A DNA stretch of 64,000 nt from an uncultured Nitrososphaerota archaeon (GCA_963824385.1 CAWGPD010000002.1:192001-256000), one strand, 5' to 3'. Shown: positions 1 to 64,000, counted from the first letter of the stretch. A program made the numbers and translations. Notes: a model not told the origin generated them from the sequence alone.

Positions 1-380
1 ATACTGTAAGATGAGGATTTGATAGCGATACCTTGGATCCCCATCTATTTTTGAGCACTTGTCCTACTTGTTTTTCTAATAAAGATGGACTAATCTTTCT
101 TGATGACAAATTTATTGTTCTACAGACAAATGACAGAGGTTTTGGTATGGGCGGATCAATCTTTGATATATCATCAAAGGTATCTATAATATTTCCAGAA
201 TTTCTGACAAATGTTGCTCTACTTGATATTTTTTTCCATGACACTTTGGATTTTAGTATAACCAGTCTTGGTTCTGAGCTTGATTTTGTTTTAGGATCAT
301 AAGCTTTTTGATATTGAAATAACTTCATCTCTTGCAAGGTCTTCATATTGACCTGGTAATACAAAGAAGCTTTGCAACAT
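1..380 (-). CDS. N-terminal (THUMP-containing) part of a Trm11-like tRNA methyltransferase; runs off the window; +1 frameshift near 305
   Basis: Read by hand from ATG at 380: MLQSFFVLPGQYEDLARDEVISISK, then after one extra A, AYDPK...SFVCRTINLSS...LEKQVGQVLKNRWGSKVSLSNPHLTV (THUMP-like). Abuts the prs stop codon. Confidence 0.55.
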
Positions 381-1257
381 TCAGATTATAGCCTTTGCAA
401 TTATTGACGAGACATCTACAAGAGATGTCTTGTTTGGTATGGTATTGGTGCTGATTATCTTTGTTACTCCAGATTTTATTATATTTTTTTCTGCGTCTCC
501 GATCATCAAAGCATGTGTACAACATGCATAAATTTTACCACTTTTTTGTTTCTTTAAAAATTCTGCCGCCTTGGCAATACTTCCTCCAGTACTTATCATA
601 TCATCAACTATTATCATGTCCCTTCCTTTTACTCCATCATATTTTTTTGTCTTGATCTCTACTTTGCCAGTTTTTCTATCTCGATGTTTTTCTAGAGCAA
701 TAAAATCAACACCAAGAAGATTTGCAAAATTTTTAGCCCTTTCTATTCCTCCCTTATCTGGTGAGACAACAAGAGGATCATTAAGTGATAATTTTTTGAA
801 ATACTTGACCAATTCTTCTATTGCACTGACATTTTTTGCAGGAATCTGTAGTTGTTTTAATGCAGTAATGCTGTGAATATCTACAACAATTATCTTGGTT
901 GCACCAGCCGCCTTGAACATTTTTGCAACAAGTTCCATGGTAATTATTTCACCAGGCAGAAATTGTCTATCTTGTCTTGCATATCCCATGTATGGAATTA
1001 CTGCATAAACTTGAGAGGAACAAGATCGTGCTTGTGAGACAATAGTGAAACTGCGAATTAGATTAGAATCAACTGGAGGATAAATTGACTGGACCACTAT
1101 TATTTTCCCCTTTGGCTTGTCCTTGAGAGTAATCTTGCTTTCTCCATCTGGGAATACTCGTAATTCACATCCAACAAACTTTGATTTTAATTTAGAAGTC
1201 TATTCTTTTTGCTAGTTGTTCTGAAGATGGGCCTCCAATAACTGTAAAAGCAGTCAT
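381..1257 (-). CDS. prs: Ribose-phosphate pyrophosphokinase; apparent +1 frameshift at ~1199
   Basis: Motifs PYMGYARQDR, VVSPDKGG and IIVDDMISTGGS. The missing N-terminus (MTAFTVIGGPSS...RVFPDGES) lies upstream from ATG at 1257 across one inserted base. Confidence 0.95.
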
Positions 1258-1446
1258 CAATCAAATCGAGCCTTGAGCTATTCTTAAGTTTTGAGGGGAA
1301 GTAATCTACATGGAAAATTTTGCCCTTAAAAATAGCGGGGGTATGGACACAACTTTTTGATTTGACTAGCTATGAAAATTATAATGAAAAGACAGGGTAT
1401 AATTCTATAACGCTAATTTAATCAAGATATCTAAAGTATAACGGAT

Positions 1447-2205
1447 GTGAATATTTCACGATTAATAGTTGGATATATCTATGACCCGTTTATAGTTTGG
1501 GCCATTTTTTTCAGCATTCTCATTAATCTTGCTTTTATTTCTGCAATTGAAGACTTTGTTAAATGGATCTTGGAAAGCCAAATTTATCTGGTTATTTTTA
1601 CCACTTCTTTTGTATTTTCATATTTTAGACAAACATATCCGCTATACAAAAAAATCAAAGATATCAAAAAAGCCAAACTTCATGATAAATGGGTAGTGCC
1701 ACGAATAATGTCTGACAAAGTAGTACTTGACATGTTGCTGTGGTTAGGTGGCGGTGTTTTGTTTTTTGCTGAGCTTATGATGAGTTTTGGTGCATTGGAT
1801 CATAATGCAATTGCTAACAAGATGACATATTCTCAACTAGAGTCAGAACTCCCCATTTTGGGTTTTGTTTGCATCCCTCTCATATCTACTTATTACAATA
1901 TGCGTCTTGATAATTATCTCAAAAAACTTGAAATCAAACTTGAAAAAATTAATTCTGAGACAATTGGCCCATTACTCATTATGACATTCTTTATGACATT
2001 AAGTGTATGTAGCAACACAAAATTTTTTTGCCCATTACTAGTCTCTGATAAATCTTCCACTGGAAACGCATATAAAAATAAAGGTCATGCACAATACCCT
2101 AGTAACTCTCGCACAGGTTTAAAGAACAGAATTTACATCATAGAACAATGCAAACCAGAATTGTCTCCTTTCTTCCTAGTGCAACTGAAATATTATACGA
2201 GCTAG
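1447..2205 (+). CDS. Hypothetical multi-pass membrane protein; true 3' end probably earlier (~2050)
   Basis: About 5 hydrophobic segments. The C-terminal ~60 aa look non-coding and overlap the next gene and its likely promoter. Confidence 0.55.
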   Translation: MNISRLIVGYIYDPFIVWAIFFSILINLAFISAIEDFVKWILESQIYLVIFTTSFVFSYFRQTYPLYKKIKDIKKAKLHDKWVVPRIMSDKVVLDMLLWLGGGVLFFAELMMSFGALDHNAIANKMTYSQLESELPILGFVCIPLISTYYNMRLDNYLKKLEIKLEKINSETIGPLLIMTFFMTLSVCSNTKFFCPLLVSDKSSTGNAYKNKGHAQYPSNSRTGLKNRIYIIEQCKPELSPFFLVQLKYYTS

Positions 2206-3068
2206 GGGCAGGAGACCAAGTTCTAGCTGTTACCCATGAGTGCAATTATCCTACAGACGCCAAAACAAAACCCAAAGTAATTCATGCCTCATTTGATCCA
2301 GAGAAAATGTCAAGTAAAGAAATTGACAATAAAGTAATAGATCTAGTACATACGGGAAAAGACATTTACATTTTAGATGAACAAGTACTACAAAAAGCAA
2401 ATCCAGAACTTATTGTAGCACAGGGAATATGCGAAGTGTGTTCTCCATATACTAGCGAAATTAACAGAGCAGTAGAATTGCTTGGAGGAAAAACCGAAGT
2501 TCTAATTTTAGATCCCAGTAACTTGGATGATATATTACAAGATATAATTAAAATAGGAAATAAAATTGGAAGACAAGAAAAGGCAAGAGACTTTGTTATA
2601 CAATTACAAAAGAGAATAGATTACATCAAAAATATTCAAAAAATATCACGACCCAAGGTACTTTGCATAGAATGGCTAGATCCATTGTTTACAGCTGGTC
2701 ATTGGGTTCCTCAGATGGTAGAGATGGCAGGTGGTATAAATGGAATAAGTTCTACAGGAGATAAATCAAGAAGAATGGAGGTTGATGAGATAATAAAATT
2801 TGATCCTGATATTCTAGTACTAATGCCGTGTGGATTTGATGTCAAGAGAACTATACTAGAGTATGACAAGTTACTTGAAAATGAAAATTGGAGTTCACTC
2901 AAGGCAGTAAAACAAGGTGAGGTCTATGCGGTAAATTCAAATGAATATTTTAGCAAACCTGGACCAAGAACAGTTGTAGGTCTTGAGATTTTAGCCAAGA
3001 TAATTCATCCAGATACATTTCGGGATATACACATTCCAAAACAATCCCTTCAAAAAATTGAATGCTAA
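2148..3068 (+). CDS. Cobalamin/Fe-siderophore ABC substrate-binding protein (BtuF-like)
   Basis: RIVSFLPSATEILYELG, THECNYP, EWLDPLFTAGHWVP and FSKPGPR motifs. Confidence 0.85.
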   Translation: MQTRIVSFLPSATEILYELGAGDQVLAVTHECNYPTDAKTKPKVIHASFDPEKMSSKEIDNKVIDLVHTGKDIYILDEQVLQKANPELIVAQGICEVCSPYTSEINRAVELLGGKTEVLILDPSNLDDILQDIIKIGNKIGRQEKARDFVIQLQKRIDYIKNIQKISRPKVLCIEWLDPLFTAGHWVPQMVEMAGGINGISSTGDKSRRMEVDEIIKFDPDILVLMPCGFDVKRTILEYDKLLENENWSSLKAVKQGEVYAVNSNEYFSKPGPRTVVGLEILAKIIHPDTFRDIHIPKQSLQKIEC

Positions 3069-3080
3069 ATAATAAAACAG

Positions 3081-3116
3081 TTGCATCCTCACAGGGTAGC
3101 TGTATTGAGGATGCAA
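3081..3116. other. 11-bp perfect inverted repeat just downstream of the btuF-like gene
   Basis: ttgcatcctca (3081-3091) pairs with tgaggatgcaa (3106-3116), with an inner cag/ctg. Confidence 0.5.
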
Positions 3117-3304
3117 TCTATGATATTGATTATTATACTAAACTTGATTTATTTATCTAAGCTCTAACTTTTACTTTCTTATTCTAAAATCTTAGAATCA
3201 TCTGTATTACTCTCTAAAACAATAATTCAAAATACTAATTGAATCTAAAAATGAATTTTATGACATAAAAAATTTCAAATTAGGCTTAAAAGTTAGGTAG
3301 TGTA

Positions 3305-4144
3305 TTGGACCTAGTATTTTCTGACATCCATGCTGATATCAATGCGCTTGATCTGATAATTGATACTGTATCAAGTGAAGAATTTATAAAAAAATATGGC
3401 TCTTTCTCTAGAATCATCAATCTAGGTGATTTGCTTGAGCGTGGCATTTACCCAAAACAAGTCATATCAAAACTAAAATCACTTGAGAAAAATTATCCAA
3501 TTTTCTCTGTAGTGGGAAATCATGATGAAGGATTCCTAAGCGGTAAAAAAGTTAGTGCCAGTTCTTTTGAAAGTATGGATGCACATGAAAAACTCAATGA
3601 TGAAGATCTTTCCTTCTTTAAGAAAAATAGTGATGGAACATTTGGTAACCAAGAGTATATTGATACAAAGAATGGTCTTTTTTGCGTTCATGGAGGACCA
3701 TTGGACCCAAAGAAAATAACTCCTAGAAATGCTGACAATGAAGCTTGGCTCTATCAAAGAAATTGGCAGCGACTTACTGATGAAGGCTTTGAATTCTTTA
3801 GCTATCATGGATATCATTACAAGGCATCATCTGCTTTTAATGAGGTTGGAAAACATGTTAACAATCACATCATACTGTGTGGACATCAGCATATGGAGAC
3901 GGCAATAACTAGTAGGGGAGGTAAAATTCATGATATATACTCCAAGATCAAGCCAAAAAAAGAAATGATCTCTGGGCATATATTGGAAAGTAAAGAAATT
4001 GATATAGATCAAACCAGCAACTATCTAATCAGATTAGGATTGGGAGGACCTGCAGGATATTATGGTGTAGGTTCATCTGTTCCACATTTTGCTATAATCC
4101 AATACAACCCCAAAAAAGTAATACTATTTACAGTAAACCCTTGA
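3305..4144 (+). CDS. Calcineurin-like metallophosphoesterase
   Basis: SDIH, LGDLL, GNHD, VHGG and GHQH motifs. Confidence 0.9.
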   Translation: MDLVFSDIHADINALDLIIDTVSSEEFIKKYGSFSRIINLGDLLERGIYPKQVISKLKSLEKNYPIFSVVGNHDEGFLSGKKVSASSFESMDAHEKLNDEDLSFFKKNSDGTFGNQEYIDTKNGLFCVHGGPLDPKKITPRNADNEAWLYQRNWQRLTDEGFEFFSYHGYHYKASSAFNEVGKHVNNHIILCGHQHMETAITSRGGKIHDIYSKIKPKKEMISGHILESKEIDIDQTSNYLIRLGLGGPAGYYGVGSSVPHFAIIQYNPKKVILFTVNP

Positions 4145-4162
4145 AATATTAACAGAAATATA

Positions 4163-4705
4163 ATGAGCGGAACTGATATTCTAAGAAACGATCACAGGCA
4201 GATACGTAGACTAGAAAAAGTAATTGTCAAATGTTATACTCAACTCTATGAAGGCAAAGATATTCCATTTTCTGATATTGAAATAATGGTGTTAATCATG
4301 TCAGAATTTCTGGATGCAGTACATTATGCAAGAGAAGAAGACCAGTATTTTCCATGCGTTGTAACATATGATTCTCTAAAACAAGAGATCCGAGCATTTA
4401 TGATTGAACATGAATTTGGAAGAAGAATGGCATCCAATGTTTCAAAATATTTACAACAGTGGAAATCCGGAGAAAACCAAAGAGAGTCAGTTGCAAGATT
4501 TCTAAAGGCGTATGCAGTAAACCTTGACGAACATCTAACTAAGGAAGATAAATTCTTTGATATTGCAGAAAATCAAGTTCTATCCCAAGACGAAGAAAAA
4601 ATGATGTATGAAGAATTTCGAGCAGTGACTGCAGTTATTACAAAACTTGATGAGATGATAAAGTCAATAGATTATCTAGAGACTACGCCTTGGATGAAGA
4701 ACTAG
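4163..4705 (+). CDS. Hemerythrin/HHE cation-binding protein
   Basis: LRNDH, HYAREE..YFP, EHE.GR and H...ED motifs. Confidence 0.88.
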   Translation: MSGTDILRNDHRQIRRLEKVIVKCYTQLYEGKDIPFSDIEIMVLIMSEFLDAVHYAREEDQYFPCVVTYDSLKQEIRAFMIEHEFGRRMASNVSKYLQQWKSGENQRESVARFLKAYAVNLDEHLTKEDKFFDIAENQVLSQDEEKMMYEEFRAVTAVITKLDEMIKSIDYLETTPWMKN

Positions 4706-4838
4706 TTCTCAAAGACTGATCTTACTCTTGGATAAACAGAGACTTCTTGTTCTGATGTGAATTTTTGTTGCATATTTATTCATGGGATGCATAATTATTA
4801 TATATCATCACCATAGTATGATAACTAAACATACTAAC

Positions 4839-5583
4839 ATGAGCAATATAGTAAATCTCCGTATACACATAGCGCCTGTTGGCTTTGAAATAGATAGAAT
4901 AGCAATTCCTGCTAAACAGATGAAAGCAGACCGAGTATGGCTCATCATGCATGAAGAACCATCAAAGGATAGGGCACAAGGTTTTATGGAGAAAATTAAG
5001 ACGCAGCTGAAAAAAAGAAAAGATCGAAGTACAAATTGCACACTCTAACAGATTTGATCTTTTCAAAATCTTAAGAGCATTAAAAGAAATTGTACAAAAA
5101 GAGGAAGGTAATGATATTTTTGTTAACTGTTCCTCGGGATCAAAAATTCAGGCAATTGCATGCATGATGGCATGCATGATGTTTCAGGGAAAGACAAAAC
5201 TTACACCATATTATGCAGAACCAGAAAGTTACTCTAGTGTAAAAGGAGAACAACTATCATTAGGCCTTAAATCAGTTGTAAAATTACCCGCTTACGAAAT
5301 TCATACCCCCAAGCCAGTTTTGGTACAAGCTTTGAAAATAATACAAGAAAATGGAGGCAAAATTACTAAAAAAGAAATGGCAAAGATTGCATACGAAAAA
5401 AAACTTGTTATCGTAAATGCAAGGGAAGAGAATTTTCAGCAAGCTAGATTTGCAAGTCTTGACAAAAACATTATCCAGCCACTCCTAAATGAATGGAAGT
5501 TTATAGAAGTTGAAAGAATTGGAAGGACTAGGTGGATAAAAATAACACCTGAAGGACTAGGAGCGGTAGAGTTTCTTGGCTAA
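4839..5583 (+). CDS. DUF6293/HFX_2341-type regulator (CARF-like Rossmann domain plus winged HTH); +1 frameshift at ~5012
   Basis: RIHIAPVGFEIDRI N-terminus, VNCSSGSKIQAIA motif, and wHTH ending GRTRWIKIT.EG. The two track ORFs join on removing one A from an A7 run. Confidence 0.8.
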
Positions 5584-5801
5584 CCACGTGTGGCAAGCTC
5601 AGGTTTGAGAGTCCAAGCAATACCCATTGCAGTGAAAGGTATGGCAATTATTAGTGCTATTTCCAAATAGGTTTTGAATTGTTCGGATTGCTGAGGAGTT
5701 GGATTAGAGCCCACTAGGAAAGGTACAGGTAATGCAGAGGCAAACCAAATAATTGAAAGCATAATGACTATCTTAAGAGTACGTTTCCTTTTTGGAGTCA
5801 T
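5580..5801 (-). CDS. Small two-TM hypothetical protein
   Basis: 73-aa ORF with two hydrophobic helices. Confidence 0.6.
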   Translation of the reverse strand: MTPKRKRTLKIVIMLSIIWFASALPVPFLVGSNPTPQQSEQFKTYLEIALIIAIPFTAMGIAWTLKPELATRG

Positions 5802-5843
5802 GGTATAGTCTTAGACTAGGTTCTATTAATTTGATTAGGGTGA

Positions 5844-6588
5844 TTATTTTGTTATAGCACCCCCATCTATGGGTAAAATTGCACCAGTGATCCATGAGGA
5901 ATCTTCTGAAACAAGATAAAGTATAGCCTTTGCAACGTCTTCTGGGACTCCTATTCTTCCAATTGGATGCTCTGCCACTGCCATTGATCTATCAATTTCA
6001 TTTCCAAGATATGGTTGCGTCATATCGGTCTCCACAATTCCAGGACAAACACAATTTACGCGTATTTTATACTTGGCGTACTCTATTGCCCATGCCTTTG
6101 TAAGCAAGACCAATGCTCCTTTTGAAGCAGTATACGCATCTGCTTCAAAATTTTCAAATGATTTCAATCCTGCATCTGATGAAACATTAACAATACAACC
6201 ACCTGTTTTCATCAAATGTGGTATCACAGACTTTTGTGAAACGAAATTGTCCGGTCAAGTTTACATCTATTACTTCATTCCATTCTTCTTCGGAAATTTC
6301 ATGTAGAGGTTTTACTTTAGGAAAAATACCTGCATTATTTACTAGAATATCGATTTTACCAAAATGCTCCAGAGTACTTTTTACTACATTTTCTACATCG
6401 GTTGTCTTTCGAATATCACCAACAATTGCAATAGCATTTTTTATTTCTTTTACTGCATTTTCAAGATTCGTTTTATCCTTTGATGTAATTACAACATCTG
6501 CACCATGTTGTGCAAGTAAAATTGCGGTAGATTTTCCAATTCCTCTACTACCACCAGTAACAATTGCGACTTTACCGGAGAGTTTCAT
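5844..6588 (-). CDS. SDR family oxidoreductase (FabG-like); +1 frameshift at ~6230
   Basis: TGGSRGIG, NNAG and YTASK motifs, split across two ORFs. Confidence 0.9.
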
Positions 6589-6831
6589 CTATTCTAAATT
6601 TGTACATTGTATAGATTAGTTTGTCGAGGATAAAATCTTAAAATCTTCATTATTGACGAATCATCAAAAAGGTATATTGCACTGATATCGTGATTGCAAG
6701 TTGTGCAAGGGTTTTTTATAATATTTTAGTAAAATACTATAGAAACATGAAAAAATATATGTAAAATGATAAATATGATGATGTATTATACATTATAATG
6801 CAGAATGATGCAAAATCTACTGCTTAAACGA

Positions 6832-6920
6832 GCGTGGCTCCGTAGACTGAAATAATAGAATCCGCACTTGGGTGAGGATAAAAGAGGTAATCTCTACTTG
6901 TCTACGAACAAGAGCCACGC
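6832..6920. ncRNA. Candidate structured RNA (multibranch) downstream of tfb
   Basis: gcgtggctc/gagccacgc and cgtagac/gtctacg stems enclose two small hairpins. GC-rich island in AT-rich DNA. Confidence 0.45.
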
Positions 6921-7024
6921 CATTAAATTTCAAAATACTGTATAGTGAAAATTATTTTTTGATCAAGAATTTTTAAATTAAGAAATAATTTTGAATTGAA
7001 GAGATTAAATTTTTTATAAAAAGT

Positions 7025-7939
7025 TTAGAGCTTGAGAGATTCTTTTAATCCCTTGTATCTATTTCTGATTGTTACCTCAGTTACTCCTGCGGCTTGTGCA
7101 ACATCTTTCTGTGTTTTGTTTTCTCCATTCATAACACATGACAAATACAATGCAGCAGCTGCAAGTCCCATTGGATCCTTTCCTGCAGAAATCTCAATTT
7201 CTGCAGCATCTTTTAGGATCTGAAGAGCTCTTCTTTTTGTTTTCTCACTCAAACCAGCTTTACTTGCAATTCTTGCAACACATTTTATTGGATCAACAAC
7301 TGGCATTTTCAAATCAAGTTCTCGCAACAAAAGTCTGTAACATCTTGCAACATCTTTTCGTTTAATATTGATTCCATTTGCAACATCAGTAAGTGTTCTT
7401 GGAGTTTCAGTATCTCTACATGCTGCATACAATGCAGCAGCTACAAGTCCTGGAATTGATCTGCCTCTGACAAGGCCTTTGTCAAGTGCCTTTCTGTAAA
7501 TATAAGCAGTTTTTTCAATTACTGCATCAGATAATGCAAGTTTGTCTTTTAATCTATCAAGCTCACTGAAAGCTTGTCTAAAGTTTCTATCAACTGGCTC
7601 ATGAACTTGACTTCTGCTATCCCAAGTTCTCAATCTCTCAATTGTACTTTTCATAGATGCAGAAAGTGGTTTTCCAGATGCATCTTTGTCGGCAGGACCA
7701 ATTATTGTTGCAAGTCCCATATCATGCATTGCTAGTGAAGTTGGAGTTCCAGTTCTACTTCGATCTTCGTGTTCCTCTTTAGAAAATGATCTCCATTCTG
7801 GACCAGATTCTTCTACACGTTCAGTAAGTACAAAACCGCAACCTCCACAAAACATTTCTCCTGTAGTATTATCAGTTACCATTGGACCTTTTCCACAACG
7901 AGGACAACGTCCGCCGCCACCAAAAGATTCGCGAGCCAT
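7025..7939 (-). CDS. tfb: Transcription initiation factor IIB
   Basis: Zn ribbon CPRC...CGGCG, GPEWRSF, two cyclin repeats and VTEVTIRNRYK. ATG at 7939. Confidence 0.97.
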   Translation of the reverse strand: MARESFGGGGRCPRCGKGPMVTDNTTGEMFCGGCGFVLTERVEESGPEWRSFSKEEHEDRSRTGTPTSLAMHDMGLATIIGPADKDASGKPLSASMKSTIERLRTWDSRSQVHEPVDRNFRQAFSELDRLKDKLALSDAVIEKTAYIYRKALDKGLVRGRSIPGLVAAALYAACRDTETPRTLTDVANGINIKRKDVARCYRLLLRELDLKMPVVDPIKCVARIASKAGLSEKTKRRALQILKDAAEIEISAGKDPMGLAAAALYLSCVMNGENKTQKDVAQAAGVTEVTIRNRYKGLKESLKL

Positions 7940-8275
7940 TTTATATCTTATAAGAATTTCGGTTAACATAGATAAAAAGGTTTAACTATGAGTAGGAATT
8001 GTAGAATTTATTAAAATTTAATAAGAATCTTATGGAAATTGTAATAATTACATTCTAAATATATAGAAATTATAATTTATGGATTACATTCTTTTTGGAA
8101 TAATCTATTTTTTTTGAATTAATGATTGTTCTAAATTTATTTATCTTGGGACATCTCAATACTATTTTAATTTATTAAATATTATAATTATTTTTCAAAA
8201 AATTATTTCAAAATTATTTGCGGTCTGATGCAAAACCTTAAATACATTTTCTTTGAAGAAGCGATACTAAATAAA

Positions 8276-8386
8276 ATGGAACAATGTCCACTTTGTTGTG
8301 AATTTCAGCAGTCGAATCAGGCGCTGACAATTCACCTAAAGAAAATCCATCCACAGAGAAATACTGCAATTCAGATAATGCGATAA
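8276..8386 (+). CDS. 36-aa C2H2 zinc-finger microprotein (not in the ORF track)
   Basis: MEQCPLCCEFQQSNQALTIHLKKIHPQRNTAIQIMR fits C-x2-C-x12-H-x4-H. TATA-like ttaaata lies ~35 bp upstream. Confidence 0.7.
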   Translation: MEQCPLCCEFQQSNQALTIHLKKIHPQRNTAIQIMR

Positions 8387-8500
8387 ATCTCTGTGCGGGG
8401 ATAGGCGTAGGATATATCCAATCGAGGTTATCCACGAATTTTTGGTTTTTTATTAAAAATAGAGAAAAGTGTATGCTGAATTGAATGTAAACCATTTGTC

Positions 8501-8546
8501 AGCTAAATTTAGCACACTGTTAACCGTATTTCACACCTGAAATTAA
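8501..8546 (+). promoter_or_regulatory. Upstream element of the first cdvB paralog (palindrome GCTAAATTTAGC, TGT-N12-ACA, TATA-like attaa)
   Basis: Same blocks at identical offsets as upstream of the second cdvB paralog (39701). Confidence 0.65.
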
Positions 8547-8570
8547 AAACCAATTAATTTAGTGATATTC

Positions 8571-9210
8571 ATGACATCATTTGGAAATAACTGGCAAAAA
8601 CCACAAACACCAAGCATTGGTGAAAAATTTCATGATGCAATAAAGCCACAAGGAGCATTAAAACCAAGACTGGAGAATGGTGTAAAACGACTCCAGACTC
8701 AAATTGGAAAACTTGATGGAATGATTACAAAACTAAAACAAAAAGATGCAAAGTTATTCCAAAGAATTGTAATTGCAACACAAAATCATGATATGGTTGC
8801 AAGTAAGGTTTTATCAAAAGAATTATCTGAAGTTAGAAAAGTAACAAAACTTTTAGGAAATGCTCGAATTGCTCTAGAACAGATTGAGCCTAGACTTACC
8901 ACATTCCACGACTTGGGAGATACTGTGGTAACTATAATGCCAACAATAGGTTTGATGAAAAACCTAAGATCCTCGCTTGTTAAATTTATGCCTGAAGCAG
9001 ACCATGAGACTAACTGGAATGACCGAAATGCTAGGTGGTCTTATGACTGATACATTCCACAGTGGAGACTTTGGAGTTGACTCTGAGGCTACAAGTGAAG
9101 AATCAGAAAAGATTCTTCAAGAAGCTTCAGCAGTTGCAGAGGCAGCAGTCAACGACAAACTACCTTCTATGCCTGTGGGTCAATCTTCCTCCTCGACCCG
9201 TTACGTCTAG
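8571..9210 (+). CDS. cdvB: ESCRT-III/Snf7 (CdvB-family) paralog; +1 frameshift at ~9009
   Basis: KPQGALKPRL, ALEQI..RLTTFHDLGD and SEESEKILQEA; clearly paralogous to 39771..40412. Confidence 0.9.
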
Positions 9211-10473
9211 ACTACCTTGTGTGATAATCTGTAGCGGAAATATATCTGGAATAAGACTAGTGACACTACTAGTATAACTGAAGCAGAAATGAACATAGTT
9301 GCATATCCTAGGAATTTTGTTAGCTCACCAGTTACAAGTGAACCAACAAATATTCCAACTCCTGTTACTGCACTATTTACCCCTAGATACTTTCCTTCAA
9401 ATCCTTGTGGAATACTCTTGAAAAATATAACCGAACTAGATGTACTAAAAATTGAAAATCCGATTACCATTAGACAAGCTGATGCTATTGTCATTGCAAA
9501 TCCAGATATTCCTGTCAGGAAAAGTAATGAAACAGCAGGAATAGCTACTGCTAAAATTCGTGGTATGTATGCTAATATCGTTGACCTTTCTTCTCCAAAC
9601 TTTGATATTATTTTTGGAGCAATAAAGAAAACCAATAGCATCAGCTACAGTTTGAATCATATAGTTTAGAAATACATCGGAGTTTGAAAAATTTTGATTT
9701 TTCAAAAATGGCGTCCAGGCAGTAAAGTAAATGTTACTGCCAAAATAGAAAAAAAATGACGCCAAATAAAATATGCCTATCTCATGACTTATCTTTCCTC
9801 TAAATATTGTAGTTATGTGTCTAAAATCATATGCCTCCAGGGCCTTTGGAAAGACAAAATGATAGTTGCTAATTGAATAACGCAGACCATGTAAAGAGTG
9901 TGCAATACTGCTTCTCTCAAGATGGATTCCATCACCTTTTACGGCTGTACTTAAAATCATAGATGCACCACTTGATGCAGCACATATTAGAAAATATGGT
10001 CTAATATCAAAATTAAAACTTCCAACTGTTCCAATAGCCATGGCTATTAGCATTCCAATAGTACCAATAACTGATGTACGCGCAAACAACCAACTCCAGA
10101 GATTTTTTTGTACTGATTCCATTACAAGAAGCTGTGTAACTGGACTTTTTGCTACTAGAAAAAAACCAAGAATTGTTGCTAATCCATAAAGAATGTAAAT
10201 TGAATTGGTAAGATACATTCCAAGACAACAAAGTAAAACAAAAAAGGATGAAAGAACAAGTATTGATCTCTTAGCATGAAATCTATCAATTATTCTACCC
10301 CACGCAAGTGAACCTATTGCTACAGATCCATTCTGAAGTGCAGATATTATAGCTACTTCACCTATGTTGCCCCCCAGAAAGATCACGTATAGTGGAATTA
10401 CAGTGCTTAATCCTTGAGCAGTAATCTGTGATGGTAACAAATACCATATCCATCGTTTAGCTTTGAGTTGCAT
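9207..10473 (-). CDS. MFS transporter; frameshift at ~9645
   Basis: About 12 TM helices over two ORFs; MFS motif-A-like GRIIDRFHAK. Confidence 0.85.
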
Positions 10474-10487
10474 CTTTCTAGATAATC

Positions 10488-10501
10488 AACGGCTAGCCGT
10501 T
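10488..10501. promoter_or_regulatory. Perfect 14-bp palindrome between a TATA-like box and the MFS start (candidate operator)
   Basis: aacggctagccgtt is self-complementary. A minus-strand ttataca lies immediately upstream. Confidence 0.5.
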
Positions 10502-10548
10502 ATTGTATAATGCATTTGAAAAATCTCCATAGTTTTGTCTATCTTTGT

Positions 10549-10751
10549 TATAGGTGGAAAAATATTATCATGCAAGAGGGGGGGACCACACATGGTTAGT
10601 GTGATACACTCAAAGCATGATGACCATTGTCATCATTTTCCTTCGGGGGTACCTTGGGACGCTCATGTTGAAGGATTTAACCTTGCAACACCACACATCG
10701 CTTGCATGATTCCTATCTAAGGAGGATGTCCATTGATAGGGACTACCTATA
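10549..10751 (-). ncRNA. Candidate ~200-nt multi-stem structured RNA of unknown class
   Basis: At least six nested stems, with G-U pairs favouring the minus strand. TATA-like tttaaata at 10763-10770 on the minus strand. Confidence 0.55.
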
Positions 10752-10895
10752 CGTGAATAAAATATTTAAAGTTTATGTATAATTTGATACTAAAACTTTG
10801 AATTTACCTAATTAACCAAAAGTTATCATATAATTTTCAAAATATCTTAAAATTTCTCTATGAAAGCTTTTATGATACGATGATGTAATTTGGTC

Positions 10896-11234
10896 ATGAA
10901 AAAAACTGGGGATGTGTATCAACTTATTTACGAATCAAATCTTGACAGCAAGTTAGAACAGATTTTGATTGGATTGGTAAAGGACAATCCTTCTCCAAAG
11001 ATTGAATCAATAATTCAAAAATTCCTTTTATATGTTCAACACTCTACAGAAAATTTCTGGACTACCTACTATAGTGCAAAAACATATGAAGAAAAACTGG
11101 ATTGTTACTATCAATATTCTAAGAATCAATGTCTTGCAACTGAGGTGCTGATAAGAGATCTAAACTCATTATCTTCTGATGATGAAATAAAAGAAAATCT
11201 TGATGCACTAGTAAAAGAGAGTTTTACATTCTAA
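10896..11234 (+). CDS. Hypothetical protein
   Basis: Helical ~112-aa ORF with normal composition. Confidence 0.65.
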   Translation: MKKTGDVYQLIYESNLDSKLEQILIGLVKDNPSPKIESIIQKFLLYVQHSTENFWTTYYSAKTYEEKLDCYYQYSKNQCLATEVLIRDLNSLSSDDEIKENLDALVKESFTF

Positions 11235-11825
11235 GTTAGTGAAGACTCTGTCTTTGGTCGAGTCTCTTTGAATTTTGCAATCTTATTGCCTTCTTCGTTT
11301 ACAACCTGATCAATACTGATTAGCCTTTCTCGTAGGTTAGTAATTATTGTTGCAACATCGTCTGCTTCTTTTTCAACTTGGCCTCTTTTTTGTTGTAATG
11401 TCTTAATACCTTGTTTTTCTTCTTCTATGTATTGACCTACTTTGACAAGTTTCTCCTTTAGATTCTTGATATCTACTGATTCATCTTCGATGTTCTTTTC
11501 TAGGTTGGTTCGCTTGTCTTTGAGGTCCTTAATCATTAGACCTACATAGTCAATTGCTTCTTCTAACTTGGTTCTCTTATCCATCAATGCCTTAATTCCT
11601 ATATCCTCAGCTTGATGTACTCATACGAGTTTGTTGAATAGGTTCCGGTATTTTTACTTGTTCTGAGGGGCTAAAACGGGACTCTTCTATAACTTCTGAT
11701 GTTTTTGTGGTATCTGTCTTTGGTTCGTATTGAAAAGTCTTACCTGACTGGTCAGTCACATTATCCTTTGTTCCTGAAGAAATAGATTCAAACTCATCTT
11801 TTTTCTTTCTAAACTTGTCAAACAT
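11231..11825 (-). CDS. Hypothetical coiled-coil protein; frameshift at ~11612 joins two track ORFs
   Basis: Removing one A (tcaagct to tcagct) gives ...TSAEDIGIKALMDKRTKLEE..., followed by a long heptad pattern. Confidence 0.65.
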
Positions 11826-11975
11826 ATCGCTTATGGGGTATGTTATTTTTAATATATAAAAAGTTAATAAATGAAAACTATTTTTTGGCTAGATTTTGTG
11901 CTTATTTTAAATCAAAAATCCATAAAACATTGGATTAAGATATATTTAGAGAAAAACATCTTTGGTTCGAGTCAC

Positions 11976-12353
11976 TTGAAAAATAACAAAGTCGACCTTC
12001 TTCCAATTGTTGAAGGCATCATAGGATTAGATCCGATGATGAGATTTGCAGCAATAATAGACCTAAAAGGAAACATATCTGAGGCCATAATGAAGGAAGG
12101 CAAGACTTCACTCAAGTCACAAAAGGAAGAAGAGCACTTTTGTAAGCAAGTTGCAGTTAGGAGGAAAATCCGACAACAATTCGATAAGAGTCTTGGACCA
12201 GTTAATTATGTACATATTGAACGCCAAAAGATTACTCAGATTGTTATCTATCCTAAACGAAAGACTGTCTATGTTACAATGGAAGCAAATATGGATATGA
12301 AACGTAAGCTTGAGATTGTAAAATCAATTAAACAAAAAACTACAAAATTATAA
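11976..12353 (+). CDS. Thaumarchaeal roadblock/longin-like small protein (DUF6659-like)
   Basis: MRFAAIIDLKG...FDKSLGPVNYVHIERQK pattern. TTG at 11976 with a TATA-like box at 11941. Confidence 0.6.
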   Translation: MKNNKVDLLPIVEGIIGLDPMMRFAAIIDLKGNISEAIMKEGKTSLKSQKEEEHFCKQVAVRRKIRQQFDKSLGPVNYVHIERQKITQIVIYPKRKTVYVTMEANMDMKRKLEIVKSIKQKTTKL

Positions 12354-12456
12354 AAAATTAAGGAAAATAAATTTTTCCAGATTATTAGATCTACCGATTA
12401 TCTGCCCCCGCTTCACCATAATTGAAAAATTGACTATTTCCAAGTCTGAAACAACC

Positions 12457-12480
12457 GTTCCGCTATGTGTTCCGCTGTGG
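12457..12480 (+). promoter_or_regulatory. 12-bp tandem direct repeat upstream of the wHTH regulator
   Basis: GTTCCGCTATGT followed by GTTCCGCTGTGG. Confidence 0.45.
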
Positions 12481-12525
12481 AATTTCATACTGTCCCTGAT
12501 AAAACATCAATTCCATAGTATATCC

Positions 12526-12813
12526 ATGTCAAAACAACAATACAGGTCAGAAATAGGTATCATTGCCGATATTCTTGGTGTAGCTATGGATGGAGGAGCA
12601 CAAGGGGTAATCGTCTCAGCAATATCTAGAAAAGCAAATCTATCGCATTATGCGGTTCTTGAAAAATGCCAGAAATTAATAGATGCAGGATTGGTAGAAT
12701 CAATGAAAGCTGAACGAAACAGGTTGTTTAGAGTTACAGATAAGGGAATAAGATTCTTCCAAGAATTCCAAAGATTTCAAGGTGTGATGCAAGGATTCAA
12801 TCTAAGGTATTAG
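12526..12813 (+). CDS. Archaeal winged-helix transcriptional regulator (HTH_45-like)
   Basis: YRSEIGIIADIL...ISRKANLS...L..AGL...FRVTDKG. Confidence 0.85.
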   Translation: MSKQQYRSEIGIIADILGVAMDGGAQGVIVSAISRKANLSHYAVLEKCQKLIDAGLVESMKAERNRLFRVTDKGIRFFQEFQRFQGVMQGFNLRY

Positions 12814-12902
12814 CAATGCCTCAGAAATATCATATGGTTAAGGTACAAAAAGTGTTACCGGAAGGAATCATTTTTGTAAGGATCAAATGTATTCTCACAG
12901 CA

Positions 12903-14013
12903 ATGGTTAAAGCACCAGTCTATAGTCGCATGTCTTGTTTTACTTACTCTTTCTACCCTTGTCCAGTATGCTATAGGTGATCCAAAAACTCTTGATTTTA
13001 CAATCTACACTGATGGAACTACCCATGTTTTTTATCAAACTGATGTAGATTCACAATCACCCTATTCTACTCTAAATCTCTATGGTAATAGTATTGAAAA
13101 TCTTATTGTACAGGATGAAAATGGAACATTACTTTCAAGTAAAGAAAATGAAAATACCACAACAGTTGAAACTTTAGGATCTTCTACAGTTAAGGTAGAT
13201 TATGATACTCCAGATTTAATCTCAAAGAATGGAAAAACTTGGACTTTTCATGTAAATTCACCAATTGATTATTCCATACTTTTACCAAAAAATTCAGTAA
13301 TTGTTGGAATGAGTGTATCTCCATTAAACATGCAAATAGTTGATGATCAATCACTTATTTCATTACCAAGTGGTTCATCTGAGATCAACTATATCATTGG
13401 GGTATTAGGTACAAGTCAGACAGCTACTTTAGCAATACAACAAGCTCAAGATTTTATTAATACCATAACATCCGCAGGTGTACAAACTCCAATGGCTCTT
13501 GCAAAGCTTGAGGAAGCCAAATCAGATTTTAGCCAAGGCAAGTACTCTGATGCTGAATCACTAGCTAACGAAGTCAAAAGTCTTGCACTTCAGGAACAAC
13601 AAATTACTAATTCTGTACCAAAAACATCATCTGATAATTTACTGACTTATCTTTTAATTGTAGGAGGCATTGTTGCAGCAGGAGCAACCGGATTTATAAT
13701 AATTAAAAGAACAAAATCTAGTAATATCGTAACTTCAAGTTATATTACAAAGAACAACTACATTGCACCAGACAAGGAGACAATTTACAAACTCAAACCA
13801 GAATTACGTCAAGATGACAAGGATATTGTAGCATTTATCTCTGAAAAAGGGGGCAGAGTATTTGAAAGTGAACTGCGAAAAAAGTTCTTGATGCCACGTA
13901 CAACAATGTGGCGTGCTGTTAAGCGACTTGAGAGAGAAAATATCATTAAAATAGAAAAAGTTGATCAACAAAATCTCATTAAACTTAGAGAAATGGGAGT
14001 GGATGAGAAATGA
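12903..14013 (+). CDS. Membrane-anchored protein with an extracellular domain and C-terminal wHTH (COG2512-like); frameshift at ~12919
   Basis: Signal peptide and N-terminal domain (…DFTIYTDGTTHV…) lie upstream of the track ORF. TM helix, then GGRVFESELRKKFLMPRTTMWRAVKRLE. Confidence 0.75.
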
Positions 14014-14840
14014 AGGCTTTGGCAATTATCTTCTTGGCTTTAGTTGGAACATTGGTTCTTAATGGCCCAATTCAATCCTACGCAGATCCTCAACTTGATG
14101 CATTTCTACAAATTGCTACACAAGCAAGAGAAAATCTAAGGATGAATATTTCACAAATTAATAATGTCCCTAGTGAAATTACGGATCTCTTCAAACAAGG
14201 CTCTAATGAAACTGATGCACTATCTAATGCAATAAATGATAATGATATTGCATCAGCAAGACAACATTTCCTCTCTGCCATGAATTTCTTCAAATCTACT
14301 AATGATAAAATAAATTCTCTTAATGCAACACAAGTAAATGATCAACAACAGACCAACGTCCTACAATTACAAAGTGAAATTTCAAGAACAGAAAAGATTG
14401 GTGAAATGCTAAAAACAATATCAATAACAAACAATGCAAATCTTAATTTCACACAATTTGAACAACTAATTCAGAAAGCAGGACAAGATCTTGATAATGG
14501 TAATATTAGTGAAGCATCAAAATCAATTGAGGAAGCAAATCACATTGTAATTGATATTCATCATTCCCTTACGGAAGTTGCAAAACAAAGAACTTCTGAA
14601 CGTGCAAAGGACTTTACAGAAAAACAGATTGAGAGACTCGATAAAATAGAAAATACGACTAAAAATTCTATTGCACAGGCTCCACAAGTTCCACTCATGA
14701 CTAAAACTATCTCTAATTTTACAATTTATGAAAATCCAAAAGACATGGTTACAAAGCTAAAGAAACTTACTGCGGAGGGTAAAGTTGATGAAGCTTTAGA
14801 AATGATAAAATCATTTGAATCTTATCAAAAAGAGAAATAA
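14010..14840 (+). CDS. Exported helical hypothetical protein
   Basis: Signal peptide (SYA|D); ATGA overlap with the previous gene. Confidence 0.7.
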   Translation: MKALAIIFLALVGTLVLNGPIQSYADPQLDAFLQIATQARENLRMNISQINNVPSEITDLFKQGSNETDALSNAINDNDIASARQHFLSAMNFFKSTNDKINSLNATQVNDQQQTNVLQLQSEISRTEKIGEMLKTISITNNANLNFTQFEQLIQKAGQDLDNGNISEASKSIEEANHIVIDIHHSLTEVAKQRTSERAKDFTEKQIERLDKIENTTKNSIAQAPQVPLMTKTISNFTIYENPKDMVTKLKKLTAEGKVDEALEMIKSFESYQKEK

Positions 14841-15013
14841 AAAACTGGTGAGAATCCATGATGCTTTCAAAATAATGAAACTATAATTATAGGAACTTAG
14901 GAAAAATTAGTCTAAAATAAAAGAATGAAAAAGAAATATCCTGAATTACTGCTCTTGGTATGGCACAAATCTTACATAAAATTCATATAGATTTTTACTA
15001 GAACCCAAGTAGA

Positions 15014-15211
15014 TTGGCTTCAAAGCAAATTTCTGTAGGCATAGGAATCCCAATGATAATAGTTGGTGTTATACTTGCTTTCCTTTTAGCGCCAATGCTA
15101 GATATCTTAAAAGATACAGTAGAGTTTGTAGGTAGTCTTATAGGAATACTTGGAGTCCTAATTTTTATTGCAGGATTATTTTCAAGAAAAGTGCCTTCAA
15201 TTACATCCTAA
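15014..15211 (+). CDS. Small two-TM membrane protein
   Basis: 65-aa hydrophobic ORF. Confidence 0.6.
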   Translation: MASKQISVGIGIPMIIVGVILAFLLAPMLDILKDTVEFVGSLIGILGVLIFIAGLFSRKVPSITS

Positions 15212-17568
15212 ACTTTCATAATTCCAATTGATATGAGATGTTGAATGGATGCCCAGAATGTATTGTCATCAATCTGACCTGAAGACCATAGATTTACATT
15301 TCCTTTTAGCCAACTTGGAATTTCTACATTAACATCTTGATTTATTGACGGTGTTTTGATTAGACCCTGGTTTATCATATATCTAATTGCTTGAGAGAAA
15401 TCATTCTTATCTAAAGCCCCTTCTGACCACCAAATAGCTGTATTTCTTATCCAACTTGGTAAGATACTATTATTCACTCCACCATAAAGTGCAAATTTCT
15501 GTACGTTGTTATTTTTCTTATCCACAACATAGATGTTGTCTGAAGCATCGATTACAAGTCCTACTGGTTGTTCAAACTGACCTTGTCCAGTACCTTCTGT
15601 GCCCCAACTTAAAAGGAAATTTCCATTACTGTCAAACTTTTGGATCCTATGATTATCAGTATCTGCCACATAGATGTCATTTTTAGAATCAATAGCTATT
15701 GCTGATGGCTTGTTAAATCTCCCTTCCTCAGTTCCACTAGAACCATAAAAGTTTAGAAATTCTCCAATATTGGAATATTTCAATATCTTGTTATCAGTAG
15801 AAGCGGCATACAGATTATCTTCTGGGTCAAATGCTAATGCTCTGATGCCTGAGAAACTTTCTCCTTGTAAAAGTGATGAATCTATTTGTTCAGTATAGGT
15901 ACCTTTGCTATCAAATAGTTGAATAGATTTTTTTTCTACATCTCCCACAAAAAGTTCACCATCATGGTTTGAATTTATTGAGACTGGTATGTGGAACATT
16001 CCAGGATTATCGCCATATGTGCCCCAAGAATAAGCAAAACTTCCGGTTTTGTTATACATGTTTATTCTTGAATTTCCTGTATCTACCACATACACATATT
16101 TTTCATTAACAAATATACCTGATGGATTTTTGAATTGTCCCATTGCTGATCCTGCATCACCCCAAGAAAGGAGTAGATTATCATTCTCATCAAATTTCTT
16201 AACCTGGAAATTTCCAGAATCTACTACGTATGTATTATTGTCTGAATCAATAGTGATACCCCTTGGAGACTTGAATGTTGTTGAATTAATTATTGAAACA
16301 AAAGTAGGTATGTTATATTGAACCGCATCAAGCATTTCTGAATCCTGTACAGGTGAACCAATTACATAAAAAGATGAAGATCTCTCAATGCCGTCATAAT
16401 TTACATTAATGTTCCATTGTCCTACGGAATCATTTATTGCAATCTTATGAGGTATGATAATTTCTGTTGTATTTACTGGAAATGATATTCTTTGACTAGT
16501 TTTACCATCTGGATTTGTAATCCAAATATCTATTGAATCCGTAATAACCTGTGAAGTATGTATTTTGACGTGAACAATTTCTCCTGGTCTATAATTTAAT
16601 TTATCTGGAGACACCATTAGTTCAATGTTAGGTAACTCGTGAGGATTTTTAATCACATTATAGGAACCAATGCTTGTGGCACCAGCATAGTGCACTTCAT
16701 ATCTGTATGTACCAATTTCTTTGGAAAAATTCTTGAGGACTAGTGTATCATGGTCAGAACGTGGATTAAATTGATTACTAGTTGTATTTCCTAAAGGATC
16801 TGTTATCTTCAATGTAGCAGTTGACTCTGTTAATCTTGTAAATATCGTATCAATTGTCACATCACTTCCTTGATAGTATGTGGCTGAAGTTTGTGTTGTT
16901 ACATCCATTAGTTTACGTATATCTCCCAAAAGAAATGGTATTTCAGCAACAGAATTAAAGTATTTAATTTTTAATTTGTATAACCCTGGTGGGTTAAAGT
17001 TAGAAAGTTGATACATTGGAAATTGATAAGATGTACTATGTTGAACTGCTGGTACTTCAATCGGGTCTACGTTGATTGCAGGATTTCCATCACTATCATA
17101 AAAGTTCAGAAGATAAGATTGTGCAAAGGCAGCATCTGGAACATAGTAAGCTGAAGTGATGTTGATGTTCATTATGTCGGGTTCATAGTAAGTTACTTTA
17201 TCGATGAATACTGCCAAATTGAGCGGATTGACAATAAAATTAACTGTCTGACTAATTCCTCCATATTGATAATTAATTGACCACGGACCAAACTCATTAT
17301 CAAATGCATCACGTATAATTTGATGAACTGTTTGACCTCCCTTTATTTGAGTATCAATTATTCCTGATATTGTTGAATTATCAGGTCTATGAGCTACCCA
17401 ATTGACAGAACCTCCATCATATCCTGAAATTACAAGATTGATCTTTATCCAATCATTTGCACCAAATTCTTGTTGTTGCGGAGTAGCAGTTATGGTATAG
17501 GCACTTGCATTTTGATTAGTAACAAAAACTAAGATTACAAATAAAAACAAAGGAATTAGTTTTTTCAC
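15208..17568 (-). CDS. Exported protein with Ig/MG2-like domains, an NHL beta-propeller and a thaumarchaeal C-terminal (PSWI..WWS) domain
   Basis: Signal peptide; DKLNYRPGE; six NHL repeats (GxFxxPxGI..D..N.YV.D..N.R.Q.F); two PSW repeats at the C-terminus. Confidence 0.85.
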   Translation of the reverse strand: MKKLIPLFLFVILVFVTNQNASAYTITATPQQQEFGANDWIKINLVISGYDGGSVNWVAHRPDNSTISGIIDTQIKGGQTVHQIIRDAFDNEFGPWSINYQYGGISQTVNFIVNPLNLAVFIDKVTYYEPDIMNINITSAYYVPDAAFAQSYLLNFYDSDGNPAINVDPIEVPAVQHSTSYQFPMYQLSNFNPPGLYKLKIKYFNSVAEIPFLLGDIRKLMDVTTQTSATYYQGSDVTIDTIFTRLTESTATLKITDPLGNTTSNQFNPRSDHDTLVLKNFSKEIGTYRYEVHYAGATSIGSYNVIKNPHELPNIELMVSPDKLNYRPGEIVHVKIHTSQVITDSIDIWITNPDGKTSQRISFPVNTTEIIIPHKIAINDSVGQWNINVNYDGIERSSSFYVIGSPVQDSEMLDAVQYNIPTFVSIINSTTFKSPRGITIDSDNNTYVVDSGNFQVKKFDENDNLLLSWGDAGSAMGQFKNPSGIFVNEKYVYVVDTGNSRINMYNKTGSFAYSWGTYGDNPGMFHIPVSINSNHDGELFVGDVEKKSIQLFDSKGTYTEQIDSSLLQGESFSGIRALAFDPEDNLYAASTDNKILKYSNIGEFLNFYGSSGTEEGRFNKPSAIAIDSKNDIYVADTDNHRIQKFDSNGNFLLSWGTEGTGQGQFEQPVGLVIDASDNIYVVDKKNNNVQKFALYGGVNNSILPSWIRNTAIWWSEGALDKNDFSQAIRYMINQGLIKTPSINQDVNVEIPSWLKGNVNLWSSGQIDDNTFWASIQHLISIGIMKV

Positions 17569-17666
17569 TGATTCCTGTCAGATTCTCACAAATTAATTAC
17601 TTTGGCAGAAAACCGTTCATAAGAAGATCCAATTAAATAAATAATGAACAAGCACAGACTGAATAC

Positions 17667-18379
17667 TTGAACGTAAGACTCTATGAAATATTCACATCCG
17701 TTGAGGGGGAAGGAATCTTGTATGGTACAAAAACACTCTTTGTGAGGCTATCTGGATGTCCTTTCAAATGCTTTTATTGTGATACTAAAGGTGCACTTCC
17801 AATGGATTCCGGAAAAGAATATTCAATTAGTAAAGCAAAAGAGATAATCAAGCAAAATCTGAAGAAAAATACATACAAAGTTAATTTTACAGGTGGGGAT
17901 CCATTGGCTCAATCTAAAGCCGTTGCAGAACTTGCAAAATTTGTTCAAGGAAAAAAAATTCCTACATATTTAGAATCTTCTTGCTATGACTCTTCAAAGT
18001 TTGCACAAGTTCTTCCTTACATGGATTTTATAAAAATTGAATTTAAAACTCCAGAATCTGGTTTTGTTGATACAAAACATTATTCCAAACTTTTAGAAAA
18101 TGAGCTTGAATGCCTTAGAATAGCCAAGAAATCAAAGAAAATTACATACATCAAAGTAGTAATAAGTTCAAAAACTCAGTAGGTTCATTTAAGAAACTTC
18201 TTAGACAAATATTCAAAATTATATCTAAAGTAGAACTTGCAGGATTTATAATACAGCCTACGTATGGTATTTCAGAGCCTAGTTTGGAACAACTATTCAG
18301 CTTTTATGATGCAGTTTATACTTATTATGATCAAGTTAGAATAGTACCACAGCTACACAAATTCATAGGTGCACCATGA
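17667..18379 (+). CDS. queE: 7-carboxy-7-deazaguanine synthase (radical SAM); -1 frameshift at ~18180
   Basis: EIFTSVEGEG, CPFKCFYCD and TGGDP. C-terminus ...RIVPQLHKFIGAP is in another frame ending at 18379. Confidence 0.9.
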
Positions 18380-18939
18380 TGAATAAAGATAGAGTAAAAC
18401 GACTAATACGAGAAATAATTGCAGAGATAGGCGAAGATCCTACAAGAGAGGGTCTAGTTGACACACCAAGTAGAATAGCCGATATGTATGAAGAGATCTT
18501 CAAGGGGTATGAAGGAGAGTCAGAACTATCAGTAAAGTTTTCTGAAGATTCTGATATTGTGATTGCAAAAGACATTCAATTTTATTCCATGTGTGAGCAT
18601 CATATGTTACCATTCTACGGAAAAGTAAGTGTAGCATATGCACCAGATGGCAAAGTATTTGGGATATCTAAATTGGTGCGTCTTGTAGAAAAATACTCTG
18701 CTAGATTGCAAATACAAGAACGAATTACAAAAAATATAGCTGATGAATTATACTCTGAAGGAATCAAAGGTGTAATTGTAATTGCAGAAGGTGAACATCT
18801 TTGTATGAAAATGAGGGGAGTAAGAAATGATGCTATAGTAACAACAATAGCCTCAAGAGGAATTTATGATAAAAAAGAAGCAAGATCAGACGTTCTAAAT
18901 TTGATATATAGTGGAAAATCCAAGCCAAATGTTATCTGA
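18376..18939 (+). CDS. folE: GTP cyclohydrolase I
   Basis: REGLVDTP, SMCEHHMLPF, RLQIQER and HLCMKMRG. Confidence 0.96.
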   Translation: MMNKDRVKRLIREIIAEIGEDPTREGLVDTPSRIADMYEEIFKGYEGESELSVKFSEDSDIVIAKDIQFYSMCEHHMLPFYGKVSVAYAPDGKVFGISKLVRLVEKYSARLQIQERITKNIADELYSEGIKGVIVIAEGEHLCMKMRGVRNDAIVTTIASRGIYDKKEARSDVLNLIYSGKSKPNVI

Positions 18940-18977
18940 TCTATAAAATTAAATAATAACATATACTGCAATACTTC

Positions 18978-19232
18978 ATGGGCGCACATAACAACATCCA
19001 TGTTCCAAAAGAGTCTTGGCCTTACTTTATGTGGTATGCCATAGAATTTTTCATCACCCTTGGAGTTGGATTGGGAATTTCTTACGAGTCGATGGATTAT
19101 TTTAGGAAAATTGGGTTTGATGATTCCATGACAACATGGGCTTTTTGGGGGATGGTAGGTGTTGTACTCCTAGCCTATTATCTAATTGTAAGACCTATAA
19201 TACTTAGAAAACCAGTATTGTCAAAAATCTAG
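18978..19232 (+). CDS. Small membrane protein
   Basis: 84 aa with two TM helices. Confidence 0.65.
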   Translation: MGAHNNIHVPKESWPYFMWYAIEFFITLGVGLGISYESMDYFRKIGFDDSMTTWAFWGMVGVVLLAYYLIVRPIILRKPVLSKI

Positions 19233-19906
19233 AGTCTTGTTGAATACTTGGTTTTATCTAAAATCTTAGATTGACGAAACGCTAATTTTCTATTATTACA
19301 AGATTCGCATTTTCCACAATGAATCTTGGTATTTTCATAACAACTCCAACTTTTAAAAATACGTCCGCCCAATTCCGTATATCCATTCTTTAGAAGATCA
19401 CTCTTTGAGAGATTTTCCATAAATGGACTCCAAATTCTAATCTTCTTTCTAAGACCAAGTTTTATTCCATCAATCTCTCCTTCATTCAAGGCCTTTGAGA
19501 GTAATCTTGCAAATGATGGCCTACAATCTGGATATTCCATGTCTCCTAAATGAGCACCATACGCAACAAGTTCAGCTTTTTTTGAAAATGCCCAAGCAGA
19601 AGCTATGCTAAGAAAAATAGCATTCCTTATTGGAGCAACTATTGAATAATCAAATTTTGAGGGAATTTCTATTTTAGAATTGGTTAGAGCATTTGTCTTT
19701 TCATACAAATCTTTCATAAACCCTATGTCTACCACTTTATGTTCTTTGAATTTTAATAATCTTGAAAATTGTTGTGCAACTTTTACTTCTTTACTTGCTT
19801 TCTGACCATAAGAGAAAGTTATTCCATAAAGATCATATTGTTTTTTAAGGTATGTGGCAGTACATACTGAATCTAAACCTCCACTAAAAACTATGATGGC
19901 TTTCAA
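19229..19906 (-). CDS. queC: 7-cyano-7-deazaguanine synthase
   Basis: SGGLDS, YGQK, PIRNAIF, YPDCRP and SCY...HCGKCESC. Confidence 0.95.
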   Translation of the reverse strand: MKAIIVFSGGLDSVCTATYLKKQYDLYGITFSYGQKASKEVKVAQQFSRLLKFKEHKVVDIGFMKDLYEKTNALTNSKIEIPSKFDYSIVAPIRNAIFLSIASAWAFSKKAELVAYGAHLGDMEYPDCRPSFARLLSKALNEGEIDGIKLGLRKKIRIWSPFMENLSKSDLLKNGYTELGGRIFKSWSCYENTKIHCGKCESCNNRKLAFRQSKILDKTKYSTRL

Positions 19907-19944
19907 TTTGAAAACATTCCAATTAGACCAAATAAAATGTTTGA

Positions 19945-20772
19945 CTATGCAATAGAGAGTAATACTGCTCCAGACAAAATCATAATAGATCCCATGATAA
20001 CCCTGAGTATGTTCCGCTTGTGAACTATTTCTTTAAAATACAAAACTCCCCAAGATACCGCAAAAAGTGTAGCTGTTTGAGAAATAGGATATGCCACTGT
20101 AATCCCTATTGAAGCTATAGCTATCAGGACTGACAAGCTCCCTAAATTAAATAAACTCCCTGAAACTACTCCAGCTATAATCTCCTTCTTAACCCATCTT
20201 CGTGATAGAAAAAGTAAAGGTATCCCAATTGCAAAAATAGATAGACTAGATGAAAAGAATCCTGATTGAAGTGTATGTGTTGCCTGCATTGGTATGACAT
20301 ACGAACCTCCTACAATACCAGAGGCTGCAGCAATAACGTATCCTTTTCGTTGAACAACCGAGGCCTTTGCAGCACTTGCAACTAATGGTAAACCTGCTAA
20401 TAGTAAACCAATAGCACCAATGGCTAATATCATATAGTTGAATTTCTCTCCAAAGAACAAAATTCCCCAGAGAAACGAAACTAGAATACTAAAACCTGCA
20501 AGAAATGGAGAAGTTCTAGAAAGTCCTATCAATCTAACAGAATAAAGTGCAAGTATATTTCCTGCAGTCCATATTGCTCCGCTAAGAAGACCACTAGGTA
20601 AAATTCCAAATCCCCAAAAAAAAGCAATTGGTATTGCAAAAAGAATAACTCCTATTCCAGTAGATCCTTGCAGCTGCCAAATGCTTACAACATTAACTTT
20701 TTTAACTGGAACAAAAAAAGTTCCCCAACAAATAGCCGAACCAATAGCTGAAGTCAACCCAGACGAATTCAA
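19945..20772 (-). CDS. DMT-superfamily GRP/GlcU-type transporter
   Basis: Ten TM helices; WGT.FVPVKK and WG.L.F.E repeats. Confidence 0.75.
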   Translation of the reverse strand: MNSSGLTSAIGSAICWGTFFVPVKKVNVVSIWQLQGSTGIGVILFAIPIAFFWGFGILPSGLLSGAIWTAGNILALYSVRLIGLSRTSPFLAGFSILVSFLWGILFFGEKFNYMILAIGAIGLLLAGLPLVASAAKASVVQRKGYVIAAASGIVGGSYVIPMQATHTLQSGFFSSSLSIFAIGIPLLFLSRRWVKKEIIAGVVSGSLFNLGSLSVLIAIASIGITVAYPISQTATLFAVSWGVLYFKEIVHKRNILRVIMGSIMILSGAVLLSIA

Positions 20773-20863
20773 AGGTGGTTTGACTGTAAGAATAGCAGTA
20801 TAACTCGGTTTCTATTCTAGATGTATACTCTAAGTTTAATTTCTGCTAAAATATTTTTCTTAT

Positions 20864-21616
20864 ATGAAATATCTGAAGGTTGAACAAGAGGAAGAAGTTG
20901 TTCAAATCACCATCAGCAGACAAGATAAACTAAATGCAATGAATCTAGATGTCATGGATGAATTTATTTCTCTATTGGATGAACTTGAAAAAGATTCTTC
21001 ACGAGTAATTATTATCACCGGTGATGGTCCTAAAGCTTTCTCAGCCGGTGCAGATATCGAATATATGAGTAATATCGGACCAACTGAGGCAGAAAAATAT
21101 GCACTTCGAGGACATGAAGTTCTAAACAGAATTGAAAGATTAGAAAAACCTGTAATTGCCGCAGTTAATGGTTATGCATTGGGGGGAGGATGTGAACTTG
21201 CACTCTCATGTGATCTCAGATTTGCTTCACCTAATGCACAACTTGGTCAACCAGAAGTTACATTAGGAATCTGTCCAGGATGGGGAGGTACACAAAGACT
21301 ATTACGAATTGTGGGTCCTGCAAGAGCCAAAGATCTTATATTTTCTGGCAGAAAAATTACAGCAGAAGAAGCATTTTCAATGGGGCTAATAAATAAAATA
21401 TTTCCTTCTGAGAGTTTACTTTCTGAAACTAAAGCATATGCTAAAGTGTTATCAAAAAATAGTAGTTTTGCAATAGGAATTTCTAAGATGCTTGTAAACA
21501 GGGGAACAGATGCTAATCTTGACACCGGATTGAAACTTGAAATCTATTCGTGGGCTGTATGTTTTTCAACAAAAGATAGGGAAGAACGAATGCGTAAATT
21601 CATTGAAAAAAAATAA
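20864..21616 (+). CDS. Enoyl-CoA hydratase/crotonase (possibly the 3HP/4HB-cycle hydratase)
   Basis: FSAGADI, ALGGGCELA, GQPEV.LG..PGWGGTQRL. Confidence 0.9.
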   Translation: MKYLKVEQEEEVVQITISRQDKLNAMNLDVMDEFISLLDELEKDSSRVIIITGDGPKAFSAGADIEYMSNIGPTEAEKYALRGHEVLNRIERLEKPVIAAVNGYALGGGCELALSCDLRFASPNAQLGQPEVTLGICPGWGGTQRLLRIVGPARAKDLIFSGRKITAEEAFSMGLINKIFPSESLLSETKAYAKVLSKNSSFAIGISKMLVNRGTDANLDTGLKLEIYSWAVCFSTKDREERMRKFIEKK

Positions 21617-22531
21617 CTATAATACAAAAGCACCTTTACTTGGCCTGCAAATTATCGTAGTACATTTTATATCAACCGACGCAAATCCCTTTTCCATTGC
21701 TTTACAGATCTTATTATGATCTGCAGATTTTGATGTAAATGAGATTATTGATGGGCCAGCACCGCTTATTGTGACACCTAACGCACCTGCTCCAAGTGCA
21801 TTTGTTTTCACTTTGTCAAAACCTGGAATCAAATGTTTCCTTGCAGGTTCAACAATTACGTCTTTTATTGAATGACCAATTAGTTCCACATCTTTCTTGA
21901 TAAATCCAGCAGTTATTGCAGATGCATTAGAGAGATTCTTCACATAATCTGATAATTTTACTTGTTGAGGCAATACACCTCGGGACACCTCTGTCTTTTT
22001 CTTGGGAACTGTAATTTTTGGTATTGCTATACATAAAACCAAGTCCTTTGGAGGATCAATTCTTATCACATCAAGAGGATCTGTCCTTACTATTACAAAT
22101 CCACCAAGAACTGATGCACTAACATTATCATAATGAATAGATCCTGCACTTGCTCTCTCTCCCATCCCAGCAAATTTTACCAAAGTATTTTGATCAAGTT
22201 CAAGACCAAATAGTGCATTAAATGCAACTGCTGCAGCAGCCGCTGATGCCGCACTACTACCCATTCCAAATCCAGCCGGAACTCCTTTCTTAATTTTAAT
22301 TCGAAGTCCAGATTTTATCTTAAATTTTTTTGACATTTCTTTTATTACTAGTCCTGCAGTATTTTTCTCTGGTTCAAGAGGAACTGATCCTGAACTCTCA
22401 ATGGTAATTTTGTTTCCTTTTTTTGTTAACTGGATCTCATCATAAAATGCATCAAGAGCCAAACCAAATACATCAAAACCAGGACCTAGATTGGCAGTAG
22501 AACATGGTGCTCTTGCAATTATACTTTGCAT
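21617..22531 (-). CDS. thrB: Homoserine kinase
   Basis: STANLGPGFD, GMGSSAAS, HYDNV and SGAGPS. Confidence 0.95.
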   Translation of the reverse strand: MQSIIARAPCSTANLGPGFDVFGLALDAFYDEIQLTKKGNKITIESSGSVPLEPEKNTAGLVIKEMSKKFKIKSGLRIKIKKGVPAGFGMGSSAASAAAAAVAFNALFGLELDQNTLVKFAGMGERASAGSIHYDNVSASVLGGFVIVRTDPLDVIRIDPPKDLVLCIAIPKITVPKKKTEVSRGVLPQQVKLSDYVKNLSNASAITAGFIKKDVELIGHSIKDVIVEPARKHLIPGFDKVKTNALGAGALGVTISGAGPSIISFTSKSADHNKICKAMEKGFASVDIKCTTIICRPSKGAFVL

Positions 22532-23289
22532 TAATCTTCTACCTCTTCTCCTAAATTGAGTACACGGCTAAGAGCAGCTTGAAGATTAACCATTCCTTCA
22601 CCAGTGGCACTAGAAATTGGAATCATTCCTTGTGCAAATCCTCCTAAATTCAGACTTCTGAGAATATTGGTTGCAAGAACATAGTTTTCACCATCAGCAT
22701 CTTTAGCTAGAGCATCTTCAAGACTTGACATATTTGTTGACCATTTCAGTATGTCTTTAATCTTATCTTCAATAAGATCTGTTTTTGTTAGAACATTTAT
22801 CTGCGATAAACCAAGTCTCAATTTTACTGAAGTAGCAAGTAATGCAATTGAAACAAAATTGGTAGGTGATGTGATCAACGATCCATCATGAAGAAATATT
22901 GATACTTTTTCTTCTATATTCAAGTTTTGTATGAGAAAAGGTCCACTTGCTCTATAGGCAAACAACTCAATTTGACCCGGTGTATCCACTATGAGATAAT
23001 CTGGATTCACATTGTCTACTTCTTTTTGTAGATCATCTATTTTTGATGCAATAAGATCATTTGCCATAATCATGGATCCATTGGGTCCCAGATCATATTG
23101 TTTCATAATCGCTACAATATCGATATAGTCTCTAACATCAATGTCACACGTATATGGTAAATTTTCTACACCTGGATCTAAGTTTAGCATTCCAACAAAG
23201 GCGCCATTTCTAGAATAATAGTCAAGAATTTTAGAAGCTAGTAATGACTTTCCAGATCCTGCAGTTCCGACTAAAAAAATTGCCTTCAT
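22531..23289 (-). CDS. GPN-loop GTPase
   Basis: GTAGSGKS, NLDPG, LGPNG and DTPGQIE. Confidence 0.93.
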   Translation of the reverse strand: MKAIFLVGTAGSGKSLLASKILDYYSRNGAFVGMLNLDPGVENLPYTCDIDVRDYIDIVAIMKQYDLGPNGSMIMANDLIASKIDDLQKEVDNVNPDYLIVDTPGQIELFAYRASGPFLIQNLNIEEKVSIFLHDGSLITSPTNFVSIALLATSVKLRLGLSQINVLTKTDLIEDKIKDILKWSTNMSSLEDALAKDADGENYVLATNILRSLNLGGFAQGMIPISSATGEGMVNLQAALSRVLNLGEEVED

Positions 23290-23347
23290 TTTTCTGATAA
23301 TTTATTTTATGTTGGGCTTATATTTCCATCCATGAGTAAGGCAGGCA

Positions 23348-24364
23348 ATGAATTGGAAACTCCTTGCTATTCCTGTTAGTGTAATTCCATTTCTTATCAT
23401 TGCTATTACATTTAATGTAAGTTTAGAGAATATTCTTGCAATAGGTATCGTACCTTTCGTGGGTGCTTCAATAGCTATGGCAGGCAAGCTATTCACTCAA
23501 GGACTAAAATTTAATTATCTTGTAAAAAAATTCTTGGGTCCTGTAGATGTAAACTGGCGAACAATTTCTGTAAGAGTAGGGAGTGAATTTGTCACATCTA
23601 CTACTCCATCTTTTGTTGGTGGCGAGTTGGTTAGAATAATGTGGTTAGGTAAGAAAGGCGTTCCTATTGGAAAAGCATCTTGGGTAACAATAATTGAGAT
23701 CGTAACTGAAGTACTAGTTTCAGGAGCATTTGCAATTATTGCTGCAGTGATTTCATTTGTAAATGGTGCTTATGCTATAGGAATAACAATTCTTGCAATT
23801 AGTATTCCAATAACAGGACTCTGGTCTACAATGTTCTTTTTATCATCAAAAAGAACATTCCAAGTTCCTGGTTGGGCTTCTAGAATTGCTACGAGGATAG
23901 GAAAAGAACGCTCAGCAAAATATATTGACAAGACCAATCTTTGGATGAAAGAAATTTGTGATATGAGTAGACAAACTCTTCATACAAAAGAAATTAAAAA
24001 AGCATTTGTAGTCTCAATAATAATTTCTATATTTACATGGTCGCTTTATGGTCTTTCTTTTATGATAATTGCAAATGGTGCAGGCTATGTGATAGACTTT
24101 TTCCACTCTCTTATGGCTACAATGGCATCAATTGCTGTTGGTAATTTGCCAATTACTATTGGTGGATCAGGTCTGACTGAATTTTCAATCTGGGCATATT
24201 TGGGACACTTGAATAGCTTGACATTTGAGGCTGCCAAGAATAGTCTCCAATGGAATATTGTTATCGGATGGAGAATAGCAACTTATCATGTTGGTCTTGT
24301 AATAAGCTGGATATTTCTTATGAAAGTAGTCTATCCAAGCATAAAGAAGACTAAAACTGTATAG
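23348..24364 (+). CDS. Flippase-like membrane protein (LPG synthase TM/AglD2 family)
   Basis: TPSFVGGELVR, PITIGGSGLTE and WRIATY; polytopic. Confidence 0.8.
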   Translation: MNWKLLAIPVSVIPFLIIAITFNVSLENILAIGIVPFVGASIAMAGKLFTQGLKFNYLVKKFLGPVDVNWRTISVRVGSEFVTSTTPSFVGGELVRIMWLGKKGVPIGKASWVTIIEIVTEVLVSGAFAIIAAVISFVNGAYAIGITILAISIPITGLWSTMFFLSSKRTFQVPGWASRIATRIGKERSAKYIDKTNLWMKEICDMSRQTLHTKEIKKAFVVSIIISIFTWSLYGLSFMIIANGAGYVIDFFHSLMATMASIAVGNLPITIGGSGLTEFSIWAYLGHLNSLTFEAAKNSLQWNIVIGWRIATYHVGLVISWIFLMKVVYPSIKKTKTV

Positions 24365-24400
24365 AAAGCACTTTATTTTCAAACTTTTAATTTTTAGTAG

Positions 24401-25198
24401 TTGGATTATTCTGGTAAAGTAGTTGTTATCACAGGTGCATCAAGCGGGATTGGCGAACAATCAGCTGAAGAATTTGCAAAATTACACGCCAACGTCATAC
24501 TTGTATCCAGAAATGAAGGAAAGTTAAAGGAAGTGGCAACAAAATTATCAAAATACAAAACGAATGTTTTTGCCTATGCATGCGATATATCCAAAAAAAA
24601 TCAAGTAGAAATAATGGGAAAAATTGTAATTGAAAAGTTTGGTACAGTTGATGTACTTGTAAATAATGCCGGTTTTGGCATACATAATACTGTAAATGAA
24701 ACAAAGATAGAAGAAATGGAATCACAGATGATGACAAATTTCTTTGGGACAATGTATTGTATCAAGGCATTTCTGCCAAAAATGTTAGAACAAAGATCTG
24801 GGCATATTGTCAATGTTGCATCTGTGGCAGGTAGTATAGGAATTCCTGGAATGGCATCTTATTGTGCTTCCAAATTTGCCATGCTTGGATTCTCAGAATC
24901 ATTATTTCATGAACTAAAAGGAACAGGAGTGGGAATAACCATAGTTAGTCCAATAATGGTAAGAACAAATTTTTTTAATCATGCGTCTTTTGGTAAAATG
25001 CCGAGATATTCATCTACATCACTTAGTCCAAAGACTGTGGCAAATGCAGTTGTAAGAGCTGCATCATCTCCTAGACTTGAGATTGTTGTCCCACAATTTG
25101 TAAGATTTGCAATATGGATAAAGCAGACTTTACCTTATTTGACAAACCCAATAATTGGTGGAATCTTTAGAAGATCAATGAAATCTAAAGCGGATTGA
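24401..25198 (+). CDS. SDR family oxidoreductase
   Basis: TGASSGIG, NNAG and YCASK. Confidence 0.92.
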   Translation: MDYSGKVVVITGASSGIGEQSAEEFAKLHANVILVSRNEGKLKEVATKLSKYKTNVFAYACDISKKNQVEIMGKIVIEKFGTVDVLVNNAGFGIHNTVNETKIEEMESQMMTNFFGTMYCIKAFLPKMLEQRSGHIVNVASVAGSIGIPGMASYCASKFAMLGFSESLFHELKGTGVGITIVSPIMVRTNFFNHASFGKMPRYSSTSLSPKTVANAVVRAASSPRLEIVVPQFVRFAIWIKQTLPYLTNPIIGGIFRRSMKSKAD

Positions 25199-25209
25199 AA
25201 AAATAATAT

Positions 25210-25611
25210 TTATTCATCTTCTGACTCGTCTTCGCCTGCGGAATCAGAGTCAACATCCATTAGTTCAAGTTCTGTAAGATCAAACTGATAAATAATATCC
25301 GTAGTATCTCCAAACTCCTTTGTGAAAAATTCAATGGTTTTTTTACTCAATGGAGCCTTGAAAGATTTGATTGAAAATTCATAAACAGTTCCCTTCATAA
25401 GGTCTGAAGGCTTTATTTTCTTTGGTAAATTCATTCCTTCTACAATTCTTCTCCCATCTTCAACAGCCTCGTAAAACTGAGCATCAATTTTCATTTCTTT
25501 ATCATAAATCTCAAGTATGTATCCAGTTCTTGTAAGAGATTCTGGTTTACCAAACTTTGGATTCTTTATTTCTTCCAGTATATCCTTTGGAATTTCTTTT
25601 TCTTTTCCCAT
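25210..25611 (-). CDS. Hypothetical protein with an acidic tail
   Basis: 133-aa ORF co-oriented with its neighbours. Confidence 0.7.
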   Translation of the reverse strand: MGKEKEIPKDILEEIKNPKFGKPESLTRTGYILEIYDKEMKIDAQFYEAVEDGRRIVEGMNLPKKIKPSDLMKGTVYEFSIKSFKAPLSKKTIEFFTKEFGDTTDIIYQFDLTELELMDVDSDSAGEDESEDE

Positions 25612-25628
25612 TATAGTTCACTTTGTTT

Positions 25629-25859
25629 CTAACCTTGTTTATCTTTCTTACTTGCTGTCCACCAATCACGATATTCATCGTGCTTGTCTTCACGTGTTTT
25701 TTCTCGTTTGTTTAATCTATATCTTATATCACTTACCTGTTCTCTAGTAGCAAACAAGCCACATTTTTTGCAAATGAAATGTTTCGTGTTAGCATCAAAT
25801 TTCATTTCTATGACTACCTCTTTGGCTGCACATTCAGGACATTCAGTCAATGACGGCAA
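25629..25859 (-). CDS. Small Zn-ribbon protein
   Basis: CPEC...CKKCG. Confidence 0.7.
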   Translation of the reverse strand: MPSLTECPECAAKEVVIEMKFDANTKHFICKKCGLFATREQVSDIRYRLNKREKTREDKHDEYRDWWTASKKDKQG

Positions 25860-25892
25860 TCATCAAAGTTATCCATAAAAGCTTTTGGTAAG

Positions 25893-25960
25893 TTTCTGGT
25901 ACGCGGACTATGTCTTCATCCCCAAAGGTCAGTTCGCCCATCTAAAATGCCGCGTACCAG
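25893..25960 (-). ncRNA. Candidate K-turn hairpin sRNA (H/ACA-like guide)
   Basis: 11-bp basal stem, internal loop, and an apical CUGA-CC-UUUG-GG-GAU-GAAG kink-turn, followed by AAA. Confidence 0.55.
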
Positions 25961-25995
25961 TACTTTATGTTTGTATTAAAAAATTATAATTCTTT

Positions 25996-27228
25996 CTAGT
26001 CTTTCAACATCTCAGAGATTATTTTGGCTGTATTTTTAGTACCATCTGTTTTGTAGTTTTTTGAAAATTCTAAAAGATTTTCTTGATACTTGTTGTAATC
26101 ATGATTGATCTGATGAACCGCTTTGACAGTCTGTTTTACTGTTGTAGCCAAAATTCCAAGATTCTTGTCCTGTGCCCACTTTATCTGATTAGTATGTTCA
26201 TCATACACAGGTATTCCTATGATTGGCTTTGCTTTTCCTCCTAATATCTCCCCCATGGCAGTATGGGAGCCATTAATCACTGCATATTTGCATAAATTCA
26301 GGACCGTATCTTTTTCCTGTTCTGAGAGGAATCCTATGTCCATTCTAATCCAATCTACTTTTTTTTCTAAAGCTTCAGAGATTGAATATGTTTTTCCATC
26401 TTTTCCTAAAACTTTGTCTAATGATGGATCATTATTTGCATGTGAGATGATTCTTCTTTCACTATCCATTTCATGACTTTGAAAAGTCCTTTCATAATTT
26501 TCTAGGGTTATTTTCTTTGTTGATTTATTACCTGTTATCATCCAATATCCAAAATTATCTACATTTTCAATTAATTTTTCTTTATCAGATTTGGGTTTAG
26601 AATGTATTATTCCACCATTTGAAAAATGACCAACATATACAACTTTTTCCTTTAACTTGTCAGGAAAATTAAGATTGTATTCACATATGGTATAAGGTGG
26701 TGGAGAGTCTGCAACTACTATCTTTGTTGCTCTTTCAATATTTTTTGATACATATATCACTCCAGGATAAAGATAAAATCTAGAGGCCCAGAGTTTTGGT
26801 CTAAACTGGTTTGTAATAAAAACACATTTGACGTTTCTTCTTTGTGCAATTGCATTTGATCCCACATCTCCATCATTTATGACAAGATCAAATTTTTGAT
26901 TATTGTAAAGTCTTCCTTCATTTCTTAGGTAGTTAGTTACAACTGAAAGAAGTGGAGGTCTACCATGTAATGGTAAGAGAAAATTAAGTGAAGACAAAGC
27001 AATACTGGGACCTTTTTTACCGTCTATCGGTGTTGGCATCTCTATATTGTGAATTTTATCTTTTTTCTGAGGAAAATTTTGTAATAGCTTTTGATAAATT
27101 TCACCACTGCTTGTATAATGCATCTCAACCTCATCCTTCATCATATCCTGAATAGTCTTGTCCAGGTGCATCATTCTTGTATAATGGCCATTTCCCCAAG
27201 GATAGATGAATCCCCCTATCTTTTTCAT
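25996..27228 (-). CDS. GT-B glycosyltransferase (MurG/GT28-like)
   Basis: GNGHYTR, NGSHTAMGE and IPVYDEH..Q. Confidence 0.8.
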   Translation of the reverse strand: MKKIGGFIYPWGNGHYTRMMHLDKTIQDMMKDEVEMHYTSSGEIYQKLLQNFPQKKDKIHNIEMPTPIDGKKGPSIALSSLNFLLPLHGRPPLLSVVTNYLRNEGRLYNNQKFDLVINDGDVGSNAIAQRRNVKCVFITNQFRPKLWASRFYLYPGVIYVSKNIERATKIVVADSPPPYTICEYNLNFPDKLKEKVVYVGHFSNGGIIHSKPKSDKEKLIENVDNFGYWMITGNKSTKKITLENYERTFQSHEMDSERRIISHANNDPSLDKVLGKDGKTYSISEALEKKVDWIRMDIGFLSEQEKDTVLNLCKYAVINGSHTAMGEILGGKAKPIIGIPVYDEHTNQIKWAQDKNLGILATTVKQTVKAVHQINHDYNKYQENLLEFSKNYKTDGTKNTAKIISEMLKD

Positions 27229-27260
27229 ATAGGAAAGGTAAATTTGACCTGTTTAAATTC

Positions 27261-28385
27261 TCAATGATTTGATTTTAATAAATCAATTATATCATGTATA
27301 TTTTTTGGACCGACAGTAATTGATAGATACCTGAGAGTCTTTAGTGCATCTTTTGAATACTTGGATGCTTCAGACTTAGAGATTTTTTTATCACTGAGAT
27401 GTTTTTTACATAGATCTTCTAAATTTGAAATGTATTTTTCTAATCCTATCTCTTTTGCATTTTCTAAAATTCCAGAATCTATACCTGAGAGTGAAAACCA
27501 TGGAATTATCTTATTTTGAAATACCAAGTTTGAGTTGTATTCACAAAATGTTGCTGAAAAAATCATCGGAGATATTCCTAAAGAAATTCTTCCAATCTTT
27601 TCCTTTGATGCCAATGATATCATAATCTGAGTTATTGTGATAATCGTAGTCAGTATGGTTGAAGATCTATTGATCTTACATACACGAAGAGTGATATTTT
27701 TTTCGACTAGTCGTGGTAATATTTTATTTATCATCTTAGCCAATTTGAGCAAATCTGATTCATTACGATAACAAACTAGTATGTTTACTTCAAAACCCAT
27801 CTTTATGGCCTGAAGACAAGATATTGCAGATAGCTCATCATGTATACAACATAGGATTTTTTCTTTTTGTGAGTTGTATGGAAGTCCACTTAACCCCTTG
27901 TCTACAAAGATGCAAACATAGGCAAAGGAATCAGTCAAGTATGTGTATACTAGTCTGTCATAGTTTGATTCAGAGCCTGGTTTTGCTTCAATAGACGTAC
28001 TCTTATCTACCAAAGCAGTAGTTGCCGCAATCTCTAAATCTTTTGCAAGGAATTTTTCTGTTTTTCCATCTACTTTGATGTAAAACCTTTCTCCTTTCAA
28101 AAGTAAACTTAATGCAGTATTTGTAATCATGGATATAACAGAATCAAAATTATTATCTACTTCTTTAGCAATTGCTATTTGCTCTATGCCAAATAACATA
28201 TTTACTGTTGATGATGCAAGTACTGGATCAGCTGCCTCTACAACAATAATTGAACCATTTTTTCGTATGTTGTAATATTGTTGATTTTCTAATTTGAGAA
28301 TTTTTGATATGTTTGATGATAAATTATTTATTTTATTTAATGAATAAATTGATGGAAAAATAACAAGTACTGTTTTTTCTGACAT
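27261..28385 (-). CDS. ThiI-like THUMP protein with a degenerate PP-loop
   Basis: LFGIEQIAIA, a THUMP region, and GLSGLP before the adenylation domain. Confidence 0.7.
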   Translation of the reverse strand: MSEKTVLVIFPSIYSLNKINNLSSNISKILKLENQQYYNIRKNGSIIVVEAADPVLASSTVNMLFGIEQIAIAKEVDNNFDSVISMITNTALSLLLKGERFYIKVDGKTEKFLAKDLEIAATTALVDKSTSIEAKPGSESNYDRLVYTYLTDSFAYVCIFVDKGLSGLPYNSQKEKILCCIHDELSAISCLQAIKMGFEVNILVCYRNESDLLKLAKMINKILPRLVEKNITLRVCKINRSSTILTTIITITQIMISLASKEKIGRISLGISPMIFSATFCEYNSNLVFQNKIIPWFSLSGIDSGILENAKEIGLEKYISNLEDLCKKHLSDKKISKSEASKYSKDALKTLRYLSITVGPKNIHDIIDLLKSNH

Positions 28386-28472
28386 TCTGTTTTCATTGTT
28401 TTATCTTATTTATAACTCTAGAATGAATATCTTACCTAAATAATTATATGACGAATAAGGACAAATTTTATC

Positions 28473-29192
28473 ATGTCAAAGTTTACTGCTGAACAAATCC
28501 AGCAGTTAAATGGAAATCTGAAAACTCCCCAAGAAGTTCTCAAATGGTCATTAGACAATCTTCATCCTAGAATTGCCATGGCATCAAGCTTTGGTGCAGA
28601 AGATGTAGTTGTAATTGATATGATTTTAAAAATAAACCCAAAAGCAAGAATCTTTACGCTTGATACAGGCAGACTCAATCAAGAAACATATGATGTCATG
28701 GATGAAATACGAAAAAAATACAACGTGAACATAGAAGTTATGTTTCCGGATCAAAATGAAACAGAACAAATGGTTCGTGTCAACGGAATGAATTTATTTT
28801 ATAATAGCATTGGCAACAGAAAACTTTGCTGCGGTATAAGAAAGGTTCATCCTCTCAATAGGATGCTATCAACATTAGATGGATGGATTACAGGATTACG
28901 GGCAGATCAGACTGAGGTGAGATCAAATGCAAATAGAATTGAGGTTGATGAACAGCATAACGGTATAATCAAGATAAATCCAATAATAGAATGGACATGG
29001 GAACAAACCTGGGATTATATCAAGAAAAATAATATTCCATACAACAAATTACATGACAGTGGATTTCCAAGTATTGGGTGTGAACCATGTACACGTGCAA
29101 TCAAACCTGGAGAGCCCTTGCGAGCTGGTCGCTGGTGGTGGGAATCTGATTCACAAAAAGAATGTGGATTGCATGCTGACCACGGTAAGTGA
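28473..29192 (+). CDS. cysH: APS/PAPS reductase
   Basis: SSFGAED, LDTG, CCGIRK, SIGCEPCT, RAGRW and ECGLH (Fe-S APS-reductase type). Confidence 0.95.
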   Translation: MSKFTAEQIQQLNGNLKTPQEVLKWSLDNLHPRIAMASSFGAEDVVVIDMILKINPKARIFTLDTGRLNQETYDVMDEIRKKYNVNIEVMFPDQNETEQMVRVNGMNLFYNSIGNRKLCCGIRKVHPLNRMLSTLDGWITGLRADQTEVRSNANRIEVDEQHNGIIKINPIIEWTWEQTWDYIKKNNIPYNKLHDSGFPSIGCEPCTRAIKPGEPLRAGRWWWESDSQKECGLHADHGK

Positions 29193-29197
29193 TATAA

Positions 29198-30337
29198 TTG
29201 GAAAGTACCGGAATAGCAAAACCACATGGTGGCAAATTAGTAAGTAGAATTACAAAAAAAGATCCAAGTGAATTATTTTCAGTTTCTATTAACACTGATC
29301 TTGCAAATGACGTAGAAAATATAGCTGATGGAATTTTTAGTCCACTTGAGGGATTTTTAGTACAAGAAGACTTTGAGAAGGTAATCACTGGAGGTAGATT
29401 GGCAAATGACTTGCCATGGACAGTCCCAATTGTACTTGATGTTGATAAGGAAATAGTGATAAAGATGAAAGATGCAGGAGATGTTGCTCTAAATGTTGAT
29501 GGGAAAAATTTTGCCATCTTGCATGTTGATGATATTTACAATTTTGATAAAAGCGCTGTTACAAGTGGAGTCTATGGAACATCTGATCCAAAACATCCAG
29601 GTGTAGCAAAAACCATGAGTATGAAGGAATTTCTGGTTGGTGGAAAAATTGACTATGTAAAAAGACCAGATGAGACTCCAATTAGAAGATACAGAAAAAC
29701 TCCTATTGAAACAAGAAATTTCTTTGAAAATGCTGGATGGAAAACGATTGTGGCATTTCAAACAAGAAATGTTCCACACGTAGCACATGAGATGCTTCAA
29801 AAAGCATCTCTTAACACACATGATGGACTGTTTGTAAATCCTCTTGTTGGAAAGAAAAAATCAGGAGACTACAAAGACGAGGTAATAGTTGCTACTTATG
29901 AAACTCTCATTGAACATTATTATCCCAAAAACAGATGTTATCTTGGTACTTTACATACAGAGATGAGATATGCAGGCCCAAAGGAAGCAATCCATCATGC
30001 AATAATGAGAAAAAACTTTGGATGTACTCATATAATAATTGGACGAGACCATGCAGGTGTGGGTACGTACTATGATCCATTTGCTGCACATAAAATATTT
30101 GATTCATATCCTGACATTGGTATAGAACCAATTTTCTTTCCAGCATTTTTCTATTGTAGAAAATGTTTATCATTTGCAAGTGAAAGAAATTGTCCCCATG
30201 GACAGGAATATCAAGAAAGTCTTAGTGGAACAAAACTTAGAGCAATGATTCTTGATAAACAAAATCCATCTGAATATATGATAAGACCTGAAGTATCCAA
30301 AGTGTTAATGAAATGGGATAACCCGTTTGTGGACTAG
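29198..30337 (+). CDS. sat: Sulfate adenylyltransferase
   Basis: [23 protein letters not shown] and GRDHAGVG. Confidence 0.96.
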
Positions 30338-30349
30338 ATTTTTATTGAA

Positions 30350-31039
30350 ATGAATTTAGCACATATTATGAGATTCTTACTAGTTGCTCTTTTGTTAACA
30401 AGCTCATTCTTGCCAGTATATGCACAAGAATCTACAATGAATAAATCTGAACGTTATGATTATCTTGAAGTACCATATAGCGCATTTAATGTTCTAACTA
30501 ATGATTCTACAGTTTACAAGCTTGATCACGAACATGTAACCAACTGGCAAGTCGAGATAGAGAACAAGTTAACATATGTAAATCCTAATTCATCTGCAGT
30601 CATAAGACTATACGAGGATCCAAGCCAGCCAAAATTCATAGAAATTGGTATGGGCAATGCTCCTAACTATCGTTTCTGGGTTGCAGTCAATACTCCAGAA
30701 GATGGATATTTCATAGTACAAGATGACGACAAACTTGGATGGAATCCAAGCCAGCCTATTATTGCAACTCACTCTAGTAGTGGAGGTCTTTCAGTAAGTG
30801 TAGGTCAAAAGGTTGCTGTTGACAATTTGGATATTGCAGGTTTTACAGTTAGAGATGTTACTGTACATGGAATGAATTCACAATATGATTCTCCTCCAGT
30901 AAGTGCTGGTAAGGTAACACTAAGTTTTATCTCAGGAGATCCTTCTCAGAATCCTATCTTCTTTATGCCTATGATAGTCTTGGCAGTTTCAGTAGGCTTG
31001 ATTGTAGTGTTATTGAAAACCAAGAAGAGAACTACCTAG
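30350..31039 (+). CDS. Exported, C-terminally anchored hypothetical protein
   Basis: Signal peptide (VYA|Q) and a C-terminal TM helix followed by KTKKR. Confidence 0.7.
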   Translation: MNLAHIMRFLLVALLLTSSFLPVYAQESTMNKSERYDYLEVPYSAFNVLTNDSTVYKLDHEHVTNWQVEIENKLTYVNPNSSAVIRLYEDPSQPKFIEIGMGNAPNYRFWVAVNTPEDGYFIVQDDDKLGWNPSQPIIATHSSSGGLSVSVGQKVAVDNLDIAGFTVRDVTVHGMNSQYDSPPVSAGKVTLSFISGDPSQNPIFFMPMIVLAVSVGLIVVLLKTKKRTT

Positions 31040-31685
31040 TTTTGTAATAACTACACTCTTTTTTTATCTGACAGACTGGACACATTGGTGAAATTGGCTT
31101 GCATATATTCTGACCATACATGACAAAAGTATCGTTTATTCTAATCCAGTATTTTTTTGGGATCTTTTTCATTAATTCAACCTCTGTCTCCTCTGGAATT
31201 TTTGTTTTGACAAGTCCTAGTCTATTGGAAATCCTGTGAACATGTGTGTCAACAGGAATTGCAGGTTCATCAAATGCATACACCAGAACACAATTAGCAG
31301 TCTTTCTTCCTACTCCTGGAAGACTGATCAACTCCTCCATAGTCTTTGGAACTAGACCTGAATATTTTGAATCTATAATTGATGCAACTTCAATTATTCT
31401 TTTTGCCTTGACATGATAAAAACCAGTTCGCTTGATTATTTTTTCAACATCTGATAGTTTTGCTCTTGCAAGTGATCTAGCCGTCTTGTATTTTGAAAAT
31501 AATTCTCTTACTACAACTGATGTGCTTTCATCTCTTGTTCTTGCAGAAAGTATTGTTCCTATTAGAATACTTAGAGGACTACCATTTTCAGCCTCACGCA
31601 GTTCTCTTAGTGCAGTCATCCTAGGTGGTTTAACATGATTCATTGTTGTAATCATTCCATCTAGAATTATTCTAATCTTATCCAA
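31032..31685 (-). CDS. nth: Endonuclease III
   Basis: LPGVGRKTAN, VDTHV and C-x6-C-x2-C-x5-C. Confidence 0.95.
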   Translation of the reverse strand: MDKIRIILDGMITTMNHVKPPRMTALRELREAENGSPLSILIGTILSARTRDESTSVVVRELFSKYKTARSLARAKLSDVEKIIKRTGFYHVKAKRIIEVASIIDSKYSGLVPKTMEELISLPGVGRKTANCVLVYAFDEPAIPVDTHVHRISNRLGLVKTKIPEETEVELMKKIPKKYWIRINDTFVMYGQNICKPISPMCPVCQIKKECSYYKTR

Positions 31686-31736
31686 TTGATTTTATAATAA
31701 ACCACACAAGTATTATATCTGTTATAACAAAGTGGT

Positions 31737-32895
31737 ATGTTGGAATTAACAAAGGAAGAAGAATCTGCTTTAGACGGAAAGCAAGGTGAAACTCTTGCTC
31801 TTGCATACAGAACACTTGTGGCAATTGGAGAGGCATCAGGTTCTGATAGACTAATTCCAATAGAATGGGCACATCTATCTGGTGTCAATTATAATACAAT
31901 AGGGGATGCAGGAAGAGACTTTCTTTCACATCTAAGTCAGGACGCTAAATTCAAGGTAAAGACAACGGTCAATCCAATGGGTTTTGATTTTGATTCCGTT
32001 TCTCGATATAATCTAGATGAAAAATTTATTGAAAATCAGAGAAGTATAAAAAATTCATATGAAAAAATGGGAGCAATTCCATCTTATTCTTGTATTCCAT
32101 ATGAGATATTTGATGTACCAAAACAAGGTACCCAAGTTTCATTTGCAGAAAGTAATGCTGCAATTTACGCAAATTCGTTTTCTGGACTTGTCACAAACAA
32201 GGAGGGTGCATTTAGTGCACTTGCAAGTGCACTTACAGGTAAAAGTCCATGCTCTGATCTAAGAGACAACGATATCAGAAAACCAAACCTGACAATTCGC
32301 ATGAAAGTTGAATCTCCAAATGAATTGACTTATGGCATGCTTGGATATTTTGCAGGAAAAGTTGCAGGTAGACTCAGTTGCACTATCTGGTGTAAGTGGA
32401 CTTGATAGACGTAGTTGCAAATCTCTATGTGGAGGAATGGGTACATCTGGAGCTTGTGGAATGTTCACATTTGGAGAAGAAGAAGGCGAGAAGATTGATT
32501 TTGATAAAAAAGAGATGCAAAAAATTCATGATGAGCTTAACACCTCTGAGAGTGGTGACTTGATAACACTTGGTAGTCCTCAACTTGGACTCGATGAGAT
32601 TGGTGATCTAGCCACAATGCTCAAGGGAAGATCATTTAAGAAACGTTGCATGATATTTTGTCCAAGTGCAATTAAAGGACAAATGAGAGACATGGGTTAT
32701 AGAAAAGAAATAGAACGTGCTGGAGGAGAACTATTGTTTGACTGTTGTACATGTTTATCTCCACTAGTTGATAACAAGGAGGTTGATTCTGTTACCACAA
32801 ATAGTGTAAAGGGTGCATATTATCTAAGAACTTCAAACAAAGTTGATGTCAATCTAAAGAGCCTCAAAAGAATAGTAGAAGAGGAAACAAAATGA
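31737..32895 (+). CDS. Aconitase X large subunit (phosphomevalonate dehydratase-type); +1 frameshift at ~32372
   Basis: AHLSGVNY, SCIPY, AESNAAIYANS, LGSPQ, DCCT and TNSVK motifs over two ORFs. Confidence 0.85.
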
Positions 32896-33275
32896 ATGTA
32901 AAGGTAATTGTTAAGGGACAGGCAAAAGGTTCGTTACTTGTAGCCAAAAATCCATTAAATTTTCTTGGAGGAATTGATAAAAAAACAGGGATGGTACAAG
33001 ACAAAAATCATGATCTCTTTGGAAAATCTGTTGGCGGTAAAATTCTTGTATTTCCCTTTGGGATAGGAAGCAGTGTTGGAGCATATACCATATACTCTTT
33101 AAAATATAATCACTGTGCACCATTAGCCATGGTTTGTCTAAAAGCAGATCTGACAACAGCATCTGGATGTGCAATATCTGATATTCCTCTAGTTGTTGCA
33201 AACAAAAATGATTATGACTTGTTAAAAGAAGATAGACAAGTTGTACTTGACGCAATTAAGGGACAAATATCATAA
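32892..33275 (+). CDS. Aconitase X swivel (small) subunit, DUF126
   Basis: NFLGGID..TG and GKILVFP.G.GSSVG; ATGA-coupled to the large subunit. Confidence 0.88.
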   Translation: MNVKVIVKGQAKGSLLVAKNPLNFLGGIDKKTGMVQDKNHDLFGKSVGGKILVFPFGIGSSVGAYTIYSLKYNHCAPLAMVCLKADLTTASGCAISDIPLVVANKNDYDLLKEDRQVVLDAIKGQIS

Positions 33276-33869
33276 TTCTAATCTTTTGATTGATCCATTT
33301 GGTTCTGTCTCTTTGAAAACAATTCCCTCAAATTTTAAAATCATTGCGCTTTTTCTTTTCCAGTAATTGACAGGAGCTCCTGCCTTTTCACAAGCATGAC
33401 CAAGAAATTCTTCTACATTCCATCCATACTCAACGGGAACTTGAGGTAAAAGCAGACCTGCTCCAAACTCCCATTTTATGATAAGACCATCTCTTCCTAT
33501 CTTTATCATTTTAGGATATTCTGATGGATCCTTTACCTTGATCTCAACAGGCGGAGTTAGTGTTGTCACTTCAAATGTTATTTCATTTAATTCTCCATAT
33601 AATACGGGAGGAAAACGAGGATCTTCAGTAGATGATGCTATTGCTGCATCAACAAGAGATTGATGTAATATTCTATCCGGAGTTGGAAATCCAATACATC
33701 CTCTTAGATTTTCTTCCTTGTTTAATGTAACAAAGACTCCTGATTTATATGAAAACTTGGATTTGATCTCATTTGATATCTCAATTTTTTTTCCTTTCTT
33801 GAGATATTCTGTAACAGCTAGACGGGCAGTTCTTACTAATATTTGACCATCTTCATCTGACAAACTCAA
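33270..33869 (-). CDS. AMMECR1-domain protein (AmmeMemoRadiSam protein A)
   Basis: GVFVTL...LRGCIG, DPRF and GLLLPQV. Confidence 0.92.
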   Translation of the reverse strand: MSLSDEDGQILVRTARLAVTEYLKKGKKIEISNEIKSKFSYKSGVFVTLNKEENLRGCIGFPTPDRILHQSLVDAAIASSTEDPRFPPVLYGELNEITFEVTTLTPPVEIKVKDPSEYPKMIKIGRDGLIIKWEFGAGLLLPQVPVEYGWNVEEFLGHACEKAGAPVNYWKRKSAMILKFEGIVFKETEPNGSIKRLEL

Positions 33870-34354
33870 TTTATTCTATCATTTAATTTAGTTGCAAACT
33901 CTTGAAGTTTTTCAAAATGAGTTCCTTCCCAGTAAACCTTTTTACAAGAATCACACATCCAAAACTTTTTCTCTCGCTCTAATACTCCTTCTGGAATTTT
34001 TCCTATGATTCTAAATTTTTCTACTACTTCCAACTTTCCATTGCAAGCAATACAGCGTGAATTATTTGTATCAATTACAAATCTATCTAGTTTGAACTTT
34101 GCATTTATTTGTATAATTTGTTCTGATTCATCATTTCCTCTAATTAGAACAAAATTTACATTTTGCTTTTCCGCAATTTTTGTAAGTTGCTCATCTTTTG
34201 TTAAAATTATGCGTTTTTCATTTTTTGCTATTGCAATTAATTTATCATCTTCAATTGAGGAAAAATATTTTGAATCATATCCTAAAATTCTTAATTTCTT
34301 TGCTAAATTTCCTAACATTGCATCAACTATGAAAATTGGTTTTAGAGTACTCAA
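33866..34354 (-). CDS. Mut7-C (PIN-like) RNase domain protein
   Basis: DAMLGNLAKKLRILGYD, RIILTKD, RC..CN and C..C.KVYWEGTH. Confidence 0.9.
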   Translation of the reverse strand: MSTLKPIFIVDAMLGNLAKKLRILGYDSKYFSSIEDDKLIAIAKNEKRIILTKDEQLTKIAEKQNVNFVLIRGNDESEQIIQINAKFKLDRFVIDTNNSRCIACNGKLEVVEKFRIIGKIPEGVLEREKKFWMCDSCKKVYWEGTHFEKLQEFATKLNDRIN

Positions 34355-36281
34355 TTGTATGCCTCTCCCTCACCAGATTCTACTATATGGCTGTCTCCTG
34401 CGGGAAGTATTCGAGTAAAATCATCCATTGAAATTGCTTTAACTATCTCTTCTTTTTCTTTAAATTTCATAAATTCAAGTTTTACCTTCTTTGCAAGCTC
34501 TGCCATATCAACTCCAGATGGTTCTATTATTACATAATAGATGCAATGTTTCTTAATTGCTGAAGGTGGACCACACATTAGTAAATAACTCTCATCTTTT
34601 TCATACAAACCAATAGCTAACTGTAATGTACTAACTTGAACAAAATTTTTCGATCCTTCTATAACAAATGATCCTTTTGCAATAAATTGTCCACTTGGGC
34701 AGCTGTCTTGATCTGTTCTGGTCTCATCCAATATGCATTTAATCCATAAATTCCAGCTCTCCATGCTCTACTAAAACACACTGTAGCTTGAGAAACTTCT
34801 TTCACACTTGAAACATCCTCATCAGTACTCTCTCTTAAAAGAAAAAATGGTGAACCGACAATTTCTGCATGAAACACTCTATCATTTTTGTTAAGATGTT
34901 TTCTTATAACAGCCGAGTTTGAAGAAGCATCACGCCCTCCAATTGCTAAACGTCCATCTGAAGTGATAAACCATCTGTATCTTTCAAACCATTCTTTCTT
35001 TTTTTGAACTGCAAATACAATAGAATCTTGGGCAACACTTGCCTGTTTTTTGAAAAGTTCAAGACTTTTTTCAGTCTTTTTCTTTTCTAAATTAATTGTA
35101 TCAGTTGCTCTCATCTGTTTTTTTGATTCATTAAATAATGTTGAAGCAATTGCTTGTATTGACGATTTAGGATCTAACTTTATCTTCTCTCCTTCTATGT
35201 TGATTAGAAAGATGCCGCTCTCTCTTGCTACATGTGAGTTGTATTTGGTTAATAATGTCTGAATTACTGGGTCTTCAATTGACGTTATACCGGTATATGA
35301 TATTTCAAGAAGTGCTTTTGCCACACCAGAAATTGAACTTGATCTCTCCTTTACTAGTAAAATTGCCTTGTTTTGCTCTTCTAGCTTGTGCTCAAGTTCA
35401 GTAATCTTTTGATTTGCTGTAATAGATTGGGACGATTTGCCATGTTCAAGAAGATTTTCTGAAAAAAGTGAATCTAATCCTTCCATAAAACTAGATACCT
35501 TAACTGCATTTCTTTCTTGCAAGTTTCCAAGAGGTATTGGAATTACGTCTGCATTTTTTATATCACGGATTATGTAAGGATCATGTTTTCCTGTGATTAC
35601 TTTATCAATGATATCTTTTGTTGCATTAAATATATCCTCAATCTCTTTATCTGTCAAAGTATTGCCTAACCTATCTGGATCCAAACCTGTCATTTGGATT
35701 ATTTCCTCTGTATACTTTCCTGGCAATCCCAATGTTCTTCCTACCCATCTTACAATTGGAGAAGAACTTGTTTTGATATCTGCGATATTTTCTTTGGTAA
35801 CATCCAAAATGTTTAATCCTGAAGAAGGTGGAGGAACATAATTCAAACCAACTCCAAGTTTTCTATGTCTTACATCAATTGAATGCAATAATGATAAAAT
35901 CTTCATTTCTTTATTGCACAAAATTATATTTCCGTCTCCAAAAAATTCTCCAACTAAAATAAATTCCTGATCAAATCCTGAAAATGTTACATATGCAATT
36001 CTCTCACTTCCAGACTGTTTGATCTCTATTATTTTGCTGCGTAAAAGATCATTTCTTAATCGTTTTATCAGTCGGTTCTCTTCCATTTGATTTATCTTTA
36101 CATTAGTTATCCATAAACCAAAAGTAGAGAACATGACAAGTAAATCTGGTTTATCTGGATGATGTAGCTTGAAAAGAACACTGTTACGACTTACGCCGTA
36201 AATGTTGCTTACATAATAGTCCTTTACTTGTTTATTCATCTCAGTAATCAAATAACGTAGTTCTATACCTGCAAGTGTCAT
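34351..36281 (-). CDS. rqcH: Ribosome quality-control factor RqcH/Rqc2 (NEMF family); -1 frameshift at ~34698
   Basis: EFFGDGNIIL, WFERYRWF, GGRDASSN and (PSG).F..KGSFVIEG. Confidence 0.92.
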
Positions 36282-36373
36282 AATTTCTAATTTCTATCCT
36301 CCGTTGATTATATCTTTACTATTGCTATAGCAACCAAACATTTTAAACGGGATTAATCAGAAATTTATTTTAG

Positions 36374-36778
36374 TTGGTACGACATCCAAAGAAAAAAGAC
36401 GATGAAAACCCTGATACTAATGACAGTAAGGATAATCCTACAGTACCATCTGCTCAAACTGACGAGGCAAAACTAAAGGCTGGACTGGATAAATTATTCT
36501 GGCTAAGAATAGGTTTGGCAGTATTGGCAGGAACACTTTCTGCATTAATTGGAAGTTCCTTACAATCTCACAAAGGCATTATGGCTCTTGGAATCATGAT
36601 AGTTTTGTTTATTGTTTCAGTTGGAATTGCAAAATCTATGAGACTTCCCATTCTTCCAACAGAAAAAAAGAAACTTATCACAACAGGCTATGGAAGCTAT
36701 ATTCTTATCTTCATTTTCAGTTGGATCTTAGTAAATACTATAATTCATGCACCTACAGCAATAACATCCGTTAAGTAG
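36374..36778 (+). CDS. Three-TM hypothetical membrane protein
   Basis: Three hydrophobic helices after a charged N-terminus. Confidence 0.65.
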   Translation: MVRHPKKKDDENPDTNDSKDNPTVPSAQTDEAKLKAGLDKLFWLRIGLAVLAGTLSALIGSSLQSHKGIMALGIMIVLFIVSVGIAKSMRLPILPTEKKKLITTGYGSYILIFIFSWILVNTIIHAPTAITSVK

Positions 36779-36809
36779 TTCTAAATATTGATAAAAATTT
36801 AGTAAATAT

Positions 36810-37400
36810 ATGTGGAAACATAGCACACCAGGAATTCCAGATGAACTTTTTGAAAGAGTAGAAGATGTACCAATTACAAAAGAAGAAGTACGTGTAATCC
36901 AAATAAGTAAAGCAAGATTATCACCAGGACAAATAGTATACGATGTTGGATGTGGAAGTGGATCGATATCAATAGAAGCATCACATCAGATAGGAAATAC
37001 TGGTAAAGTTTTTTCAATAGATATTGATCCAAACGCAGTTGAACTTACCAAGAAAAACTTGGACAAATTTCAAGTCTCTAATGTATCTGTAATTTTAGGA
37101 AATGCAATACAAAAAATCAATGAATTACCAATTGCTGATGCTATTTTTATTGGCGGCACAGGTGGGGAAACATCTGAAATAGTAAAACTATGTGAAACAA
37201 AACTAAAACAAGGAGGAAGAATAGTGATTGGAACTATTCTTATTGAAACACTATATTCTGTACTAAATACAATTGAAAAACTAAAGTTCTCTTCAATTGA
37301 TATAACTCAAGTAACTATATCCAAGAGCAAAAAAACTTCAACTGGTACCATGTTTCTTGCAAGAAATCCTGTTACCATAATTTCTGCAACAAAAATCTAG
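36810..37400 (+). CDS. cbiT: Cobalt-precorrin-6B C15-methyltransferase (decarboxylating)
   Basis: PGIPDELF, PITKEEVR, DVGCGSGS and ARNPV. Confidence 0.93.
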   Translation: MWKHSTPGIPDELFERVEDVPITKEEVRVIQISKARLSPGQIVYDVGCGSGSISIEASHQIGNTGKVFSIDIDPNAVELTKKNLDKFQVSNVSVILGNAIQKINELPIADAIFIGGTGGETSEIVKLCETKLKQGGRIVIGTILIETLYSVLNTIEKLKFSSIDITQVTISKSKKTSTGTMFLARNPVTIISATKI

Positions 37401-37433
37401 CATTTTAATTAGGTACATGGAGGTTTTTTGATA

Positions 37434-38156
37434 ATGGTAGAAATAACATGTGTAGGCTGTGGACCTGGCGATCCTGAACTACTAACCGTAAAAGCAGTAA
37501 AATCTATCAAAAATGCTGATGTAATAATGTGCCCTACCTCTAAAGAAGGAAAGGACAGTATTGCTTATTCTATAATATCTACACTTGTTGATGAATCAAA
37601 AAAGCCTGAAATAATTAACCTTGTATTTCCAATGGTAAAAGACAAAGATATCCTTGAAGACACTTGGGAGAGAAATGCAAGAATGATTGCTGAAGTTGTA
37701 CGAGCCGGAAAAAATGTTGTCTATCTTACAGTTGGCGATCCCTCGCTATATAGTACATGGATCTATGTTCAAAGAGAACTCAAATCAAAATATCCTGATA
37801 TCAAAATTAATGTAATTCCAGGTATAGTATCCATGTTTGCATTTGCATCAAAGGTTGGTATCAGTATTGCAGAAGGTGATGAAACCATGGCAGTTATTCC
37901 AGCATGTTATGATCTTGGAAGAGTAAAGGAGACTGCAAAAAATTGTGATACAATGATATTTCTAAAAGATGGAAGATATTTTGATCAAGTGATTGCATTA
38001 CTTAGAGAAGCTGGTTTTCCAGATACATCAATTTTTGCTATAGCTCAAGATGTTGGAACAGATCAAGAAATTGTTAGAAAACTAACATTGGGACAAGTTA
38101 CCCAAGATTCTTTTACAACTAAATATTTTTCTATAATGGTGGTCAAGCGTGCATAA
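37434..38156 (+). CDS. cbiL: Cobalt-precorrin-2 C20-methyltransferase
   Basis: GPGDPELLT, LVFPM, GDPSLYST and YFS. Confidence 0.9.
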   Translation: MVEITCVGCGPGDPELLTVKAVKSIKNADVIMCPTSKEGKDSIAYSIISTLVDESKKPEIINLVFPMVKDKDILEDTWERNARMIAEVVRAGKNVVYLTVGDPSLYSTWIYVQRELKSKYPDIKINVIPGIVSMFAFASKVGISIAEGDETMAVIPACYDLGRVKETAKNCDTMIFLKDGRYFDQVIALLREAGFPDTSIFAIAQDVGTDQEIVRKLTLGQVTQDSFTTKYFSIMVVKRA

Positions 38157-38916
38157 AGTATACTTTGTAGGCTGTGGACCTGGCGATCCAGAATTAATTA
38201 CAGTCAAGGCAAAAAAACTAATTCAAAAAGCAGATGTAATAGTTTACTCTGGCTCACTTATTCCGCCTGAAATTATCAAAATGTGCAAGAAAGCACAACT
38301 GCATGATGCTGCAAAACTTGTAAGAGAAGATATTTTTAAAATTCTAAAAGACAATGCACTAAAAGAAAAACTTGTTGTTAGATTACACGATGGGGATCCT
38401 AGCATTTACGGAGCAATAAGGGAGCAGACAGATAATCTCAAAAAAGAAGGAATAGACTATGAAGTAGTTCCTGGAATAACGTCATTTTTGGCCTCAGCTG
38501 CCGCACTTGGATGTGAACTTACACTACCTGGTGTAACTCAAACAATAATTGTAACAAGGGCTGAATCTCGAACCAAAGTACCAAAACAGGAACAAATCTC
38601 TGAACTTGCAAAACACAAAGCCACCTTGATCTTTTATCTTAGTATTCATCTGATTCCAAATATTGTAAAAGAAGCAATCAAGGGAGGATATGCCAAGTCA
38701 ACACCTGTTGGAGTAGTTTACCGCGCAAGCTGGAAGGATGAAAAGATAATCAGAGGAACTCTAGAAGATATTGCAAAAAAAATAAGAGATGAAAAAATAA
38801 CAAGAACTGCAATAATAATAATTGGAGATGTTGTTAATCCAAAATCATATGAATATTCAAAACTATATGATAAAACATTTACTCATGGATATAGAAAAGC
38901 CAAAGTAAAATCATAA
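38149..38916 (+). CDS. cbiF: Cobalt-precorrin-4 C11-methyltransferase
   Basis: GPGDPELIT, RLHDGDPSIYGAIREQ, ELTLPGVTQT and SKLYD. Confidence 0.93.
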   Translation: MHKVYFVGCGPGDPELITVKAKKLIQKADVIVYSGSLIPPEIIKMCKKAQLHDAAKLVREDIFKILKDNALKEKLVVRLHDGDPSIYGAIREQTDNLKKEGIDYEVVPGITSFLASAAALGCELTLPGVTQTIIVTRAESRTKVPKQEQISELAKHKATLIFYLSIHLIPNIVKEAIKGGYAKSTPVGVVYRASWKDEKIIRGTLEDIAKKIRDEKITRTAIIIIGDVVNPKSYEYSKLYDKTFTHGYRKAKVKS

Positions 38917-39664
38917 TGAACTTACTTTATTTTTAATTCCAATCTTAATCAATTTCTGATGAAATTTTTCTATATCTCCTGATGCATAAATTTTAAGACT
39001 ATATTTTGATTTTTTATGTTTTAATATTTTTAAAATATACAGTGCTACTGAATCTGCTGGATCTAAAAATTGTACATTAGGAAATAATTTATTTAAAATT
39101 GGTAAAAGAAATGGAAGATGGGTGCTTGATAAAGTAAATACATCTATATTATTTTTTATATGTGGAGTAATGATTTTTTTAATTAAATTTATTGTTGGTT
39201 GTTTTTTTGATAAAAACTTTCCAGACTCGACAAGATCAACAAGGGGAGTTGCATTAATTTTTGTAACTTGAATTTTTACAGGAATATACTTTTTGATATA
39301 TTTATCTAGAGATTTACTTTTTACAACTGACTTTGTTGCAAGTATTCCAATTCTTCCAGTCTTTGTTTTAGAAACAGACTTCCCTTAACGGAGGAAATAC
39401 ACCAATTATTTTATTCTTTTTTTCAATATCAAGTAATAATGATGGAGTGTTTGAGCCAACTACTATAATATCAGGATTAAATTTTTCTTGTAATTTTGTG
39501 ATTGTATATTTTATTATCTTGTCTAATTGTTGAACTCTCTTTGTACCATAAGGGTAGTTATCCTGATCTGCAACGTAGATTATTTCAGCATTGATTTTTT
39601 TTCGGATAGATTTTATCACTGATAGTGAACCTACGCCTGAATCAAAGACTACTATCTTTGGCAT
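38911..39664 (-). CDS. Glutamate racemase-like protein with both catalytic Cys replaced by Ser; +1 frameshift at ~39378
   Basis: FDSGVGSLS, D..NYPYG, GSNTPS, GILATK, LVESG and LSSTHLP. The second half was read manually to TGA at 38911. Confidence 0.8.
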
Positions 39665-39700
39665 GATGAGAAAATAATAGAGTCTGATTTACATTTTGTG

Positions 39701-39746
39701 AGCTAAATTTATCCTAATGTTGAGGATTCTATACACCGCCCATTAA
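39701..39746 (+). promoter_or_regulatory. Upstream element of the second cdvB paralog
   Basis: agctaaattta...tgtt...acacc...attaa at the same offsets as at 8501. Confidence 0.65.
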
Positions 39747-39770
39747 GAAGTAACTTTTGAACCTACCCGC

Positions 39771-40412
39771 ATGACCGGCTTCGATAAGACCTGGACTCGA
39801 CCAGAGTCTGCAGGTATATCAGAAAAATTACGTGAAACTGTAAAACCTCAAGGCGCGCTAAAACCTAGGATTGAAGGCGCCGTGAACAAATTACAGGGTC
39901 AAATATCGAAGATGGATTCTATGTTGAGCAAGCTGAGAGAAAGGGATGCTCAGTTGTTCAAACGAATCGTAGCCGCAATGCAACATCACGATGCAGCAAC
40001 AAGTAGAGTTCTGTCAAACGAACTAGCTGAGATTAGAAAAGTGTCAAAGATGTTAGGAAATGCTAGAATGGCATTAGAGCAAGTACAATTGCGTCTAACA
40101 ACAATACATGACCTCGGTGATGCAATGGTAGCAATCGCCCCTGCAATGTCCACAATGAAAGGACTCAAATCATCACTTGGAAGATTCATGCCAGAAGCAG
40201 ATTCCGAACTTAATGCAATGACACAAACTCTCAACGGTTTGATGATGGATTCACTAGCAGGTGGAGACTTTAATGTTGATACCGAAGCATCAAACGAAGA
40301 AACAGAGAGGATATTGCAAGAAGCATCTGCAGTTGCAGAACAGCAGATTGGCGACAGATTCCCATCAGTTCCATCACCCTCCAGCGTATCGTCACAATCA
40401 ACAGTCGAGTAG
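39771..40412 (+). CDS. cdvB: ESCRT-III/Snf7 (CdvB-family) paralog
   Basis: KPQGALKPRI, ALEQVQLRLTTIHDLGD and NEETERILQEA. Confidence 0.92.
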   Translation: MTGFDKTWTRPESAGISEKLRETVKPQGALKPRIEGAVNKLQGQISKMDSMLSKLRERDAQLFKRIVAAMQHHDAATSRVLSNELAEIRKVSKMLGNARMALEQVQLRLTTIHDLGDAMVAIAPAMSTMKGLKSSLGRFMPEADSELNAMTQTLNGLMMDSLAGGDFNVDTEASNEETERILQEASAVAEQQIGDRFPSVPSPSSVSSQSTVE

Positions 40413-40493
40413 GGAAACTCGGATGGGGAGATTGGCGAATGCGTCTCTTTTTATATTTTAAATCTTTGAAGACTGTATGCAAATTATTGTATA

Positions 40494-41171
40494 CTATGAC
40501 TTTTTGTCAAGAATTTGTTTTGATTTTGAAAAGATGTATGCCCATTGATCCCAGTTTAATCTACCTGTCTGTGTATTTTGCTTGCTAGGATGATATGAGC
40601 ATAATATTATCCAACCTTGATGTAAAAACAAGTTTCCGTGATAAAACTTGGCTTTTTTTATGTCTAAAAGCCTGCAACAAGCATCAAATGCAATTTTGCC
40701 CAAGCAAACTATTATTTTTATATTTTTTAAAATTGACAACTCTTTTTTTAGATAACAAGAACAATTTTGAAGCTCATCACGAGTTGGTTTGTTTTTTGGA
40801 GGGGCGCACCTAAGAGCAGCAGTTATGTACGTGTTTTGAAGTTTGTAGCCGTCATCAAGACTCTTACTAGATAGTTTGTTCGAAAAACCATTTTCATAGA
40901 GTGCCTTTGCAAGCCAATCACCAGAACTGTCTCCTGTAAACATTCTTCCTGTTCTGTTTCCGCCGTGAGCCGCAGGCGCAAGACCAATTATCAATAATTC
41001 TGCCTTGGGATCTCCAAAGCCTGTAAGCGGCTTTCCCCAGTATTTTTCTTTCTGGAATCTTTTTACTTTATTTTTAGAAACTTCTTTTATGTATAAAGAA
41101 AGGCGCGGACATTTTTTACAATTAATGATTTTATTATTTAGTCTGTCAAGACTTGTTTTTTGTGCTTTCAT
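40494..41171 (-). CDS. Uracil-DNA glycosylase (family 5-like)
   Basis: C..CPRL, GLAPAAHGGNRTGRMFTGD, RCAPP.NKP and YHPS.QNT. Confidence 0.92.
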   Translation of the reverse strand: MKAQKTSLDRLNNKIINCKKCPRLSLYIKEVSKNKVKRFQKEKYWGKPLTGFGDPKAELLIIGLAPAAHGGNRTGRMFTGDSSGDWLAKALYENGFSNKLSSKSLDDGYKLQNTYITAALRCAPPKNKPTRDELQNCSCYLKKELSILKNIKIIVCLGKIAFDACCRLLDIKKAKFYHGNLFLHQGWIILCSYHPSKQNTQTGRLNWDQWAYIFSKSKQILDKKS

Positions 41172-41189
41172 TATTGTATTATGTCTATT

Positions 41190-41969
41190 CTATCTAGTAA
41201 ATCGAATTAATCTTGTTCTAGTCATGAAGATAAAAAGCGATAATCCAATCACTAGAGTAATAACTGGTAATGGGAATTCAGGCAGAGATTTATCAGGTGA
41301 TACAATCTCTCCCCACATGTTAGGGCTAGATATTTTTGATATGTCTAGTGATGTTGAATTCTGTGTAGGCCAAGTATAGAGTTTGTGTGAATTTAGAACT
41401 TCAATGTAAAAACCATATTTATCAGATCTTCCAATTAAATCAGTTGGTATTTTAAATTCATAACTTTCATGTGGACTAACTGTATATCTATCGCTCATAT
41501 CTGAAACACCTCCAACTCCCTCCAATTCTGGTGGATTTGAAATTTTGGTGTAATGATTGGTAAATGCTAATTCTGAACCGCCTTGTAAAAGTACAGGTTG
41601 ATTTTCTCCAACTGTTGCTATTATACAATAATCTCCTGCATCTGGAAGAGTACTCTTGGTATTATTACTATCAAAACAAATTATAGCTTTATCTGTGTGT
41701 TTGTTAACTGTGGTAAAAGTTGTAGCATCAATCATGGCATAAACAAAATTTCCTTGATGTGCAGTTCTTAAGACAAATGCATTACCGTCTACAAAATTCA
41801 TTGTATCAAGACTTGTATTTTTCCATTCTTTGTAAAATGTCCACTTTCCATCAAAAATTACTTTGTCCCTGTCAGCAGAAATTGTTATCAATATTGGTTC
41901 AATTGCAAATACGTTGCTGGTAGAAAGTATGCATATGACGAAAGCAAATAAAATTGGTATAAATCTCAT
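41190..41969 (-). CDS. Exported protein with a PEF-CTERM-like sorting signal
   Basis: Signal peptide; FDGKW..EW sugar-binding-like N-terminus; C-terminal PEFP, TM helix and basic residues. Confidence 0.75.
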   Translation of the reverse strand: MRFIPILFAFVICILSTSNVFAIEPILITISADRDKVIFDGKWTFYKEWKNTSLDTMNFVDGNAFVLRTAHQGNFVYAMIDATTFTTVNKHTDKAIICFDSNNTKSTLPDAGDYCIIATVGENQPVLLQGGSELAFTNHYTKISNPPELEGVGGVSDMSDRYTVSPHESYEFKIPTDLIGRSDKYGFYIEVLNSHKLYTWPTQNSTSLDISKISSPNMWGEIVSPDKSLPEFPLPVITLVIGLSLFIFMTRTRLIRFTR

Positions 41970-42019
41970 TTAATTTTACAAAATACAGGTTGTATTTATA
42001 ATATATAAATTCACAAACC

Positions 42020-42220
42020 ATGGAAGATATGTTTTTAGTAACAGTAACAAGTTGTATTTTTGTGAATAATAAATTGATAATTGGTATTGTTATAGTAATA
42101 ATTGTAGGAATAGTATCACTTGTGCTAAGTAATTCCTATTTTCATCAGATAAGCTATTACTCAGGTCCAACCAGTGTCTACTCCAAGTTTACCAAGACAT
42201 CTATCGATAAATCTGATTGA
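42020..42220 (+). CDS. Possible small membrane protein or gene remnant
   Basis: 66-aa ORF with one TM helix. Confidence 0.35.
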   Translation: MEDMFLVTVTSCIFVNNKLIIGIVIVIIVGIVSLVLSNSYFHQISYYSGPTSVYSKFTKTSIDKSD

Positions 42221-42260
42221 AAACATGCAAATTACTCAAAGCCCTTAAAGTGTACGCCTA

Positions 42261-42272
42261 GATCCATTTTGG
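42261..42272 (+). promoter_or_regulatory. GATCCATTTTGG element, 44 bp upstream of a TATA-like box
   Basis: Identical 12-mer at an equivalent position at 46114. Confidence 0.55.
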
Positions 42273-42332
42273 AGCTACAAGTCAACTATATTTTCCACAA
42301 GTTCTATAAATAACAATTTGACAATACAGCCT

Positions 42333-42999
42333 ATGAATAGAAATTCATCCATTGCACTATTCGGTGCAGTCTTTGTGGTCGCAGTAGGACTCATGGGCGC
42401 TAATGGAGTTTTCTCAATGTCATCGGGCATTATTGGCACATCTGGTACAAATTACCATGAAAATGCAGGAAACTTACTAGGCCATGTTACTCTAGTCGCA
42501 CAAGATCCAAGTGGAAACATTAAGGCATATCGACAAATGGACAACGTCGTAACACAGGTAGGAAGAACATGTACCGCAGCTTCTTTATTTGGAACAGTTC
42601 AATCATCAGGTTCTGATGCAGGCTGTTGGCCAAGAGGTACACAAGCTTCAGGTGAATTCCAGTACATCGGTATAGGATCATTGTCAAGAGCTGAAGTTAC
42701 ATCTGATACTAGTCTTGATTCCTATATACCAGGTTCTCCACCACAAGCACGAACATCATATATCTTGACCAACTCATCAAGCTCTACTAATGCAGGTGGA
42801 ACGTATGGTGCTACAGCAGTACAATCGACAAGCTTCATTTTCGGTGCACTCACAAACTGTTGGCGAAGCAGACTTGCAGGATGCCGCAGCAACTGTACAA
42901 GCATCAGAACATGCGTTTGCCAGAAAAGCAATTACCCCAACAATTGGTGTAAACAGCGGTGATACCTTAACTGTCACTTGGACAATATATACTGGATAA
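42333..42999 (+). CDS. Exported phage tail-fibre-like beta protein, paralog A; +1 frameshift at ~42830
   Basis: N-terminal hydrophobic helix; GHV...GNIKAYRQMDNVVT..G, YIGIGS, SDTSL, TVGEA, FARK and GDTLTVTWTI. The two track ORFs join. Confidence 0.7.
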
Positions 43000-43157
43000 A
43001 TTTCCAGTACTTACAACTTTTTTATTTTAACTATTCTTTAAGTAATTTATACATAGTTATGAATCAATAATTAATTTTATTTTCTAGCAAATGTCTTGTT
43101 GAGTACCATAAAACTAGTCTTACAATATATTTATCAAGGGATTGTCATAACAATGGT

Positions 43158-44000
43158 ATGAAACATAATAATGTATTTTTATGTTCTATGTTGTTGATAA
43201 TCACAATATCAGGTTCAATCTTTTCATTTGCTTTTGGATTATCAGATAATGTCACATCTTTGATAACAAAAGGAGATACTGCCATCTACGCCAAAAACTT
43301 TACTGGCGCAATTTCTTATTTTGATCAAGTATTAAAAACTAATCCAAATAATACTGACGCATTAATCAATAAAGGAGTTGCATTAGGAAATCTCCAAAAC
43401 TTTACCGGCGCAATTTCTTATTTTGATCAAGTATTAAAAACTAATCCAAATAATACAGATGTATTAAACAATAAAGGTGCAGCTTTAATCAAGGAATCAA
43501 AATTTGATGAAGCAAATTCAAACTTTGATAAAGTACTAAAAATTGATCCCACCAATACAATAGCAATTTCAAATAAAAAGGTAATATCGAATAGATACAA
43601 TCCTACCCAACCATATAACAGCTCTCGCTTTACTTTATTTTGTCAAGTAGAGATTCGAGACAAAGATAATCACTTGGTTAGTTATATTGAGCCTCAAATA
43701 ATCCAAGTTCCAGATCCAGATTTTCTTGATATTATGCTAGATACATGGAGTGCAGGAAAATTTAATCAAAGTGGTCAAATACTAACTATAGAAAAATCAA
43801 TTATACATAAAGATGGTAAAGATTTTGAAATGTTCAAGTTTTCAAATAATTCTACATTTGATGGTAATAGTATAATGGTTTCAAAAACTGGATATGCAAT
43901 GGCTGGAGTGTGGGTTATCTATGGATATCATGATGGATATCAACTTGAAACTGGTGATAGAGAGATATTAAAATTCACTATTATTAGACCCGTTAGTTAA
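43158..44000 (+). CDS. Exported TPR-repeat protein
   Basis: Signal peptide and three TPRs. A near-identical 60-bp DNA duplication has a 102-bp period (43295-43354 and 43397-43456). Confidence 0.85.
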   Translation: MKHNNVFLCSMLLIITISGSIFSFAFGLSDNVTSLITKGDTAIYAKNFTGAISYFDQVLKTNPNNTDALINKGVALGNLQNFTGAISYFDQVLKTNPNNTDVLNNKGAALIKESKFDEANSNFDKVLKIDPTNTIAISNKKVISNRYNPTQPYNSSRFTLFCQVEIRDKDNHLVSYIEPQIIQVPDPDFLDIMLDTWSAGKFNQSGQILTIEKSIIHKDGKDFEMFKFSNNSTFDGNSIMVSKTGYAMAGVWVIYGYHDGYQLETGDREILKFTIIRPVS

Positions 44001-45194
44001 CCTGTTTGAAAATAAAATTCCTACACCTATGGCAAAGAAAATTACAACAGGGATCTGTCTGTATGGTTCAAGTGTATAAGTTGTAAGTCCTGAAAGTAGT
44101 GGAGAGGAGAAAAGTGTCCATGCTAGAAAAATCATTGCCGAATATGCATAAAATATTTTTTGCTTTGCACAGATGTATAATGCTATTACCAGAGGAAGTA
44201 AACAAAATAAAACAAGCCAGTCATTTCTTAATTGAAATGAAACTGAGGCAAAGCCATCCCAAAATCTTTGAGCGCTAAATGATATGTCTGGTATACCTGG
44301 TACCAATCCCTTGATCTGTGTTGATACTACAAAAATTAATCCCATTATTACATATGGCGTAACAACTAGAATCTTTTTTCTTTTTGATATATCTGAATTT
44401 AGAGTAAAAAATAAAGTCATGGGAATAAAAATAGCAGTCAATGCCTTTGAAAATACTGATAAGATAAAAGATACATGAGATAGATACCACTTTTTTAAAA
44501 TCAAAAATAAAGATAAAAGATAAAAAAATATCCAAAAGTTTGCATATGATGCAGTACTGTCATATGTCAAAAAATTATTACTTTGAAGTACCATAATTAC
44601 TGCAATCAGAGAACCTATTCTTTTTTTGGTTAATTCTAAAGTTGTAAAATAAACTAGCAGCAACATCAAAAAACTTGAAATTAACGGTATCATTCTGATA
44701 TTTTTGAAAATTATTATGGAAGCGTGAAGTAGAAAATATTTAAAGCCAAAAGTAATGTTATCTATGCTAAAACTCCAGTTAGTTCCCTGATATTTTGCAA
44801 TTTGATAATCATCATAAGTCTCTTCACTGTAAATATGTGACAAGGTAAATGCAAGATAAATTGCATACAAAACTATGATTGTAACAAATGCTACCTTCCA
44901 TGAAACATCAAACTGTTGTATAAAACCAAAGAATTTTGTAATTTTACTTGGAAGTTTTCCTTTTTTATTTAAAATAATAATTCCAATTAGAATTGAATTT
45001 ACAATTAGAAAAGGTATTGCTACTAGTCCTGGCTCAAATGGACTAATGGAATTATCTTGCAAATTACTTACAAGTCGTACTATTAATCTGGGAAAAACAA
45101 TTGATGATAAACTTGTGATAACTACAAAGAGTGTAAAAGCAAGAACGCTGTAAGAAAAAATTCTTGATTTATTATTTGAAGAAACATTTTCCAT
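43968..45194 (-). CDS. Polytopic membrane protein, GT-C glycosyltransferase-like
   Basis: About 11 TM helices; acidic EETYDD loop after a TM; S..SK and EPYR motifs. Confidence 0.6.
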   Translation of the reverse strand: MENVSSNNKSRIFSYSVLAFTLFVVITSLSSIVFPRLIVRLVSNLQDNSISPFEPGLVAIPFLIVNSILIGIIILNKKGKLPSKITKFFGFIQQFDVSWKVAFVTIIVLYAIYLAFTLSHIYSEETYDDYQIAKYQGTNWSFSIDNITFGFKYFLLHASIIIFKNIRMIPLISSFLMLLLVYFTTLELTKKRIGSLIAVIMVLQSNNFLTYDSTASYANFWIFFYLLSLFLILKKWYLSHVSFILSVFSKALTAIFIPMTLFFTLNSDISKRKKILVVTPYVIMGLIFVVSTQIKGLVPGIPDISFSAQRFWDGFASVSFQLRNDWLVLFCLLPLVIALYICAKQKIFYAYSAMIFLAWTLFSSPLLSGLTTYTLEPYRQIPVVIFFAIGVGILFSNRLTNGSNNSEF

Positions 45195-45453
45195 TATTGA
45201 TTAAAATTAAAATGCCTGAGATTTAAAGTATCTTTGGTAAAAGTTGATTCAAATTATGTTTTTAATGTTGATATCAAGTCTTACTTGATGTGTGATATTG
45301 ATCATTATTCAAAATTAACATGATTTTCTTTTCATTATACAAATGTCCGTTACGGATCATCTAATTATTTTTCAATTCCATTTCGGTATGTTGTTTTCTT
45401 GGAGTTGTTGTTTTAGTTTCCCTAGTTTACATTTTTCAAACAAAAGTTATTAA

Positions 45454-46077
45454 ATGACAGAAAAGAATCAAATGTTGATATCTATGAAAAATATTTTAAT
45501 TGTAATGCTTGTAACTGCTTCAATCTCTGCTGGTGGAGTATTTTCATTTTTAACAAGTGAGAGTTTACCATCTGCAATGCATGACGAAAGCACAAAGGTA
45601 CTAGGACATGTAGAGTACAAAGTGTTCGGTCCTGATGGCAATATCAAAGAATATCTTCAAGCTGATAACTTGGTAGTAACCAACGGTGATAACTCGACAG
45701 TAAACAAGATGTTTAGTGTTTCAAGAACAACTACAAGTGTAACGATAAACCCCTTTATTGCAATTGCAGTAGGGACTGGAAGCACTGGTCCTTTTACAAC
45801 TGATACTGCACTTGGTACTCAACAAGGACACAAAACTATTGCAACCACTTCTATTACTACGGCAACTCACGGGCAGGTCACATTGACAGGCGTATTTAAT
45901 CCAGGAAAAATTACCAACTCTACAACTCAGACAATAACCGAGTCGGGTGTCTTTGATAATACTGCTACAACTCTGAATAGTAACTCTACTAACATGTATG
46001 CAAGACAGACCTTTAGTGGAATTACTATAGCATCTTCAGATACGCTTCAGGTTACTTGGAACATAACCATAACTTAG
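45454..46077 (+). CDS. Exported phage tail-fibre-like beta protein, paralog B
   Basis: Signal/TM; GHV...GNIKEYLQADNLVVTNG, IAVGTG, TDTAL, TITESGVFD, MYARQTF and SDTLQVTWNI. Confidence 0.75.
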   Translation: MTEKNQMLISMKNILIVMLVTASISAGGVFSFLTSESLPSAMHDESTKVLGHVEYKVFGPDGNIKEYLQADNLVVTNGDNSTVNKMFSVSRTTTSVTINPFIAIAVGTGSTGPFTTDTALGTQQGHKTIATTSITTATHGQVTLTGVFNPGKITNSTTQTITESGVFDNTATTLNSNSTNMYARQTFSGITIASSDTLQVTWNITIT

Positions 46078-46113
46078 ATCGCAGTTAATTTGTATATTAT
46101 ATTGGTATCAAAT

Positions 46114-46125
46114 GATCCATTTTGG
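46114..46125 (+). promoter_or_regulatory. GATCCATTTTGG element, 44 bp upstream of a TATA-like box
   Basis: Identical to 42261-42272. Confidence 0.55.
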
Positions 46126-46186
46126 TACTTGTAATATTGGATATATTGCAACATCTCTTATATTAGACTAAAACATAATTGACATA

Positions 46187-49100
46187 TTGCACCATATTGG
46201 GAATGTTAGGTTATTCTATCTACTTTTAATTGTAATAGGCTCTTCTGTTTTGGGACTAGGTATTAATTCTGCATCTGCTCAACTTGCCGCTCCTAATTGT
46301 AGCGGTATTGCACCAGGTGAAAATGTAAACTATAACGGTTGTGACTTTTCTATTTATCCTTCTACCTTTAGTTTTCAAAATGCTGATCTGAAAGGAGCAA
46401 CATTTGTAAATGCCCAACTTAGCGGTGTAAATTTTGATGGTGCTCTACTCCAAGGTGCAAATTTTAATGGAGCAGACAATAACGGCAATATTGGAAATGT
46501 AGAATTAGTTAATGCTAATCTTACCAGAGCAACATTTGAAAATATTAATCCAGATGAAAGCACATGGCATTTCCAAAGTGCAGATCTTCATTATGCTGAC
46601 TTTATAGGAGCTGATCTATCAAACTCTGATCTTACCTCAGCTGATATTACAGGATCAAACTTTACCGGTGCAACTCTTCAAGCTACAGATTTTACAAATG
46701 CGTTTATGGAAAACGTAATATTTTCTAGTACAACATACATTCAAAATTCAAGTTTTCTTGGTGTTGATTTTAGTGGTACAAAACTTACTCACTTGAATCT
46801 CTCAAATAATAATTTTGATGGTGCTAGTTTCCTTAATGCTAATTTGACTGGAACTTCAATGGTAAATACTTCTCTTGTTGATGCTACGATTGACATATCA
46901 AACGTATCTACAAATGTCGCTACAACCTTCCAAAATGCAGATCTTAATTATGTTGACTTTACTGGAGCACAAATGTCTGCTGATACAAACCTCTCCGGTG
47001 CAACTCTTGTAGGAACCACCTTTGCTTGTACAGGTAACGCTATTTGTACGGCAAGTAATAATTCTCCACCAGTCATTAACTTTGATAAAATATCATTTAC
47101 TGGTGGTACAAGTCTAGTCCAAGTTAACTCTACAGCATGGAAGGTAGGTGCAGCAACAAGTTCTGGCACTAATGTGCAATTCACTGGAGTTTATGCAACA
47201 ATAGGAACAACTACAATCGAGCAGGGCTCAAATCTAGTTTGTACTCCAAATAATACGTTATTTCCTCTAGGTACTAATCAAGTCACATGTACTGCAACAG
47301 ACCCGAATAATCCAGCAAATACCAGTGTTGCGCATTTTTACATAATTATAGTAAATAACACTCCTCCCTCAATTTCTACACCAACTAGTGTAGTTGCGGA
47401 AGCAACAGGACCAAATGGAGCCATGGTAACTTATCATGCTACTGCAAATGATCCTGTAGATGGAGATATTACATCAAAGATGATATGTACACCTGCTAGC
47501 GGTTCACAATTTGCCCTAGGTTCAACAACAGTAACATGTAATGTGACTGACTCGGGCGGAAATTCTGCAAGTGCTCATTTTACAGTCACAGTAAAAGATA
47601 CTACACCACCTATCATCACTGCTGCTAGTCCACAATATCAAGAAGCAACAAGTTCAGCAGGCGCCAAAATATTTTATCATGCAACTGCATTTGATTTGGT
47701 AAGCGGAAACATTCCACTAACAGGAAGTGGTCCAACTAATTTCTGTACACCACTTAACGGTACTCAAGAAGCATTTGGTTCAACTACAACAGTTACCTGT
47801 TCAGCAACAGATGCTGCAGGAAATACTGCAAGTGGTACTTTTTCAGTTACCGTACGAGACACTACACCGCCTAAAATCATACTGGTTCAACCAACTATCA
47901 CCATGGCAGCAACAGGTACACTAACCCAAGTTAATCTAGTTGGAACTGTAACTGCTGCTGATACTGTAGATCCAAATCCACAATTGACAAATAATGCACC
48001 AGTATCTGGCTTTTCAATAGGAATATCACAAGTAACATGGACAGCAAAAGATGCATCTGGTAATGTTGCACAGGCAGTTCAGACCATAACTATAACAACA
48101 AATCCATCACTAGTTACAATCACGCCTTCTTCTAACGTTGTAACAGGAGCAACAGGTCCTCTAACCCAAATATCGTTGATAACTCCAGCTTTTACTGATC
48201 CATTTGATCCACATCCTACAATAACAAATAATGCACCAGCAGACTGGTTATCTAGTAGGAATAACTACTGTAACTTGGACTCTAGTAGACCATGCCAGTC
48301 CACCTAACACTGCTACTGGTCAGCAGACAGTTACAGTACAAGATACTACATCACCTACAATCACTGCTGCTAGCCCACAATATTTCCAAGCAACAGGACC
48401 ATTGGGAGCCATTGTATCTTACAAAGCAACTGCGTTTGATCTTGTAGACGGAAAAATTACGCCAAGCTGTACACCAATTAATGGAACTCAATTTGCAATT
48501 GGAACAACACCTGTAACATGTACTGCAAGTGATAGTCATCATAATACTTCAACACAAACATTTTCAGTAATAGTTCAAGATACCGTAGGACCTGTTATGA
48601 CTCTGACACCTAATCCTGTGATTGTAGAAGCAGTTAATCAAAATGGAGCACCAGTGACTTTCAATGTTACTGCAACTGATCTTGTAACAGGTCATGCTTC
48701 AGCTTCATGTACTCCACCTTCTGGAACAATCTTTGGATTGGGACAAACATCAGTAATATGTACTGCAAGTGATAATCAAAATCCACATAATACCAGTACA
48801 CTTTCATTTCTAGTTACAGTACGAGACACTATACCGCCTACAATTACTGCACCGCCAAATATTACTACTAAAGCAACAGGTACTCTAACCCAAGTGACCT
48901 TGGGAACTCCAACTGTTTCTGATACAGTTGATCCAAATCCAATAGTTACAAATAATGCACCAGCAGCAGGTTTCCCAGTAGGAACAACAATTATAACATG
49001 GACTGCAACAGATCACTCTGGTAACAAGGCAACAGCCGCTCAGACTATAGTTATTTTACCTCAAAATACCCCTGGTGAAGTATATAGTAAAGGTTCAATA

Positions 49101-49721
49101 GAAAAAGGCATTAACTTTAACATGTTCATCCAATCCTGTGATGGATTAACTTTCATTGGGCATCTTGATTATAATGACAACTCTGCGCACATAGATCTCG
49201 ATTCCGTATCTATTACATCACTAAATGTTGATAGCACAGGTACAAAGGCTAACTTTACTGGAACTGCTACATTAAACGATCATTATACTGGATATACATT
49301 CAAAGCATATGTGATTGATAATGATAATGGAAAACAAAGTAATGGTAAAAATGACTTTTTCCAAATTGCAATATTTGATAGTACTGGCAGACAAATTTAT
49401 GCAAACAGTGGACATCTAATCCATGGTAGTATTGAAGTTAGCAACCAAGTCGGTGTAATCAATAGGCCATGTGACTATGACCAGAGAGATTACGGCAATT
49501 CCAATAATTATACCTCAAATAATGACTACTGGAATCCTAATCACTGGCATAACGGTAAGTGGGATAACCACCAAGGAAATAATGGTCAAGGAAATATTTG
49601 CCAAGGCAATAATGGCTGGGGAAATAACAACCAAGGCAATAATGGCTGGGGAAATAACAACCAAGGCAATAATGGCTGGGGAAATAACAACCAAGGAAAT
49701 AACTTCAATAACGGACACTAG
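46187..49721 (+). CDS. Exported adhesin-like protein: pentapeptide repeats, multiple HYR domains, a C-terminal beta domain and an N/G/Q/W-rich tail; +1 frameshift at ~48243
   Basis: Signal peptide; A(D/N)LxG pentapeptides; repeated EAT...F..G.T.VTC.A.D..N....F.V.V.DTTPP units; (QGNNGWGNNN)x3. Confidence 0.85.
49570..49703 (+). repeat. 30-bp coding tandem repeat (QGNNGWGNNN), 3 exact copies plus degenerate flanks
   Basis: ccaaggcaataatggctggggaaataacaa at 49601, 49631 and 49661. Confidence 0.9.
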
Positions 49722-50187
49722 TACGTTTAAACAATAACTATCACCTCTTTTACGAGATTTAGATATGAAAATGACTTTCTGCATGTATTAAGCAAAATCA
49801 AATTTCAAATGTTGACCAAGACACCATTTTCAGTTAAAGATGAGTGCCTTTATCAGATATGGCTATTTTTTTTTAAGGGAAAATGATTGACAAACCATCT
49901 CTTACTCTATATTCTTAAAATCAGTTGATAAAATCCTCTTCTCATGCTAGAAATTAAAAAATCCACCTAAAAATCATATGAATATATGTAATCCTGATAA
50001 TCTAAAAGTCAATCACATGATTACAAGTATCCTTTGAAATCTATCTCTAGGTTTTGTCCCATTTTGTTAAATTTGTGATTAAACTAAAGTTTTATGACAT
50101 TAGTTATCCAGACAAGCAAATTAAGAATTATCGATTTTAGCCTTTGAGGAAATTAAACATTGTAATAATTTGTTTACTACTTTAATG

Positions 50188-50559
50188 TCATAATGCTTTC
50201 ATTTTCTCCTCAACAATCTGCCTATATTTTGGAAAGTTCGTTATCATATACTCTGATTCCGATGTTTCAATAAATATAGAATCTTCAATTGCAATGAATA
50301 GATGAGCAATATCTTTTGGAATATGTATTATTGCAGGTGCCTTGAATGTTTGAACTGTTTCTTGATCGATAGAAATGTCATTGAATCTGACTTCTACTTG
50401 ACCAGAAATTAATGTATGATCTTGATCATATTTGTGATAATGACCTCCACGAGCAAACCCCTTCCTAGTCTCTATAAGGTTGATTTTCATATTGTTATAT
50501 GAATAGAAGATGATCTTACCCCTTACATCATCAATTTCCTTTTCAAATTTTAAATTCAC
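50188..50559 (-). CDS. Cupin-fold protein (sugar-nucleotide isomerase-like)
   Basis: DDVRG, RGGHYH and IP..IAH.F. Confidence 0.75.
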   Translation of the reverse strand: MNLKFEKEIDDVRGKIIFYSYNNMKINLIETRKGFARGGHYHKYDQDHTLISGQVEVRFNDISIDQETVQTFKAPAIIHIPKDIAHLFIAIEDSIFIETSESEYMITNFPKYRQIVEEKMKAL

Positions 50560-50836
50560 AAAATTAATAATTAACTAATTACTATTTCAAGACTTCCAAA
50601 TTTTTTATTATAGTCATCTGACATGTACAGTAATTAGAATCAAAATTCTTTTTATGTTAATATCCAAGATAAACATTACATTTACACATAAAAAAAAGAA
50701 ATATATCCAAAACTAAAGTTGTTTATTATTGTACCATGAATTAGTCAAGTATCTGTGCAATTAAAATAATGTTCTAAATTAAATTGACTTTGATGTTTTA
50801 GATAATCTTTAAGATCAAGATAAAAATATTACATGT

Positions 50837-51295
50837 ATGAAAAATTTTCAATATGCACCAAAACAAATCTATGATCAATTTGGAAAATATTTTCCATTTT
50901 CAACTGTAGATGTAATAATATTCCAACAAGACTCTATTCTTTTGATAAAACGAAAAATAATTCCTTACAAGGGAAAGTGGCATTTTCCTGGAGGACTGAT
51001 ACGAAAAAATGAAAAAATAAAAGATGCTGCAAAACGTGTTGTTAAAGTAGAATTGAATTTAGATATAAAACTTGAAAATTTTTTAGGAGTTTATGAAAAT
51101 CCTATTAGAACTCGTCATGATATAACACATTGTTTTATTGCGACTATGAAAAATAAAATTAACAATGATTATGAAACCAAATCAATAAAATTCTTTCAAA
51201 AAATTCCAAACAACACAATTCCATATCATAAATTAATAATTAAAGATGCATTTGAATATATGAAAATAGCAAAGAAAATTTCTTATCGTCGGTAA
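50837..51295 (+). CDS. NUDIX hydrolase (GDP-mannose mannosyl hydrolase-like)
   Basis: TVDVII...LL.KR...P.KG.W.FPGG.IRKNE....A..R....EL and GVYE...H. Confidence 0.75.
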   Translation: MKNFQYAPKQIYDQFGKYFPFSTVDVIIFQQDSILLIKRKIIPYKGKWHFPGGLIRKNEKIKDAAKRVVKVELNLDIKLENFLGVYENPIRTRHDITHCFIATMKNKINNDYETKSIKFFQKIPNNTIPYHKLIIKDAFEYMKIAKKISYRR

Positions 51296-51748
51296 GTATT
51301 ATATTTTAATTATAATTTAAATTAATTAAAAAATATTATTCATTTGTTTTTTATAATTACATAATTATTTACTTGCTAAAAAAAATATTTTATAATTTGT
51401 TACAATTCAATTTTATTTTTTAAAATGATCAAAATTTTAAAAATTAATTTAGAAAAAATATTTTTCTAAAAATTATTCATTTGACATAATTTAGAAATTT
51501 TTTAACTAAAATTAAAAAAATAGATTTTATTTGATAGTCCAAAAAGGACACCTAAAATGGTCTTGTTGCCAGAACGGTTAATCTATCCATTCGATAATTC
51601 CTCTCCTCTTTAATCCAATGTTGGATAATTTTACAATGTTGGAAATTATGCAATATTTCCCAGATTCTCTAGAATTGATCCTAGACTATTCTGTAATTCA
51701 TTTTAAAATTTCTGATCTAAAAAAAATTAATTTTTGGAGTTTTGAAAA

Positions 51749-54700
51749 ATGAAAATTGGTATTTTAATTTCTTGTTTGTTATTGATATCTGTTTTTAGCT
51801 ATGCATATGCTGATTCAATTATAATAGATGCTGATGTCAAACAAGCTGATACAAGACAAAACTTAACTCCATCATTACAAAATTCTTTGCCAACCAATAC
51901 AAAAAAATATTTTTCAATAAATCTAAATGAAAATATTGGAATTTCTGCAAATGATCAAAAACCATCTTCTCCAAATTCTAAATCTATGATGGTTGGATCC
52001 ATAAAAAGAATTTCTCTTTCTGAATATATTTCAATAACTACAGCTGGACTAGATCATAATTCGATTGCAATTTTTAAAAATAATAATATGGATAAAATTA
52101 CAACACTTGAACAACTTTCTTATCCTGAAAGAATAAGACTTAATGGAAAAAATGTTTTAGTTGATAATTATAATGTAAATCTTTTACTTGATCAATTTCC
52201 AATTGTCAAGGTTACAAATAATCTTCTAACTAATCTTTACTATGAAAAAATTACTTATTGCTGTATCGAGGAAAAAATTCAAATTGTAAATGATATTGCA
52301 TTTGTTGATAATTTCTTACTTGAAAATAACATTCCACAATTTTACCAATTAGATAATATTGCAAGTACTGACTTTGCTGACGTTGTACATGATTTGTCTG
52401 CCAGTACTAATCCTACAATTCTTCTCTTGTTGGTACTCCTTTCGAGTTATTTGTTATACTCTTACGAGGACGTAAAAATAAAGTATAACAAAAATAGAAT
52501 TTTTTCATTTTGTTTTATTTTGATTCTTGCTTTATCTTCAATCTTTACTCCGTTTTCGATATCTCAAAGTTATTGGGGTTATGCATATGGTGAGGTTGAA
52601 AGCAATTCGTCTAGTGCAATATACTCTACTACCCCACAAAATTCATTATCTCTTACGAACCCGGCTAGTAATTCAACCATATATCATACTACACAAGTAT
52701 CGCAGAATGATACATCTCAGACAGGTAATCTCACATACTATCATTGGAACTTGTTCCATTCTAAGAACCAGACAAGCTTACCATACCATATATCACTAAA
52801 TGCTACACCCAATGCAGGCAATTCTACATCCCCTCATTGGAACTCGTCGCATTCTAGGAGCCAGACAAGCTTACCATATCATACATCGCAGAATGTTCCA
52901 TCTCAAACAAGCAGCCCCACACCCTTACAACTCCCTAATGGAGTAAATACCCAGCCAACACCTGCACTCAATGGTGTTGGTATGAGTGATGTACTCACAA
53001 TAAAAGTCACTAGGGCAAATCCAACTGGTACCTCTATTTCCAGTCTACCTATCAATACAAATAACCCACAAAATGCTACTTCCTCTTTCTCAAACCTACC
53101 CATGTCTGATTCAGTCTTGGCAATGCTTCGTACACTATCTGGCTCTGTAACTAGCGTCTATGTCTCAAACCAAGTATCATTGGCTGATTCAGTCTCATTT
53201 GTAACTACCAACTCAAATGGCTCCAAAATAGTGCCAGTTTTCTTAAACCAGGTAACCATATCTGACTCTGTTATAGTTACCAAGCCAGGAGTAACCGTAC
53301 CAAATTCTACTCAATCTTGGCAATTCAACTCCATTAACAGTACTAACCACGTAGGCAACGTAGCCATCATAAACGGCACCAATGGAAATTTGCTACAACT
53401 CCAAGGAAATGGCTATCTTACTGATAAATCAAATCAGACAAAAACACTCGAAAACTTTACAATATCAGCCTGGGTCAAGCCAGATTATAGCCAAGGATCT
53501 CCTGTTTTTACTGTTGTAAGCAAGTACAACGAGTTTGCCCTTACTATTAACAACAACATAAACCCAAGAGGAGTTGCCTCATTTGGTGTCTATGACGGTA
53601 TTAAGTGGACAACGGTAAACTCTACGGTCCAATTAAACCAGACCTGGAATCACCTTGTTAGTACCTATAATGGCTCTGCAATTAGCATCTATGTCAACGG
53701 TACACTACAATCAACAACACCAATCAAAAGTACTCTAGTCTTGGCTGCTGACGGTGATCTTGTTCCCAAGACTCCAGACCAAATATCCTCAAACAATGAT
53801 GTAGTCATTGGGGCATTACTAGACACGGCACGAGGCTTTGGCCAGCCTATGAACAGCTTCTCTGGTCTTATCCAAAAGGTATCATTCTATGAGCCATACC
53901 TAAATCAGCAGCAAGTAGCTCAATTATATATCCAGGAACTGCCTACTTTTGTACCTCCGTCTTCTGCTTCCTATATCACTCCAGTATCTGATGGAATTGA
54001 TATTTTAGATGCAATTGCTACTTGGCTTGACTCTTCAAATCTTAACACTACATCTCTTGCTGCTGTACCTTCAGTTAACAACACACAACAGACTTATCTT
54101 ATTACACAAAATCCAGAATTTATCTACCAGTATCTATCTGATGCCCAACTTTTGACAATTACACCTGCAATAAAACCATCTCACAAGCAGCCACAAACAG
54201 GAGGCTGGGCTGATTCAGAGAAGTCAATTACTATTGATATAACAGGTCCGGATGGAAAGAAGAAGACATTCTCACCAACTATTTCAGAGATAAGACAAGG
54301 AAAATACGACATTAAAGTTCCATCATTAAGAGACGTAAGGGCTGGTATTTACAGTGTAAAAATAACCATGGTAAGAAATGGCCAGAAATTTGTAACTAAT
54401 GACCAATACCAGTGGGGTCTAGTCTCAGTTAACACAGACATGAGTACATACAAACCAGGAGACGTTGCAAAACTAATCCTTGTTGTACTAAACAGCACTG
54501 GAAATTCTGTTTGCAATTCTAATATCTTGATGACAATCACCGATCCTCAATCCAAAAAGACTACACTTGCAACTGGACTTGGAATTACACCAAGCAATGA
54601 GTGTGGTCTGTATGACGCAAATTACACAACCACCACACAAGGTAATTATTCCGTAAACGTCTCTGCACAGACTCAGACAGGATATGCGTTCTTTTCAACC

Positions 54701-57700
54701 TCATTTTTAGCACAAAATTATACACAATATCAAATAACAAGACAGGCAGATTCAAAGATAGACCCAGTTGACTATCCAAATAACTTCAAGGTAACACTTG
54801 ATGTGCAATCCTTTGTTGGCAATGCACCCGTTGTTATCAGAGAGTATGTACCTGCAAACTTTACCGTAACTACAGATGGACAGGTAAACCAAACTGGAGA
54901 CACCAAAGTTATCACCTGGCTGAAAAACTTGGGTCCTGGAAACAGCACCAATGTATCGTACAATTATTCCGTACCCAAGATTTATCCAAAACTGTATGCG
55001 CTAGGCAAGGCACAGATAGGCCAGAGCAACATGACATATGTCGAGGCAAGAAACTGGTTTGTCGCAGTTGATCCTCTAACCACTCAAGTAGATACTACGA
55101 CTGCAGCCAACACCAATGCACTAGCCGAAGAAAAATCAACCAAGCAGAATGTCTGTATATCGGCCACCGTGTGTTATTCTGCCTACATTACCTCATCTAG
55201 TAATGCTGTAATGGCAAAATCAACCGATGGTGGTAATACTTGGGGTGCACCAGTAGCACTCAGCTCAGGTCTTACGGTTGTTGGACTGGGAATATGGTAT
55301 GACAGATGGACACCAGGAGACAAGACAGGCAATAACATCCATGTCTTATTCTTGGACAGTGGCAACGACAGGACAAACTATGTACGATACAGCACAAATA
55401 ATGATTCTGCTTCAACCTCAGTTCAGACAGTTACCTTCGCAATGGGTTCACAAACTGATAACAATGATCTTGGAATAACTAAAGGTGCTGACGGAACACT
55501 CTATGCCGTAACAGATGATACTACTGGATTGACTGGTGGTCACTCGTTTATGCACTATTGTAAATCAGACTGTACTGTTGCTTCAAACTGGAAGGAGACT
55601 CCACAATTATTTGCTTCCGGAAATAAGGTTGGTACCTTGGGAGAAAATGATAACCTCCTACTTCCTCTAAACGATACAGATTCTTCTGTAATGATAGTTG
55701 CCCAAAATGTTACAACATCAACCTTCAAGGGAGCTATATACTATAACATCTTTGATCCAGTCACAAACACAACAAAATACTCTGACTTTCAAGTAATTAC
55801 TGGAGGAACTACACACGGATGGAAGACCAACGCCAATTACAGGCATACATTATCTGGAGCAGTAGACCCACTGTACCACACAATCTACATTAGTTATGTG
55901 AACAATACCGATGTAGCAGGTGTCAGTACAGCAATTGGAGTATGGAAGTATGTTCCATCATCATCTCCATCTTGGACTCAGCTTACAAAAATACCTGCTA
56001 CCAACTCTTCATCGTTTATACTTGATTCATCAATTGGAATTGCCAACTCGACAGGGTTGTATGTGGCATATTCTGAAGCAAAGACTGTAGGCACTGATAA
56101 TATCTATTATGCAGTATCTGTAGATGGAGGCAACACCTGGACCCAAGACCAGCAGATAAATGATATTGCAGCAGGTGACTTTAGGAGTGTCTCTATTGAA
56201 GCATCATCTGATACATCTTTACATGTTTTGTGGCAATCTAGGACTACTGGTCCTACAACTATTCACCTGTATACGGATACTGTAACACAGGTTGCATTCC
56301 AGAGGGAATCTATGGCAATTGTTGACCAGCCAGTAGTTATTGTCAGAAGAAGATCATCAAGCCAATCTGATTCAATGCCGTTATCAGATGCGCTAACAAT
56401 AGGTGGAAAACGTTCAGCCATGGTATCTAATGCAATTCCATTATCAGATGTACTGAGTACAGCTGGTGTACATCACCTTACACTAAACGAGGCTTCATCG
56501 ATATCTGATACAAGTTCCCGTCAAAGATTCAAGATAGCCACTGAAATAGATTCAATCCCATTGTCTGATCAACTAACCATACAAAAGAAATTATCAAGAT
56601 CACTCTCTGACGCAATTCCACTATCTGATTCATTAACCATAGCCAGAAAAACTTCTAAATCATTATCAGATTCAATCCCATTATCTGACCAGCTAACATA
56701 CAAGAGAGTCAGCTTCACTCTCCCTATCTGACGCTATCCCATTATCAGATCAACTAACTATACAGAAGAAATTATCACGAACATACTCTGACGCAATCCC
56801 ACTAGCAGACCAATTAACATACAAGAAATCAACCTCTACTTCACTAGCAGATTCAATCCCATTATCTGACCAGCTAACATACAAGAGAGTAGCTTCACTC
56901 TCCCTATCTGACGCTATCCCATTATCAGATCAACTAACTATACAGAAGAAATTATCACGAACATACTCTGACGCAATCCCACTAGCAGACCAATTAACAT
57001 ACAAGAAATCAACCTCTACTTCACTAGCAGATTCAATCCCATTATCTGACCAGCTAACATACAAGAGAGTCAGCTTCACTCTCCCTATCTGACGCTATCC
57101 CATTATCAGATCAACTAACTATACAGAAGAAATTATCACGAACATACTCTGACGCAATCCCACTAGCAGACCAATTAACATACAAGAAATCAACCTCTAC
57201 TTCACTAGCAGATTCAATCCCATTATCTGACCAGCTAACATACAAGAGAATCAGCTTCACTCTCCCTATCTGACGCTATCCCATTATCAGATCAACTAAC
57301 TATACAAAAGAAATTATCACGAACATACTCTGACGCAATCCCACTAGCAGACCAATTAACATACAAGAAATCAACCTCTACTTCACTAGCAGATTCAATC
57401 CCATTATCTGACCAGCTAACATACAAGAGAGTCACTTCACTCTCCCTATCTGACGCTATCCCATTATCAGATCAACTAACTATACAAAAGAAATTATCAC
57501 GAACATACTCTGACGCAATCCCACTAGCAGACCAATTAACATACAAGAAATCAACCTCTACTTCACTAGCAGATTCAATCCCATTATCTGACCAGCTAAC
57601 ATACAAGAGAGTAGCTTCACTCTCCCTATCTGACGCTATCCCATTATCAGATCAACTAACTATACAAAAGAAATTATCACGAACATACTCTGACGCAATC

Positions 57701-60700
57701 CCACTAGCAGACCAATTAACATACAAGAAATCAACCTCTACTTCACTAGCAGATTCAATCCCATTATCTGACCAGCTAACATACAAGAGAGTCAGCTTCA
57801 CTCTCCCTATCTGACGCTATCCCATTATCAGATCAACTAACTATACAAAAGAAATTATCACGAACATACTCTGACGCAATCCCACTAGCAGACCAATTAA
57901 CATACAAGAAATCAACCTCTACTTCACTAGCAGATTCAATCCCATTATCTGACCAGCTAACATACAAGAGAGTAGCTTCACTCTCCCTATCTGACGCTAT
58001 CCCATTATCAGATCAACTAACTATACAAAAGAAATTATCACGAACATACTCTGACGCAATCCCACTAGCAGACCAATTAACATACAAGAAATCAACCTCT
58101 ACTTCACTAGCAGATTCAATCCCATTATCTGACCAGCTAACATACAAGAGAGTAGCTTCACTCTCCCTATCTGACGCTATCCCATTATCAGATCAACTAA
58201 CTATACAAAAGAAATTATCACGAACATACTCTGACGCAATCCCACTAGCAGACCAATTAACATACAAGAAATCAACCTCTACTTCACTAGCAGATTCAAT
58301 CCCATTATCTGACCAGCTAACATACAAGAGAACAACCACTGCCAATCTATCAGATGCAATCCCATTATCTGATCAACTAACTATACAGAAGAAATTATCA
58401 AGATCATACTCTGACGCAATCCCACTAGCAGACCAATTAACATACAAGAGAACAACCTCAACATCATTATCAGATTCAATCCCATTATCTGACCAGCTAA
58501 CATACAAGAGAACAACCACTGCCAATCTATCAGATGCAATCCCATTATCTGATCAACTAACTATACAAAAGAAATTATCAAGATCATACTCTGACGCAAT
58601 CCCACTAGCAGACCAATTAACATACAAGAAATCAACCTCAACATCATTATCAGATACAATCCCATTATCTGACCAGCTAACATACAAGAGAACAACCACT
58701 GCCAATCTATCAGATACAATCCCATTATCTGATCAACTAACTATACAAAAGAAATTATCACGAACATACTCTGACGCAATCCCACTAGCAGACCAATTAA
58801 CATACAAGAAATCAACCTCTACTTCACTAGCAGATTCAATCCCATTATCTGACCAGCTAACATACAAGAGAGTAGCTCACTCTCCCTATCTGACGCTATC
58901 CCATTATCAGATCAACTAACTATACAAAAGAAATTATCACGAACATACTCTGACGCAATCCCACTAGCAGACCAATTAACATACAAGAAATCAACCTCTA
59001 CTTCACTAGCAGATTCAATCCCATTATCTGACCAACTAACATACAAGAGAACAACCACTGCCAATCTATCAGATGCAATCCCATTATCTGATCAACTAAC
59101 TATACAAAAGAAATTATCAAAATCATACTCTGACGCAATCCCACTAGCAGACCAATTAACATACAAGAGAACAACCTCAACATCATTATCAGATTCAATC
59201 CCATTATCTGACCAACTAACATACAAGAGAACAACCACTGCCAATCTATCAGATGCAATCCCATTATCTGATCAACTAACTATACAAAAGAAATTATCAA
59301 GATCATACTCTGACGCAATCCCACTAGCAGACCAATTAACATACAAGAAATCAACCTCAACATCATTATCAGATACAATCCCATTATCTGACCAGCTAAC
59401 ATACAAGAGAACAACCACTGCCAATCTATCAGATACAATCCCATTATCTGATCAACTAACTATAATCAAGTCACTATCAAGAACACTATCAGATTCACTT
59501 CCATTATCTGACCAACTAACAACAATGAAATCAACCTCAACATCATTATCAGATACAATCCCATTATCTGACTCACTAACTGCAAAGAGAATTGCCTATG
59601 CAAATCTCTCTGATTCTATTCCACTATCAGATTCATTAACAGCTATCAAATTAAATAAATCTCCATCTCTCGCCGACGCAATCCCATTATCTGACTCACT
59701 AACTGCAAAGAGGATTGCCTATGCCAATCTATCAGATACAATCCCATTATCAGACCAACTAACATACAAGAAATCAGCTACTCTATCCCTATCTGATACA
59801 ATCCCACTATCCGACCAATTAACATTCATCAAGTCAGTCTCAAAATCCCTCTCAGATACAATTCCATTATCTGACCAACTAACAACAATGAAATCAACCT
59901 CAACATCATTATCAGATACAATCCCATTATCTGACCAGCTAACATACAAGAGAACAACCTCAACATCATTATCAGATACAATCCCACTATCCGACCAATT
60001 AACATTCATCAAGTCAGTCTCAAAATCCCTCTCAGATACAATCCCATTATCTGACCAACTAACAACAATGAAATCAACCTCAAAATCCCTCTCAGATACA
60101 ATCCAATTATCAGACCAACTAACATACAAGAAATCAACATCCACATCACTTGCTGATACTATTCCATTATCTGATCAACTAACATTCATCAAGTCAGTCT
60201 CAAAATCCCTCTCAGATACAATCCCATTATCTGACCAACTAACAACAATGAAATCAACCTCAACATCATTATCAGATACAATCCAATTATCAGACCAACT
60301 AACATACAAGAAATCAGCTACTCTATCCCTATCTGATACAATCCCACTATCCGACCAATTAACATTCATCAAGTCAGTCTCAAAATCCCTCTCAGATACA
60401 ATCCCATTATCTGACCAACTAACAACAATGAAATCAACTTCAACATCATTATCAGATACAATCCAATTATCAGACCAACTAACATACAAGAAATCAGCTA
60501 TCTCTATCCCTATCTGATACAATCCCACTATCCGACCAATTAACATTCATCAAGTCAGTCTCAAAATCCCTCTCAGATACAATTCCATTATCTGACCAAC
60601 TAACAACAATGAAATCAACCTCAAAATCCCTCTCAGATACAATCCCATTATCTGACCAACTAACATACAAGAAATCAACCTCAACATCATTATCAGATAC

Positions 60701-63700
60701 AATCCCACTATCCGACCAATTAACATTCATCAAGTCAGTCTCAAAATCCCTCTCAGATACAATTCCATTATCTGACCAACTAACAACAATGAAATCAACC
60801 TCAAAATCCCTCTCAGATACAATCCCATTATCTGACCAACTAACATACAAGAAATCAACCTCAACATCATTATCAGATACAATCCCACTATCCGACCAAT
60901 TAACATTCATCAAGTCAGTCTCAAAATCCCTCTCAGATACAATCCCATTATCTGACCAACTAACAACAATGAAATCAACCTCAACATCATTATCAGATAC
61001 AATCCAATTATCAGACCAACTAACATACAAGAAATCAACATCCACATCACTTGCTGATACTATTCCATTATCTGATCAACTAACATTCATCAAGTCAGTC
61101 TCAAAATCCCTCTCAGATACAATCCCATTATCTGACCAACTAACAACAATGAAATCAACTTCAACATCATTATCAGATACAATCCAATTATCAGACCAAC
61201 TAACATACAAGAAATCAACATCCACATCACTTGCTGATACTATTCCATTATCTGATCAACTAACATTCATCAAGTCAGTCTCAAAATCCCTCTCAGATAC
61301 AATCCCATTATCTGACCAACTAACAACAATGAAATCAACCTCAACATCATTATCAGATACAATCCCATTATCAGACCAACTAACATACAAGAAATCAGCT
61401 ACTCTATCCCTATCAGATACAATCCCACTATCCGACCAATTAACATTCATCAAGTCAGTCTCAAAATCCCTCTCAGATACAATTCCATTATCTGACCAAC
61501 TAACAACAATGAAATCAACCTCAACATCATTATCAGATACAATCCCATTATCTGACCAACTAACATACAAGAAATCAACCTCAACATCATTATCAGATAC
61601 AATCCCACTATCCGACCAATTAACATTCATCAAGTCAGTCTCAAAATCCCTCTCAGATACAATTCCATTATCTGACCAACTAACAACAATGAAATCAACC
61701 TCAAAATCCCTCTCAGATACAATCCCATTATCTGACCAACTAACATACAAGAAATCAACCTCAACATCATTATCAGATACAATCCCACTATCCGACCAAT
61801 TAACATTCATCAAGTCAGTCTCAAAATCCCTCTCAGATACAATCCCATTATCTGACCAACTAACAACAATGAAATCAACCTCAACATCATTATCAGATAC
61901 AATCCAATTATCTGACCAACTAACAACAATGAAATCAACCTCAACATCATTATCAGATACAATCCCACTATCCGACCAACTAACAATCATCAAATTCACA
62001 TCACCGTATCTATCAGATTCCATTCCATTATCCGACCAACTAACAATCATCAAATTCACTACTGCCAATCTCTCCGACTCTATCTCATTATCCGACCAAC
62101 TCACTGCGAAGAAGTCAACCTCAACATCACTTGCAGACTCAATCCCACTAACAGACCAACTAACATACAAGAAATCAACCTCAACATCATTATCAGATAC
62201 AATCCCACTATCCGACCAACTAACAATCATCAAATTCACATCACCGTATCTATCAGATTCCATTCCATTATCTGACCAGCTAACAATCATTAAATTCACT
62301 ACTGCCAATCTCTCCGACTCTATCCCATTATCAGACCAACTAACAACAATGAAATCAACCTCAACATCATTATCAGATACAATCCCACTATCCGACCAAC
62401 TAACAATCATCAAATTCACATCACCGTATCTATCAGATTCCATTCCACTATCCGACCAACTAACAATCATCAAATTCACTACTGCCAATCTCTCCGACTC
62501 TATCTCATTATCAGACCAACTAACAACAATGAAATCAACCTCAACATCACTTGCAGACTCAATCCCACTAGCTGATCGACTAAGTGTACAGAGAACAGTC
62601 TACGCTAATCTCTCCGACGCAATCCCATTATCCGACCAACTAACAACTATCAAATCAGGTTCTACCTCTCTATCTGACTCCATCTCATTATCTGATCAAC
62701 TAACAATCATCAAACTCACTTCTGCTTCACTCTCCGACGTTATCCCATTATCTGACCAGCTAACAACAATGAAATCAACCTCAACATCATTATCTGATAC
62801 AATCCCATTATCAGATCAACTAACATACAAGAAATCAGCTACTCTATCCCTATCTGACTCCATCCCACTATCCGACCAACTAACAATCATAAAATTCACT
62901 TCTACCTCTCTATCTGATTCACTTCCATTATCAGACCAACTCACTGCAAAGAAGTCAACTTCTACCTCTCTCTCCGATTCAATCCCACTAGCAGATCAGC
63001 TAACTATACAAAGAATAGCCTACGCTAATCTCTCCGATTCACTCCAACTATCCGACAAACTAACCACAATAAAATCAGCCTCTGCTTCTCTCTCCGATAC
63101 AATCCCATTATCCGACCAATTAACCACTATCAAATCTCTTTCCACTTCACTCTCCGACTCTATTCCGTTATCTGATCAATTAACTGCAAAGAGAATAGCC
63201 TACGTCTCTCTATCAGATACAATCCCACTAGCAGACCAACTAACTGTACAAAAGTCATCTGTTGTCAATCTCTCCGACTCTATCACACTATCCGACTCTC
63301 TAACACTTCCCAACAAATTAATCTCAAAATATTTCTCTGACACAATTCCATTATCTGACCAACTAACAACAATGAAATCAGCTACTGCCAATCTCTCCGA
63401 CACAATCTCATTATCTGATTCACTAACTGCAAAGAGAATAGCATACGTCTCTCTCTCCGATTCACTCCCATTATCTGATCAACTAACAATCATCAAATCA
63501 CTCTCCAAGTCCCTCTCCGATTCAATCCAACTATCCGACCAACTAACAGCCTTCAGAACAACAGCTGCCGTCTCTCTATCTGATTCTATCCCACTAGCAG
63601 ACCAACTATATGTAAAGAGAATAGCCTACGCTAATCTCTCCGATTCACTCCCACTATCAGATCAACTAACAACACAGAGAACAGCCTCTGCTTCCCTATC

Positions 63701-64000
63701 TGACGCAATCCCATTATCCGACCAACTAACAACAATTAGAACAACAGCTGCCGTCTCCCTCTCCGACATAATTCCACTATCTGATAAATTAACAACAATG
63801 AAGTCAACTTCTACCTCTCTCCCCGACACAATTCCATTATCCGACCAGATAACCATACAAAGAACAGCCTCTGCTTCCCTATCTGATTCAATTCCATTAT
63901 CCGACCAGCTAACAACACAACTAACAACATCCACATCATTATCTGATTCAATTCCATTATCCGACCAGCTAACAACACAACTAACAACATCCACATCATT
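51749..64000 (+). CDS. Giant exported surface protein (>4000 aa, incomplete): signal peptide, TM pair, LamG, MG2/Ig-like and Asp-box domains, then ~125 20-aa repeats; six apparent indels in the repeats
   Basis: FTISAWVKP...WNHLV.TYNG..ISIYVNG (LamG); STYKPGD; STDGGNTW and SVDGGNTW (Asp boxes). The repeat frame continues after 1-nt shifts and is open from ~60500 to the window end. Confidence 0.85.
56365..64000 (+). repeat. 60-bp (20-aa) coding tandem array with 180-bp higher-order units
   Basis: Consensus LSD[STA]IPLSDQLTxxKxxxxx; successive 60-nt lines align in register; two 63-nt units at ~59650 and ~63310. Confidence 0.97.

Follow-up and report, generated by a model that had tools for sequence, protein, structure and literature searches.

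Two kinds of protein that resemble parts of tailed viruses are encoded close together on the chromosome of an uncultured archaeon of the phylum Nitrososphaerota, in the 64,000-nucleotide stretch of DNA analysed here (the window). Do these genes still belong to a virus, or have they become equipment of the cell, and if so, what do they bind? A preliminary description interpreted the locus as a viral fibre module repurposed as a cell-surface filament, and the present analysis supports this interpretation in part. What emerges is a soil ammonia-oxidising archaeon that carries exported, chromosomal versions of two virus parts, apparently reused as cell-surface equipment.

Two Small Exported Paralogs with a Viral Fold

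The two small genes, c1a (42333..42999) and c1b (45454..46077; P0002, 207 aa), both lie on the forward strand and encode paralogous, fibre-like proteins. The preliminary description had assigned them to paralogs of approximately 210 aa with N-terminal helices, and this is borne out: c1a and c1b share 30% identity (E 7.7e-6), two pieces of c1a match the family profile (E 2.3e-24 and 8.9e-9), and a hydrophobic helix is found at the N-terminus of both. The motifs listed at that time prove to be true family invariants, which in 40 sequences are G51, H52, G62, Q69, D71, N72, G78, D196, L198, and W202. The c1b frame (45454-46077) is an intact ORF of 207 aa. For 42333-42999, the paralogy holds but the gene as given does not read through, as the window sequence splits it between two frames near 42850. 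This frameshift is an assembly error, because independent contigs, which come from two studies and three DNA runs, are one base shorter at 42846-42848 and give a single frame. A contig from an RNA library covers 42351-42750 of c1a.

In c1b, a signal-type helix (residues ~11-31) is followed by a flexible linker and a beta domain (residues 49-207). The AF2 model of the monomer has a pLDDT of 82, and residues 49-207 form a complete, confident domain with a pLDDT of ~90-96. An N-terminal hydrophobic stretch was detected in none of 80 viral homologues, whose median length is 149 aa. The sequon at N155 is present in 39 of the 40 cellular sequences, and the median number of sequons per protein is four in the cellular proteins vs. 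one in the viral ones. We infer that c1 is exported, cleaved at its signal, and glycosylated; it could instead be a membrane-anchored type II protein.

Viral kinship of c1 is evident in both sequence and fold. P0002 matches phrog_5417 (E 2.9e-14; residues 61-206 on profile positions 22-156 of 156), a viral family of unassigned function, and phrog_4176, 'tail fiber protein' (E 3.5e-4), while the first 173 aa of c1a match phrog_5417 with an E of 1.1e-4. Relatives are encoded on 262 viral stretches, and one occurs in the thaumarchaeal provirus record Pro-Nvie1, annotated as 'putative tail fiber protein.' In a Foldseek search of the PDB, the tail chain of HFTV1 was the sole match at E<=0.001 (E 3e-6); VIA-align superimposed it on c1 with Z 11.4, rmsd 3.7, and 133 aligned residues, and gave Z 8.2-8.3 for GP4 fibre I, A511 gp105, and the phi812 arm (for GP4 fibre I, 8jou_a, PF23140 Gp80: Z 8.3, rmsd 3.4, 117 aligned of 136). 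Among the 59 BFVD matches at E<=0.001 are tail fibre proteins (E 4.5e-10 to 1.9e-9) and models named 'Tail collar fiber protein' (E 2.2e-4 to 3.3e-4). The proposed relationship with viral fibre-base or structural proteins is therefore supported by PHROG, Foldseek, VIA-align, and BFVD. The suggested DUF3751-like character holds for this tail-collar fold but not for membership in the Pfam family (PF12571, Phage_tail_fib, formerly DUF3751), which none of the 40 cellular members matched at E<=1 and to which three distant homologues of ~148-156 aa scored below the cut-off (E 0.0021-0.045). The gathering threshold of PF23140 (27 bits) was likewise missed, with one of the 40 members at E 0.039 and the best distant homologue at 26.2 bits.

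In the c1 tree, cellular and viral proteins form two clean clades (support 0.96) with the midpoint root between them; the tree has no outgroup, so that either direction of transfer is equally compatible with it. It would thus also fit a history in which viruses took both proteins from archaeal or bacterial surfaces, perhaps as a means of attaching to hosts, and the cellular module is ancestral. We consider this history improbable, since phages infecting many bacterial phyla share the fold with archaeal viruses, the G+C content of viral loci with c1 relatives ranges from 31 to 69%, and cellular c1 was found in 32 of the 301 genomes that represent the phylum, with 26 of these belonging to a single family. 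We infer instead that a small structural protein of tailed viruses gave rise to the beta domain of c1 as its cellular branch, and that transfer took place in this direction.

A Giant Repeat Protein with Viral Counterparts

Further along the forward strand lies the gene of a giant protein, whose head (51749..56547) is followed by an array of 20-residue repeats (56548..64000) that runs off the window. The head comprises, in order, a signal peptide, an N-terminal domain, two hydrophobic segments (~222-237 and ~250-270), a sequon-rich stretch, a LamG domain (553-724), an MG2-like domain (894-977), and two SxDxGxTW Asp-box motifs at residues 1158 and 1457. Of the LamG and Asp-box heads described earlier, the former is recognised by Pfam (Laminin_G_3, E 1.6e-15); the latter is present as the two motifs but has no match to Pfam BNR at E<=0.01. 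Homologous heads in giant ORFs of other genomes share 30-49% identity over the matched stretches.

The existence of a giant exported repeat protein is likewise substantiated. TRF reports a period of 60 nt and 109.5-121.6 copies across 56548-63977, with the consensus S-L-S-D-x-I-P-L-S-D-Q-L-T-x-x-x-x-x-S-x. Within the window the gene is spread over seven frames by six single-base frameshifts, all at one point of a 180-nt super-repeat. It starts at 51749, extends at least to window-equivalent position 69968, and probably ends at 71698, which corresponds to ~6,600 codons; counted by motif over its full length, the gene has 192 repeats. With an export signal, lectin-type head domains, and a long tandem-repeat stalk, the protein has the features by which repeat adhesins are recognised.

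The head has no match in PHROGs. Two repeat segments from the window match phrog_12240 (E 3.9e-31 and 2.4e-34) and, in the reverse direction, a profile built from the window repeats alone retrieves viral ORFs with E from 4e-61 to 4e-6. In its own genome this profile detects the giant gene only (six forward-frame pieces and one antisense ORF inside it). None of 300 shuffled controls scored, which indicates that the match depends on the order of residues and not on composition alone. Viral counterparts of the repeats, which the preliminary description had put forward, are thus documented from both sides.

It had also been stated that such repeat genes often adjoin fibre genes in viruses. This is true of some viruses but not of most loci: of 80 viral loci, 8 have a large ORF for a repeat protein on the strand of the c1-like gene and 24-1934 bp downstream of it, and 57 of the 80 extend at least 3 kb in that direction. 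In the isolated Achromobacter phage vB_AxyS_19-32_Axy16, the gene next after that of the small protein is annotated 'putative tail fiber protein' and has no such repeats, and in Pro-Nvie1 no ORF neighbouring the small protein has them; a bond with the repeat itself is therefore not a general property of the small protein. When all ORFs of 13 viral loci were compared by BLASTP with the archaeon's own genome, the only proteins found were c1 (by 11 ORFs) and the giant protein (by 6 ORFs). Since the viral counterparts of the small domain and of the repeats are adjacent among the structural genes of some tailed viruses, the module is most simply read as captured parts of a viral fibre.

c2, a Predicted Partner of c1

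On the reverse strand, transcribed divergently from c1a, lies c2 (41190..41969; P0250, 259 aa), identified from its translation, synteny, and complex model as a surface protein and predicted c1 partner. Its signal peptide is followed by an ectodomain rich in beta structure, and the protein closes with SPDKSLPEF, a hydrophobic stretch, and a basic tail. A PE[FLM] tail with hydrophobic helix and basic residues is found in 20 of 20 c2 homologues, and tails of this type end about 40 ORFs of the genome; we take it to be a PEF-type sorting signal. P0250 had no NCBIfam or Pfam match at E<=0.01 (models of such short signals often miss), and its cluster of Atlas neighbours offers PF26596 PEF-CTERM_ARCH as a lead (score 0.92, 62% of members). 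A thaumarchaeosortase is encoded in the genome (TIGR04297, E 1.6e-142, 474.6 bits vs. a cut-off of 250), by which c2 may be anchored. For the ectodomain, a CBM9-like fold is an Atlas lead (0.88), with a Pfam E of 0.064 in 1 of 20 members.

The c2 gene adjoins c1 in 19 of 20 fetched loci as well as in the window, and is present in none of the 80 viral loci. A c1-c2 complex was predicted from alignments made for this analysis with an ipSAE, which expresses model confidence, of 0.63 (0.57-0.68 in three runs) vs. 0.00 for the best of three controls; 116 of 157 solved complexes come up to that mark, as do 2 of 215 mismatched pairs. At least 95% of the contacts were the same between runs, and the pLDDT of the partners was at least 86. 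The c1 side of the modelled interface includes H52, Y67, Q69, and D71, which do not vary among the 22 cellular sequences compared but do vary among the 80 viral ones. In place of the docking on repeats put forward earlier, the conserved face of cellular c1 is predicted to bind c2, a protein that the preliminary description had not noticed. The backbone motif of the hairpin (G51, G62, K65, N72, and G78) is kept also in viruses that have no c2, which suggests that part of the conservation is structural or serves another partner. By co-occurrence, complex model, and interface residues together, c2 is the best-supported partner of c1.

In the model, c1 meets an edge strand of c2 (residues 27-33) in which hydrophobic residues alternate with S/T and which ends in D. 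To our own reading, this strand loosely resembles the repeat motif of the giant protein.

Chromosomal Setting and Co-occurrence

Between the two c1 genes are c40 (P0252; 43158..44000, forward strand), a TPR-repeat protein with an N-terminal hydrophobic segment (Pfam TPR_1, E 1.7e-18), and c39 (P0251, 408 aa; 43968..45194, reverse strand), a polytopic membrane protein. Both are accessory at the locus, each being present in 4 of 21 loci. For c39, which has no Pfam or NCBIfam match, structural neighbours in the Atlas (PMT_2/GT39, TM 0.60-0.62) provide a lead toward a candidate GT-C-type glycosyltransferase.

The sequence and fold kinship of c1 with virion proteins, and the c1 relative in Pro-Nvie1, could mean that the locus is still viral, either as a provirus or as a remnant in decay, and that the small genes still encode virion fibres. 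We judge this highly improbable, and the findings contradict it. In agreement with the preliminary description, a Pfam scan of 59 ORFs turned up no capsid, terminase, portal, or integrase gene. Around the locus are genes with housekeeping functions (tetrapyrrole methylases, CdvB, uracil-DNA glycosylase), in an order conserved over 20 loci. Moreover, export signals and conserved sequons are confined to the cellular clade, which is monophyletic. In five of five complete genomes that lack c1, the flanks are kept and c2-c1 is absent.

Among 121 genomes of the family Nitrosopumilaceae, c1 was found in 46 and c2 in 44, with both in 42, c1 only in 4 (in two of these, c1 stands at a contig end), and c2 only in 2. 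The predicted co-occurrence of the two gene types holds in this family: a match to the giant head is present in 36 of 46 c1-positive genomes vs. 5 of 75 c1-negative ones. Because the genomes are related to one another, none of these co-occurrence counts represents independent events. In at least two of the ten c1-positive genomes without such a match, a giant ORF is cut at a contig end. In 13 of 21 loci, no more than 10 kb separates c1 from a homologue of the giant head.

The remaining 8 of 21 loci, without a giant ORF within 10 kb, are consistent with a c1-c2 surface complex that is self-contained and not mechanically linked to the giant protein; the genes would then be together only because genes for surface proteins gather where the chromosome is variable and prone to rearrangement. 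Genera differ in the order of the genes around the pair, the giant protein has hydrophobic segments of its own near the N-terminus, and in genome G060 the matches to the giant head (C1, near 440,000 and 1,320,000) are far from c1-c2 (C1, near 989,000). However, the phyletic association argues for more than proximity, and if the two were unrelated neighbours, it would be strange that only c1 and the giant protein are common to the viral loci and this genome. We hold a self-contained pair to be a real but lesser possibility.

Another alternative is the mechanism first put forward, in which the giant protein is a scaffold, every 20-residue repeat receives one c1 beta-sandwich through strand complementation, and the number of repeats sets the length of the decorated filament. 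The co-occurrence in the archaeal family, the adjacency in 8 of 80 viral loci, and the sharing of c1 and the giant protein alone with 13 viral loci speak for it, and the low confidence of a 12-repeat monomer model (pLDDT 45) would be expected if the repeats need a partner or oligomerisation to fold; the likeness of the c2 edge strand to the repeat motif may be counted here as well. However, such low confidence has many trivial causes, the residues that only the cellular clade keeps invariant fall at the interface with c2, and most genomes have a single c1 gene vs. roughly 200 repeats in the giant protein. The small proteins of Axy16 and Pro-Nvie1, without repeat-bearing neighbours, also argue against per-repeat docking, which we therefore regard as unlikely.

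A Proposed Captured Fibre Module at the Cell Surface

Homology, fold, synteny, co-occurrence, viral adjacency, and the absence of a provirus are matters of observation. The reading that we favour, with somewhat better than even confidence, is that the locus is an accessory cell-surface module of the adhesion type in Nitrosopumilaceae, made of captured viral fibre parts, in which c1 binds c2. The beta domain of c1 would be of viral type, to which the cellular version adds the signal-type N-terminus and linker. Outside the cell, c1 would bind c2, a contact predicted by the model only, through the beta-hairpin with the hallmark motif GHV...GNIK.Y.Q.DN, and thaumarchaeosortase would tie c2 to the membrane through its PEF-type signal. 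The c1-c2 pair and the giant LamG/Asp-box/repeat protein would then form one accessory module that is gained and lost together; a physical link between c1 and the giant protein is conceivable on this basis.

Comparison with Known Systems

The closest counterparts of c1 are fibre-base proteins of virions: GP4 gp80 (fibre I; PF23140, 8jou), Listeria phage A511 gp105 (6hhk), an arm segment of phi812 (9fko), and the tail of HFTV1, compared here as one domain of a 953-residue chain (9h4p). They share with c1 the beta fold (Z 8.2-11.4), a domain of ~150 aa, and the backbone motif G..G.[IV]K......N...G. Unlike them, c1 has a signal-type helix, a linker, sequons, and the invariant residues H52, Y67, Q69, and D71; its genes stand among housekeeping genes, and its sequences do not reach the Pfam thresholds of PF12571 and PF23140.

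The phrog_12240 proteins of uncultured tailed viruses have, like the giant protein, repeats of ~20 residues built on [LIV]-[ST]-[DE]-x-[ILV]-x-[LIVF]-x-D. These viral proteins are 565-2049 aa long with other N-terminal domains, and their genes sit between those of the major head protein and the head-tail adaptor, whereas the archaeal protein has ~6,600 aa, a signal peptide, and a head with LamG, MG2-like, and Asp-box elements. As for c2, it shares with PEF-CTERM proteins sorted by archaeosortases the C-terminal PEF, hydrophobic helix, and basic tail, together with a thaumarchaeosortase in the genome; it differs from them in that its ectodomain belongs to no Pfam or NCBIfam family and in its pairing with a virus-derived protein.

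Cells reuse viral structural proteins in tailocins, contractile injection systems, and gene transfer agents. The tail tube, sheath, baseplate, or capsid genes of those systems are absent here, and this locus consists of a fibre-base domain and a repeat protein only. Donor-strand-complemented filaments of small beta subunits exist in archaea as threads and bundling pili, and the filament first put forward for this locus would share with them the construction from such subunits. Finally, ammonia-oxidising archaea (AOA) are described as having large, biofilm-induced 'adhesion proteins' (PMC12448741). The giant protein resembles these and the giant repeat adhesins of prokaryotes in its signal peptide, lectin-like heads, long repeat stalk, and irregular distribution among AOA genomes, and differs in that its repeat has 20 residues and is not Ig-like with ~100 residues, that this repeat has viral relatives, and that it travels with c1-c2.

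Small, probably exported proteins related to viral fibre components

The two small fibre-like proteins of the window (family c1) are paralogs, as the preliminary description had proposed: the intact 207-aa ORF at 45454-46077 (P0002, paralog 2) and the product of 42333-42999 (paralog 1) share 30% identity (E 7.7e-6). As assembled in the window, paralog 1 lies in two frames with a break near 42850, and both pieces match the family profile (E 2.3e-24 and 8.9e-9). When contigs from four public runs were aligned to 41000-46200, those of all three DNA runs (two studies) lacked one base of the assembly at each of two places, 42846-42848 and 42151, which indicates that paralog 1 is whole in nature and that its frameshift is an assembly error. 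The nearest named homologue of P0002 (51% identity) is from Nitrosotalea devaniterrae (organism name as in the source). In a soil metatranscriptome, a 420-nt contig with sequencing adapter at its end matches 42351-42750 with zero differences, the rest of 41000-46200 being uncovered in that run; such contigs give no expression level and may stem from DNA carry-over, and the match is a hint that paralog 1 is transcribed.

The data fit an exported glycoprotein. The N-terminus of c1 reads as a conventional signal peptide that would be cleaved, its hydrophobic core being followed by small residues. Sequons are present at N155 in 39 of 40 cellular rows and at N80 in 32 of 40, with a median of four per protein in cells versus one in viruses. 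A class III (pilin-type) signal was considered and rejected: no [KR]-G/A cleavage motif precedes the hydrophobic stretch, and small residues follow it. Also discarded was a Pfam "Mycobact_memb" match of P0002, which reached 19.2 bits against a cut-off of 21 and covered the N-terminal helix. Two genes between the paralogs may glycosylate the module, namely c39, a GT-C-like polytopic membrane protein (43968-45194, minus strand) whose structural neighbours in the Atlas carry PMT_2 (TM about 0.6, a lead), and c40, a TPR protein (43158-44000, plus strand); both recur in 4 of 21 loci.

Searching 1.84 billion representative proteins with the c1 profile returned 3,815 matches at E≤0.001 and 1,105 at E≤1e-10. 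Nearly all of the best 150 are about 185-260 aa long, and most of them begin in the first 20 profile positions and thus include the N-terminal helix. The family occurs in 32 of 301 genomes sampled across the phylum, 26 of these 32 being from the window's own family. Within that family it was found in 46 of 121 genomes and 13 of 27 genera (44 of 119 genomes without the unpublished G354 and G366); it is usually single-copy, and its presence often varies within a genus. When 20 kb around 20 homologues were cut out and all ORFs clustered, the surroundings were everywhere the same set of housekeeping genes: two tetrapyrrole methylases, a racemase-like gene and CdvB1/B2, with a uracil-DNA glycosylase in some genomes. 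Scanning 59 ORFs of the window revealed no capsid, terminase, portal or integrase gene, in agreement with the preliminary description.

Relatives of c1 are also encoded by at least 262 viral stretches in IMG/VR, at 27-38% identity. The N-terminal hydrophobic stretch is present in 0 of the 80 viral relatives kept for analysis, whose median length is 149 aa. A tree of these 80 and 22 cellular sequences puts the cellular ones in a single clade (support 0.96), separate from the viral ones, and cellular c1 is a distinct chromosomal family; the midpoint root falls between the two clades, and the tree therefore gives no direction of transfer.

The homology of c1 to viral fibre-base proteins is visible in both sequence and fold. 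P0002 matches phrog_5417 across the whole beta domain (E 2.9e-14) and phrog_4176, "tail fiber protein" (E 3.5e-4). An AlphaFold2 model from a 40-sequence alignment (pLDDT 82) has a helix at the N-terminus, followed by a disordered linker and, at residues 49-207, a beta domain modelled with confidence. At E≤0.001, Foldseek found a single match in the PDB, a 953-residue tail chain of Haloferax tailed virus 1 (HFTV1; E 3e-6). Alignment to this chain with VIA-align gave Z 11.4 (rmsd 3.7, 133 aligned residues), followed by GP4 fibre I gp80, A511 gp105 and a phi812 arm segment (Z 8.2-8.3) and then by unrelated folds (Z≤4.4). The HFTV1 baseplate hub is reported to carry trimeric tail fibres, and the matched chain may be either of the two (10.1101/2024.12.09.627619). 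Among predicted viral structures there were 59 matches at E≤0.001, including haloarchaeal tailed viruses, lipothrixviruses, and annotated tail and tail-collar fibre proteins. The c1 profile met nothing meaningful among the sequences of solved structures (best E 0.31), and neither c1, c39 nor the neighbouring protein c2 matched Pfam or NCBIfam. The earlier attribution of the motif set to phage tail-fibre proteins was thus right in substance, but the suggested link to PF12571 (formerly DUF3751) did not hold, with 0 of 40 cellular members belonging to it.

A predicted cell-specific partner of c1

Divergently adjoining paralog 1 is c2 (P0250, 41190-41969, minus strand), a protein with a signal peptide and a beta-rich body that was missed in the preliminary description. 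The same divergent arrangement is found in 19 of 20 loci in addition to the window. Its strictly conserved C-terminus, W-G-x-I-x-S-P-D-K-S-L-P-E-F, is followed by a hydrophobic helix and a basic tail, a sorting signal that we take to be of PEF type; 20 of 20 homologues share the PE[FLM] core, and the Atlas neighbour cluster of c2 carries PF26596, PEF-CTERM_ARCH (a lead). The genome itself encodes a thaumarchaeosortase (TIGR04297, 474.6 bits against a cut-off of 250) at 143909-144499 of contig C1. Given this tail and this enzyme, c2 is likely a sortase-anchored surface protein. Genome-wide, about 40 ORFs end in PEF, helix and basic tail, among them tandem families at C2:80286-85182 and C4:578606-585083.

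The genes c1 and c2 are tightly paired. In the 121-genome sample, c2 was found in 44 genomes, c1 in 46 and both in 42 (42, 44 and 40 of 119 without the two unpublished genomes). Four genomes have c1 without c2, the gene lying at a contig end in two of them, and two have c2 without c1, being 72% and 89% complete. In all five complete genomes lacking c1, the flanking genes are kept and the c2-c1 pair is absent. No c2 was found in the 80 viral loci.

Binding between the two proteins is supported by complex prediction (c2 residues 23-228 with P0002 residues 44-207, using our own alignments). The predicted pair reached ipSAE 0.63 (three runs, 0.57-0.68), and the best of three controls 0.00; 116 of 157 solved complexes attain this mark, compared with 2 of 215 mismatched pairs, a calibration that is rough here because our own alignments were used. 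Across runs at least 95% of contacts agree, with partner pLDDT of at least 86. On the c1 side, the modelled interface comprises a hairpin, 48-57 plus 64-71, which holds the GHV...GNIK.Y.Q.DN motif; on the c2 side it comprises the N-terminal strand 27-33 and residues 50-54, 161-162 and 224-226. Interface residues are invariant or nearly so in their respective families. Residues G51, G62, K65, N72 and G78 are common to cellular and viral c1, and H52, Y67, Q69 and D71 of the hairpin are invariant in 22 of 22 cellular sequences and variable in the 80 viral ones. The residues fixed in the cell lineage are hence those modelled against a partner that only cells have, which is a check independent of the model.

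The giant repeat protein

The gene for the giant protein starts at 51749 (plus strand) and is spread over seven frames in the window by six shifts of a single base, which all fall at an identical point of a 180-nt super-repeat. The extra base lies in an AGCT-containing site with one letter too many, which is the signature of the confirmed assembly errors; for this reason, and because other housekeeping genes of the window are also split, the gene was treated as one ORF. It extends past the window to the equivalent of position 69968 and, after more shifts, probably reaches a C-terminal domain ending at 71698, which in one relative is part of a single 2,400-aa ORF; with that end it would have about 6,600 codons. 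The 20-residue repeats were borne out: TRF found 109.5-121.6 copies of a 60-nt unit inside the window, and motif counting gave 192 repeats over the whole gene (consensus S-L-S-D-x-I-P-L-S-D-Q-L-T-x-x-x-x-x-S-x). The head runs from a signal peptide through two hydrophobic segments (about 222-270), 40 N-x-S/T sequons, the expected LamG domain (E 1.6e-15) and an MG2-like domain to the two Asp-box motifs, also as described. A model of 12 repeats (AlphaFold2, 18-row alignment) had pLDDT 45, unusable for a fold search and silent on whether the repeats fold by themselves.

At 52412-52560 (giant residues about 222-270), a hydrophobic segment and a short charged loop precede a second signal-like segment ending in Y-x-x-A-x-A/G. 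The same arrangement, about 220 residues past the signal peptide, is seen in the giants of several genomes (loci L033, L034 and L044); it could be a membrane hairpin or the relic of two fused exported proteins.

The preliminary description had called for a survey of whether small and giant genes co-occur, and they do. Within 10 kb of c1, 13 of 21 loci encode a giant ORF whose head is homologous; the stretches that match span about 200-780 residues and are 30-49% identical. Across the 121 genomes the head was matched in 41, comprising 36 of 46 with c1 and 5 of 75 without, counts that overstate independence since the genomes are kin. The matches in the five c1-negative genomes are LamG-only ORFs of about 300-480 aa, and at least two of the ten c1-positive genomes with no head match have a giant ORF cut at a contig end. 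Giants elsewhere carry variant repeats, for example L-S-D-S-[IV]-x-[IV]-[ST]-D or an 18-residue L-S-E-x-L-G-F-x-D unit.

Repeat proteins beside c1-like genes in viruses

The repeats also have viral kin, matching phrog_12240 at E 3.9e-31 and 2.4e-34. When a profile was made only from the repeats of the window, it matched an ORF in 8 of 80 viral loci, 57 of which hold at least 3 kb downstream of the c1-like gene. Seven of these ORFs are 565-2,049 aa long and one 107 aa, and they always lie on the strand of the c1-like gene, 24-1,934 bp downstream. In the source genome this profile finds only the giant gene (six forward-frame pieces and one antisense ORF inside it), and it matched 0 of 300 shuffled viral ORFs. 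When every ORF of at least 100 aa from 13 viral loci was compared with all ORFs of the archaeal genome by BLASTP with the low-complexity filter on, matches were of just two kinds: in 11 loci the c1-like ORF matched P0002, and in 6 the repeat ORF matched the giant gene (E 5e-11 to 3e-37). Searches with the repeat segment itself found no match in isolate phages (tblastn, low-complexity filter on), and as a single query against viral contigs it gave 35 pattern matches, none of them confirmed.

The repeat ORF matched phrog_12240 in five of the six viral loci scanned with PHROGs; in four of these five no more than two small ORFs separate the c1-like gene from the major head protein gene upstream, and L072 and L109 have a head-tail adaptor gene behind the repeat ORF. 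The tail-tip block of an isolate, Achromobacter phage vB_AxyS_19-32_Axy16, contains a c1-like ORF that immediately precedes a "putative tail fiber protein". In the Nitrososphaera provirus Pro-Nvie1, a c1 relative (6821-7384) comes right behind a "putative viral baseplate protein" and is itself labelled "putative tail fiber protein"; viruses of this phylum thus carry the domain. No such 20-residue repeats were found in the ORFs neighbouring the c1-like gene in either of these two. What these arrangements share is a gene for a small c1-like protein immediately upstream of one for a large fibre-type protein; in a minority of viruses that large partner is the repeat protein.

We lean towards reading the locus as an accessory cell-surface module. 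A sortase-anchored c2 would hold an exported c1, presumably of viral origin, and this pair would travel with a giant lectin-headed adhesin whose repeat stalk is of viral type. Viral adjacency argues for contact between c1 and the giant protein as well; even so, the repeat need not be the ligand of c1, given the cell-specific interface residues, the giant's own hydrophobic segments and the phages in which c1-like proteins precede fibres lacking such repeats. The docking of one c1 subunit on each repeat, as first proposed, seems unlikely. In another scenario, which we consider improbable, an ancestor of some Nitrosopumilaceae took over in one piece a viral fibre set of two genes, for a small base protein and a 20-residue-repeat fibre protein, and rebuilt it as a cell-surface fibre system. 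Here c2 would hold c1 at the membrane, and c1 would retain its viral job of gripping the repeat fibre by edge-strand pairing. Its ligand would be a short "hydrophobic-S/T-hydrophobic-S/T-x-D" strand, occurring once in c2 and about 200 times in the giant; c1 would tether, cap or decorate the adhesin, and repeat number would set the giant's length. Between c2 and the repeat, c2 is the better-supported partner. The preliminary observation as a whole was confirmed; of its interpretation, domestication is plausible, with viral kinship documented for both parts, but the proposed mechanism found no support.

Assembly errors and other features of the window

The window belongs to the chromosome of a small archaeal genome (1.68 Mb, five contigs, 86% complete), and the runs containing this DNA are soil metagenomes. 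Single-base insertions in the assembly recur at sites containing AGCT, the sequence T-AGC-T having gained a letter. Those at 42151 and 42846-42848 are the ones confirmed as errors by contigs of three runs; the same signature is seen at 56710, 57071, 57252, 57793, about 58875 and about 60500 (giant gene) and at 32332-32405 (aconitase X). That one short palindrome is misread so systematically may stem from modified bases at AGCT in this organism, and the cause would then appear to be an artefact of long-read basecalling. Frameshifts split a short-chain dehydrogenase (5844-6588) and the aconitase X large subunit (31737-32895) into two halves, and the racemase-like gene (39368-39664) is cut to 98 aa, compared with about 255 aa in relatives. 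Such split or truncated genes probably account for the completeness estimate of 86%.

Directly after paralog 2, a pentapeptide/HYR surface protein (46187-49721, plus strand) is likewise divided by a frameshift into two overlapping ORFs. This exported protein combines several HYR domains (E 8.7e-27) with pentapeptide repeats (E 1.1e-30) and has a tail rich in N/G/W/Q; none of the 20 related loci holds a counterpart. Just upstream of the giant gene lies the most A+T-rich stretch of the window (50001-52000, G+C 0.244), and from 56000 onward the repeat array makes GC skew extremely negative, down to -0.67.

Implications and comparison with known systems

Ammonia-oxidising archaea (AOA) have a key role in the nitrogen cycle, and both their attachment to surfaces and their interactions with viruses are, to our knowledge, poorly understood. 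If the favoured reading is true, a cell took viral fibre parts alone, with no tail or capsid genes, and joined them to its own sortase-anchored protein to equip its surface, which would be a new kind of viral domestication in archaea. It would also make phrog_5417 and phrog_12240, both of unknown function, directly testable as a pair of fibre base and fibre, and would single out a specific set of three proteins that some AOA have and their close relatives lack. This variation could bear on biofilm ability or on susceptibility to viruses.

A limited literature search returned no description of a virus-like fibre-base protein or of the three-gene set in AOA, and no paper on thaumarchaeosortase. 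The module goes unmentioned in the accessible part of a study on flexible genomic islands of marine AOA (10.1101/2024.04.23.590705). A 2025 report on biofilms describes large "adhesion proteins" (1,000-3,000 aa) with small neighbours of unknown function, which two AOA species strongly induce in biofilms and whose distribution across AOA is irregular (PMC12448741); no equivalence to the genes described here is implied. More generally, the cellular reuse of viral structural parts is a known kind of event, and here it is combined with a giant adhesin system.
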